From NCBI GenBank assembly GCA_026770705.1, contig JANJGN010000001.1, forward strand, positions 149,668,001 to 149,732,000: a stretch of 64,000 nucleotides of DNA. The letters run 5' to 3'. Under the pieces are notes generated by a model. It was not told where the DNA came from. It ran no database searches and saw nothing but the letters and a program-made list of their open reading frames with translations. The stretch is from Isurus oxyrinchus. Taxonomy: Eukaryota. The position numbers and the translations under genes were made by a program. Positions 1-64,000 of this stretch are shown here, piece after piece (position 1 is the stretch's first letter; every line of letters starts with the position of its first letter).

Positions 1-656
1 GATGGACCACGTGAAAATGATGGAGGGGTGGAGAATGGAAGCAAAATTAATAAATTTTTCCAAGTCCCGACGAGAGCATGAAGCGGCACCGAAGTAATCA
101 TCGATGTACCGGAGAAAAAGTTGTGGAAGGGGGCCGGGGTAGGACTGCAACAAGGAATGTTCCACATATCCCATAAAGAGACAGGCAGAGCTGGGGCCCA
201 TGCGGGTACCCATAGCCACACCTTTTATTTGGAGAAAGTGAGAGGAGTTGAAGGAGAAATTGTTCAACGTGAGAACAAGTTCAGCCAGACGGAGGAGAGT
301 AGTTCGGGATGCGGATTGTTCGGGCCTCTGTTCGAGGAAGAAACTAAGGGCCCTCAGACCATCCTGGTGGGGGATGGAGGTGTAGAGGGATTGGACGTCC
401 ATAGTGAAGAGGAAGCGGTTGGAGCCAGGGAACTGGAAATTGTTGATGTGACGTAAGGTGTCAGAGGAATCACGGATGTAGGTGGGAAGGGACTGGACAA
501 GGGGAGAGAGAAGGGAGTCAAGATAACGAGAAATGAGTTCTGTGGGGCAGGAGCAAGCTGAGACGATCGGTCTACCAGGGCAGTTCTGTTTGTGGATTTT
601 GGGTAGGAGATAGAAGCGGGCCGTCCGAGGTTGGGCGACTATCAGGTTGGAAGCTG
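1..656 (-). mobile_element. Penelope-like element reverse transcriptase fragment, 5'-truncated, running off the window start
   Basis: Minus-strand translation gives RFYLLPKIHK...GRPIVS...TMDVQSLYTSIP...GVAMGTRMGP...FLRYIDDYF. Positions 1-150 closely match 46295-46445. Confidence 0.9.
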
Positions 657-850
657 TCTTGTTTGGGTAAGTGCAGCTCCAACAACACTCAAAACGCTTG
701 ACACCATACAAGACTAGGCAAGCTGCTGGATCAGCACCCCATCCACCACTAGTGCACAGCGGCAGCAGCATATACCATCTACAAGATGCACTGCAATAAC
801 TTTTCAAGGCTCCTTCAGCAGTACCTTCCAAACCCATGACCTCTACCATC
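657..850 (+). mobile_element. 3' fragment of CR1/L2-superfamily LINE (lineage B)
   Basis: GCAGCTCCAACAACACTCAA...TACCATCTACAAGATGCAC matches 47855-48040. Confidence 0.7.
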
Positions 851-1098
851 AATTTAAAAGTAGAAAAGTCAAAATTCTACGAACAATACTCTACTCTCCC
901 CCCAGGTTTGCATATTCCAGCGCTTCCAAATATTGCATGGCTGCATCAAGTGTGCCTGACTTCAGTGCCTCTCAATTATTCCTCCAACATGAGCAAGTGT
1001 CTAATTTGCCATGGGTAATGCAATGGGTGATCAGTGGTTATTTATTATAAATTATTACAATAGCAGCTGTTAGGAATTAAATAAGTTACATTTGTAGG

Positions 1099-1870
1099 TG
1101 TTAGGAATGAGTTTTAGTTTTAATGTTTAAGTTTGATTTGCATTTCTGTATTGTGTGTTAAGAAAGGTCAAGTTGAGTTTTCGTTTCACTTTAAAAGGTA
1201 CCTCCATTTCTACTGAGAGCTATACAACCGTTGCAGCTAAATTAAACAAAAGTTGAGAAACAGGGCTGTTGTCGAGCTACAGGGGTCCAGAGAGGCAGGT
1301 CCTTCCCACAGACACACACAGAAGAAACTAGAAACAGCAGTTTGATTTGGATGCTGTTTGAGTTCAGTTGGTTTTGAAAGTAGCTGCCAGGAGAGACTGA
1401 ATCAAAGGGGACAAGTAGCAAGTCCCAAGTTAAAGAAAAGACTCCAAATAAAGGGGAGTGGAACAGGAGAAACTGCCAAGCAGACCTTCTAGTCAAAGGA
1501 AAGACAGGAATCTGGAAATGGTCTTGTTAAATGAAGATAAGAGTGAGGGGCAGACAGAAAGGCTCAAAGTTTCAGATTTAAAGAGACAAAAGCAAAATTA
1601 AAGCAAGAACAGCTTGCAAGAAGCCAGAAGTTCCAAAGAGACAACTGAAGGTCTGTAACTCTTTGCTATGGGTGTGTGAAGCAGTGCTACTATTGACGGC
1701 TGAGTCAGCGGGAGAGAGTGCGTAGAAGACAGATTGAATGCGTGTAGTGACCCAGGGAAGAGGAACATCGGAAGGAGAGTTCAAAACCTTGGAGGTGAAC
1801 TTTTGCAGAAGATGTCTGAGAAAAAGCGTTGGTTTAGGAGAAGATTCCAAGGCGAGTTCATCAATGCTGA
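1099..1870. mobile_element. Possible LTR remnant
   Basis: Starts with TG and is a purine-rich non-coding block; no clear CA end or TSD found. Confidence 0.25.
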
Positions 1871-2504
1871 GATGTGTCGTTGAAGGAAGCTTGTCAAGTT
1901 ACTATGCCTGTAAATAGTACTGTAGCGATCAGTGCACATACAGTAACAGGAGGTGAACAGAGTCCAAAGGGAGAAATGCTTATCAAAAGGACTGCTTCAT
2001 TCTAGATGGTGCTGAAATTGAGTGCTGTCTTACTAGATCCATAGATATCTGATAAAGATAATCTTGAACAAGAGAAAATCAAGCTATTCCCCCCACCCCT
2101 GACCTTCAACAGCAAGATCATTGGCGGGTTCAGAATCATTAATCCTTTGTTGTTTAATGCTGATCAAAATGTTAATCGGAATAACCACATCAACATCACA
2201 AGAGCAAAGCTCGAATGGCTCATCTTCTAATGCCTCAATTTCCATCATTCAAGTCACCTGGATGGTTGCCGTTGCAATACACCCATGAAGACTGATATCA
2301 TCCCAAGAACAATTATGGTTAAAAAATTTAGCACTTTCTGGAGGTGGGCCGAAGGCAGCTGAGTTTTGTGCCTAGTCGGAGCTCATGGAAGATGGAGAAA
2401 GGGAAGCTGGTGAAAAGAGCATGGGAAAAGTTGAGCTTGGAGGTGACAAAAGCTTAAATGAGTTTCAGAGATAGTGGAGCCAAGATGCATATGAAGTTGA
2501 GTGA

Positions 2505-2835
2505 TGTTTGAAAAGACATGGGCTAATAAAGGAAATTCAGCACGGATTTGTTAAAAGCAAATCATGTTTGACTAACTTGATCAAGTTCTTTGATAAAGTA
2601 ATGGAGAGGGTTGATGAGGGTAGTACAGTTGATGTTGTGTATATGAACTTTCAAAAGGCATTGAATTAAGTACCACATAATAGGCTTGTCAGCAAAATTA
2701 AATCTCATTGGATTAAATGGGCAGTGAAGCAAGAATTCAAAATTGGCTAATGAACAGAAAACAGAGCAGTGCTGAATGGCTGTTTTTCAGACTGGAGGGA
2801 GGTATACAGTGGGGTTCCCCAGTAGTCAGCATTAG
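2505..2835 (+). mobile_element. CR1 RT fragment
   Basis: Decayed QHGFVK.KSCLTNLI.FF...VDVVYMNFQKA and GVPQ motifs. Confidence 0.85.
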
Positions 2836-2844
2836 GCCAACAGC

Positions 2845-4600
2845 ATACACTTATATTATGCCTTTAACATAATAAAACACCCCTAGGCACTTCACAGGAG
2901 CATTATCAAACAAAGTATGACACCAAACCACATAAGGAAATAGCAGGTCAGATGATCAAAAGTTTGGTCAAAGAGGTAGCTTTCAAGGAGTCTCTTAAAA
3001 GATATAAGTGAAGTGGAGAGGTAGGGATTCAAAGAGTTCCATGAAAGACGGGAATAGATTTGGGAGGTAACACGTTCAAAGACTCTGGAGAGGAAAGGGA
3101 GATTGGAGATAGAAGTTTACAAGGGTGGTGGGGTCAAGGGTTTTTTTTTGAGGGAAGGGTTGATGGTGGCAGATTTAAAGGAGAAAGGGACAACACCTGA
3201 AGAGAGAGAATTATTTACATTATCGGCTAATCTGGGGGTCAGGAGGAAAAGTTATGTGATCAGCAGTTTAGTGGGGACAGGAGCTGGGTCTAATGGACAA
3301 TATGAGCTCAGAGAGGACATGTGGGGAGATAGGAGAGAAACTAGACAAAGATACCACTTCAAAGCTAGGGCAGGATGAAGCATTACAGGAAGCTTGGTCA
3401 AGTGGACTAGCAGAAGGCAGGGTTGCGGCAGAGGCAGCTGATCAGATGGTCTTGACCTTAGTGATAAAGAAGTCAATGAGCTCCATGTACTTATTGTTGG
3501 AATTGAGGATTTTAGTTGATGGTCTGCAGTAGGGAAAGAAGCCAGGGTTATTTATTCTTTCCAGAATGATCCTTAAATAGTGAGCAGTTTTAGCAGGCAA
3601 GAGCAGGGCCCATGTAAGTGGTTTTAAGTGGTCCAGCCAGATCCAGCGTTTCATGGCTAAACTAGTTGTGCACCATATCCATTCAAGTCTGTGTTCCTTG
3701 GACCTAAGGGAGAGGGTGTATGGGCCATGCCAAAGGGAATGGTCATGTTGAGAGAGACTGATGGTCTTATAGGGGACTAGGTCAAAGAAAGAGGCGTGTG
3801 TGTGGTTGAACAAATTAGTAGCTGCAGAAATGTTGTGGTGAATGGAGGGCCAAAGGTATATCATTGAGATGTTGAAAATGCAACTGAAAGTAAACTGGGG
3901 AATAGCTTTTTCCAGATATGGATGGTAGAGTTGGGAAGGGGAATGTGGGTAGTGAGTAATACAAAGAAATGATCAGAGATAGCCTTATCTGTAACTTATA
4001 CCATGGTGCTAGAAAGACCATGTGCGATGGCAAAAATCAAGGGGATAGCGTGAATACGGATTAAGGAGTTTACACGTACCTAGGGATTTAGGGAGAATAA
4101 GAGGGCGGTGAACTCAAAGAGGGAACATGATGAACTGAGTTGCAGACTGAAATCACTGAGGATGACACGTTGTTCGGTGCAGGGGCAAAGGGAGGAAAGC
4201 AGTTTTGCTTATTTTGCTGTTAATTTTATTGTAATTGAGAGGGCAGTAGCAAACAATGATTTTGAAAGGGAGATGAGAGGGGTGAACAAGGTGATATGCT
4301 CAAAACAGGAGAAAGCACCAGGCCAAGGTGTGATCTGATGATAAGTGCCACATTGTCACTATGGCAGACTCAATGGGAAAAGTGGTGGAAGATGTAGCCA
4401 GTCAGGAGGCTTAATTAAGTGACAAGGTATCATCGTGATGTCAATGCAATCATCCACAGTAAGTTCATGGGTGGCAAGGGCCCTGTCCACAACTGAAAGT
4501 ACACTCTGGTGGGAAATGCGTAGAGGTTGGTGGCAGCTGATCCGCTGGCAGAGTTCACCAGGTCAGCCACGCGAGGGGTGAATTGGACAGACCACTGCTC
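2845..4600 (-). mobile_element. Degraded L2-type LINE
   Basis: Minus-strand remnants of L2-like ORF2 (AKTAHYLRIILERINNPGFF..., SSYCPLDPAPVPTKLL). A 3'-tail block at 2845-3000 is shared with 22960-23100. Confidence 0.65.
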
Positions 4601-4910
4601 TTTGTAATTATATTAATATCCTGGATTTAGGTATAGAGAGCATAATTTCAAAGCTGCAGATGATACAGAACACAGAAATGTAGTAAACAATGTGAAGGAT
4701 AGTAACAGGTTACATGAGGACAAAGGCTGGTTAAATGGACAGACACATGGCAGATGATGTGATATACTTTGATATGAAGAATGAGGAAAGACAATACTAA
4801 CTAAATGGTACAACCTTGAAAGGAGTGCAGGCTGAGACCCTCCGGGGGGTGAATTAATACTTATACATATGTTGTGCAGCAGGACAAGTTGAGAAGGCAG
4901 TTAACAAACA
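4600..4910 (+). mobile_element. Degraded CR1 RT C-terminal fragment
   Basis: Decayed ISK.ADDT and W.D.WQM motifs. Confidence 0.6.
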
Positions 4911-5495
4911 TGGGGATGAATTTTATGATGGGGGTGGGTGGGTGGCGACTTTTAAAAAAGGCTGCCTGCAGAGATAATGTGCTGGGGACAACCTTAACAA
5001 GCTGAGTGGTACATCAACCCCCCCCCAGGGAAAGGAAGTCCCACCCTCAAGAGCTGCTAACCAATCTGATTGGTCAGAAGCTGTGTAGTCCCAGCAGCAC
5101 CACAAGCAAGCAGTGGCAGCTGCTGGGACTACAAGCAGTCCTGAGTAAGAAAACAATATGGATAGGGTCCCAGGGGGACGAGGGGGGGGCTTTGCATGCC
5201 AGCAGGAAGCAGAGGGGATGGGGTGATGCCTCTGATGGGCACATGGCACTAACCACCTCCCCCCCACCCCCAAAAAGGAGCTACCCACACCACCCCCCCA
5301 TCCCTTCCTTCCCACCTTTTATCCCAAGATCATGAAAGACCAGGTGGCATTCATTGTTCTACCTTCCCCTGCCCACCAAATCATGGTGGTGGAAGCAGAA
5401 TGAGGCCCTTATCTGTATATTAATTGGCCAGTTAAGGGCCTCAATAGGCCTAAGGCTGGCAGGCAGGATATCCGTCCACAATATTGTGGGGGACA
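4911..5495. mobile_element. GC-rich non-autonomous interspersed repeat (MITE-like)
   Basis: Abrupt GC-rich non-coding block with G/C runs; terminal repeats not resolved. Confidence 0.35.
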
Positions 5496-5619
5496 GCTCG
5501 GGGGGTAAGCAGGAAGGTTTCCCACCCTTTCTATTTTACATGCTACCCCTCAGAACTACACCATTGGGGTGCAATAAAATGCCCCCATGGTGTGATCCTT
5601 GGCTTTTTCCTTGGTTCTC

Positions 5620-6870
5620 CTAATAGAGGTAGAATACAAGAGGCCAGTGTCAGAGAAACAGACTATATGAAGCACGCTGTGGGGCTGGACGAAGTTTATA
5701 AGCTAGGGAGGAACAAGGCCATGAAGGGATTTCAACACAAGGACAAGAATTTTAAATTGGAAGCAGTGGGGGTTTGGAGGCAATATAGGTCAAAAAGAAC
5801 CGGTGCGATAGGTGAACAGTCCTTGATAAAGAATAGGAAGTGAGCAGCAGATTTTTGGGTGAGCTGAAGTTTATGGAGCATAGAAAACTAGCTAAGAGGG
5901 GATTGGAACAGTAGAGTCTGAAAGTGACAAGCTCATGAATGAGGGTTAAGGCAAGGGCGGAGTTGGGAAATTCTATGGAAATAGGAGTAGGATGTCTTTG
6001 TGATGGAAACGATAGGGATTCAGAAACGAAGTAGGGGGTTGGCGGGGGGGTTAAATAAGACGCTGAGGATGTGAACAGTCAGATTCAACTTGAGATAGGT
6101 GTTAAAGAGGATGGATGGAATCAGTTGCAAAAGTACTGTGGCAAAGACCAAAGATGATAGCATAATTCTTCCCAATTGAAAGTAATTGTGACTAATCCAA
6201 GACTGGGTGTCTGGTAAGAGGTTTGACAACACAGGAGCATAGAGGGGTCAAAAGAGCTGGTGAAGAAATAAGAGCTGGAAGAGGAAGCGTCTAAGGATAC
6301 ATCCTTAGGAAACTTAAAAGGTAACTGCAGTGATGGAAAGAGAAACTATTCAGTGTTTTGACAGGAGCACAAACCTGATCTGAGTTTTTCAAATATGGAA
6401 CAGTGGCAAAGAAATCATGGATTAAGCAGCGGATAACACTTCAAGGACTTTGGATGGAAAATAAGGTTGGAAATGAGGCAGTAGCTTACTAGAACAGAAG
6501 AGTCAAGGGATTCTTCTGAGTACGTGTTGCCTGTGTTGACATGAGGAGACGGAACCATTTACAATGTCACCTAGCATGGAAGCCAGGGAGGAATATTTGG
6601 TGGTCAACAGTTTAATAGGATTGGAGTTGAGTTAACAAGAATTAGGATTTATAGGCCAGGTATATTCAGAAAGGGCCTGACAGAAGAAAGGGGAGAAACT
6701 GGAGAAGGATGCAGGTTAGGGCAGGGGGAACCCAGAGGAAGGTTTGACTTCATGGACAAGGCAGCTGAATGGATTGTCTCAATCTTAACAACAAGGTCCA
6801 CTTGTTAGACCTGAACATGGAGAGGGCAAAGAGAGGTTTAAGGAAACAGTTTGCAGTGCTAAAGAGAGAC
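5620..6870 (-). mobile_element. Degraded L2-type LINE fragments
   Basis: Similar to 3000-3500 and 23250-23750. Confidence 0.55.
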
Positions 6871-6875
6871 TGGCA

Positions 6876-7225
6876 GTTGTGGTATTGTCACTGGGCTGGT
6901 AATTAAGACACCCAAGGTAATGCTCTGGGGACCCAGGTTCAAATCCCACCACTACAGATAGTGAAATTTGAATTCAATAAAAATCTGGAATTAAAAGTCT
7001 AATGATGACCATGAAACCATTGTCGATTGTCATAAAAACCCATCTGGTTCACTAATGTCCTTTAAGGAAGGAAATCTGCTGTCCTTACCTGGTCTGGCCT
7101 ACATGAGACTCCAGACCCACATGCCCTTTGAAAAAGCCTAGCAAGCCACCACTTTCTCAAGGGCAATTAGGGATGGGCATAAATGCTGGCCTAGCCAGTG
7201 ATGCCCACTTCCCATGAATAAATAA
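6876..7225 (+). mobile_element. tRNA-derived SINE with lineage-B LINE tail
   Basis: B-box GGTTCAAATCC. The tail TTCTCAAGGGCAATTAGGGATGGGCA...GCCCAC matches the LINE end at 48251-48325. Other copies at 13180 and 35280. Confidence 0.85.
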
Positions 7226-7231
7226 CAAGTC

Positions 7232-7374
7232 AATTTAGTTCTGGTGAAGAGTCATACAGACTCAAAACGTTAACTGTATTCCTCTCCGCAGATGCCGTCA
7301 GACCTGCAGAATTTTTCCAAGTATTTTTATTTTTGTTTCGGATTTCCAGCATCCGCAGTTTTTTGCTTTTATCT
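7232..7374 (+). mobile_element. PLE pseudo-LTR 3' fragment with decayed hammerhead motif (7237-7275)
   Basis: AGTT-CTGGTGA-A-GAGTC-ATACA-GACTC-AAAA-CGTT-AACT, followed by the tail GATTTCCAGCATCCGCAG...TTTTATCT. Confidence 0.75.
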
Positions 7375-7817
7375 TAAGTCAATTTAGCTTTCCAGAGTGA
7401 GTCTGAAGTAGTGGGTGATTTTGGCAGGAATGAGACACCCAACGTGAGTGTTGTGTTTCTGCAAGTGCACTCAAAAATAGAACTGCCACAATCCATTCTG
7501 TTCCATTTGTCTGCTTCAAAAACTCCAAGGAGCATCAAGTGTTTTTGACTGAGTAAAAAAAAACTCAAGGATGAGTTTCAACTTTTTCTATCTGAACCAG
7601 TCATGTATTACTCAAATATAGCCTTTTGTTCTAGAAATTGAATATATTAATATTTTAAGAAGCAATCTTTGAATGGATGAATTGTGTAATACCCTTTTTC
7701 ATACTCAATTTTCTTTCAGTTTGGTTACTTTAAACTGTCAAACTTCTTAATTTTTCATGGCTATGATGCAATTTACTAACTTCTTACTGCAGAAAGCTTT
7801 CAAGTTTGCTTAACCAG

Positions 7818-7990
7818 AAACAACAAGGTCTGGAATGCACTGCCTGAGAGTGTGGAAGAGGAAGGAATGTGCAGAGTTATAGAGAGAAGGCGGGGGTATA
7901 GCACTAGGTGAACTGTTCATTCGGCGAGCCAGAGCAGACACAATGGACCAAATGGCCTCCTTTTGCGCTGTAACAATTCTGTGATTCTGT
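7818..7990 (+). mobile_element. CR1 3' end
   Basis: GGTCTGGAATGCACTGCC...AATGGCCTCC...ATTCTGTGATTCT tail. Confidence 0.8.
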
Positions 7991-8707
7991 AAGCGCACTG
8001 CTCAGTTACAATTGCACGTGAAAGCTCTGGTATCACTCTCCTTCTATATTGAGTTAATGAGTCTCAGGTGAAGTAAAGGTCATGATAAATGGCTTCAGAA
8101 TTCCTGTAATATGAAGAGTTGGAAGAACAAGTCAGCACAAGCTCCTGTTCTGACCAACATCCCAGTCACTTCACATGTGCAAACAAGGTCAAGTGAAGTT
8201 TCGTACCCAACACTAACTGACACTTCAAATCATGAAAAGTTGTAGCACAAAATCAGGACATTTAGCCCATCAAATCTGGGAGAAAGACACACACAAACTG
8301 AAACACAAGAGCACATTTAAATTTAAATACCTACTCAAATAACTCCAAAGACCCGAGTACATGCTGACACTCTCCTTCCTACCTTACCAGGCTGTGCCAT
8401 TCCAGATTCTGCCAATACCCTCTCTCCTTCAATACAATCCATTTCTTCTCACTCTTCCAAACATGTCAATCCTACCCATGAAAAGATTTCACCTGACTTC
8501 ACTCTTCTCAACCTCACTCCTAATGCTAAAGACAGCCATTCTGCCATTTATACACTGTAGGAGAGACTTTATGTTCCTTGAGAATACCCAATGTACAGAG
8601 CCCATAATTGCTGCTATTAAAAGTAACATTGAGAGGAAGGGGGCTAGGGCCAGTCTAGTAGCAATCAGGCTTGAGCAGGAGCTGAAGCAGGATCAAGGGA
8701 AGAGGTA

Positions 8708-8938
8708 AAAAAACAAAAACAGAATTACCTGGAAAAACTCAGCAGGTCTGGCAGCATCGGCGGAGAAGAAAAGAGTTGACGTTTCGAGTCCTCATGACCC
8801 TTCGTGGTCGAAGGGTCATGAGGACTCGAAACGTCAACTCTTTTCTTCTCCGCCGATGCTGCCAGACCTGCTGAGTTTTTCCAGGTAATTCTGTTTTTGT
8901 TTTGGATTTCCAGCATCCGCAGTTTTTTTGTTTTATCT
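8708..8938. mobile_element. Palindromic PLE-terminus insertion (95-bp perfect arms, 4-nt loop) with 13-bp TSD
   Basis: Arms at 8710-8804 and 8809-8903 around loop TGGT. TSD AAGGGAAGAGGTA at 8695-8707 and 8939-8951. Sequence matches the PLE ends at 44745-44875 and 47291-47386. Confidence 0.92.
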
Positions 8939-9444
8939 AAGGGAAGAGGTACCCTGTCTGTTGAGTTTTGTCAGCAAATCATGACATGCTCACTGAACAT
9001 CAAAGTAAAATGCTGTCAGCTGCCATATATGTAGACAGTTGTGGTAGGAACCAAGACATCAAAACACAGACTTCTTGATGTATGTGAAAAATGGAAATTA
9101 CTGAATAACAAAATGGCTCATTACACTTGGCATTTTGAAGCAATATTCAGACATTCCAGTAATACTTCCTATAAACTACAGGAATGACTGCATTATTTTC
9201 CATACTAAGTTAAGATACTGTAGCACTTACAGCTTGAATACTAATTGGATTTAATCAAAGAGGAAAAAATAATTTTGGACAGTACAAATTAGATACCAAC
9301 ATATTGCATTTTGCCAAGCATCAGAATAAATTACAAAATTTATATGATCACGCATACTAGATCGTAATGTAGAAAATGTTGGTTTTGGGAGTATGGGAAT
9401 ATTCTCTTGGTGTGACAAAGATAATAATACATCAGCTTTCTTAC

Positions 9445-9498
9445 CTGATCGAACTGCAAATCTTCACCTCTTTGCAATGATCTGGACAATGGTTTCTC
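9445..9498 (-). CDS. FRYL: FRYL next coding exon, 54 nt: EKPLSRSLQRGEDLQFDQ (phase 0/0)
   Basis: Acceptor TTTGTACTTTAG|GAG and donor CAG|GTAAGA. The peptide directly continues ...MAEPL in FRY/FRYL proteins. Confidence 0.95.
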
Positions 9499-9749
9499 CT
9501 AAAGTACAAATAATGAGAAAAGAAAATTGTGACTACACTGTGGCTTTCAAATAATAAAAATAATTCTCCATCAATAGTACTTGAGGCTATCGACCTTAAA
9601 CTACAAAAATGGAGTCATCTCATCAGCAGTTCTCACAAAAAAAAGATCCAACAGTGTGAAGGAAATTACTCCCAGGCTTTTTAAACAAACAAATAACTTT
9701 GACAACTTACCACTGTAACAAGGGACCAAATCAACAAAACACTGTCCAG

Positions 9750-10120
9750 GGACACAGAAGCAGAGTTAAGGTTTCGGGTCAATCACTTTTCATCAGAACT
9801 GGGAAAAGTTAGAAATTGAATAGACTTTAAGCAAGTGAAAGTGGGGGGTGGGGGATGGTGTGGAGAGGGTGGATAAAGAACATTTAATCTTTCCTGCCTT
9901 CTACCCTATTACAGACCTTCCCTTTTGATCCTGTCCCACCATCGCCCCTTTCATTTGTTTTAAATCTATTACATTTTTAACATTTCCAGTTCTAATAAAA
10001 TATTAACCTGAAAAGTGAACACTTGTTTCTCTCCCAGAGATGCTGTCTAACCTACTGGTATTTCCAGCATTTTCTGTTTTTATTTCAGATTTCCAGTCTC
10101 TCCAGTATTTTATTTTTCTG
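9750..10120. mobile_element. Older PLE pseudo-LTR pair in inverted orientation
   Basis: Minus copy about 9750-9880 with hammerhead motif at 9764-9800; plus copy about 9881-10118 with decayed motif and the CAGATTTCCAG tail. Confidence 0.7.
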
Positions 10121-10374
10121 ACTGTCAGCATTTGTTTAAGAATTAAATATTGTCAATTTCAGATTGTAGCAATGATAAAACCAGCAGGCAGGGGCTTCTT
10201 TTAAGCACTCTGCTGTTGTGCCTTCCAGGACTAGGAAAAGTTGTGCTTAGCTGACACCTCACTGCCTGAAGTACTAATTAGGACCCCTAACTAAAAGATC
10301 AATTCAACAGAAATAAACGCATTCTCAAGGATAAAAGGGCCTTACCTCCATACTGCTCAACAGATTTTGGCCAA

Positions 10375-11145
10375 GAACTTTGGAGGGGTAGCAGACAGTG
10401 AGGAGACAATTGACTGCAACTGGACAGATAGGCTAGCAACATAGGCAAACAAGTGGCAGACTGAATTCAATGCAGGGAACATGAGGTGATGCATTTGCAC
10501 TGGAGGGATAAGGAGAGGCAATATAAACTAAATTGCACAATTTCAAAGAATGTATAGATACAGAGGGTCCTCAAGGTTCATGTGCATAGGTCCTTGAAGG
10601 TGACATGGCATACTGAGGTATTGAGTAAAAAAAACAGGGAAGTTATGCTGAACCTTTATAAAGCTGTTTAGGACACATCTAGAGTACTATATCGTGTCCA
10701 GTTCTGGCCACCAGATGTTAGGAACAGTGTGAAGGCCTTGATAGGGTGCAGAGAAGATTTATCAAAACATTTCCAGGGATTGGGGATTTTAGCTACAAAG
10801 TTAGGTTGGAGAAGCTGTGGTTGTTCTTGGAGCAAAGAAGATTTGGAGTTTTGATAGACGTGTACAAGATTATTACAGGTTTAGATAGAAAAAGAAAAAG
10901 CTGTTCCCGTTAGTTAATGGTACAAGTACACAGGTCTGAGGTTTTGGACAAGAGATGCAGAGGGATATGAAGAAGAACTTTTTCTTTTAATGCAGTGAGT
11001 GGTAATGACCTGGAATGCACTGACTACGAAAGTGGCATGGGCACTTGAGAGAAATAAACTTGCAGGCGTGGGATGGAATGGGATGCTCTACAGAGAGTCT
11101 GTATGGACTCAATGGGCCAAATGGCTTCCTTCTCTGTTGCAATGG
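10375..11145 (+). mobile_element. Degraded CR1 3' portion
   Basis: KWQ.EFN, EVMLNLYK and VQFWPP motifs plus CR1 3'UTR. Confidence 0.85.
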
Positions 11146-13179
11146 CTCAAAAGGTTTAAAGGAATCATAGTGGAACTCAAAAAAAGAGAACATGGATTAG
11201 TCAGTGTTTCCAATATAGCATAGTCAAAAAAGTTATACCTTCTTGAATTCAATGTTGCTTTTTATTCTGATTGAGGGCATTTGTGGATTTTATATCTGAA
11301 AAGTCAGCGGAACTTGTTAGGCATAATTAGTAAGAGTACAGAAGGCTGACTGTTATCTGCCTTTCTTCCAGGATAACTCAAACATTCATGACAATCTGTC
11401 TTTTGAAGCTTTGTGTAGGAAGTGCAATAGAAGTTAAATAACTTGGTCGTTGGCAGGGTGAGGGTGGGGGGCTTTGAATATACTCGTAGCGTCCACCTGC
11501 TGATTCAATGGCCTGGCTGTAGAATGGATAAAGCATGAATTAGACCACCTGGAATGATGGAAATTACTGCTGGAACAACCCATGAAGATGACTTGGACGG
11601 AAGCTGGCTAATTGCTGATCAATGTGTATTATGGACAAAAATATACAGAAATGAACACACCTCATCAAGAGCTATTATCATAGACATTTAGGAATAAATT
11701 TCTTTTCATAGAATTATCAGACAGGCTGCAAAATGTACTGCTTAACTGCTAAGCAAAGCAACTATGTAAGTTGAGGCAAGATGATTATCATTTAAGCCAA
11801 CAGAGAAAGAACTAATGAATGTCAGATGTCTCAAAAGGCTGGCTATGAGACATTTTTTTTTTAAAAAGGATAGTGTTCATAATTCTGTTTTTCCACCCAC
11901 CCTCAAAAAAGAGATAACAGCTTATTCACTTGTATGTAGACGATGAACAAATGAAGGAGAAGCTATACTTGATGTAAGGTCACACAAATTAAAATAATAA
12001 ACTGTGAATCTGTGAAATTACAACAGGAAAGCAGGCAATTTGATGCATTATGTCTGTATATTCTTTATTCCACTTCCCTCCTTTTTGTCAATATCCTTTC
12101 AAATTTTTCTTTCTCTGCTCAGTAACTGCTAGTAAATCCTTGCATGTTTTAAGAACACTGTGTGAAAAATTTCTGCCTATTTGATGCATAACATACGATG
12201 TATTATACATTGCCAGTGTTGGAAAACTAGCAATAGGGTTTTTGTTTAATCCCTGGGCTGTCTACAAATCACCTACATCTTTGGCAGGAAAAGATACTCT
12301 GTGGCCCAAATTGAGAGTGTGCAATTGAGACATCGAATTACACAGAAATTACAACACCGAAACCAACTATTCAGTACAACCAGTATTCCGTGGTATCTGT
12401 CCTGTTTCCAAATTTCCTAATTTTCCTTTCTTTCAACCACCTACCTTCACTGATTCTTAAACGCTAACTGCTTCATTCACTAACTTTGAAACATTCTATA
12501 AATAAACTACAATACAGGAACAACATGCAGATACTGAACACAAATAAAATTTTGCAACTGAGATACAAAACTTTACACGCAACTCTTTTTCCTGTACTCA
12601 AATTATCTCCCTATCCCTACAGTTGTAACTGCTTTAATATCATGTCACTTAAATTTTCATAGAAGTTATTCAGCATTTTAATCAAATGCCTTCTGGAAAT
12701 TCATATATACAACATCCACTGCCTTGTTTTTCTGCAGAGCCTCTGCAATTTAATCAAAAAAGTGACGTACAACCCCTTCCTTATAAATCTATACTAATAC
12801 TCTCAAATCAGCCAAAATATTCACTAATTTCTATGTGTTTCTACAACTGAGGCAAGGCTACCTGGCCACTAATTTCCTGGGTTTATCATTTTTTTCCTTA
12901 TTTGAACAGGACTCAGGAATCTGAGCACTGATGGGAAAAGATAAGATTAAAAAAATACATATCAACATATACATGGTACAACATAACAACGCATGTCAAT
13001 TCAGGCAATTAGGACGCTTTGACACAGTATCAGCCTATGCCCTAGACATCAATAGTATAAATTACATCATGCTCCTTCTACACTACCAAACCATAGAAGT
13101 GCACTTCACAGCATTTCCATTTCTCACACTTCCGTCCTTGAAGCCTCTTAATTAAACTGATAACTTAAAGCTGATTTTT

Positions 13180-13575
13180 AAAAATTCTTTCATGGGATGT
13201 GGGTGTCGCAGGCAAGGTCAGCATTTGTTGCCCATCCTGAATTGCCTTTGAACTGAGTGGCTTGCTAGGCCATTTCAGTGGGCAATTAAAAGTCAACCAC
13301 ATTGCTGTGCATCTGGAGTCACATACAGCCAGCGCCGGTAAGGATGGCAAATTTCCATCTGTAAAGGACATTAGTAAACCAGGTGGGTTCTTACAACAAC
13401 CTATGGCATTCACGTGATCACTATTACAACGGCTAGCTTTATATTCCAGATTGTGTTGACGGAATTCAAATTCTACCAGCTGCTGTGGTGGGATCGCAGC
13501 ACATGTCCCCAGAGAATTAGCCCGGGCCTCTGGCTTACTAGGTCAATGACATTACAACTACACCACCATTTCCCC
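13180..13575 (-). mobile_element. tRNA-derived SINE, same family as 6876-7225
   Basis: Reverse complement of the SINE body and tail. Confidence 0.85.
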
Positions 13576-15213
13576 GAACAGTTCTGGACTCATGCCAACT
13601 AAGAACTAGATCGTGACTGCCATTATTTATTTCATTTAGACTTTAACTGCGACCAGGGACGGGGACCAGCCTCATTTGTTTCTGGGATGGATTGGAAGTC
13701 TGGTCCCCAAAGTAAGGTATAAACATTCAAAACCACTCTACCACTTAAGAACAATATTCTAAATAATTAGCTCTCAGACAAAGTTGTCAGTAGTCCTCAA
13801 GTGACTGATGGATTAAAATTTATAATTTATAGAGCATGATTAAGATGAAACAGCCCTGTCTTTTATAAACAGTATTTCATATCATTCAACTACAAACTAG
13901 CATTAATAACTAATAGAGACATCAGTCTACCAGATTGCTCCACATTACTAACTAGAGAAAGGATGGTAATAAGAGGCTACCATACGCAGTTAAAGTTGGG
14001 TGTGAGCATGTGTAAAGGTTTCAAATAAGTGCTAATATTCAAACCTGAAACCTCAGAAATTATTGATATTAGTTAAGTCCTATTCAGTAAATAGCAAATT
14101 TTAGGATCATAATAGTACTCTCAAGGTTTTATGGAAAACATATTCACTCGAAATACATTACCCCATGGCATTTTATTTATCAATAATTACTTTAAGGGAA
14201 ATAAAAAATCAAAGGAAGCTTTCTTTTTCTTTAAATACTTTTCCTTTATAAAAAGTGACAATCTGACCAGGAATTTACTCAATTTGGTTCTGAGAAACAT
14301 CAATATGAAGGCTAACACATAAGGAATTACTTTCTGATAGACTATTGCAGCGACTTCAATTATGGGCCGTAATCTTGGTGTCTCAGATAGCTCCATTATA
14401 AACAAGGAAACAACTTAAGCGATCTTAAGACACTTCAACCTCATCCAACCTCAGGAAACCAAGCTCAGGATGTAAAATGCCTGCCCAACAGAATAGTTTC
14501 TTGGGATCAGATATCTTTGGAGAGAATCCCATACACGCTTGAGATCTCAGTTATTTCATTTTTAATGCAATTATTCTAGAACACATGGCCACCCCCATCA
14601 TCAATATCATCAAAAAGAACTGGCAGGAGCAAGAAGTTAAGGATTTTCATGCTAATAAGAAAATTGATTTCAAAATTCCTTGCTGAAGACTCTAATTGAC
14701 TTTTATAAAGGTGAAGTACTTCAAATAAAAAGTAGACTTTGCTCCCTCTTTAACTTAGGTCATTTATTTTTGCGTTTTCAGGAAATTGATGATCTTTGTC
14801 TAGAATTAAACGTTTTGTTTTGCTTGCTCCTAAAATGTAATCATTAATTCCACTTCCATAACATGAGGCCTCTAACAAATGAAGAGGTGTATATGAACTG
14901 CATTACACACCCAGGCTGAGGATTGCTGCAGTTCCATGAAAATGGCCATACTAAAAACATCAGCACTTTTTGATGAAAATCAAGCAAATTTTAAAAGGTT
15001 TAGAATATTAATGTATATTTACATTATATAATTAATATTACATACCACATGCAATAATGGTATTTTTGTTACCCTCCTAGCAAAAGGCATTCTGCAATGC
15101 TAACATAAGGATCAACAGGTACTAGATAACCACTGGTACCTCACCAAAGCAGCCATTCTTTACAAGTGAACCTACAAAGCAAGTGTTCGCAGGCGATGTA
15201 ACCATGGTTGAGT

Positions 15214-18200
15214 ATCACAGAATCAGAGTGCAGAAGAGGCCCTTCGGCCCATCGAGTCTGCACTGACACATGAGAAACTCCTGACCTACCTACCTAATCT
15301 CATTTACAAGCACTTGGCCCATTGCCTTGAATGTTATGATGTGCTAAAAGCTCATCCAGGTACTTTTTAAAGGATGTGAGGCAACCTGCCTCCACCACCT
15401 CCCAGGCAGTGCATTCCAGACCGTCACCACCCTCTGGGTAAAAAAGCTTTTCCTCACATCCCCCTAAACCTCCTGCCCCTCACTTTGAAATTATGCCCCC
15501 TTGTGACTGACCCTTCAACTAAGGGGAACAGCTGCTCCCTATTCACCCTGTCCATGCCCCTCATAATCTTCTGCACCTCAATCAGATCACCCCTCAGTCT
15601 TCACTGCTCCAGCGAAAACAACCCAAATCTATCCAACGCTCTTCATAACTTAAATGTTTCATCTCAGGCAACATCCTGGTGAATCTCCTCTGCACCCCCT
15701 CCAGTGCAATCACATCCTTCCTACAATGTGGCGACCAGAACTGCACACAGTACTCTAACTGTGGCCTCACCAAGGTTCTATACAACTCCAACATGACCTC
15801 CCTACTTTTGTAATCTATGCCTCGATTGATAAAGGCAAGTGTCCCATATGCCTTTTTCACCATCCCACTAACATTTCCCTCCGCCTTCAGAAATCGATGG
15901 ACACACACACCAAGGTCCCTTTGTTCCTCAGAACTTCCTAGTGGCATGCCGTTCATTGAATACTTCCTTGTCAAATTATTCCTTCCAAAGTGTATCACCT
16001 CTCACTTTTCAGGGTTAAATTCCATCTGCCAATTAACTACCCATTTGACCATCCCATCTATATCTTCCTGTAGCCCAAGACACTCAACCTCACTGTTAAT
16101 CACCCGGCCAATTTTTGTGTCATCCGCAAACTTACTAAACCTACATAATCATCTATGTCATTTATATAAATGACAAATAATAGGAGACCGAGCACAGATC
16201 CCTATGTGCCGCCACTGGACACTGGCTTCCAGTCACTAAAACATCCTTCTGTCATCACCTTCTGCCTCCTACAACTAAGCCAATTTTGAATCCACCTTAT
16301 CAAAGTACCCTGTATTCCATGTGCATTCGCCTTCTTTATAAGTCTCCCATGTGGGAACTTGTCAAAGACTTTGCTGAAATCCATATAAACTACATCAACT
16401 GCATTACCCTCATCTACACACCTGGTCACCTTCTCAAAAAATTCAATCAAATTTGTTAGGCATGACCTCCCTCTGACAAAGCCATGCTGACTATCCCTGA
16501 TCAAACGTTGCCTCTCCAAGTGGAGATAGATACTCTCCTTCAGAAATTTCTCCAATAGTTTTCCTACCACTGATGTGAGACTCACTGGCCTGTAGTTCCC
16601 TGGCTAATCTCTACAACCCTTCTTAAATAGCAGAACCACATTAGCTGTTCTCCAGTCCTCTGGCACCTCCCCCGTGGCCAGAGAGGAATTAAAAATTTGT
16701 GTCAGAGCCCTGTGATCTCCTCCCTTGCCTCCCTCAGCAGTCTGGGACGCAAATCATCGAGACCTGGAGATTTGTCCACTTTTAAGCCTGCCAACACCTC
16801 CAATACTTTGTCACTCCCTATATCAATTTGCTTAAGAACCTCGCAGTCTCTCTTCCCAAGTTCTATACCTTCATCTTCATTCTCTTCAGTAAAGACGGAC
16901 GTGAAGAATTCGTTCAACATTATACCGATGTCCTCTGGCTCCACCCATAGACTGTCCCCTTGGTCCCTTATGGGCCCGACTCTTTCCCTGGTTATCCTCT
17001 TCCCATTGATATACTTATAGCATATCTTGGGATTTTTCCCTACTTTTACCAGCCAGAGCTTTCTCCTATCCCCTCTTTGCTCTCCTAATTGCTTTCTTAA
17101 GCTCCACCCTTCACTTTCTGTACTCCACTAAAGCCTCTGCTGAATTGCTTCCCTTGTACCTGCTAAAAGCCTCTCTTTTCCTTCTTATCGTAACCTGAAT
17201 ATCTCTGGTCATCCATGGTTCTCTGGGCTTGTTACTCCTTCCTATCACCCTAGAGGGAACATGTTGAGCCTGTACTCTTCCCATTTCCTTTTTGAATGCC
17301 CCCACTGCTCTTCTGTAGATTTCCCAACAAGTAGCTGTTCCCAGTCTACCTTGGCCAGATCCTGCCTTATGTTACTAAAATCCACTCTCCCCCCAATCCA
17401 AAACATTTTTTTTTAACTTGTCGATTTCTTTGTCCATAACTAGCTTAAATTGTACCATGTTGTGGTCGTTATCACTAAAATGCTCGCCCACCACCACCTC
17501 AGTCACCTGTCTGGCTCCATTCCCCAAAATTAAGTCCAGCAATGCCCCGTCCCTTGTTGGACCCTCTATATATTGACCTAAAAAGTTCTCCTGTACACAT
17601 TTCAAGAAATCCATTCCATCCAAGCTCTTAACACTATGTCTATCCCAATTAATGTTGGGAAAGTTGAAATCACCTAATATAAATTACCCTTATTGTTATT
17701 GTTTTTACACACCTCCACAAATTGTGCACATATTTGCTCCTCAATTTCCCACTGCCTATCTGGAGGTCTATAATAAACACCTGATAATGTGGTTGTCCCT
17801 TTTTTATTCCTAAGCTCTACCCACAAAGCTTCATTCAATGCCCCCTCCAAGATATCATCTCTCCTTATTGCAGTACCTGACTCCTTAACCAATACTGCAA
17901 TGCCTTCTCCTCTGTTACCCCCTCCCCTGTCTCGCCTGAAAATTCTAAATCCCGGAATGTAGAGCTGCCAACCATGCCCCTCCCACAACAACATCTCAGT
18001 GATGGCTGCTATATCACAATTCCACATGTCAATCCTCACCCTTAACTCATCCGTTTTACCTGTAATACTCCTGGCATTAAAGTAGAGCCCATCCAGCCTT
18101 GCCTTACTCCCTTGAAACTTAATGCAGCTGCGCTCCCTCTGACTTGATTGTTTCACTGTATTATGATGTGTCCCTATTCTGCTAACATTGTGTCCCCTCT

Positions 18201-18545
18201 CCCTGCCAAATTAGTTTAAACTCCTCCCAACAGCACTAGCAAACCCGCCCGCAAGGATGTTAGTCCCGCTCTGATTCAGGTGTAGACCATCCCACTTGTA
18301 CAGGTCCCACCTTCCCCAGGAACGGTCCCAGTGATCCAGGAATCTAAAACCCTCCCTCCTGCACCAACTCTTAAGCCACGTATTCATCTGCGCTATTCTC
18401 CTATTTCTGAGCTCACTAGCACGTGACACTGGGAGTAATCCAGAGATTACAACCAGAGAGGTCTTGCTTTTTAGTCTACTGCCTAACTCCTTGATTTCTT
18501 GATGCAAGGCCTCATCCCTCTTTCTACCTCTCTCATTGGTACATC
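15214..18545 (-). mobile_element. CR1 LINE: ORF1 SGNH-esterase part, APE endonuclease, RT and 3' tail, disrupted
   Basis: ORFs 18211-18561 (VVISGLLPV...DGLHLN), 17674-18156 (YFNARSI...GVYYRPP), 16202-16585 (QHGFVRGRSCLTNL) and 15594-15998. Confidence 0.95.
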
Positions 18546-19959
18546 TACCAACTAAACTCATTTAGTTTAAAACCCTACAGATAATACCTTTATCAGTATG
18601 CAATAAGGAAGTTTAATTTCCAATTTCAGTAGAAATGCCATATGAAAAGAACATTAGGAAAAGTCCATCACTTGTGCAAATATTAATGAAAAGCTGATAT
18701 TCCATTTTGTCAAAGTCATATTTTTTCATATTTTTTCTGAATATTCTGTTTAGGTACAGCTTTTCAAATCAATGGAAGCAGCAAAAGGAATAATTGTGTG
18801 GAATAATCAAGGTCATGCAGTATGAAATCAAGGATTGTGCTGCAGTCACTGAATTCTATTAGTCAATTATTCTGAATGAAAATAATTATACATCACCATT
18901 AATGCCAGTACTTGTTTACAAGCATGAAGGTCACAAAAAGATGACTATGCACTCTGTTATGGAGCAATTACTCATAATAATCTTTTCAAGGTAGTTTATA
19001 ATTATGTAGCCTCAAGAAATCTTTCCCAAAATTAGCAAGTTGTTCAAGAAAGCCAGCAGTGAAAAGGATAATTGCAAAAATTGCATGCTTGGATTATTAA
19101 TTTATCCTATACAGGCATGGATCATGGGATACTTTCCAATAGGTCAATTAATATTTATTTTTATTGATGTAGATTCAGAAGCATGTTGTTCCCAATGGTG
19201 CTCATGAGGAACAATTTTATTTTACCACATTTGGTTGTAGTTTTCTTGGTTCAATGTCATTAGTATGCTGCAATTTGCTAAAAAATCTCCACCATCTACA
19301 TAAAGTAAGAGGTTCATATTTATGATCCTTTTTCTCAACATCTATTGTTTGCAAAAGATAAAGAGTAAGTTAACTAGTACAAATAAATTATTTCATAAAA
19401 GCAAGCAATATTGCCAAAAGCTCAGTGCAGCAATATGCCATGTGCTGTATTTTATTGGGTCCTCCCAACAGCCAGCCTGAGCAAATCAAGTAATTTTGCG
19501 CTTGGATATTCTTGGATATTCTGTTTTTTATTGAGTGAGCAAGAAAATTTGTCATTCTTAGATAACTCACTTGAAGGGAGAGGGCAAACAAGAAAACTGT
19601 CTGAAAAGTAGTACCATTTTAAACGGCTTAAAGGCATTTCTTAGTGTGGTGATATGTTCCACCGTAGCTACTGAGAGAGCAGCACCAGCAGCACTAGAAA
19701 ATACAAGGGAGGAGGATCTAGGCATTTTGTTGTAAATTTTTGAAGGCAGAACCTAGTGAGTTATGGCTTCTTCAGCAGCTCAGCCATCATGATATTATTC
19801 TTTTCTGAATATCAATAGGTTCAACCACTATGGGCATCTCTGTCAAGTCCAATACTATCACAGTGGTATTACCCCACAAACATTTGTAAATGTAGCTGGT
19901 AGGCTGGAAGTTGAGGGGGTAATTTATTCAGCAGTGTTTAAATTATAGCTTTCTTTACA

Positions 19960-21395
19960 TCATTCATGGGATGTGAATATTGCTGCTAAGGTTCAACTCC
20001 TTGTTGCCCTTGAGAATATGTGTGTGAGCTTCCTTCTTGAGTCACTGCAGTTCATGCGGTGAAGGTATTCTCACAGTGCCTTTAGGTAGAGAGTTCCAGG
20101 CATCTGACCCTCCGACAAGATATTTCAAAGACAGAATAGTGTATGATTGCAGATGATGGTTTGCCCATATATTTTCTGCTCTTGTTCTTCCACGTGGTAG
20201 AGGTTCTGGGTTTGGAAGGTGCAGTCGAAGAAGCCTTGGCTAGTTGCTGCAGTATGTTACAAATGAAGCCACAAGATTCCATGGTTTAAAATATAAGAAT
20301 TTTTACTATACAAGAGTAAAACAAAGCAAGCATTAAATAATATTTTGGGTAACCACCTATATTCTAAAATGCAGAATCAACCTAAGTTAAACATGAATTA
20401 ACAGGCAAATCGCAGTTTATCATAAACTACAATTACATATTAAATGGCAGAAACAAACAAGACGGGTCTTACGAATTGGCTCAGCAATCCACTCAGGTTT
20501 TGGTGACCATATTCAGTCACAAAGTCCTTCAAACTCTGTCTTCCTTGCAAGGAATTTCAGCTCCTCTTTTTCTGGGACTTTTGCCTGATCCCCAACTGAC
20601 AACAGTGCACAACCAACCTGAGTTCCATAGGCACAGACTACACCAAAAATGGCAGACATCTGCAGAAACTTCTCAACTTTGTTTACAATGGGCTGGATGG
20701 CATAGATCCACCAATATTATCTTCATGTAACAGAAACAACTGCAGCAACTGTGTATTTGCTTCTAGATCTAGCCTCTATCTTCTTTAGTCCATCTGTACT
20801 GCACTACTGGACTCATGACCAACTGAGTTCTGTCTCCTTTTAAATAATTTCAACCTGAAGTTTTGATTTCCAATCTGAGTTTCATTATTAGTTTCCTTAG
20901 AAACTTAAGAGGGCTAATTGCCCTTTTCAATTAGGGTCTGTCTCAAAAAATACAAGCTTTGAAGCTACAGATTCAATTACAAGTGCATCTTGTAGATGAA
21001 ACACACTGTGCACTGGCGATGGTGAGAGTGAATACTTAAAGAGGATAGATAAGCTGTCTTGCATGGTGTTGAGCGTCTCGAGTATTGTTGGAGTTAAAAT
21101 CATCGTGCAAGTGGTGTGTATCGCATTAAACTACCGACGGGTGCCTTGTAAATGGTGGACAGGCTTTGAGGGGTCAGTAGTTGAGTCACTTGCCACAGAG
21201 CACTCTGCTTCTGACGTGCTCTTGTAGCCACAATATTTATGTTAAGTTTCTGGTGAATGGTAACTCCCAGGATGTTGATGGTGGGGTTTATGGTGATGGT
21301 AATACTACTGAATGTCATTGGGGGGGGCAGTTAGACTCTCTCTTACTGGGATGGTCATTGCCTGGCATTTGTATGACATGAATATTACATGCATA
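19960..21395 (-). mobile_element. Lineage-B LINE 3' fragment, split by a solo LTR
   Basis: PTINILGVTI.QKLN motif (ORF 21100-21318). The sequence is continuous across 20254/20982. Confidence 0.75.
20255..20981. mobile_element. Solo LTR (TG...CA), probably Gypsy
   Basis: TGTTA...TTACA termini with 4-bp TSD AGTA/AGTG; interrupts a recognisable LINE. Confidence 0.65.
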
Positions 21396-22700
21396 TATTG
21401 AATATCAGAGGTTAGAGATGGGTCAAGTAAAAATATTTTGACAAGCATATGTAACTATGGTAATCCTCTTTATTAAATAATTCATAATTTAAGCTGCCCT
21501 CCCTCATACCACATGTTCAGTTACAATAATTTTTGTTACAATCATTTCTTCTTGATTACAATAATGTTCACTGGTCGGCCATCAAATTAAACTTGACAAC
21601 TACCATGTGGTTATACCAAGTATAACATCTCAATAGCAAAACCATATAAAATTGTTCTGTCAGTCTTAGAAACAAAATAAAACAATTTGATGTTAACATG
21701 CATTGAGAAATATACACAATCGGTCATTTTGTGTATTTGCATTTGGAGAAAGAAGAGAAATTCAACAAGTCCATTGTGTACCCTCTTCGCAATTGTAATT
21801 TGGTCACAATTGGGAATAACTCACTTCAAATGCCTGGACTTTTCAAGTCACTAGCACCTGGGCCTTTTGAACACCCTTGCAGCATTGGCAGTGATTGAGG
21901 AATCCATATGAAAATGTCAGTCAAAACCTTACTATCGAAATGCGCATCTGGTCATCAGTCTAATTTTTTCATTAAAATACTGAATTAGAATTCAACTGCT
22001 GAAAATAAAAGACTATCACAATCAAGCGCATACCATCAAAAGTTGAAGAACTACATTTGGCAAATAGCCAACATTATTTATGCTTTCCAGGTTTGGTGAA
22101 GTGAAAAATAAAGTCACTCAGGAGCCAGCAACTAACAACAGCATTTTCCCCAATGACTGCTTCTTAATACTAAATTATTAATACTGCATATGTAGAAGCT
22201 TTGAATCTGGCATGATAAAAGGTGCCTATTGAGCTTGGGTCACATTCGTAAAAAAATCTGCCTTCATCTTCAACCACCTGTAATGGCACACTTCGCTTAA
22301 TTTTCACTGCTTGGATCTTCAGTTCAGGGTGGTTCTTAGCAGGACTTATGCCCGAACAATCAATGATAGTGAGATGCCAAGGCATCATCTTGTTCACTAA
22401 CATCTTAGGCCTTCTATTAAATATAACATTAATCTAAGTGGCCAAAAATTGCCCCAATTGCAAGATGGTTCTGGTCTAGGACAGTCACAGAAAAATATTT
22501 TGTGAAGTATTTTGGATCATCAAAACATTGAGAAAAGCATAATATAAATGCAAATTTGTTATTTTAATATTCACAGAAAAAATAATGACTGGCAAAATGT
22601 TCATCTAGTTATTGTTTATGTTTGAAATCCTGAGTGCAAAGCATTTTGGGAGGTCTGAATATTGTGAAAAACACATTACAAACAAATTAGTTATTTTATT

Positions 22701-22827
22701 CAGAGATAAAAACAAAAAAACTGGATGCTGGAGTCAAAGGGTCATGAGGACTCGAAACGTCAACTCCTTTCTTCTCCGCCGATGCTGCCAGACCTGCTGA
22801 GTTTTTCCAGGTAATTCTGTTTTTGTT
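22701..22827. mobile_element. Short inverted PLE-terminus insertion of the young family, with TSD
   Basis: Reverse-oriented long terminus (22701-22732) fused to a forward piece from 22733 (GTCAAAGGGTC...CTGTTTTTGTT). TSD TTAGTTATTTTATT at 22687-22700 and 22828-22841. Confidence 0.85.
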
Positions 22828-22959
22828 TTAGTTATTTTATTATTCAGAGAAATCAAAAAAGGGGTAAAATCTTAATCTAGGTATTGCTTATCTTTGAAAT
22901 TTATTCTCAGATAATGCAAAGTTCCCAAAATTAGTCATCATAAAAATAGTTATGTAACA

Positions 22960-23750
22960 ACCTACATTTACATAGAACTTTCAACAGAGAAAAATCTTTC
23001 AATGAGCTTCACAGAAGTATCAGTCAAAATTCCAACACTGAGCACACAAAGCAGTAGCTAGGAGAGGTAATCAAAAGCTTGATTAGAGGTAGGTTTTCAC
23101 AGCCAACAGGGAAGAGAGAGGGGAAGAAAACCAGAAAGGTTTAGGAAGGGAATTCCAGACCTTTGGGCCAAAACAGCATGGCCCTCAATGCTGGAATAAA
23201 AATAATCAGAAATGTGCAAGAATTTCACATCGATTTCCATCGGTTGTAGAGTTGGAGGAGGTTTCAAAGATAGGGAGGAGAGGCGCTACTGGGGATTTGA
23301 AAACAAGAAGGAGAATTTAACATTGACTCCTGGTTTGGCAATGCCTCAAAGTGAAAAAGCAAGTATGGGGTGATGGGGATTCAGGACTTGATGCAAATTA
23401 CAAGAGCAGAACAGATTTGGATGAGCTCAAATTTACAGAGGGTGCTAGGCCGGAGACTGGCCAAAACAGTGGAAATTGTCAAGTCTGAAGGTAATAATGA
23501 CATGGTTGAGGGTTTCAGCAATAGATGGTCTGAGGCCAGGTAAAAGTCCAATAATGAGGTGAGATGTAGGCAGGCTTGGTGATTTCAAGGATATGGAGCG
23601 GGAAGTTCAGCTTCAAGTCAAATAGGATGCTGAGGTTGCAAACAATCTGGTTGAGCCTTTAACACTTGCCATGGAGGCAGGGATGGAGGTGGTGGCCAAG
23701 GAATGAATTCTGTGACAGGGCTGAAGACAATGCCTTCAGTTCCCCAATAT
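22960..23750 (-). mobile_element. Degraded L2 3' portion
   Basis: L2-like tail; NIGELKALSS-like remnant near 23720-23750. Confidence 0.6.
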
Positions 23751-24384
23751 TTTAAAAAAAAAATTAGACTAATATTCTATAATTTAATGTCTGAATTTTA
23801 CTTGTGATTGATTCAGTAAATTAACAAGGCCAGATTCATTTCTGTGCAATCAGCACTATTTTAGACTTGAATATTACACTGCCAGCAGTTAAAACAAAAG
23901 CATTTCAAAACTTTAAACCAGGATGGCAATTAACTATCATGGTCCTTCATTTTTATTTCGGAGAATAGTCAGGAATGATCTTTTGAATTGTCCTTTATAG
24001 CCATCAGTTAACTGCACAGATACACACCACTTCTCTGATGAAGCTTCCACATTGCATTGCACAGGTGCTGACTTGAAGCCAAGTCCACACTATACATTGA
24101 TAATGAGATGCAGCACAGTCATTAAGCCATTACACTGTAAATTAGATTTTATCTAAGTTTTGCTACAGTACACCCATGTTAAAATTGGTTCCTGTAGATG
24201 CACAGTCTTCCAACTTTCAACAGAACATATCTTAATTTGCTCTTTTTATACTACTGTGCGCTGTGGGGCAATAGTAAAGTAAACCCCCAACAAAAACACA
24301 TCAACATAGGATCCACTTTACAACCTTCTTAACTCAACACCGAGTTCAACAATTTCAGATCATAACCACTGCTTCCATTTTTTT

Positions 24385-24705
24385 CTGTTGCCATTTACAG
24401 CTCCTTTTGGGTCCATTTTTTGGACTTTTTACTTGTCCCATCACCCTTCCCTTTTGCCTTGCTCCAATGATCTTTTTGTCTTTTAACCACTCCTGTTTTC
24501 CACACTATAACATATCTTTCCTTTTGCTCTTGCCTCCTCTCCCTCTTACCCTGCCTCTGTACTTGCTTAAAACCTTCTGCAACCTTTTCCAGTGCTGACG
24601 AAAGCTCATCAACTAGAAATGTTAACTCAGGTTCTTTCTTGAAAGATGCTGCCTGCCCATTTCTGATTTATTTCAGATTTTGAGTATTTGCAGTATTTTG
24701 CTCCA
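24385..24705 (+). mobile_element. Older PLE pseudo-LTR with decayed hammerhead (24591-24627)
   Basis: AGTG-CTGACGA-A-AGCTC-ATC-AACTA-GAAA-TGTT-AACT plus the family tail; similar to 9881-10118. Confidence 0.7.
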
Positions 24706-26399
24706 GTAAGGTGAGTTCATATTGAATATAATGTTGGAGATATGTTAAAGGCACATGTACAAAATTCATGTTGCTGACAAAAAAAAACTCACCCGAATAC
24801 AGATTACTCAATCTGGGCTAATAATTTTTTCATGAAAATCATAGACAGTAATTTCACCCTACTGCATCTACATACTTTTGCAATGCTGGGTTGTGCAGCT
24901 TTTAAAATTTCAATTGGATTTAAAAGTTCCAGTGTAAACTTGATTTTTCCCCTCCCTCGACATTTTGTCTTCCTCTCCTATTGGAGGAGATGAAAAAAGG
25001 ATTTACAAGAACCGAGACATACAACAATCAAGCAAGACTGAATCAGTCCAAGATTTCTTCTCCAGAAAGTTGATTTGAATCACCTGTTTGCGTTGTAAAA
25101 TCTACGTTGTTAGGTTTTTGTTGATACCACCTCATAACATCAAATATTGTTTAATAACACTATAAAGAGCCTTGAGACGCTTTACTACATTAAAGGCATT
25201 ATATAAATACAAGTTGCTGTTGACTTACAGTAGGTACCAAGAGCAGTCCAGGATAACTAAACTATTTCCCCTCATTTTAGTACTTTTTCCCACCTGTCTG
25301 AAATCAAGAACCACTGCTATGACAGCTCATTATGCTATATCATGATGTAGTAAAGATCATGCACTATTCTCTCAATTTCATCTCAAGGGCATCCTTCACA
25401 CTCTGAGCGCTTTTAAACTTCCTCTGAACCTACTAATATTCAACAAACCAAAACTAGGTAGATCTTTTTTAATGTATTAATATATGAAAACAGTTGATAG
25501 AATTATAAAAGGAACTATTTATATAGATCTAGAAGTTTTAGTATTGATCAAAAGTATTAAAATAAGAAAAGTGCCATTTCATGATGAGGTCAATTACAAA
25601 TTAATTTCCGTTAGTAAGTGAAGCTTGTAGATTGAGCTGGAGCCAGAACTTCACAAGCTCTTAGTAAACTAGACACTTCTCTCATGAGCACCAATTAATC
25701 TGTAACTCAACTAATGACCTATCAAAATAACTTTTACACAGGATTACCCAAGTAACAGTGTTAAAACAACAGGCAACTGACTCGAGGCCAAATGTGAGTA
25801 ATGCCACAGGTTTGTGGTGAAATAAAGAAATTTCTGACTGATGCCAAACATGATGGCCCCTGATACACCCACTGCATGGGTCCCTCCAGAAATCCTATGA
25901 AAGTTAAACAGGAGTGCTAGCACTTCTCATTAAAATTCTTAATTATTTCTTCCTAAGGCAGTTATTAAAACAGCCCTTATGTGATGTATGAAATACACCC
26001 AATCTTCCTCAGAAATGTTAAGTTCCCTTAAACTTCTTTATTGGATGCATTGTCAAAAGAACAGATGTTTAAAACTAACGCTTGAATGGACAGCTTTTGA
26101 AAAAAATTCACACTTTCCCTAAAAAACGGTGTACACAATGTGGTGTGAAATAGACCAAAAAGTGAGTTAAACACAGGATACCAGATATGTACAAAATTTG
26201 AAGTCAAGAATGTCAAAAATAAACTGAATATTTAGCATTTTTTTCAATAAATGGGTGACAGAAGTATGGAACAGGTTACCAGTGAGGATGATGGAACAGA
26301 ATATCCGGACAGGTTTCAAAGAAAAAATGGGACTGGGTGAATATTAGTTACAAAAGGAAACATGGAGCAGTTAGTTCCAGAAAATGTCAAAGAACTTGA

Positions 26400-27765
26400 C
26401 GGAAGATTTGGAAGGGTAGGTCAGATGGTGCAACAGTCCTAGCAGATTGGAGGGTGAGAAATGTAACCTCAGTATTTAAAAAAGGGAGGGAGAAAACAGC
26501 AAATTACAGACCGGTTAGCCTAACATCAGCTGTCAGCAAAATGCTAGAGTCTATTATAAAGGATGCAATAAAAGGACACTTAGAAAATATCAACTAGATT
26601 AGACAAAGTCAACATGGATTCAAGAAAGAGAAATCATGTTTGATAAACCTAATGGAGTTTTTTTTTAAGGACCTAACTAGCAGAATAGATAATGGAAAAC
26701 CAGTGGATGTAGTGTATTTGGATTTTCAGAAAGCTTTTGATTAAGTCCCACATAAGAGGTTATTGTGAAAAATTAAACCACATGGGTTTGGGGTAATATA
26801 TTGACATGGATTGAGAATTGATAAACAGACAGAAAACAGAGTTGGAATAAAGAGGTCTTTTTTGCAGTGGCAGGCAGTGACTCGTGGGGTACCGCAGGGA
26901 TCAGTCGTTGGGCCCCAGCTATTCACAATATATATCAATGATTTGGATCAGAGAACCAAATGTAACATTACCATTTTTGCTGACAACACGAAACTTGGTG
27001 GGAATGTGAGTGGTAAGGAGGATGTTAAGAGGCTTTAAGGTGATTTAGACAAGTTGAGTGAGTGGGCAAATACATGGCTGATGCAGTATAACGTGGAGAA
27101 GTGTGAAGTTATCCACTTTGACAGGAAAAACAGAATGGCAGAGTATTATTTAAACAGTGATAGATTGGGAAATGTTGAGGTACAAAGAGACCTGAGTGTC
27201 CTTTTACACCAATCACTGAAAGCAAGTATGCAGGTGTCGCAAGCAGTTAAGAAGTCAAATGGTATGTTGACTTTAATTGCAAGAGTACTTGAGTGCAGGA
27301 GCAAGGATGTCTTATTGCATACAGGGCCCTGGTGAGACCAAACCTGGAGTAGTATGCACAGCTTTGGTATCCTTACCTAAGAAAGAATATACTTGCCACA
27401 GGGGGAGTGCAGTGAAGGTTCACCAGTCTGATTCCTGGGATGTCAGGATTGTCGTATGAGGAGAGATTAGGTCAACTAGGCCTGTATTCACTGGAGTTTA
27501 GAAGAATCAGAGGGGATCTCATTGAAAAATATAAAATTCTGATAGGGCAGAACAGACTAGATGCAGGGATGATATTTCCTCTGGTGGCGGAGGGGGCGGG
27601 GTCTAGAACAAGGGGTCACAGTCTCAGGATACAGGGTAGGCCATTTAGGACTGAGATGAAGAGAAACTTCTTCACACAGAGGGTGGTGAACCTATGGAAT
27701 TCCTTACCACAGAATGCTATAAAGGGCAAGCCACTGAGTATATTTGAGGAGGAAATAGATAGAAA
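26400..27765 (+). mobile_element. CR1 RT and 3' portion
   Basis: GVPQGSVVGPQLFTIYINDL...FADNTKL and FFTQRVVNLWNSLP. Confidence 0.92.
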
Positions 27766-28254
27766 CCTTTGGAGTCTAGAAATTTTTGCTTTTAAAACAC
27801 TGTTACAATGTAAATATTGTAAAGCAAACAGCTGATATTAGTGGCCAGGTGCTTCACACAGATAATAAAGTTTAACTTTAGAACCAATGTACAAATTATT
27901 AGAATTTCATATTCAGAATTTATATTACAGTCCTCTACAAGGCATGGATGAGGTGGTCTTTATTTTGAAGATTGAGTGAAATGACCAATCCTAAGCATAA
28001 TTTTGATCATAAGGACTTGACTTCCCTGGTGTAGCTGGTTAGTCCAACTTGTAGAAGCAGTCCCATCATTTTAAGCACTAGCAAATCTACAAGATAATCT
28101 GATAATCTCTCATTTTTAGGACTAATCTGGTTACAAACATTACAGTATTAAAACTGCTTATTGATCTTACAAACGCAAATATTCCACTCTGCAACCACAC
28201 TCACAATGGCCTTCTCTATTTGACATACAAATAAAAAGTGACTATGGACAGAAT

Positions 28255-28558
28255 ATTATTTAATTGTTTGGTAGTACAGAACTTGAGTACTGCTGAAAAA
28301 AAGAGAAATGCTATCAAAGCTTTTCATCTTGCACTCGTCAGGACAGTTCGCAAGAAATACCAACAGTAAAGGGAACAACAATTTATAATATATGAGAAGA
28401 GACTGTTGATTGCTTGGCAAATGGACTCTGATTGGTAGAAGCATTTCTATGGGGACAGCAGGAAACAGTTAACTGCCAAGCTTTTGTTCAAATTCAAACC
28501 AGGCAGGTTGATTCTGACTGGTGAAGGTATTGTTAAGAGGGATAAACCAGAGAATGGC
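28255..28558 (-). mobile_element. 3' terminus of second PLE lineage with hammerhead (28311-28346)
   Basis: Minus strand reads CTGTC-CTGACGA-GTGCAAGAT-GAAA-AGCT-TT-GATAG; homologous to 50325-50560. Confidence 0.7.
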
Positions 28559-28644
28559 ATTTAAAAACGCAGCGTGCTACAACGTTCTATGTTGATATGT
28601 CTTTGGCCCATAGTAAGACTATAATCTAACCTTGGTGGCTCTGT

Positions 28645-29623
28645 GATCTGTGGATATGCACATCAAGGTCCCTCTGACCTTCAGTGCTTTCCAGGATCCT
28701 GCCATTCATTGTGTAATCCTTTGCCTTGCTAGCCCTCCCCAAGTGCATTACCTCACACTTTTCCGAGTTGAATTCCATTTGCCCCTGCTGTGCCCACCTG
28801 ACCAGTCCATTAATATCCTGCAGTTTACAGCTATCCTCCTATTTACCACCTTACCAATTTTCATGTCATCTGCCAACTTCTTGATTGTACCCCCTACACT
28901 TAAGACCAAATCCTGCCAATTTATCCACTTTTAAGGCCGCTAAACCCGTAGTACCTCCTCTCTCTCTAGTTAATTTCCTCTAGTATTTCACAGTTCTCCA
29001 CCCTGATTGTCGATACCTGTGTCATCCTTTTCCATTGCGAAGACCGATGCAAAGTATTCACTGAGTCCACACACACATTATCTCTATGATCCCAAATTGG
29101 CCCTACTCTTTCCCTAGTTATTCTCTTGCTCTTTATATATTTTAAAACCCCCTTTGGGTTTTCCTTTATTCTATCCACCAATGCTTTCTCATGCACTCTC
29201 TTAGCTTTCCTACTTTCCTTTTTAAGAACCCTCCTGCACTTTAGGGACTTCACTGTACTGAGCCCTCAATATCTGCCATGAGCTTCTCTTTCTTCTTTAA
29301 TCCTAACCTTTAAGTCCCTTGACACTCAGGATTCTCCAGACTTGGTTCCCCCCTCTGTCTTCACGGGAACATATTTGACCTGTAGTCTTGGTACTTCCCA
29401 CTGCTCTAACACAGTTTTCACCAGCAAGTAGCTGCTCCCAGTCAACTTGCGCCAAATTGTTTCTCATCTTAGTAAAATTAGCTTTCCCCCAGTTTAGAAC
29501 TTTTATTCCCGGTCCAACCTTATCTTTTTCCATAACTATCCTAAATCTGACTGATTTATGGTCACTAACTTCACAATGGTCCCCTACTGATATGCCTTGC
29601 ACCTGCCTGGGCTCATTTCCAAA
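28645..29623 (-). mobile_element. CR1 ORF2 fragment with internal deletion
   Basis: SDHKSVRF and IKENPK motifs; same subfamily as 55110-58270. Confidence 0.85.
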
Positions 29624-29722
29624 TATTACCGAGTTGATGATCCTCCAGCTGCAGTTGATGTTTGTCTCAGTGTGTGTCCCTGGGAACAGCCCGTAGAGCA
29701 CAGAGTCCTGTGTCACAGAACT
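29624..29722 (-). mobile_element. Short Tx1/L1-type LINE C-terminal fragment
   Basis: TQDSVLYGLFPGTHTETNINCSWRIINSV; assignment is from recalled Tx1-clade ORF2 ends. Confidence 0.5.
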
Positions 29723-29866
29723 GCTTCTGACTACCTGTCCCAGGGTCCTTCTCTCACACTCTCCACTAGGTGCTACTGACTGCCTGTCCCCAGGGTTCCT
29801 CCTCCCGCACTTTCCTCTAGGTGCTGCTGGTTGCCTGTCCCAGGGTCCTCCTCTTGCACTCTCCTG
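29722..29866. repeat. Three diverged ~50-bp tandem units
   Basis: TGCTnCTGnnTnCCTGTCCCAGGGT...CACT.TCC units start at 29722, 29771 and 29822. Confidence 0.75.
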
Positions 29867-30089
29867 TTGGGAATATTGTGAATGTCAGATTGTAAGTAGT
29901 TGCGCTTTAAACTGCCCATTTAGTTCCAAGATAAGAGGGAGTTGGGATCTCCATTTAGGTAATTAGCATTTCTACCTAGGTAGAAGGCCCTTGTGATTCA
30001 TTTTGTCATGGGTAGGGGTACAGAGAAAGCCATCATAAAGTTCAGGATATGAGCTTTCCTATAACATAAGGGCATGGATTGAAAAGACC

Positions 30090-33000
30090 AAGTTCATGGG
30101 CGGCTCGGCTGTACAGGAGGGGAGGAAGAAGAAGGGGAGAGATACAGTGATAGGGAATTCATTGGTTAGGTGAACAGACAGGCATTTCCGTGACCGTAGA
30201 CATGACTCCAGGATGGTATTTTGCCTCGCTGGTGCCAGGGTAAAGGATGTCACAGAGCAGCTGGAGGACATTCTTCTGGGGGAGGGTGATCAGCCAGAGA
30301 TCATGGTCCACAATGGTAACAATGACTTAGGGAGGAAGGGGGATTTAGCCTTGCAATCAGAATTTAGGGAACTAGGTAGAGAATTAGCAAGCAGGACTTC
30401 AAATGTAGTAATCTCTAGATTATTCCCAGTGCCACGTGCCACTGAGTTCAGAAATAGGAGGATAAGACAGATGAACATGTGGCTGGAAAGATGGTGCAGG
30501 AGGGAGGACTTCAGATTCCTGGGACATTAGGACCGGTTCTAGGGGAGATGGCACCTATATAAGCCAGACAGGTTGCACCTGGACAGAGCTGGGACTGAAT
30601 TCCTTGCGGGGCATTTTGCTGGAGCTATTGGAAGGGCTTTAAACTAACTCGGCAGGGGTGTGGAAGCCAAGAGAAAATATCAGAGAGGAGTACCAGAGCG
30701 CACAAAATACAGGGAGGGGCGGACAGCACTAGCATAGAGAATAGTAAGTTAATAGATAAAGTTGGGGCAAGGCAGGAAGTAACAAAATCTAAATCAGGGT
30801 TAATATGCATGCATGTGAGTGCACAGAGTATAGTAAATAAAATTGGGGAGTTACAGGTGCAGATTGCCATGTGGAAATATGATGATGTGGTGATAACAGA
30901 GTCCTGGCTCAAGGAAGTGCGGAGCTGGGTGCTAAAGATTCCTGGGCACAAGGAGTTCAGAAGAGATAGGAAAGGAAGGAGAGGAGGAAGGGGCGTGACG
31001 GTATTGGCTAAGGAGAGCATTGCAGTACTGGAGAGACAGGATGTCCCAGAGTGTTCAAGGGCAGAATCAATTCGGCAAGAGTTAAGGAACAAAAAAGGTG
31101 CAATTACATTGCTCGGTGTAGTCTATAGACTGCCAAATAGTGAGAGGGATGTAGCATAGTTATAATGGGGAACTTTAATTACCCGAATGTAGATTGGCTC
31201 AGTGGTAGTGTAAAGGGTGGAGAGGTGTAAAAATTCCTAGATTGTATTCAGGAGAATTTTCTACAGCAGTATGTGTCCATTCCAACAAGAAAAGACCTGT
31301 TTTTTGGAAATGAGATAGGCCAAGTAGATCAAGTGTCAGTGGGGGAACATTTAGAAGGCAGTGATCATTGTATTGTACATTTTAGGATAATGATAGAAAA
31401 GGACCAAAGGCAATCCAGAGTAAGAATAATTAACTGGGCAAGGGCTGACTTCGATGGTGCAAGAAGGAGCTGGGCCAGATAGACTGAAACAAAAGATTGG
31501 TGGGAAAAACTGTAGCCAAACAATGGGCTACCTTCAAAAAATAATTGGTTCAGGTACAGTCAAGGTATATTTCATCAAAAGGGAGAGGAAGGGCAATCAA
31601 ATCAAGAGCTCACTGGATGAAAAAGGAGATTGAAATTAAGATAAAGAAATAAAAGTGTGCTTAAGATAGGTGTCAGGTAGAAAATACAATGACAGTTCAG
31701 AGGGGAGGTGAGAAAGCAAATAAAAGAAGCGAAGAGGAATTATGAGAAAAGACTGGCAGCCAACATAAAGGGGAATCCCAAAGGCTCCTACAGACATATA
31801 AATAGTAAAAGGGCGGTAAAAGGAGGAGGAGACTGATTAGGGACCTAAAAGGGAGTTTACACATGGATGAAGGGGCCATGGCTGAGGTATTAAATTAATA
31901 TTTTGCATCCGTCTTTACCAAGGAGGTAGATGCTACCCAGGCCATGGTGACAGATGAGGAAACTCTGTCACAAGAAGGGTTCAAAATTGACAAGCAGGAA
32001 GTGTTTACTTGCTGAGTTTTTCCAGGTAATTCTGTTTTTGTTTTGGAAGTGTTTATTGGACTGTCAATACTTAAAGTTGACGGCACTGGGACCGGATGAG
32101 ATGTATCCAAGGATATCGAAGGAAGTGAGAGTAGAAATTGCAGTGGCACTGATCATAATCTTTCAGTCTTACCTAGGCTTTGGGGTGGTGGCAGAGGACT
32201 GGAGAGTTGCAAACATTACGCCCATGTTCAAAAAAGTTGTATGGATAAGGCGAGCAATTACAGATCAGTCAGGTTAACTTCAGTGGTGGGCAAGATTCTA
32301 GAAACAATTATTTGCGATGGAATTAGTGGTCATATGGAAAAAAAAGGTTGATAAGGAAGAGCCAGCATGGACTGCTAAAGGGGAAATCATGTTTAACTAA
32401 CTTGGAGTTTTTTGAAGAGGTAACAGGAAAGGTTGTACGGGGGGGTAATGCTGTTGATGTGGTATACATGAACTTTCAAAAGGCATTTGACACCGTGCCA
32501 CACAACAGACTTGAGAGAAAAATTATTGCTCATGGAATAAAAGGGACAGTAGCAATGTGGATACAAAATTGGCTGAAAAATAGGAAGCATAGAGTAATGG
32601 CCAACATATATTTTTCGGGCTGGAGAAAGGTTTGTAGTGGAGTTCCCCAGGGGTCGGTATTGGGACTTTTGCTTTTCCTGATATATATTAATGACCTAGA
32701 TCTTGGTGTGTAGGGGACAATTTCAAAGTTTGTGGATGATACGAAGCTTGGAAGTGGTGTGAACTGCAAGGAAGACAGTGTGGAACTTCAAGAGGACATA
32801 GGCAAGTTGGCGGAGTAGGCAGATAGGTAGCAGATAAAGTTCAATGTGGAGAAGTGTGAGGTGATGCCTTTTCATAGGGAGAAAATGGACAGACAATATA
32901 AAATAAGGACTGAAATTTTGAAGAGGGTGCAGAAGCACAAAGACTTGCGTGTATATGTGCATAGCTCATTGAACGTGACAGGACAGACACAGACAGAAGT

Positions 33001-33628
33001 TAATAAAGCATATAATATCCTGAGTTTTAATAGGGGCATAGAGTACAAGAGCAGAGAGGTTATGCTTAATTTATATAAGACACTCATTAGACCTCATCTA
33101 GAATAATGTGTACAGTTCTGGGTGCCACATTATAGGAAGGGTGTGAATACATTGGAGAGAGTTTACAGGAATGGCTTCAGGGATGAGAAACTTCAGCTAT
33201 GAGGATAGATTGGAAAGGCTGCAACGGTTCTCCTTGGAGAGAAAGCAGCTAAGAACAAATTTGATAGAGATGTTCAAAATCATGAGGGGGCTGGGCAGAG
33301 TAGATAGGGAGAAGCAGTTCCCACTTGTCAAAGAATCAAGAATGAGGGGGCACAGATTTAGTGATTTGCAGAAGAAGCAAATCTGGAGTGAGAAAAAACT
33401 TTCATACAACGAGTGGTTCGGGTCTAGATTGCACTGTCTGGAAGTGTGGTGGACGCAGGTTCAACCGAGGCATTCAAGAGGTATTAGATGATTATTTGAA
33501 TAAAAACAATGTGCAAGGGTACAGGAAAAAGGCAGGGCAATGGTACTATATCATAACACTTGTTTGGGGAGCCGGTGCAGACACAATGGGCTGAATGGCC
33601 TCCTCCTGTGCCGAAGAAATTCTGTGAT
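30090..33628 (+). mobile_element. Near full-length CR1 LINE (esterase ORF1, APE, RT, tail), disrupted
   Basis: ORFs 30213-30530, 30809-31159, 32348-32713 (GVPQGSVLGLLLFLIYINDL) and 32846-33106; tail AATGGCCTCCT...ATTCTGTGAT. Confidence 0.95.
32008..32044 (+). mobile_element. 37-bp PLE short-terminus insertion with 11-bp TSD inside CR1
   Basis: CTTGCTGAGTTTTTCCAGGTAATTCTGTTTTTGTTTT flanked by GGAAGTGTTTA at 31997-32007 and 32045-32055. Confidence 0.85.
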
Positions 33629-35274
33629 GGGAAGTTAAAACGAGGTTAGAACAGTCACCCAGCTTGTGCTCAAGGGAGGTTGGTAAAATAAAACCTTACT
33701 GTTCTAAGATTTCAACTTACTAAGCTGAGGAAAAAAAACACAAATAAACGTTCAGGAGCTAAGAATCACTTTACTTTGATTCTGGGAAAAGTGAATGTCT
33801 ACGTAAAGGACAGTGTAAAGTATACCTATGAAGTGTGTTTTTTTGGTTGGGCTAAGAATAAGAGAGGTACTCCATTCTGTGGTTTAAAGTATAAGTTGCC
33901 TATGAAAATACTGTTTTGTTAATAGTTTTTAATCATTTGCTACAGTAATCAGTGGACTTGTGTAAAACCAGCAGAGACCGACAAAACATTTGTGGTGAAA
34001 TTAGAGTTCTTTATTGCAAAGGCATTTCTTTAAATCCCCATCCCATGCTATTCCATCTTTTCCATGCCATACCCATCCCAATCATATTATCCCCATCCCA
34101 TTGCAACTTCTCACCTTCTTCCTATGCCATCCCTAGTCCCAGTGGAACATTAAAGCATAGATTTAATTTACATATCCAGCAAGCAAAAGCAAATATAACA
34201 TTTAAAATCAAGTCTTATTACTAAAATGTTATTTGAAAGAAGAGGTTAGCCAAGTCTCATGGAAGAGAGTGGATGCTGCCTACCCAGTAGCTCCCAGAAA
34301 CCTTAGAACAAATAAGGAACTCATAAGTGTAAAATGTTAACATCAGAAGCACATGCCGATGTTATGATGATGTAACAACACATGACTGAGTAACAGATCT
34401 GGAGGGAGCAGAAGTTCCAACCTCATGCTGAGGTCTCAACATAGTAGTTGTAAATAAAGAGTAACAGTTTTAGCAAACTACAGCCTTAAGCAGCTTACTT
34501 GGGGAAAATAGACAAACCCCAAAGAAGCCCATCCAGAACCTGAACGCACAATGAAACAGTCAGGAATCATAACTGTGCAACAGAATCCTCCCTCAACCCA
34601 TTGACACTGGGCTGTCCTTTTCACTTTGAGGCTAAAATTACTCTGTTTTAATATTTCCTACTTATTAAATTGCAATGCTAGATTTCAACTAAATCATCAT
34701 TCTCCCAGAGAACTCAACCATGCTCAAATCACAGAGATAATAATTTCTATTTACACATTTTTGAGGTATCCCCAACTTCTGAGATTAAACAGCATCTTTT
34801 ATGAATCATTCAGACAGATCCTTTGGAAGGCCTGGTTGAGCTATTACAAATTCAACTATCTCCTTGTACGTTCTTCTTGCAATAAGAACCATGCTTCTAG
34901 TTTTTCATTATTTTTGATAGTCAATCCAATCCCCTCACCACTAACACATGTATAATTCCCATTGAAGGTGTCAATAACAAAAAAAAATCCTAACAATATG
35001 AAATCTTTGATCAGTTATAGCAAGATATAAAAACAAACTAGATCCACTGTAAATGTTGCTCACGGGAAGCCTGGGAACTGCAACAGTTTCTGATGTTTAA
35101 TACCGTGCCATAGCACCTTGCATCACTCATTGCAGCAAAACTGATATATCACAACTGAGGTGGTGAAAGTATGATACACACTACCAATTTTGAGGCCTGT
35201 ATCTAAGACTATTTAACATATCAAAGATTACTTAACATGGAAATAGCATTTTTAAATTTTTAAATCTGCCTTAA

Positions 35275-35625
35275 GCAGATGTTGGTGGTACTCCTTTCTT
35301 TAACCATATAGGTCGCAGATGGATCTAAATGGCCTCCTAGGCCATTTCAAAGAGCAGTTCAGAATCATCCATATGGCACTGGATTCACAAATAGGTCAGA
35401 CCAGGCAAGGATGACAGGTTTCCTCCCATAAAGGATGCAAATAGGGTCTTTGCAAATATCCAAAGGCTTCATGTTCACTTTACTGATTACTACTAAGATC
35501 ACAAATAATTTTTAGTTTAAATATTTTTTTAAATGAATTCAAATTCTCCAACATCCATGCTGGAATTTGAACTTTCTTCTCTGGATTATTAGCCTCGTGC
35601 CCATGACCACTACACCATCATACTG
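35275..35625 (-). mobile_element. Degraded tRNA-derived SINE of the 6876 family
   Basis: Matches 13240-13570. Confidence 0.65.
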
Positions 35626-38429
35626 CATCCTTTCTTCCCCATAACCACTTCACCGAGTTATTCAGTTAGAAACCGTTCTTTAACCTTTCTTTTTGTTTTC
35701 CAATAGTGTGCTCAATTTTCTTGAAGCTGTTTGTTTTGTACAGCACAGCACCGGAGATGTTCTCCTCACCATCTACTCCCCAATTACCTGTACCTTGAAC
35801 GGGTGGTAATTAGTGATCATTCAATGTTATAATGCTGACTTAAAGAGCTAACTACCAAACTTTATCTTTCCACATGTACATTTCTTCAGGGATGCAAATA
35901 CTGTTTTTATTTTTAAAATTTCCATCTCTACATTTCATTTAGCTCTTATTTGCCCAACCTTTTCTCAATTTTCTCCAATATCTGCTGGAACTTAATTGCA
36001 TTCCACAGCCTCTTTTGCTGTCTCATCTACTATTTTTGTGTACCACCATTCAAAATCTCCCACCACAACCTGTGTTTCTCATTAATAATCAGTGGCACAA
36101 TGCATATTAGTAGGCATGAAAAAAATATTTTGTCAATATATATATATATATAACAAAACTTATCTCCCCACAAAGGTTAGCACTATTTCCTTTACAAAAG
36201 GGAGATTTACAAAAGGTGAGTTTTGGAAGAGTCAAGAATCACAAAATATGGAAAGTAGCTGAGGTATAACTGCATTTATTGATTGGAGATACTGTGATCT
36301 CCCAAGTTTTCTTGAATGGCTCTGGTAGTTGCAGAGATTTTGCTCTGCTTTTTTTTTGGTCTATCTCAAGAGACTGCATGGTTGGTTGGGGAGGGCAGGG
36401 GAGATGTAGGGGTGGGCTTGGTTGGGATTGGGTTGATGATGCTCATAGGTTGTGCCATGTGAATGGCCCAGTTAGTCTTTTCCTGTTTTCTTTAACCTGT
36501 TCAGGCGAAAAAAACTAATTTTATCAATTTTTAATAAATAAAAATGTCTGTTTACTAGACAGGAAATTTTAAACACAGATGACATTGAGTGCTTGCTTTG
36601 AATCAGATCAACCCAATGCTACTGAGGCAGCATGTAGGATAATTGTTGATCATACTGTGAAATTCAACTGTAAGCAAATCCATTCACAGTGGGAGTGTGT
36701 GCAAAAATGAAATAGTCTAAACTCCACATCCTGACTGAATGAAACATTTAAAGTACACATGTTCATGCACAAGGCAAGTTAAAAAAGAGAGAATTGTGAA
36801 GACAATTATTCTGAAATATGTAGCACTGCAGAAGGAAAGGAATCTACTCTCCCTTTTGGCAATCCCTTTGAACCTTGCATTTTAAAAGAATATATAGGTT
36901 TATCGTTCACAGACAAAAAAATTAAATTCTCTTTTGTTTTGCTGGAACCCATTTTTTTACTCAAGTCCCACTTTGTATTTCTTTTTCACTAGTATTTTCT
37001 AACTTTCCCACTCCTGCTCTATTTATCCTGATGTATCTTGAACTACTTTGGTCACTCATGCTAACCTGCATCTATTCTTTTTCTGTATACCTTGCATTAT
37101 TAACTTACAGATTTACTCAATTTATTTTTAAAAAATTTATATTAAAGCTACATGCACATCATGCCACATGAAGCAGCATAAACATGGCCCAAGATTTTCC
37201 TGTTGACATGCACTATTGTAATGTCAACTACAGCATAGTGAACTTTGAACGTTGCAATCGGAAAAGAAAATTATTGCTAGGTGACTTCCTTGAAACGAGT
37301 GCCTGGGATGCAGGAGGGAAGTGCAGATGAGCAGTGGCACTCATAAATGAAATTTAATTATTTCTATCCAGGAATCCAATTGCTCAATGTTGCCACTTGA
37401 CATAGAATCTGACTGAGCAGTGGCATTACACAATTAACAGAGTCAGTTAGATGCGCACAATAATTTTAATATAAATTATAAGCTGAAATGGTCAAGCATC
37501 TGGAGAGCCCATTTAAGAAAACAAAAACCATGTAAAAAGAATTCTCACTGTTGCAAAAATAAATCATGCAATGGAAACATACGTAATGATGTGATGAAGA
37601 TGAATATGTGAACAACAAGCCACAGGAAATTGTTAATTATTTTAGCAACATTATAAAGATTTGGCGAGGGGAAAATGCCAGCATGGGAAGGAGGCCAAAT
37701 TTTCCCAACTCAGTAATGGCAGAGATGTTTTTTTTTAAAAATGGGAATAGTTAATGGTTTATGCAATAGTTATTCTCAGTTAATTATAATGGGCTATTTC
37801 TTACTGCTTTTCTGAATATTAAGTTATAACATGACATTTTCATAACATGACACTGGGCTACAAAATTAACAAGAGGAAATCCATAAGACATGTTTGCTTG
37901 GGAGCTCAGCAGTTTGTTGAGCCTCATTTAAGAAGCTCCAGAAATATCATGCAATATTCTTCCCTGTCATTCAATTAATCTTTCCTGTAATTTCCTGACT
38001 GAGTCGTTCACAGCTGACAGAAGCCCTTTTTATGCTACAGTTCAGATTGTGGAAGAACTGCACAAGTATGACTTTCAAGTCACCTCTCTTGTTTCTTTAC
38101 AACTGTCATAGGTCCTATCAGGCTCTGAACAGGTTTTTGGAAAATCTATCTTTTATCCATAGATAGGCTGCCTAAATTAATAAATATTTTTCAGAGACAC
38201 TTGCATCTTGAATGTCTACTTGTTGAAAGGATCAGAGCAGGGTGCAATCAATTACATGGAAGGAACAAAATCCAAGGGTTTCCGTAAAATACAGTAGTAG
38301 ATGATATCAATGATATTGAGAGGCCTTTCCTTGGAGATCCATGGACCAAGCGGAAGCTGCTGGAGTGCTGATATCCTAGTCCAGGGAAAGTTAGACACAG
38401 GTACAGCAGTTTCAGTTCTTTAAGTTGCT

Positions 38430-40920
38430 GAACAGTGGTTGGCGAAAAGTTCTCTTCAGCCATAATGCTAAAACTACTCCGACAGAGATATAGAACTCAA
38501 AGTCACATAGGGCAGCTGAAAGCAACCCTTCAATATAGAGAAGGGAAAATCACTGAAACCTTACATGAGATCCTGAACCAGAAATGTACGCTCTTAAGCA
38601 GGAAAGCCTGCACCGATTTACACTTGATTGCAGAGTAGAGGAACTGGAAAGCTGAGAAGATCAGCCTAAAAACTTCAGAACTGAATTTCCACAGCCATTC
38701 ACAAGAACTAGGAAAGTTGAAGACAGCATACCACATCACTCTATATCTTGAAATGAAGCTCACTGTTCACACCCAGAAAAGTTCCTCATACACTCATGCC
38801 AAAAGTAAAGGAGGAAATTGAGTCTACTTTGAAGCAAGAGGTTATTTCATCTGTGACAGAACCAAAAAGCTGGTGCTTGGGGATGGTCCCAGTGCCAAAA
38901 CCCAAATGATCTTTCAGAGTTTGCATACATCTTACACAGTTGAACAAGGCAGTTGAACGTGAAGTTCATCCTACGTCGTCTGTGGGCGAGAGCTGAGCAA
39001 AGTTGGGAAAGAATTCAATCTTCATGACACCAGATGCAATTGGTGGTTTTTGGCAACTACCCCTCAATGAAAAATCTAAATTGCTCGCAACTTCATTACA
39101 TCGTTTGGGAGGTTCTGTTTCAACAGATTACCCTTCGGCATCACATCAGTGCCAAAAAGACAGGATGGAGTCGTATGTCAAATGATGATGTCCCGAGTCA
39201 TGGATCCACTCAGACAGAACATGACACTAGAGTGTGAGCAGTGCCACAACCCCTACAGGAAGCAGGGCTTACACTCAACACAACAACAATTGCAAATTCT
39301 CACAGCCACCTGTCAAGTTCCTTGAGCATCCGGTGCCAGAGTTGCTCCACAGAAGACAAGAGCAATCAAGGAGTTTTTAGCTCCTTGGAACGTGACTGAG
39401 CTCATGAGTATCATGTTGGAAAGTTCTTGCCCAACCTAGCTGGCCTCAATGAGCCACTATGTCAGCTGTTATGACAAGACTTTTCACGGTGCTGAAAGGA
39501 AGCAAAACAGAGGTCTTTTGAGAAAATCAAAGATGCTGATATCACCTGATATTTTAGCTCACTATGACCCACAGCTACTCACTATCATTGCTCCAGATGC
39601 ATCTTATACAGGACTGGGAGCTGTACTCTTTCAGATACAGATAGATGGAAAGGGCAGACCAGTTTAATACATTCACTGACAGAGACCAAACAGAGATATG
39701 CAGTGGTAAGAGAAAGAAACATTAGCTGCTACATGGGCTTGTGAAAAGTTTGCAAATTATGTCCTTGATCTCCACTCCAAGACAGAGATGGACCACAGAC
39801 CCTAAGTGACACTTAAATTCTAAAGAGTTCACAATAATGCCTCCATGAGCGCAATAATTCAGACTGAGGTTTGATGCAAAGACAGAGTATGTTCTGGGAA
39901 AACAGCAGACTATAGCAGATAATTTGTTCCATATCCCAGTGGCAAGACCTGAATAAGGTGATCTAAGTTGTTGAAGAGATAGAAACCTTTGCATCGACAA
40001 CAACCACAACTCTACCAGCAACGAGTCAGTGACTAAATGAAATCAGAGATGCACAGAAATCTGATAAAGAATATGCTCAGGTGAGAGAGTACTGTGTCAA
40101 AGGATGGACAGTACATATGCCACAGAAACCCATTCTCAGAGAGTATTATGAACAGAGAGGGGGCCTCAGTGCAGTTGATGATTTACTCATCTATGATGAG
40201 AGATTGGTCATTGAGAGTTCTGAGGTTTGATATACTGCAAGGACATTTGGGCATCACAAAATGTCGAGCTAGAGCAAGGTCTTCTGCTTGGTGGCCAGGA
40301 CTCTCAAAATAGTTGGAAGAATTGATATCAAATGTATTACTAGTGCTATTCTTCGTCAGGAGACAAGAGGACAGCTAACTTCATCCTTCTTTCCATCAAG
40401 ACCATGGGATGGAGCTCTTTGATCACAGAGGTAAGATGTTCTTGATCATAGTAGACTACTACTCAAGATTGAATAAAAGTCAAGTAACTGCAGAGTCACA
40501 TTTCTGGAGTAGTGATTACATCGCTAAAGGAGACATTTGCAACACGTGGAATCCCAGGCCATGTAATCTCGGACAATGGATAGCAGTTCACCTGAAAGAC
40601 TTCACAACATGATAATGGATTTGTTCATGCTACCGGTTCACCAAGATACCTCAAACCAATGGTGAAGTTGAAAGAGGAGTGCGTACAGTGAAAGCTTTGC
40701 TAAAGAACAATAACATCCAACTTGTACTTCAACTCCACCCCAAAATGGTTTAGCACCATGTGAACTCCTAAGAACTCAACTCGCTATGCTCCCACACACA
40801 CTTATGCCGTGTGTACAAGTTAATGACTTGGACAAGGAGAGGGGAAAGAAAGGATGAGTATCATAATTCTAACTATGTAATATGCTAACAAGACAGTGCA
40901 CATCATCACAGGAAGTGATT
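38430..40920 (+). mobile_element. Degraded Gypsy/Ty3 internal region (RT, RNase H, integrase)
   Basis: DAIGGFWQLPL and RLPFGI (RT), DASYTGLGAVL (RNase H), GHLGITKC...WWPG and IIVDYYSR (integrase), in Gypsy order; polypurine tract near 40836-40852. Confidence 0.88.
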
Positions 40921-42073
40921 TAACATCACGAGGGCGGGGGGCATGCGTGCGCAGGGGAGGGCAGGCGTGCAAGGTGTTTGTTCAAAAAGCAGGCAATTGC
41001 CCTTTTGCTTTGGTGTAGCCTGCATCTCACTGGATTGAGAGACATAAAAGATGATAGTCAGGCCTGCACTGTGAGCAGGGAAAATACTAACTTTATTACT
41101 CACCATGCAGAATGCCAGTGAGGCTCAAGCTCAGTTTTGATTTTGTGATGGAAGAAGCAGCTGGAAGATTTTCCTAGTTTGCAGCTACAGGAAGAAATCT
41201 AGTGGTCCTCACAGAGTCTTGTGACAGAAAGCAGTTACATTGGAAGTTATGAAAAGGCAGTTGTGTATCTACTGGCAATCAAAACAAACAGCTGAGGCAG
41301 CCACAGTCATAACATATTAAATAAAAGTTGGAGGTTCACTTAGCCAAAAAGCTAATCGAAGGAGCCCCATAAAAATATTACCAAGATCAGTTGAACACAA
41401 AGGGGAATTAAAATGAATTTTGTAGGGCTGTGGTATATTTTACTGGTTGGAACCGACAGAAGTGAAAGGACCTTCAAAATTCTTGTAATGTATAAGGGAA
41501 TTCATGGTGGGGAGTAGAGACTACAATTGAGCTCATAGCATAAGTAATTATGAACTATAGTGTTACTGTAATGGTGTTTGCTTTGTTTAATTCTTATATG
41601 CAGATGCCAGTCTTCAGCAATTCAATTCACTCCACATGATATCAAGGAACGGCTGAATGCACTGGATACTGCAAAGCCTATGGGCCCTAACAATATTCAG
41701 GCAATAATACTGTTGACTTATGCTCCAGAACTTGCCACACCCCTAGCCAAGCTGTTCCAGTACAGCAACAGTACTGGCATCTACCCAGCTATGTGGAAAA
41801 TTGCCCAGGTATGTCCTTTACACAAATAGCAGGACAAATCCAACCCGGCTAATTACCTCCCCATTGGTCTGCTCTCGATCATCAGTAAAATGATGGAAGG
41901 GATCATCAGCAATGCTTTCAAGTGGCAATTGCTTAGCAATAACCTGCTCACTGACGCCCAGTTTGTGGTCTGCCAGGGCCACTCAGATCCTGCCCTCATT
42001 ACAGCCTTGGTTCAAACATGGGCAAAAGAGCTGAATTCCAGAGGCGAGGTAAGGGTGACTGCCCTTGACATCA

Positions 42074-44535
42074 CTGAATTGCACAGTGCAGAAGAGGCCC
42101 TTCGGCTCATCGAGTCTGCACTGACATGCGAAAAACCTGACCTACCTACCTAATTCCATTTACCAGCATTTGACCAATAGCCTTGAATGTTATGACGTGC
42201 CAAGTGCTCATCCAGGTCAGTTCAAAAGGGTGTGAGGCAACCTGGGAGCATATTTCAGACCGTCACCATCCTCTGGGTCAAAAGGTTTTTCCTCATGTCC
42301 CCCCAAACCTCCTGTCCCTCACCTTGAACTAATGTCCCCTTGTGACTGACCCTTCAACTAAGGGGAACAGCTGCTCCCTATCCACCCTGTCTTTGCCCCT
42401 CATAACCTGTACACCTTGATCATTCTTTTCTGCCCCAACGAAAACAACCCACACCTATCCAACCTCTCTTATAACTTAAATGTTTCATCCCAGGCAACAT
42501 CCTGGTGAATCTCCTCTGCACCTCGTCCAGTGCAATCACATCCTTCCTATAATGTGGTGGCCAGAACTGCACACAGGACTCCAGCTGTGGCCTCATCAAG
42601 GTTCTATACAACTCCAACATGACCTCCCTACTTTTGTAATCTATGCCTCCATAGGCAATTGTCCCATAAGCCTATTTCACCACCCCATTAACATGCCCCT
42701 CCATCTTCAGAGATCCATGGACACACATGCCAAGGTCCCTTTGTTCCTCAGAACTGCCTAGTGTCATACTATTCATTGAATACTTCCTTGTCAAATTACT
42801 CCTTCCAAAGTGAATCACCTCACACTTTTTAGGACTAAATTCCATCTGCAACTTATCTGCCCATTTAACCATCCCTTCTACATCTTCCGTAACCCAAGAC
42901 ACTCAACCTCACTGTTAACCACCCAGTCAATCTTTGTGTCGTCCATAAACTTAATAATTTGTTACCCCCCCCCCCCAACATAGTCATCTATGTCGTTAAT
43001 AGGGGTCTCAGCACAGATCCCGGTGGTACACCACTGGACACTGGCTTCCAGTCACTAAAACATCCTACTGTCATCACCCTCTGCCTCCTACAACTAAGCC
43101 AATTTTGAATCCACCTTATCAAATTACCCTGTATCCCATGTGCATTTGCCTTCTTTATAAGTATCCCATGTAGGACCTTGTCAAAGGCTTTGCTGAAATC
43201 CATATAAACTACATCAACTGCACTACCCTCATCTACACACCTGGTCACCTCCTCAAAAAATTCCATCAAATTTGTTAGGCATGACCTCCCTCTGACAAAG
43301 CCATGCTGACTATCTCTGATCAAACCTTGCTTCTCCAAGTGGAGATAGATTCTCTCCTTCAAAATTTTCTCCAAAAGTTTCCCTGCCACTGACGTGAGAC
43401 TCTCTGGTCTGTAGTTCCCTGGCTTATCTCGACAACCCTTCTTAAATAGCGGAACCACATTAGCTGTTCTCCAGTCCTCTGGCAACTCCCCCGTGGCCAG
43501 AGAGGAATTAAAAATTTGGGTCAGAGCCCCTGCAATATCCTCCCTTGCCTCCCACAGCAGTCTGAGTCACAAATCATCCAGACCTGGAGATTTGTCCACT
43601 TATAAGCCTGCCAACACCTCCAGCACCTTGCCACTCCCTATATTAATTTGCTCAAGAACCTCGCATTCTCTCTCCCCGAGTTCCAGACCTTTATTCTCAT
43701 TCTCTTCGGTGAAGACGGAAGTGAAGTATTCATTCAACGCTCTAGCGATGTCCTCTGGCTCCACCCATAGATTGCACTCGTTGGTCCCTAATGGGCCCTA
43801 CTCTTTCCCTGGTTGTCCTCTTCCCATTGACATACTTAAAGAATATCTTGGGATTTTCCCTACTTTTACCAGCCAGAGCTTTCTCATATCCCCCCTTAGC
43901 ATTCCTAATTGCTTTTTTAAGCTCGACCCTTCACTTTCTGTACTCCACTAATGCCTCCGCTGATTTGCTCCCCTTGTACCTGCTAAAAGCCTCTCTTTTC
44001 CTTCTCATTGTATTCTGAATATTTCTGGTCATCCATGGTTCTCTGGGTTTGTTACTCCTTCCTATCACCCCAGAGGGAACATGTTGAGCCTGTGCCCTCC
44101 CTATATCCTTTTTGAAGCCCCTCACTGCTCTTCTGTAGGTTTCCCCACAAGTAGCTGTTCCCAGTCTACCTTGGCCAGATCCTGCCTTATTTTACTAAAA
44201 TCCACTCTCCCCCCAATCCAAAACATTTTTTTGCAACTTGTCTATTTCTTTGTCCTTAACAAACTTAAATTGTACCAAGTTGTGTTAGCTATCACTAAAA
44301 TGCTCTCCCATCACTACCTCAGCCACCTGTCCGGCTTCATTCCCCAGAATTAGGTCCAGCATTACACAGTCCCTTGTTGGGCCCTCTACATATTGACCTA
44401 AAACGTTCTCTCCTGCACACATTTCAAGAAATCCACTCCATCCAAACCCTTAACACTATGTCTATCCATATTAATGTTGGGAAAGTTGAAATCACCTAAT
44501 ATAATTAGTATCATCATTTTTACACACCACACACA
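42074..44535 (-). mobile_element. CR1 ORF2 and 3' end nested in lineage-B LINE
   Basis: ORF 42988-43485 (PEDWRTANVVPLFKKG...); highly similar to 15214-17700. Confidence 0.93.
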
Positions 44536-44844
44536 TAAAGGCAACATTTGACCAAGTGTGGCATCAAGGAGCCCTAGCAAAACTGGAATCAATGTAAATC
44601 GGGGAACACTTTCCGTTGGTTTCTGTCATACCTAACACAAAGGAAGATGGCTGCAGTTCTTGGAAATCGGTCATCTCACCTCCAGGACATTACTACAAGA
44701 GTTCCTCAGAATAATGTCCTAGGCCCAACAATCTTTAAACACAGAGATAAAAACAAAAAAACTGCAGATGCTAGAAATCCAAAACAAAAACAGAATTACC
44801 TGGAAAAACTCAGCAGGTCTGGCAGCATCGGCGGAGAAGAAAAG

Positions 44845-44883
44845 AGTTGACGTTTCGAGTCCTCATGACCCTTCAACAGAACT
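44845..44883 (-). ncRNA. Minimal type I hammerhead ribozyme-like motif, variant core CUGUUGA
   Basis: AGTT-CTGTTGA-A-GGGTC-ATGAG-GACTC-GAAA-CG-TC-AACT. Confidence 0.65.
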
Positions 44884-44921
44884 GAGTGGATCCAAGGAAG
44901 GGTTGAAATATAAGCTGGTTT

Positions 44922-44924
<3 letters not shown>

Positions 44925-44979
<55 letters not shown>
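44925..44979. repeat. (GT)n microsatellite inside the PLE pLTR
   Basis: Pure GT run, absent from the plus-strand pLTR copy. Confidence 0.95.
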
Positions 44980-44981
<2 letters not shown>

Positions 44982-45330
44982 GTGGGGGGGGGGATGTGAT
45001 TTGGGTGGGGGGAGAGAAGTGGAGGGGGTTGGTGTGGTTGTAGGGACGGACAAGCAGTGATAGAAGCAGATCGTCAAAAGATGTCACAGACAAGAGAACA
45101 AAAGAACACATAGGTGTTAAAGTTGGTGATATTATCTAAACGAATGTGCTAATTAAAAATGGACGGTAGGGCACTCAAGGTATAGCTCTCGTGGGGGTGG
45201 GGGGAGCATAAAAGATTTAAAAAGATTTAAAAATAATGGAAATAGGTGGGAAAAGAAAACTTTATACAATTTATTGGAAAAAAACAAAAGGGGGAAGAAA
45301 CAGAAAGGGGGTGGGGATGGAGGAGGGAGC

Positions 45331-46455
45331 TCAAGACCTAAAGTTGTTGAATTCAATATTTAGTCCGGAAGGCTGTAAAGTGCCTAGTCGGAAGATGAGG
45401 TGTTGTTCCTCCAGTTTGCGTTGGGCTTCACTGGAACAATGCAGCAAGCCAAGGACAGACATGTGGGCAAGAGAGCAGGGTGGAGTGTTAAAATGGCAAG
45501 CGACAGGGAGGTTTGGGTCAGTCTTGCAGACAGACCGCAGGTGTTCTGCAAAGCGGTCGCCCAGTTTACGTTTGGTCTCTCCAATGTAGAGGAGACCACA
45601 TTGGGAGCAACGAATGCAATTGACTAAGTTAGGGGAAATGCAAGTGAAATGCTGCTTCACTTGAAAGGAGTGTTTGGGCCCTTGGATAGTGAGGAGAGAG
45701 GAATGAAGGGGCAGGTGTTACATCTTTTGCGTGGGCATGGGGTGATGCCATAGGAGGGGGTTGAGGAGTAGGGGGTGACGGAGGAGTGGACCAGGGTGTC
45801 CCGGAGGGAACGATCCCTACGGAATGCCAATAGAGGGGGTGAAGGGAAGATGTGTTTGGTGGTGGCATCATGCTGGAGTTGGTGGAAATGGCGGAGGATG
45901 ATCCTTTGAATGTGGAGTCTGGTGGGGTGATAAGTGAGGACAAGGGAGACACTATCATGTTTCTGGGAGGGAGGAGAAGCCGTGAGGGCGGATGCGCGGG
46001 AGATGGGCCAGACATGGTTGAGGGCCCTGTCAACGACCGTGGGTGGAAAACCTCGGTTAAGGAAGAAGGAGGTCATATCAGAGGAACTGTTTTTGAAGGT
46101 AGCATCATCGGAACAGATGCGACGGAGGCGAAGGAACTGAGAGAATGGGATGGAGTCCTTACAGGAAGCGGGGTGTGAGGAGCTGTAGTCGAGGTAGCTG
46201 TGGGAGTCGGTAGGCTTGTAATGGATATTGGTGGACAGTCTATCACCAGAGATTGAGACAGCGAGGTCAAGGAAGGGAAGGGAAGTGTCAGAGAAGAACC
46301 ACGTGAAAATGATGGAGGGGTGGAGATTGGAAGCAAAATTAACAAATTTTTCCAAGTCCTGACAAGAGCACGAAGCAGCACCGAAGTAATCATCGATGTA
46401 CCGGAGAAAGAGTTGTGGAAGGGGGCCGGAGTAGGACTGGAACAAGGAAAGTTCT
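45331..46455 (-). pseudogene. PLE RT C-terminus plus GIY-YIG endonuclease (frameshifted, 5'-truncated)
   Basis: ORFs 45657-46550 and 45331-45660. Confidence 0.88.
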
Positions 46456-46563
46456 ACATACCCCCTACTCCCCAACCCCCACCCATGCCCACGCAAAAGA
46501 TGTAACACCTGCGCCTTCACTTCCTCTCTCCTCACCGTCCAAGGGCCCAAACACTCTTTTCAA

Positions 46564-46893
46564 GTGAAACAACATTTCACTTGCATTTCCCCCAACTTAG
46601 TCTACTGCATTCGTTGGTTCCAATGCTGTCTCCTCTACATTAGAGAGACCAAACGTAAACTGGGCGACCGCTTTGCAGAACACCTGCGGTCTGTCCGCAA
46701 GAATGACCCAAACCTCCCTGTCGCTTGCCATTTCAACACTCCACCCTGCTCTCTTGCCCACATGTCTGTCCTTGGCTTGCTACATTGTTCCAGTGAAGCC
46801 CAACGCAAACTGGAGGAACAACACCTCATCTTCCGACTAGGCACTTTACAGCCTTCCGGACTGAATATTGAATTCAACAACTTTAGGTCTTGA
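46564..46893 (+). pseudogene. PLE GIY-YIG endonuclease domain, inverted copy
   Basis: LVYCIRWFQCCLLYIRETKRKLGDRFAEH...GLNIEF. Confidence 0.85.
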
Positions 46894-47284
46894 CCTCCCC
46901 CCTCCATCCCCACCCCCCCTTTCAGTTTCTTCCCCCTTCCTTTTGTTTTTTCCAATAAATTATATAGATTTTTCTTTTTCCCACCTATTTCCATTATTTT
47001 TAAATATTTTTAAATCTTTCATGCTCCCCCCACCCCCACTAGAGCTATACCTTGAGTGCCCTACCATTCATTCTTAATCAGCACATTCGTTTAGATAATA
47101 TCACCAACTTCGACACCTATCTGTTCCTATGTCCTGCTGTCTGTGACATCTTTTGATGATCTGCTTCTATCACTGCTTTTGCCTACAACCACACCACCCC
47201 CCTCCACTTCTCTCCTCCCACCCAACCCCCCCACCACCACCACCTTAAACCAGCTTATATTTCAACCCTCCCTGGGATTCACCT

Positions 47285-47323
47285 GGTTCTGTCGAAGGGT
47301 CATGAGGACTCGAAACGTCAACT
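47285..47323 (+). ncRNA. Minimal type I hammerhead ribozyme-like motif, variant core CUGUCGA
   Basis: GGTT-CTGTCGA-A-GGGTC-ATGAG-GACTC-GAAA-CG-TC-AACT; predicted cleavage after 47319. Confidence 0.65.
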
Positions 47324-49467
47324 CTTTTCTTCTCCGCCGATGCTGCCAGACCTGCTGAGTTTTTCCAGGTAATAATTCTGTTTTTGCTGCCAACAATCTT
47401 TAGTTGCTTCATCAATGGTTTTCCCTCCATCACAAGGTTAGACGTAGGGTGTTCGCTGATGATTGCAGCAACATTCACAACTCCTCAGACACTGAAGCAA
47501 TCCATATCCAAATGCAGCAAGACCTGGACAATATCCAGTCTTGGGCTGACAAGTAGCATCTACGCTGCAAGTGCCAGGCAATTATCATCTGCAACAAGAG
47601 AGAATCTAACCATCGCCCCTTGATTTTCAATAGCATTATCACCGCTAAATCCCCCACTATCAACATCCTTGGAGTTACCATTGACCAGAAACTGAACTGG
47701 ACTAGCCATATAAATATTGTGGCTACAAGAGCAGGTCAGAGGCTAGGAATCCTATGGCGTGTAACTCATCTCCTAGCTCCCCAAAGCCTGCCCACAATCT
47801 ACAAAGTACAAGTCAGGAGTGTGGTGGAATACTCTTCACTTGCCTGAATGAATGCAGCTCCAACAACACTCAAGAAGTTTGACGCCATCCAGGATAAACC
47901 AGTCCATTTGATTGGAAACCCATCCACAAACATTCACTCCCTCCACCACCAATGCACAGTAGCAGCAGTGTGTACCATCTACAAGACGCATGGCAGGAAC
48001 TCACCAAGGCTCCTTAGACAACACATTCCAAACCCACAACAATTACCATCTAGAAGGACAAGGCAGCAGATAGATGGGAACACCACCACCTGGAAGTTGC
48101 CCTCCAAGCCACTCACCATCCTGACTTGGAAATAACGCTGTTCCTTCACTGTCACTGGGCTAAAATCCTGGAGCTCCCTCCCTAACAGCACAGTGGGTGT
48201 GCCTACACAACAGCGGCTACAGCGGTTCAAGGAGGCAACTCACTGCCACCTTCTCAAGGGCAATTAGTGATGGGCAATAAATGCTGACCTCGCCAGCGAA
48301 GCCCACATCCCTCAAATGAATAAAGAAAACCCTGTGGTGTAGGTGTTGGTTGATTGCTGCGGGTTTGGATTTGTTTTTAAAATGTTAATGGCCCATAACA
48401 GGATCATAACAACATGGCCCTTGTCAATTTGTTAAATTCAAAACATTGCACAGATGAAATGATTTGTGTAATGTATATATAGTATACAGTACTTGAGACA
48501 AACAAGCACTGAACAGTTTATTTTTCACATTTATTCCAAGAACATACAATAAGTCCTCTGACGCAATGTTGATTCATTGGAATGTTTTGGCAGTAACAGA
48601 AATTCATTAGAAAAGTGCAAACCCAACAGAATGCCAGCACTTATAGTAAATAAGTCATTTTTTCAAACTGCTATACACTCTTAACTCTACCAGTAAGGCT
48701 CTGGAGGAAAAATCTGTAGATATTATCAGGTTTGATATTCTTTTGTGCCACTCTTGTACAAAATTCTAGGATATATAACATTAAGCAATTGCATCTATGA
48801 GCATTACACAGCTGTCAAATAACCCAACTGATATTCATCTGATATCCTATCGCTTTTAAATTCCCGTCAGCTCTGCTACAACAATGGAGCTAAATTGTTT
48901 GATCTAGCCTAGCCATTTTAGTCATCTGTATGCCCTTTTTTGACCAGCCACTTTTGACATGGTCTAACCAGCACCGAGGGAAACAAAATAGGCAGAACTG
49001 CAAGTGTTAAACACAGCAATAAATACTTTCAGTGCCATAATCTTAAAAAGGCAGTCAGGAAAAGGTTTAGCATGCTCAATATGCTAATACTGATTAACAT
49101 ATTGTTGCAATTATGAGGTTTATAAGATTATAATATTTTTGGACTATGGCTTTACATTTAGGGTAAATTAAGGGGTTGTGTGGCTTTATCTGAAGCCTAC
49201 CTGGCAGTAAGCCTGGTGGTTTGATTGGCAGAGATCAAAGCAAGGTGTAGATTGTTTTACTGAGATGAAAGTGTAAAGTTTTTCCACTTGTAGGATCTGA
49301 GTCCCCTAAAGTCCCAGAAAGGGGTAATAGCAAAAGGGTTATAAACAGTTATCCTGTAAACTATCCATTTACTTATAAGGTGAAAGAAAGTTGGGGTCAA
49401 CAATAGCTAATTAACACTTCTGCCTGAGTGCAAAGTTAATTTGTCTCATGTCATGGTGGGACAGAGG

Positions 49468-49663
49468 TTTCTAAAATTTTCCCAATCTCCTGGCCTATCA
49501 CTAATCCTCTGAGCATTGTATACCTTTCAATTTGATACTATGCTTAACAAGAAGGATGAATCAATTATGACTGACTAAGGAAGTTAAGCATAGTATCAAA
49601 TTGAAAGGTATACAATGCTCAGAGGATTAGTGATAGGCCAGGAGATTGGGAAAATTTTAGAAA
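49468..49663. repeat. Perfect 81-bp inverted repeat with 34-nt spacer
   Basis: 49468-49548 is the exact reverse complement of 49583-49663. Confidence 0.95.
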
Positions 49664-50325
49664 TCAGCAAAGGATGACTAAAAAAATTGAGGGAGAAATT
49701 ACAAGAGTAAACTAGAAAGCAATATAAAACACAGTAGGTGGTCAACAATTATATAAAAAGGAAGGGAATTGGTGAAGTAAACGCTGGTTTCTTAGATGAT
49801 GAGGCTGGGGATTTAATAATGGAAAACAAAGAAATGGCAGAGAATTCAAATAACTACTTTGTATCTGTCTCCATGGTAGAAAACACGAAGTATACCAAGA
49901 ATAATAGAAAACCAAAGGGCAAAAGGGAAGGAGGATCTTAAAACAATCACTATCACTAGAGAAAAAATACTCAGAAAACTAATGGGACAAGAGGCTGACA
50001 AGTCCTCTGGACCTGATGGCCTACATCCTTGGGTCTTAAAAGAATTAGCTGTAAAGATAGTGGATGCATGGTTGTAATATTCCAAAATTCTTTAGATTCT
50101 GGAAAGATCCTGGAAAGGATTGGAAAAACACAAATGTAATGCCCCTATTCAAGAAAGGAGGGATACAGAAAACAAGAAACTATAGGCCATTTAGCCTAAT
50201 ATATTTCAATGGAAAAATGCTGGAGTCCATTATTTTGGAAATAATAGCAGGCCATTTAGAAAACCATAATACAATCAAGCAGAATCAGCATGGCTTTATG
50301 AAAGAATAGTGTTTGATGAGGTTAT
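49550..50325 (+). mobile_element. Degraded CR1 ORF2 fragment, probably continuing at 52095-52810
   Basis: GPDGLHP.VLKE, DWKNTNVMPLFKKG and QHGFMK motifs. Confidence 0.85.
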
Positions 50326-50715
50326 TAATTGTCTTTTTGTAGTACAAAACTTTGAGTATTGCTAAAAAAAAAGAGACATACTGTTGAAGCTTTTCATCTT
50401 GCACTCTTCAGGGCAGATATAAGAATGCCAAATTTCAAAGGCAGCAACAATTTATGCTGCATGAGAAAAGGGTGCTGATTGGTTCGCAAGTCAACTCTGA
50501 TTGGTTGAAACATTGCCATGGAGAATGCACCATGGAACTATTGCCCCCACACTTTTGTTTAATGCAAAAAAGGTGCAATGCCTGTACATGTTCCTTTTGC
50601 CTGCAGAAGCCAGGTCCCAGTTTAGGAATATATGTAGCTTCTAGAAAGCATTAAATGAGCCACATTGCAAGTCCAGCTGACAATCTTAAAGTGGTTTAAT
50701 TATTAATGTTCTTAG
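50325..50715 (-). mobile_element. Second PLE lineage: endonuclease C-terminus and 3' terminus with hammerhead (50381-50416)
   Basis: Minus translation FKIVSWTCNVAHL / LEATYIPKLGPGFCRQKEHVQALHLF; motif CTGCC-CTGAAGA-GTGCAAGAT-GAAA-AGCT-TC-AACAG. Confidence 0.7.
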
Positions 50716-50739
50716 GAGGATGTTCTCCGAGAATCGCTG

Positions 50740-52093
50740 AGCTACAACACTAACACCTGGCAACTGGAAAATTGCCTAGCTATGTCCTGTACACAAAAAG
50801 GACAAATCCAACCCAGTCAATTACCACCCCATCAGACTACTCTCGATCATCAGTAAAGTGGTGGAAGGGGTCATCAACAGTGCTATCAAGCAGCACTTAC
50901 TTAGCAATAACCTGCTCACTGACAGTCAGTTTGAGTTCCACCAAGATCACTCAGCTCCTGACCTCATTATAGCCTTGGTTCAAACATGGACAAAAGAGCT
51001 GAACTCCAGAGGTGAGGTGAGAGCAGCATTTAACTAAGTATGGTATCAAGGAGCCCTAGCAAAACTGGAGTCAATGGGAATCAGGGGAAAATCTCTCCTT
51101 TGGTTGGAGTCATGCCTATCACAAAGGAAGATGGCTGTGGCTGTTGGCAATCATCACAGTTCCAGGGCATCAGTGCAGGAGTTCTTCAGGATAGTGTCCT
51201 AGGCCCAAACATCTTCAGCTACTTCACCAATGACCTTCCTTCCATCATGAGGTCAGAAATGGGGATGTTCACTGATGATTGCACAATGTTCAGCACCATT
51301 CACCACTCCTCAGATACTGAAGCAGTCCATGTCCAAATGCAGCAAGACCTGGACAATATCAAGGTTCGGGCTGACAAGTGGCAAGTAACATTAATGTCAC
51401 ACAAGTGCCAGGCAATGACCGTGTCCAACAAGAGAGAATCTAACCATTGTCCCTTGACATTCAATGGCATTACCGTCGCCGAATCCCCCACTATCAACAT
51501 CCCACAGGGTTACCATTGACCAGAAACTGAACTGGACTAGCCATATAAATACTGTGGCTACAAGAGCAAGTCAGAGATTAGGAATCTTGCAGCGAGTAAC
51601 GAACTTCTTGACCACCCCCACCAAAGCCTGTCCACCATCTACAAGGCACAAATCAGGAGTGCGGTGGAATATGCTTAACTTGCCAGGTGAGCACAGCTCC
51701 AACAACACTCAAAAAGCTTTGCACCATCCAGGATAAAGTAGCCCAGCTGATTGGCACCCCATCCACAAAATTCACTCTCTCTACCATTGACACACAGTAG
51801 CAGCAGTGTGTACCGTATACAAGATACACTTCAGGAACTCACCAAGGCTACTCAGATGGCACCTTCCAAACCCACCAGTGCAACCATGGAGAAAGGCATG
51901 GGCAGATGATGTATGGGAACACCACCACGTGGAAGTGCCCCTCCAAGCCACGCACCATTCCAACTTGGAAATATGGTGGTGAGCCGCCTTCTTGAACGCT
52001 TTGCCCATGTGATGTAGGTACACCTAGTGCTGTTACGAAGGGAGTTGCAGGGTTTTGTCACAGTGACAGTGAAGGAACAGCGATATGGTTCCA
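50740..52093 (+). mobile_element. Lineage-B LINE RT/3' fragment, last ~118 bp inverted
   Basis: GVLQDSVLGPNIFSYFTNDL...FTDDCT; 51976-52093 is the reverse complement of the downstream tail. Confidence 0.85.
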
Positions 52094-52094
52094 A

Positions 52095-52810
52095 TAAGGT
52101 GTCAGTGCTAGAGATTCAACTATTTACAATATTAATAATCTGGATAAAGGGAAAGAATGTACTGTAGCCAAATTTTCCAACAATACAAAGGAAATTATGT
52201 TGTGAGGTCGTCACAAATTTCTATAAAGGAATTAAGATAGCTTAATAAAGTGGATAAACGTTTAGCGGATAAGGTATAATGCTAAATCTATACAAGGCAC
52301 TAGTTAAACCACAGCTAGAACAGTTTTGGTCCCCTTATTGAAGGAAAGATATACTGGCACTGGAGACAGTCCAGACAAGGTTCATCAGATTGATTCTGGG
52401 TATGGAGGAATTTTCTTATGAGGAGAGATTGAGTAGATTGGGCCTGTACTCATTGGAGTTTAGAAGAATGAGAGATAACCTTATTGAAACATAAGATTCT
52501 TAGTGGACTTGACAGGTAGCTGCTCAGAGGTTGTTTCCCCTTGTGGGTGAGTCTAGGACCAGAGTGCATAATCTCAGAGTGAGGGGTCACCCATTTAAGA
52601 CAGATGAGGAGGAATTTCTTCTCTCAGAAGGTTGTTAATCTGTGGAATTCTTTACCATAGAGGGCTGTAGAGGCTGGGTCATTAAATATATTCACGGCTG
52701 AGATAGACAGATTTTTAATCAGTAAGGGAATCAAGAGTTACGGGGAAAAGGCAGGAAAGAGGGGTTGAGGATTTTCAGATCAGCCATGATCTCATTGAAT
52801 GGCGGACAGG
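52095..52810 (+). mobile_element. CR1 3' portion
   Basis: YEERLSRLGLYSLEFRRMR and tail GATCAGCCATGATCTCATTGAATGGCGG. Confidence 0.88.
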
Positions 52811-55108
52811 ATATGACCCTCAGCATGATACAAACTAAAAAGCTGACTTTGAGCAGGGTGGCAAACAAGACAAGTGGTAACCACCCTGACATTTTCAGTG
52901 CCGGTCCTGCGTCCATTGTTCAGAATAGTTTGAATAAGTAATTGACACCGGGCAAGCTACAAGCCCCCCCAAAAAGGTATTTATGGGGAGGTCCTGGTGG
53001 GGTCGTATACTGCTGAGGAATCACATACTGCTGAGGTGCTAAGGAGGTTGCAGCAGCCGCCTTCTTAAGATGGACGAGGAGGTGACTGTTAGTGAGACCA
53101 ACACATTCTGTGCCAACTGTTTGTCTGCCGTCTGGAACCAGTAAACCACAACTACCATGGGTCATATACTTTTTCTGCCTAATTAGTTAATGTATCATAT
53201 CTATTAAATTTATTAAGAAACAACAGTTTAAACCAACTTAAAATTACTTATGACTAGACAACTGCCTATTTAGGTATCTGTGGCCTCGAACACCAGAAAA
53301 TCTTACACTCGGGATATGCCAGTGATTTCTTACCTACAAGAACCTTCCTTCTTAGAGATAAAAATTTGTGGTCTGAAAACACAAGAGTACGCATATCTCA
53401 AACAGAATCACAGTTCCTGACTTCATGGGAAAATAGACAGCACTTGGTATTGATCTCCTTGAATGTCCTGCCCTGCCCTGCAGACTTGGAGCTACATTTA
53501 AGCCACTATGGTCAATGAGCTCTATGAGTCGAAAAGTATGTAGTTTGTTGTCAGGAAAATGGTGGTGAGGCATTAATTTTACATGAGTTGTGCTGCTCGC
53601 CATGCTATGCATGTGGAGCTCTGGCTCCTATTGTCCATAAGCAAAGGCTCAAACCCACATTTGTCAATTGTCTAAATTATTAACTAGCGACTATTCTATC
53701 TGGGTGGAGATGTCAGCAGAGTATTTCTGAGGATGAAGTGTCAGGTTACCAAGCCTGCTGATGGAAAAATCAGATCAAGGCAACATTCTAGCAGCAGGCT
53801 TCATCTGCATTTAATATTTCAGAGTACTGAAGATGGAAGACGTGCTACCTAGGTCATCAATGGGCCCTGAAGTGATAATCTGTCAGTTGGATCCAGAATT
53901 CTTCCAAGTTGAGCTAGCTGGCTCACTGTGCCATAATGCAGGGTTTCCAGGCTTTTATCTTTGTATCAGGAACCTTGGAGGATCATATTAGTTTTAAAAT
54001 ACATGTGGCCATTAATTGCTGATCCTAACAGATTTCAATTTTTTGATTTAGGGTTTACATCACAATGAAATAACAGAGCTCAATACAGCCTCCATTCCAT
54101 AACATCAGGGTCACAAAATTGAAATAGACAAACCACCAAAGGTACCTTCAATTTCAGGGACAAGAATGTCAGAGTTCAAGGGGTTATTATTTGAATAATC
54201 AGTATGGTAGTCCTGTCTAGATAAGTAAGCTATTAAATCTGATTAGTAGGGTTTCACATGAATTCCAGTGCTCAACTGTTTTCCTCAGAACGTTTGCTAT
54301 TACATGCCATTTGTAGCATACCAAAATGGAAATAGTGAAATGTGAATTGCCACATAGCATATAAATGTTGCAACAAGATTAATCTTCTCACACTTCTCAT
54401 AACATGCCTTGAGTTTGTTCCCCTAATCCCAAATCAGATATTTCGGAAACAAATTCTGCTATACAAATAGTCATTTGCACCTATTCCAAATCATTTTTGG
54501 AAATATTAACCCTCTATTAAAATGTACATAGAAACTTTTCTTTAATAAGCCTTCACTTCTTGCACACTCTTGCCTATCACTTAACCTTTAATTATTGAAT
54601 TATCGTGGATTTTTTTTAAACAGCACAGAAGGAGGCCGTTCAGCCCATCATGTGTGCCGTGTATTTATTAATGTTTTTGTCTAATTTTCTCCCTTACAGT
54701 GAGGATCACTATGCATTAGAAAAAACTGTGGCTTGTTTATAACGTACTGGCACACTTGAAAGGGAACAAAGCTTTGTAGAATGAAAAACAAAATCCAAAT
54801 AATTAGCATCTGTTAAGGTAACTCAAGTTGATTGGTTTAGAAAACATACAAATCAGCCTGCTCTGCCATTCAATAAGATCATGGTTGATCTAATTTTAAC
54901 TTCAACTCCACACTCCTGCCTATCCCCAATAACCTTTCATCTTCCTGCTTATCAAGAATCTATCTACCTCCGCCTTAAAGATATTCAAAGATTCTGCCTC
55001 AACCACACTGAGGAAGAGAATCCCAAAGTCTTGCAACCCTCACAGATAAAAATTTTGCCTCAGCTGTCTTAAATGAGCGACACTTTATTTTAAAACAGTG
55101 ACCCCTAG

Positions 55109-58100
55109 ACTCAGACTCAAGACGTTTACGGCACAGAGGGGGCCCTTTGGCCCATCATGTCCACACCGGTCAACAAAGATCTGACTACACGACTTCCATT
55201 TTCCAGCGCTTGGCCCATGCCCTGGAGGCTATGGCAACACAAGTGAATATCTAAATGCTTTTTAAATATTACGAGTGTTTCAGACTCAACCACCCTGTCA
55301 GGCATTGAGTTCCAGACTCCCACTATCCCTTGGGTGAAAAATTTTCTCAATTACCCTTTTAGCCTCCTAGCTCTTACCTTAAATCTATGCTGCCTGGTTA
55401 TTGACCCCCTCAACTAATAGAAAAAGTGCCTTCCTATCCACCCTATCTATGCCCCTCAATCTTATACACCTCTATCAGTTCCCCTCTCAACCTTCGTTGC
55501 TCCAAGGAAAACAACCCCAGCCTATCCAATCTTTCCGCATAACTCAGACCCTCTAACCCAGGCAGCATCCTAGTAAATCTCATCCGCTTTCTCTCCAGTG
55601 CAATCACATCCTCCCTATAATGTGGTGATCAGAACTGCAACCAGTACTCCAGTTATGGCCTAACCAGTGTTTTATACAGTTCCAGCATAACCTCCCTGCT
55701 CTTGTATTCTATGCCTCAGCTAATAAAGGCAATGATCCTATATGCCTTCTTAACCACCTTATCTACCTGCCCTGCTATCTTCAGTGATCTGTGGATATGC
55801 ACACCAAGGTCCCTCTGATCTTCAGTGCTTTTCAAGTCTTACCATTGATAGTGTAATCCCTCGCCTTGTTAGCCCTCCCCAAGTGCATTACCTCACACTT
55901 TTCCAGGTTGAATTCCATTTGCTCATGCTCTGCCCACCTGACCAGTCCATTGATATCCTCCGGCAGTTTATGGCTATCCTCCTCACTGTTTACCACCCTA
56001 CCTATTTTTATGTCATCCGAAAACTTCTTGATGATACTCCCTTACATTTAAGTCCAAATATTTATGTACACCACAAACAGCAAGGACCCCAGCACTGAGC
56101 CCTGTGGAACCCCACTGGAAACAGGCTTCCAGTCACAGAAACATCCCTCTACCATCACCCTCTGCTTCCTGCCACTCAGCCAATTTGGATCCAACGAGCC
56201 ACTTTGCTTGGGTCCCAGTCTGTCATGAGAGACCTTATCAAAAGCCTTACTAAAGTCCACATCAAATACATTACCCTCACCAACACTCTTGGTTTGCTCC
56301 TCAAAAAATTCAATCAAATTTGTCAAACATGACCCTCCCTTAACAAGTCCATGCTGACTAGCTCTGATTAACCCGTTTGTCTCCAAGTGAAGATATACTC
56401 TGTGTCTCAGAATTATTTCTAGTAGCTTCCCCACCACCGAGGTTAGACCAATGGGCCTATAGTTTCCTGGTCTATCCTTTCTTCCCTTTTTTAATAATGG
56501 GACAACGTAAGCAGGCCTCCAGTCCTCAGCATCTCACCTGTGGCCAGAGGAGATTTGAAAATTACTGCCAGGGCCCCTGATATCTCTTCCCTTGCCTCCC
56601 TCAACAGCCTGGGATACATCACATCCTGGCCTGTGGATAAATCCACTTTTAAGGCCCCGAAACCCACTAGTGCCTCCTATCCCCCCATGTTAATTTCCTC
56701 TAATATTTCATAGTCCTCCATCCTGATTTCTATACCTGCATTGTCCTTTTCTATTGTAAAGACCGATGCAAAGTATCCACTGAGGACTGTACCCACATCT
56801 TCTGGGTCCACACAGAGATAACCTCTCTCGTGCCCAATTAGCTCTGCTCTTTCTTTTGTGTGATTCTCTTGCTCTTTATACATTTAAAAAACCCTTTTGG
56901 GTTTCCCTTTATTCAGCCCACCAGTGCTTTCTCATGCAGTCTCTTAGCTTTCCTAATTTCCATTTTAAGTTCCTCCCTGCACTTTTTATACTCCTCTCAG
57001 AACTCTGTCATACTGAGCCCTCAGTATCTATCATAAGCTTCTCTTTGTTTTCCCTGAATCCTAACTTTATGTCCCTTGACATCCAGGATTCTCAGACTTG
57101 GTCCCCCACTTTGTCTTTACAGGAACATATTTGACCTGTACTCTCGTTATTTCCTCCATGAATGCCCCCCAAGTAGCTGCTCCCAATCAACTTGGGTCAA
57201 ATCGTATCTCATCCTAGTAAAATTACCTTTCCCCAGTTTAGAACTTTTATTCCCAACACAACCTTATCCTTTTACATAACTATCCTAAATCTAACGCAGT
57301 TATGGTCACTATCTCCAAAATGCTCCCCTACGGACACGCCTTCCACCTGCCCGGGCTTATTTCCGAATGTTAGGCTCAGAAAGGCCCCCTCCCTTGTTGG
57401 GCTTCTTACTTACTGGCTAAAAAGGTTCTCCTGGATGCAACTTAAGAACTTTGCTCCCTCCCTACTTTGCACACTAAAACTATCACAATTAATATTTAGT
57501 AGTTAAAATCCTCTACTGTTACTGCCTTATTATTCTTACACTTCTCTGAAATTTGATTACATATTTGATCCTCCATCTCTCCCTGACCGTCTGGGGGCAT
57601 ATAGTACACACCCAACAGCATGTTTGCCCCTTGTGTTTTTTACTTTTACCCACATGGCCTCATTTGATGATCCTTCCAGGATATCATCCCTCCTCACTGC
57701 TATAATTGATTCCTTGATCAATACTGCGACCCCCCGAACCCCCCCACCCTCCTCTTCCATCCCTCTCTCTATCTTGTTTGAATACCCTATAATCAGGAAT
57801 GTTGAGCTGCCAATCCTGCCCTTCTTTTAGCCTAGAATCAGTCAAAGCGATGATATCATAATCCCACGTGCCTGTCTGTGCTCTCAGCTCCTCTGCCTTA
57901 TTCCTCATGCTCCTTGCATTAAAATTTATTCCATTTAGCCTTGCTAAATTCACTTTTTTTTATCTAGCCTATGTCTCCTCTGCCTTCTAGACTCACTCAC
58001 TAGCATTTTAGTTCTAATTCGATCTCAGCTTCTCTCCCGTCTGAACTATTTTTAAGGATCCTCACCCCTCCTTGCCAATTTAGTTTAAATCGGGCCCAGC

Positions 58101-58272
58101 AGCATTAACAAGGCTCCTCATGAGGATGTTGGTCATTCCTGTTTAAATGTAACCCATCCAATGTGTACAGTTCCCACCTCCCCAATAAACAGTCCCAATG
58201 CCCCAGGAATCTAAAGCTCTCCTTCCTGCACCATCTCTCCAGCCACTTATTCATCTGCTCTACCCTTCTATA
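55109..58272 (-). mobile_element. Long CR1 (ORF1 end, APE, RT, tail) nested in CR1
   Basis: ORFs 57684-57953 (NFNARSMRNK), 56048-56437 and 55126-55350. Confidence 0.9.
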
Positions 58273-58648
58273 CTAGTTCCAGATTTTCCCACAAGAGGAA
58301 ACATCCTTTCCTGTCAAGTCCCCTCAGGATCTTTTATTCAATCAATTCACCCCTTATTCTTCTAAACTCCAGCAGATACAAGCCTGACCGGTCCACTCTT
58401 TCCGCCTAAGACAAATCACCCATTCCAGGTATTAATCTAGTAAACCTCCTCTGAACTGCTTCCAATGCATTTATATCTTTCTTTAAATAAGGAGGTCAAT
58501 ACTGTACACAGTACTCAAGATGTGGCCTCAACAAGGCCCTGTATAACTGAAGCATAATCTTCCTACTCTTGTATTCAATTCTCCTTGCAATAAATGATAA
58601 CATTCTATTAGCTTTGCTAATTACTTGCTGCACCTAGATACCAACCTT

Positions 58649-58887
58649 GGCTTGGCCTAAATAGCCAAGTGGTTATGGTACTGGATTTGTAACCCCAAGA
58701 TCAAGAGTTCAAATCTCACAATGGCTAACTATGGTAACATTTTGGGGCTTGGCCTAAATAGCCAAGTGGTTATGGTACTGGGTTTGTAACCTCAAGATCA
58801 AGAGTTCAAATCTCACAATGGCAAACTATGAAACAATATAACCTCATCTGAAACAGATGGAAACGGGTTTGTACTCGAAAGAGTTAC
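58649..58887 (+). mobile_element. Dimeric tRNA-Thr(UGU)-derived SINE-like insertion with 11-bp TSD
   Basis: Two 97-bp-period units (starts 58649, 58746), each with A-box TAGCCAAGTGG, anticodon loop TTTGTAA and B-box GAGTTCAAATC. TSD ATACCAACCTT at 58638-58648 and 58888-58898. Confidence 0.85.
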
Positions 58888-60474
58888 ATACCAACCTTTT
58901 GCAACTCATGCATTGGGACACCCAGACCCCTCTGCATCTCAGAGCTCTGCAATCTCTCACCATTTAGATTATATGCTTCTGTTTTATTCTTTCTGCCAAA
59001 TGGACAAACTCATATTTTCCCACACTACACTCCATTTGCCAGATCTTTGCCCACTCACTTAACCGATCTATATTCTTTTGTAGCCTCATATCTTCTTCAC
59101 AACTGACTTTCCTACCTAGCTTTGTGTCATCAGCAAATTTAGCAACCATATCTTCCGACCCTTCATCCAGGTCATTTATATAAATGTGAAGTGTTGAGGC
59201 CCCAGTGCTGATCCCTATGGCACACCACTCCGCACATCCTGCCAAACAGAAAAAGACCCATTTATGCCTACTTTGTTTCCTATTAGCTAGCCAATCTTCT
59301 ATCCATGCCAATATGTTACCCCCTACACCATCAAGTTTTATTTTCCGCAATAACCTTTGGAGTGGCACCTTATCAAGTGCCTTCTGGAAATCGAACTACA
59401 GTACAATCCACGAGTTCCTTTTTATCTACAAAACATATTACTTCTTCAAAGAACTCCAATAAATTAGTTGAATGTGATTTCTCTTCATAAACCCATGTTG
59501 ACTCTGCCTGATTACCTTGAATTTATCTAAGTGGGCCCTGCTACAAAAATAGTTTCTAACATTTCCCTATGACAGATGTTAAGTTAAGTAGCCTATAGTT
59601 TCCTGCTTTCTGTCTCCCTCCTTTTTTGAACAAAGGAGTTACATTAGCTACTTTCTAATCTAATAGAGCATTCCCCGAATCTAGGAAATTTTGGAAAATT
59701 GAAACCTACACATCAACTACCTCACTTGCCACTTCTTTTAAGACCCTAGGATGAAATCCATCATAATTCAGGGACTTGTCCAACAGGCTAAACAAAAAAC
59801 CAAGCATAAACCTGCTCCAGGTACTAAACAAATATGAAAAAGTAGCTACCCCAACAAAAATCAACCAAATTTCTGCCAACTCCCTCTCTGCCAAGTTAGT
59901 ATTCATGTGTTACAAACTTAACCAAATGATTCAAACAATTTTCCTTCAACTGCTTTGAGCAGCCAAACTTTTCGGGTGCTATCTATATACATCTAAAAAC
60001 GAAATTAGTAACATATTAAACAATAAAAGCATTATGTAAATGCAAGTTAAAGTTGAAAAACATCCCAAGGTGTTACATAAACGAGGAAAAAAAACAGAAA
60101 TCTAGCTATTAAGAGTGAGGAAGGGCAACTGAAAACTTAGTTGAAGAGCTGTTTTTGAAAAGACTTTTGAAAGCGATGAGGGAGGTAAAGAGTTAGGGAT
60201 TCACAAGAGAGATTTCCAGAGAGTTGGGGCTCCTCTGCCTGTAGTTAGGTAGTAAAGATATGAAGGGCAACAAATCTATAGAACCAATTACCCAAGGCTA
60301 CTCCCAAGCATAATCAGATGAAGAGGAGCATTAACGGGAATCTCACAGCATTTCTCCAGCCATTATTCTTAGTCAGGGAAGATGGTAGAGCGCTGTTCAA
60401 AGGGTAATAGGGTGCAGATGATAAGAAAAATCAATTGCCTTCCCGCTTTTCTTTTAAACTCAAATTTGACTTAC

Positions 60475-60594
60475 CAATGGTTCAGCCATCACAACTTCAA
60501 TCTTTTTTTCAGCCTGAACTGTGAATTCTGCAAAGAGGCTCTTAATAACATATTCCCCAGGTTTGATGTCCGGGTCTATGGTAATGTTTGACAT
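60475..60594 (-). CDS. FRYL: FRYL coding exon, ATG to donor: [40 protein letters not shown] (120 nt, ends phase 0)
   Basis: The translation closely matches the vertebrate FRYL N-terminus as recalled ([40 protein letters not shown]) and differs from FRY ([24 protein letters not shown]). ATG is at 60594-60592; donor TTG|GTAAGT follows 60475. Confidence 0.95.
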
Positions 60595-60674
60595 TGTGAC
60601 ACTCTTCTTCTCCCAGGCAGGATTACTACCTGGAGAAATACGGCGCCTGGTTACGGTGCTAACAGGTGCTGATG
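60595..60674 (-). other. FRYL: 5' part of the same FRYL exon (80 nt; 5'UTR or in-frame N-terminal extension)
   Basis: Acceptor TTTGTGTTTTCATGCAG|CATCAG at 60675/60674 gives a 200-nt exon. The 80 nt have no stop in the FRYL frame (SAPVSTVTRRRISPGSNPAWEKKSVT). Confidence 0.8.
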
Positions 60675-61624
60675 CTGCATGAAAACACAAAGGAATATAA
60701 TTATTTACAATGGGTGGCCAGCAGGAAGCATGCAATGCAGTATTGTAAGCAGCTTAAACTAGAACAACAGAAGATTATACCAATCAGCAAATTAACAACT
60801 TGCATTTCTACAGCATTCCTAACAAGGAAACACATCTCTCAGCAATTTAGAAAGAAAAAAAGATACACATTAACACAAGAAAGAAAACATTTAGAGTGGA
60901 AGGTTTGAAAGCACAATTAAACTATAAAGACTTTTAGGTGTTTGTGACAGCAGATCATGACATGATGAATAGATTTTGACATTCCAGAAGCCCGGGACAA
61001 AATGCTTGTCAGAATGGCATAATGGACTGCGGGGAACAGGGAACAAGTTAATAAACCAATTATAAGAGTGCCATTTGTTTGGGAATAGTAAGATTTAGCA
61101 AGAATAGGAGCAATGGGCGTGTGGGTCTTTCTATGGGGGAGAACATAGGCTGCTGAATGCTGACTAAGTTGAATTTGTGGAGCCAGGGATGCTAGCAAGG
61201 AAATGGCTAAAGAAGTCAAGGCTTGATGTGATAAAGATGCAATCTGGATTTCACAGCACTGAGGGAGAGACTGTGAAGAAGGCAGAAAATGTTCTAATGA
61301 TGAAAAAAATGAATCTTGGTAATAGCTTGATGTGAGGAAGGAAACTCAACTTGGATTAGAGAAAATACCAATGTTCAGCAAATCCAGAATTAGTGTTACA
61401 ACGGAGAAAAGACCAGATGAGGCCCAAGACAATTTATGCGGATGGTTTCTGTTTCGGATACAAATAACTTCATGTGCTTTTCTCATTTCATGTTAATAGT
61501 GGGAAGAAAGGGCATGGAAAGCAGATGATCAGGAGAAACAATTATGTGATGGGGGAAGCAAGTTTGGTGCTGTTCTTGCCCACTGGAGGAATAGGATGAT
61601 TGTATATCAAGAGTGCAATCTCTC

Positions 61625-64000
61625 AGAAACACGGAATTTTAACAGCACAGGAGGCCATTCGGCCCATCGTGTCTGCACCAGCTCTCCAAATGAATATCAT
61701 GACCTAGTGCCTTTGCCCTGCCTTTACCCGCTACTCTTGCGCATTGTTTCTATTCAATCATCTAATGCCCTCTTCAATGCCTCGATTGAACCTGTCTCCA
61801 CCACACTTCCATGCAGTGCATTGCAGAGCTGAACCACTTGTTGTGTGGAAAAGTTTTTTCTCACATCACATTTGCTTCTTTTGCAAATCACTTTAAATCT
61901 GTGCCCTCTCGTTCTTGATCCTTTTACGAGCAGGAACAGCTTCTCCCTATCTACTTTGTCCAGCCCCCTCATGATTTTGAACACCTCTACCAAATCTGCT
62001 CTTAGCCTTCTTCTCTCCAAGGAGAATAGTCCCAACCCCTCCAATCTATCTTCATAGCTGAAGTTTCTCATCCCTGGAAACATTCTTGTAAACCTCTTCT
62101 GCACTCTCTCCAATGTGTTCACATCCTTCCTATAATGTGGCACCCAGAACTGTACACAATATACCAGCTGAGGTCTAACGAGTGTCTTATATAAATTCAG
62201 CATAACCTCCCTGCTCTTGTACTCTATAACCCTATTAATAAAGCCCAGGATACTATATGCTTTATTAACTACTCTCTCCACCTGTCTTGCCACTTTCAAC
62301 GATCGATGCACCCAAGTCATTCTGCTTCACCCCCTTCAAAATTTCACCCCTTATTTCATATTGTCTATACATGCTTTTCCTACACTTCTCCGCATTGAAC
62401 TTCATCTGCCATCTATCTGCTCACTCCATGAACTTATCTATGTCCTCTTGAAGTTCCACACCATCCTCCTCACAGTTCACAACACTCCCAGCCTTCATAT
62501 CGTCCACAAACTTTGAAATTGTCCCCTACACATCAAGATCTAGATCATTAATATTTATCAGGAAAAGCAAGAGTCCCAGTGCCAACCCGAGGAACTCCAC
62601 TACAAACCATCCGCCAGCCCAAAAAACGTCTATTGACCATTTCCCTGCTTCCTATTTTTCAGCCAATTTTGTATCCACATTACTACTGTCCCTTTTATTC
62701 CATGAGCAATAACTTTTCTCACAAGTCTGTTGTGTGGCACTGTATAAAATGCCTTTTGAAAGTTCATGTACACCACATCAACAGCATTACCCTCATTGAC
62801 CTTTTCTGTTACCTCTTCAAAAGACTCCAGCAAGTTAATTAAACACTATTTCCCCTTTAGAAATCCATGTTGGCTTTTCCTTATCAACCCACATTTTTCC
62901 ATGTGACTACCAATTATATCCCGAATAATTGTTTCTAGAATCTTGCCCACCACTGAAGTTAAACTGACTGATCTGTAATTGCCAGCCTTATGCTTACAAC
63001 CTTTTTGGAACAAGGGCGCAACACTTGCAATTCTCCAGTCCCCTGGCATCACCCCCTAGTCCAGGGAAGACTAAAGACTGAAAGAGTCCCTGCAATTTCT
63101 ACTCTCACTTCCTTCAATATCCTTGGATACATCTCATCCGGTGCCAGTGTTTTGTCAAGTTTAAGTACCGACAGTCTATTCAACACTTCCTCCCTGTCAG
63201 TTTTGAACCCTTCTAGTGACAGTTTCCTCATCTGTCACCATGGCCGGGTAACATCTACCTCTTTGGTAAAGACGGATGCAAAATATTCATTTAATACCTC
63301 AGCCATGGCCCCTTCGTCCATATGTAAATTCCCTTTTAGGTCCTTAATTGGCCCTACTCCTCCTCTTACCACTGTTTTACTATTTATATGTCCATAGGAG
63401 ACTTTCGGATTCCCCTTTATGTTGGCCGCCAGTCTTTTCTCATCATCCCTCTTCACTTCTCTAATATGCTTTCTCACCTTCCCTCCGGGTCTTTTGCATC
63501 CCTCTTGGTTCTCAATTGTATTTTCTACCTGAAACCAACCATAAGCGTACTTTTCCTTCTTTATCTTAATTTAAATCTCCTTTTTCATCCAGGGAGCTCT
63601 AGATCGGTTTGCCTTACCTTTCCCTTTCAATGAAATATACCTTGATTGTGCTCAGGCCAATTATTTTTTGAAGGTAGCCCATTGTTCAGCTAGTCTTTCC
63701 TGCCAATCTTTCGTTCCAGTCTATCTAGCCCAGTTCAGTTCTTGCCCTATCAAAGTCGGCTCTTGTCCAGTTAATTATTCTTACGCTGGATTGCCCATCA
63801 TCCTTTTCTATCATCATCCTAAAACGCACAATAATCACTGTCTCCTAAATGTTCCTCCACTGACACTTGATCTACTTGGCCCACCTGATTTCAAAGAACC
63901 AGGTCCAATGGTGCGTCTTTTCTTGTTGGATTGGACACATACTACTGTAGAAAATTCACCTGAACACAATTTAGGAGCTTTTGCCCCTCTCCACCTTTTA
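61625..64000 (-). mobile_element. CR1 ORF2 and 3' end, running off the window
   Basis: ORFs 61754-62320, 62630-62833, 62846-63052 and 63235-63477; same subfamily as 31260-33628, in opposite orientation. Confidence 0.95.

Follow-up and report, generated by a model that had tools for sequence, protein, structure and literature searches.

Inverted insertions in the genome of Isurus oxyrinchus, belonging to a Penelope-like element (PLE) that we assign to the Neptune type, are probably, by a narrow margin over even chances, the product of twin priming driven by a predicted protein dimer at two fixed internal sites bounding the tail, with a single RNA as the probable template. What can be read directly from the copies, and forms the basis of this proposal, is their target-site duplications (TSDs), their head-to-head arms, two discrete termini at fixed element positions, the pairing of one long with one short terminus, and arms that are not nested within each other. 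The layout noted in a first-pass annotation of this DNA is not new: inverted PLE copies with a tail on one side are already known, and the available text of PMC3846280 and PMC8557442 describes a one-sided tail on inverted pLTRs; our addition is the count of how termini are paired.

Insertions in the window and identity of the element

The window analysed here is a stretch of 64,000 nt from contig JANJGN010000001.1, in which three bipartite, TSD-flanked, head-to-head insertions with long and short termini had been proposed together with a fourth carrying the short terminus only. Exact TSDs, arms and termini confirmed all four, and the inventory was extended by three copies that had been missed (7239-7375, 10010-10117 and 1 to ~560); every copy within the window is 5'-truncated. 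The features are as follows.

1..560, minus strand: additional copy, truncated at its 5' end, that has RT core motifs and continues past the window at its 3' end; upper boundary approximate
7227..7387, plus strand: older single-piece relative with its TSDs (element 7239-7375, long terminus only, 12-nt TSD)
8695..8707, no strand: insertion 1, left TSD copy, 13 nt, exact
8708..8804, minus strand: insertion 1, short-terminus arm (with 2 extra T), 5' end within the hammerhead core
8805..8806, no strand: insertion 1, junction, 2 bases outside both arms
8807..8938, plus strand: insertion 1, long-terminus arm, 5' end within the hammerhead core
8939..8951, no strand: insertion 1, right TSD copy, 13 nt, exact
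10010..10117, plus strand: decayed relative of the terminal region; TSD looked for, not found
22688..22700, no strand: insertion 2, left TSD copy, 13 nt exact, 14 counting an ambiguous T
22701..22732, minus strand: insertion 2, inverted arm consisting of the tail alone, long terminus
22733..22828, plus strand: insertion 2, short-terminus arm, 5' end within the hammerhead core
22829..22841, no strand: insertion 2, right TSD copy, 13 nt
31997..32055, plus strand: insertion 4 with its TSDs, a single 37-nt piece (32008-32044) with the short terminus, within an older host repeat
31997-32007 and 32045-32055, no strand: insertion 4, TSD copies, 11 nt, exact
44725..44737, no strand: insertion 3, left TSD copy, 13 nt, exact
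44738..46464, minus strand: insertion 3, long-terminus arm
44738..44784, minus strand: insertion 3, tail between short and long terminus (last shared G at 44785)
44845..44883, minus strand: insertion 3, minimal type I hammerhead-like motif, recognised by eye against the description in PMC4209133
46460..47389, plus strand: insertion 3, short-terminus arm (linker, GIY-YIG endonuclease, 3' region, hammerhead motif)
47390..47402, no strand: insertion 3, right TSD copy, 13 nt, exact

The long-terminus arm of insertion 3 carries, in order, the second half of the RT, a CX4CxxC linker region, a GIY-YIG endonuclease that is frameshifted relative to the RT, a 3' region with a (CA)n run, the hammerhead motif and the tail; its short-terminus arm ends with 3 non-element bases before the TSD. 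The older relative at 7239-7375 is ~80% identical, and a search on the 5' side of the copy at 1 to ~560 found no inverted arm. An 81-nt inverted repeat at 49468-49663 was considered and rejected as a member of the PLE family of these insertions.

By its sequence the element is an endonuclease-bearing PLE, as had been annotated: RT motifs (at 46460-45747 and again in copy 1-560), protein homologues and endonuclease residues agree. The homologues number 408, the best at 62-68% with PF00078/PF26215 and several with PF01541; the direct Pfam match of the endonuclease is weak (GIY-YIG, E=0.016, below the cut-off, with none at 0.001). The left arm of insertion 3 retains CxxC within the endonuclease core and both histidines; in the right arm the first of the cysteines is gone. 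Canonical endonuclease-bearing PLEs have, in the available text of PMC8557442 and PMC3846280, direct or inverted pLTRs, an optional tail of 30-40 bp and a TSD, and the inverted pLTR arrangement, tail and TSD found here conform to that definition. The linker, present in both arms of insertion 3, fits the CX2-5CxxC found between RT and endonuclease in the Neptune clade; it is common to Neptune and Nematis and absent from Penelope/Poseidon, and on these sequence features we class the element as Neptune-type, choosing it over Nematis solely on the ground that reports of such elements from vertebrates concern Neptune and Poseidon.

The TSDs stand well clear of chance, an identical search on random position pairs giving matches of at least 12 nt in 0/3000 and at least 11 nt in 1/3000. 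For insertions 3 and 4, host-repeat paralogues elsewhere in the window (51057-51377, 79%, and 63337-63032, 87%, respectively) are colinear across the site and hold a single TSD copy; paralogues across insertions 1 and 2 were sought in the window and none was found.

Pairing of long and short termini in two families

All three bipartite copies in the window pair a long with a short terminus. Counted from the last G that short and long ends share, the long ends extend for a further 40, 42 and 47 nt; counted from the actual short ends, the extension is 34-47 nt, where about 35-45 nt had been annotated. Under independent 50:50 ends the chance of 3/3 is 0.125, and the window by itself is therefore within chance. 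We also drew on another PLE family from public contigs, in which 87 loci were screened and 17 showed a flanking inverted repeat. Seven loci were dropped with an arm touching or nearly touching a contig end (L003, L024, L031, L036, L041, L047, L049); three loci from other families (L011, L074, L084) and the L026 main element, likewise from another family, gave no TSD and were left unclassed; L051 and L085 hold an inverted long arm, and their sense terminus was sought and not found; L081 and a small insertion in L026 were added to the set later. L060, a candidate for a tail-only arm, instead has a long arm that a 460-nt insert has since interrupted.

In this second family the five TSD-called bipartite copies (L005, L015, L042, L060, L081; TSDs of 13-16 nt with 0-1 mismatch, where a score of at least 11 arose in 3/400 random pairs) are all long/short. 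Across both families the TSD-called count is thus 8/8 (P=0.004 at 50:50), and 10/11 (P=0.006) when copies lacking a TSD call are included. The exception, which stands against the twin-priming reading, is the short/short copy L053, whose TSD was sought and not found and whose arms rank only 7th and 12th for each other. The two families have in common only ~18 nt, in the hammerhead region, and their tails measure 40-47 nt with 60% U in the window family and ~58 nt with 29% U in the other. Single-piece copies carry either end: short in insertion 4, long in 7239-7375 and, with TSD, in L054 and L082.

That the two termini are defined positions, as annotated, is borne out by second-family copies and by loose contig ends, which in two public runs accumulate at the short terminus (44781-44782; 569 contigs in one run, 293 in the other) and at the position that corresponds to the long terminus in a relative (44756; 309 and 184), both among the 12 of 504 rows listed; these contig sets show single ends, not pairs. 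Two raw-read runs from other organisms (X21, X22) gave 0 reads, an exact 30-nt pattern of the element had no match in viral or metagenome contigs, and a protein-profile scan of viral contigs returned 22 pattern matches, none of them a relative.

The arms might instead be independent insertions at one spot, or be paired by chance. The PLE endonuclease can nick its own pLTR (PMC11167929), and L053 resembles two unrelated short-ended pieces. Against this, one TSD pair surrounds both arms in 8/8 TSD-called copies, and the inner duplication or separate TSDs for each half that independent insertions would leave were not seen; the state of the site before insertion is confirmed by host paralogues in the case of insertions 3 and 4, and chance pairing faces the P of 0.004. 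For TSD-called copies the independent-insertion reading is already contradicted, and overall we give it hardly any credence.

Arms, junctions and the number of templates

In 7/10 long/short copies each arm has sequence absent from the other, an outcome that cDNA copying itself cannot yield. Both arms therefore need an RNA template, which supports twin priming; together with work in vitro on a Poseidon element of Anolis carolinensis (PAc), where cutting and extension take place on both strands of the target (PMC11167929), this makes it very likely, as the first-pass annotation held, that both ends of a staggered break prime cDNA on RNA. The non-nested arms also weigh against a self-priming or fold-back intermediate, an inverted repeat that the endonuclease would resolve off-centre so that the tail is kept on one side. 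Self-priming from palindromes at inverted junctions is proposed in the available text of PMC3846280, and that of PMC8557442 attributes the tail to endonuclease resolution; the short arm is nested within the long arm in insertions 1, 3 and L026, and the junction of L026 is a perfect palindrome. Pure cDNA fold-back cannot, however, produce the non-nested 7/10, and in vitro the tail borders are reverse-transcription start sites (PMC11167929). We consider fold-back improbable, though a variant in which synthesis jumps back onto an RNA template could still be accommodated.

The long-terminus arm is the shorter arm in 7/10 long/short copies, which counts for the twin-priming reading that we favour; in insertions 1, 3 and L026 it is the longer arm, which counts against it. 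The arms overlap in 8/10 copies; in the other two (insertion 2, L081) the inverted arm is tail only, stopping at or before the short site. The annotated duplication of the 3' end in every bipartite copy accordingly holds for insertions 1 and 3 and fails for insertion 2, whose 3' end is unduplicated and resembles an L1-type inversion because its long arm is the tail alone with no overlap; given these two copies, the contrast with L1 that had been drawn is not supported. Junctions range from a 5-nt overlap in insertion 3 (46460-46464) through 2 added bases in insertion 1 to ~5 nt of element absent between the arms of insertion 2.

Insertion 3 bears on whether one RNA or two served as template. 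Youth of the family, as annotated, fits the last 90 nt, with 0-2 differences among four arms, but not the arms of insertion 3, which differ at 58/895 aligned positions (6.5%), with 1 difference in the last 95 nt against 57/800 upstream (P=0.015). Of the 18 changes in the endonuclease stretch 10 are synonymous, an excess over neutral simulations (P=0.008-0.027), and several changes strike conserved residues. The divergence points to two templates, or to a pair of units within a single tandem transcript, although the changes at conserved residues look like decay after insertion. Family-wide letter tables, whose depth is biased near the edge, give a mixed picture of a subfamily difference between the arms of insertion 3: both letters are common at 44875, and the left arm's is rare at 44889 and 44773.

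Twin priming on two RNAs, one per subunit of the dimer predicted in PMC11167929, would account for this divergence and synonymous excess, both awkward for a single RNA, and for overlapping arms with no strand displacement, which one RNA would require over up to ~900 nt; long/short would then follow from an asymmetric dimer or the order of cutting, with the hammerhead uninvolved. The second family adds a weak excess, 26/82 arm differences having both letters in other copies where 18.7 are expected for private changes. An extra rule would nevertheless be needed against long/long and short/short pairs (0/8 TSD-called). Arms are mutually closest among 32-34 copies in L005, L015, L042 and L060, and first and second in L059, a point for the reading that we favour; the closeness in L005 and L060 also speaks against two RNAs, though a pair of RNAs transcribed from a single source locus would give the same picture. 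The margin is clear only for L005 (95.1 vs 92.9%), modest for L060 (94.9 vs 93.8%) and at most 1.3 points for the three other loci, with 1-2 same-sample copies, and conversion between adjacent inverted arms could be another source of the similarity; both points count against the reading that we favour. On balance, two RNAs strike us as rather unlikely.

The first-pass annotation also allowed for two RNAs tethered by hammerheads that dimerise, and placed priming at U-rich sites close to an RNA 3' end. Canonical hammerheads have the catalytic core CUGANGA. The motif of insertion 3, 64 nt upstream of the short terminus, has stem I at 44883-44880, the core at 44879-44873 and a predicted cut after 44849; by eye it shows a 4-bp helix I, a 5-bp helix II and a palindromic helix III (ACGU), and a monomer fold recovers helices I and II. 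This agrees with minimal PLE hammerheads, which have a short helix I, a helix II with a 5' unpaired base and a palindromic helix III (PMC4209133) and are thought to act as dimers; insertion 3 may moreover have had two templates. In those young arms that extend far enough, however, position 6 of the core is U where A is usual; of the 89 rows of the family-wide table, the 40 listed include none for A at this position; and an Rfam search returned 4 hits at chance level and no hammerhead. A symmetric RNA dimer offers no reason for long/short; Naiads, which lack canonical hammerheads, have the same inverted layout and one-sided tail in the available text of PMC8557442; and catalytic hammerhead mutants, which address catalysis and not dimerisation, leave insertion in vitro unchanged (PMC11167929). 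Initiation in that system is internal, not near the RNA 3' end, and U-richness fails as a rule, given the second-family tail and an AC-rich site in the anole element (PMC11167929). We regard hammerhead tethering as very unlikely.

Two further causes of the paired ends were rejected. A special stem-loop at the start sites was suggested by pairing of the tail with upstream sequence in the terminal 89 nt, yet its fold is unexceptional against shuffles (z -1.3; +0.6 for 158 nt and -1.3 in the second family). Pairing between target and RNA would leave related letters past the ends; those found are unrelated, with a few ambiguous bases at most.

A probable twin-priming mechanism and related elements

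In the twin-priming reading that we favour, the predicted dimer of the element protein would cut the target with a stagger of 11-16 nt, and reverse transcription from each target 3' end would begin at one or other of the two fixed internal sites bounding the tail. The two priming events would be coupled and one RNA would serve both ends; the start sites would then have to differ, since a given stretch of one RNA can occupy only one active site at a time. Where the downstream enzyme stops at the upstream one, a tail-only arm would result, and where it displaces the cDNA of the upstream enzyme, overlapping arms would; host repair would seal the cDNAs to each other through microhomology or with the addition of a few bases. 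Priming by one end alone would give a single-piece copy, long or short.

L1 twin priming likewise has both target ends prime on RNA, leaving an inverted piece within one TSD pair; its first primer uses the poly(A) end and its second anneals by homology at a variable internal place. The non-duplicated form is shared by insertion 2 and L081 (2/10; 8/10 do not share it), whereas both start points are fixed here and arms overlap in 8/10. L1 hallmarks are absent: there is no poly(A), and both ends lie at fixed element positions with unrelated targets.

Closer likenesses come from other PLEs. PAc has two internal start sites that form the tail borders, downstream of the pLTR hammerhead, as well as the cutting and extension of both strands and the predicted dimer; it differs in belonging to the Poseidon clade and in its AC-rich start region, and its start sites are alike on top and bottom strand, which is a point against our reading (PMC11167929). 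That paper does not treat inverted insertions, its single use of 'inverted' concerning a blocking nucleotide, or address strand coupling; PMC12910113 gave no structural information. Penelope/Poseidon, Neptune and Nematis (PMC8557442) and Adineta vaga Pen2a (PMC3846280) show, in the available text, the same inverted 5'-truncated copy adjoining a main copy, with one TSD pair and a tail at one end, and differ from our copies in no structural respect described there; TSDs are 8-10 nt in A. vaga and 11-16 nt here. The tail is said there to occur 'often' or 'optionally' at one end only of inverted insertions, with no count of end pairs in that text, against the 8/8 reported here, and the origin of tandem and inverted PLE structures is called an open question in the field (available text of PMC8557442). 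Non-LTR retrozymes and solo pLTR pieces (PMC4209133; bioRxiv 10.64898/2026.07.22.740005) are also short, non-coding, hammerhead-bearing pieces derived from PLE ends, and occur close together on opposite strands as well; public contigs contain head-to-tail joints of a unit of 127-138 nt. Retrozymes form head-to-tail tandem arrays, whereas our copies have a head-to-head layout and TSDs, and insertion 3 includes coding sequence.

More tentatively, and as a possibility that falls somewhat short of even chances, long/short may be a strict rule across distant PLE families, the two active sites of the dimer copying one RNA at once from starts ~40-60 nt from each other, while the downstream enzyme either displaces the upstream one or is held up by it. 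Whether one template or two is used is a question that could be tested cheaply in the existing in vitro system. A strict long/short rule together with non-nested arms would tie the in vitro start sites to inverted genomic copies, and would be a practical guide to calling PLE boundaries and TSDs in annotation. If true, the tail would be a measure of how far apart the active sites of the dimer sit on the RNA, and a single account would cover inverted pLTRs, the presence of the tail on one side only and the L1-like inversions with a tail-only arm.

Young insertions and their inverted layout

In insertion 3, the largest of four young Penelope-like element (PLE) copies in the window, the coding sequence specifies the latter half of the PLE reverse transcriptase, followed by a CX4CxxC linker and a GIY-YIG endonuclease that carries a CCHH motif; the best named homologues come from cartilaginous fishes. 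A linker of this type is a mark of Neptune or Nematis (PMC8557442), and judged by it the window element would belong to one of these two. The positions proposed for the four insertions in the first-pass annotation were confirmed, and a search for target-site duplications (TSDs) recovered exact repeats at each.

Young insertions and related copies in the window
8708-8938, insertion 1: 97-nt short-ended arm opposite a 132-nt long-ended arm, 2 added bases between them; TSD 13 nt
22701-22828, insertion 2: inverted 32-nt piece, the tail alone, plus a 96-nt short-ended arm; TSD 13 (or 14) nt
44738-47389, insertion 3: 1.7-kb long-ended arm plus 0.93-kb short-ended arm, 5-nt overlap at the junction; TSD 13 nt
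32008-32044, insertion 4: one piece only, short-ended; TSD 11 nt
Older relative: single piece, long-ended; TSD 12 nt
Further copies: a decayed relative, and a reverse transcriptase-bearing copy truncated by the window start

Repeats of at least 12 nt occurred in 0/3000 random position pairs and repeats of 11 nt in 1/3000, and for insertions 3 and 4 a host-repeat paralogue spans the site with a single copy of the duplicated stretch. Of the four young copies whose 3' end can be seen, three are bipartite, each pairing one long with one short terminus (long/short), the long terminus differing by a tail; within the window alone this outcome has a chance of 0.125. The same inverted layout is described in PMC2377424 and PMC8969392, and published accounts of the tail place it often at one end only of an inverted insertion (PMC8557442, PMC3846280); the layout with a one-sided tail, correctly seen in the first-pass annotation, is therefore a known feature. 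Contigs of two public runs (82,485 and 68,222, aligned at 85% likeness, related families included, tabulated as single ends and not end pairs) have, among the loose ends listed, ones with varied flanks at 44781-44782 and at 44756; both termini are therefore family-wide.

Other features of the window were recorded alongside. Of the two arms of insertion 3, only the left has a (CA)n run (~27 units, 44927-44980). A short reading frame at 8856-8888 (plus strand) has an ATG start and a stop overlapping a splice-donor-like site ~15 nt upstream of the short terminus, and is a candidate for exon 1 of the PLE ORF. At 49468-49663, inside a LINE-like repeat, there is a perfect inverted repeat with 81-nt arms and a 34-nt spacer; it has no relation to the PLE.

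End pairs in a second family

Many of 87 loci coding for relatives, taken from public contigs, belong to one family that shares almost no DNA with the window family and whose ends fall in two groups ~58 nt apart. Five of these loci (L005, L015, L042, L060 and L081) are bipartite and inverted, with TSDs of 13-16 nt at distinct sites, and all are long/short. Three further copies have no TSD call: L059 and the small L026 insertion, both long/short, and L053, which is short/short. Across the window and this second family, TSD-called bipartite copies were long/short in 8/8 cases (P=0.004), and in 10/11 when copies without a TSD call were counted (P=0.006), both against independent ends at 50:50. 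This is a fair null because the 20 ORF-bearing arms without a partner found comprised 9 long and 11 short. These counts suggest that long/short pairing in inverted PLE insertions is close to a rule.

Within the second family, all six long/short copies that bear an ORF (L005, L015, L042, L059, L060 and L081) have the tail on the shorter, inverted arm, unlike window insertion 3, where it is on the longer arm. In L060, a 460-nt insert of another repeat (5779-6239) cuts the inverted arm exactly at the tail start, with ~3 nt duplicated. Loci L080-L087 are animal-type PLEs on contigs from two bacterial genome bins, where they are probably host DNA.

The hammerhead region and 5' ends

A minimal hammerhead-like motif, of the kind described in PMC4209133, precedes the short terminus by 64 nt. 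At position 6 of its core (44873-44879, minus strand) the usual A is replaced by U, and the motif may represent an inactive or variant ribozyme. The 5' ends of three short arms and the older relative (8804, 8807, 22733 and 7239) fall no more than 6 nt from the hammerhead 5' edge (stem I or core; register 44873-44885), and not at the predicted hammerhead cut. In public contigs, the loose ends listed include one at 44883 in 117 and 121 contigs, many joints fall at 44873-44884, and depth drops fivefold beyond 44885, a fall to which related families may add. The cluster could reflect either an RNA 5' end or a point where reverse transcription stops; transcription starting at the hammerhead 5' edge would explain it, and in D. 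virilis the transcript begins inside the upstream pLTR (PMC2377424). Public contigs covering 44746-44883 also carry head-to-tail joints of a 127-138 nt unit that spans the interval between the hammerhead edge and the long terminus, in the manner of a retrozyme or a partial tandem.

Templates of the two arms

In 7/10 long/short copies, the tail is present only in the long arm and extra upstream sequence only in the short arm. A cDNA folding back on itself cannot produce such non-nested arms, which argues that both were copied from RNA; each would have been copied at one end of the break, with a stagger equal to the TSD length. The earlier proposal of RNA priming from both ends of a staggered break is thus backed by these arms, and it agrees with in vitro work in which a purified PLE protein, predicted to act as a dimer, cuts and extends both target strands and reverse transcription starts at two internal sites, the borders of the tail (PMC11167929).

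Two other parts of that proposal fared less well. A tether of dimerising hammerheads is its weakest part, being symmetric, absent in elements of the same layout and built here on a non-canonical core, with hammerhead cleavage dispensable in vitro (PMC11167929). U-rich start sites are a property of the window family only (60% U versus 29% in the second family).

In the simplest account of long/short pairing, a protein dimer would grip a single RNA and, with both its active sites on that RNA, would be forced to start at two different places; where the downstream enzyme ran into the upstream one, a tail-only arm would arise. As this account predicts, tail-only arms occur in 2/10 long/short copies, the long-ended arm tends to be the shorter (7/10), and the arms appear to share one source, clearly in L005 and modestly in L060. 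Overlapping arms would need strand displacement; PLE reverse transcriptase is not known to have RNase H, and the template would then stay intact. Evidence against a single RNA comes from insertion 3, whose arms show differences at 58/895 positions, with a synonymous excess (10/18, P=0.008-0.027), and near identity over the last 95 nt (P=0.015). Two templates would give such a pattern, as would a tandem transcript whose two units differ. However, part of this divergence looks like decay after insertion, as several of the changes alter conserved residues and there are also private letters.

The literature searched, with most subscription papers outside its coverage, yielded neither end-pair counts nor twin priming applied to PLEs. 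To the known layout, our analysis adds a small count that suggests a near-rule of long/short pairing, together with an argument for RNA templating of both arms.
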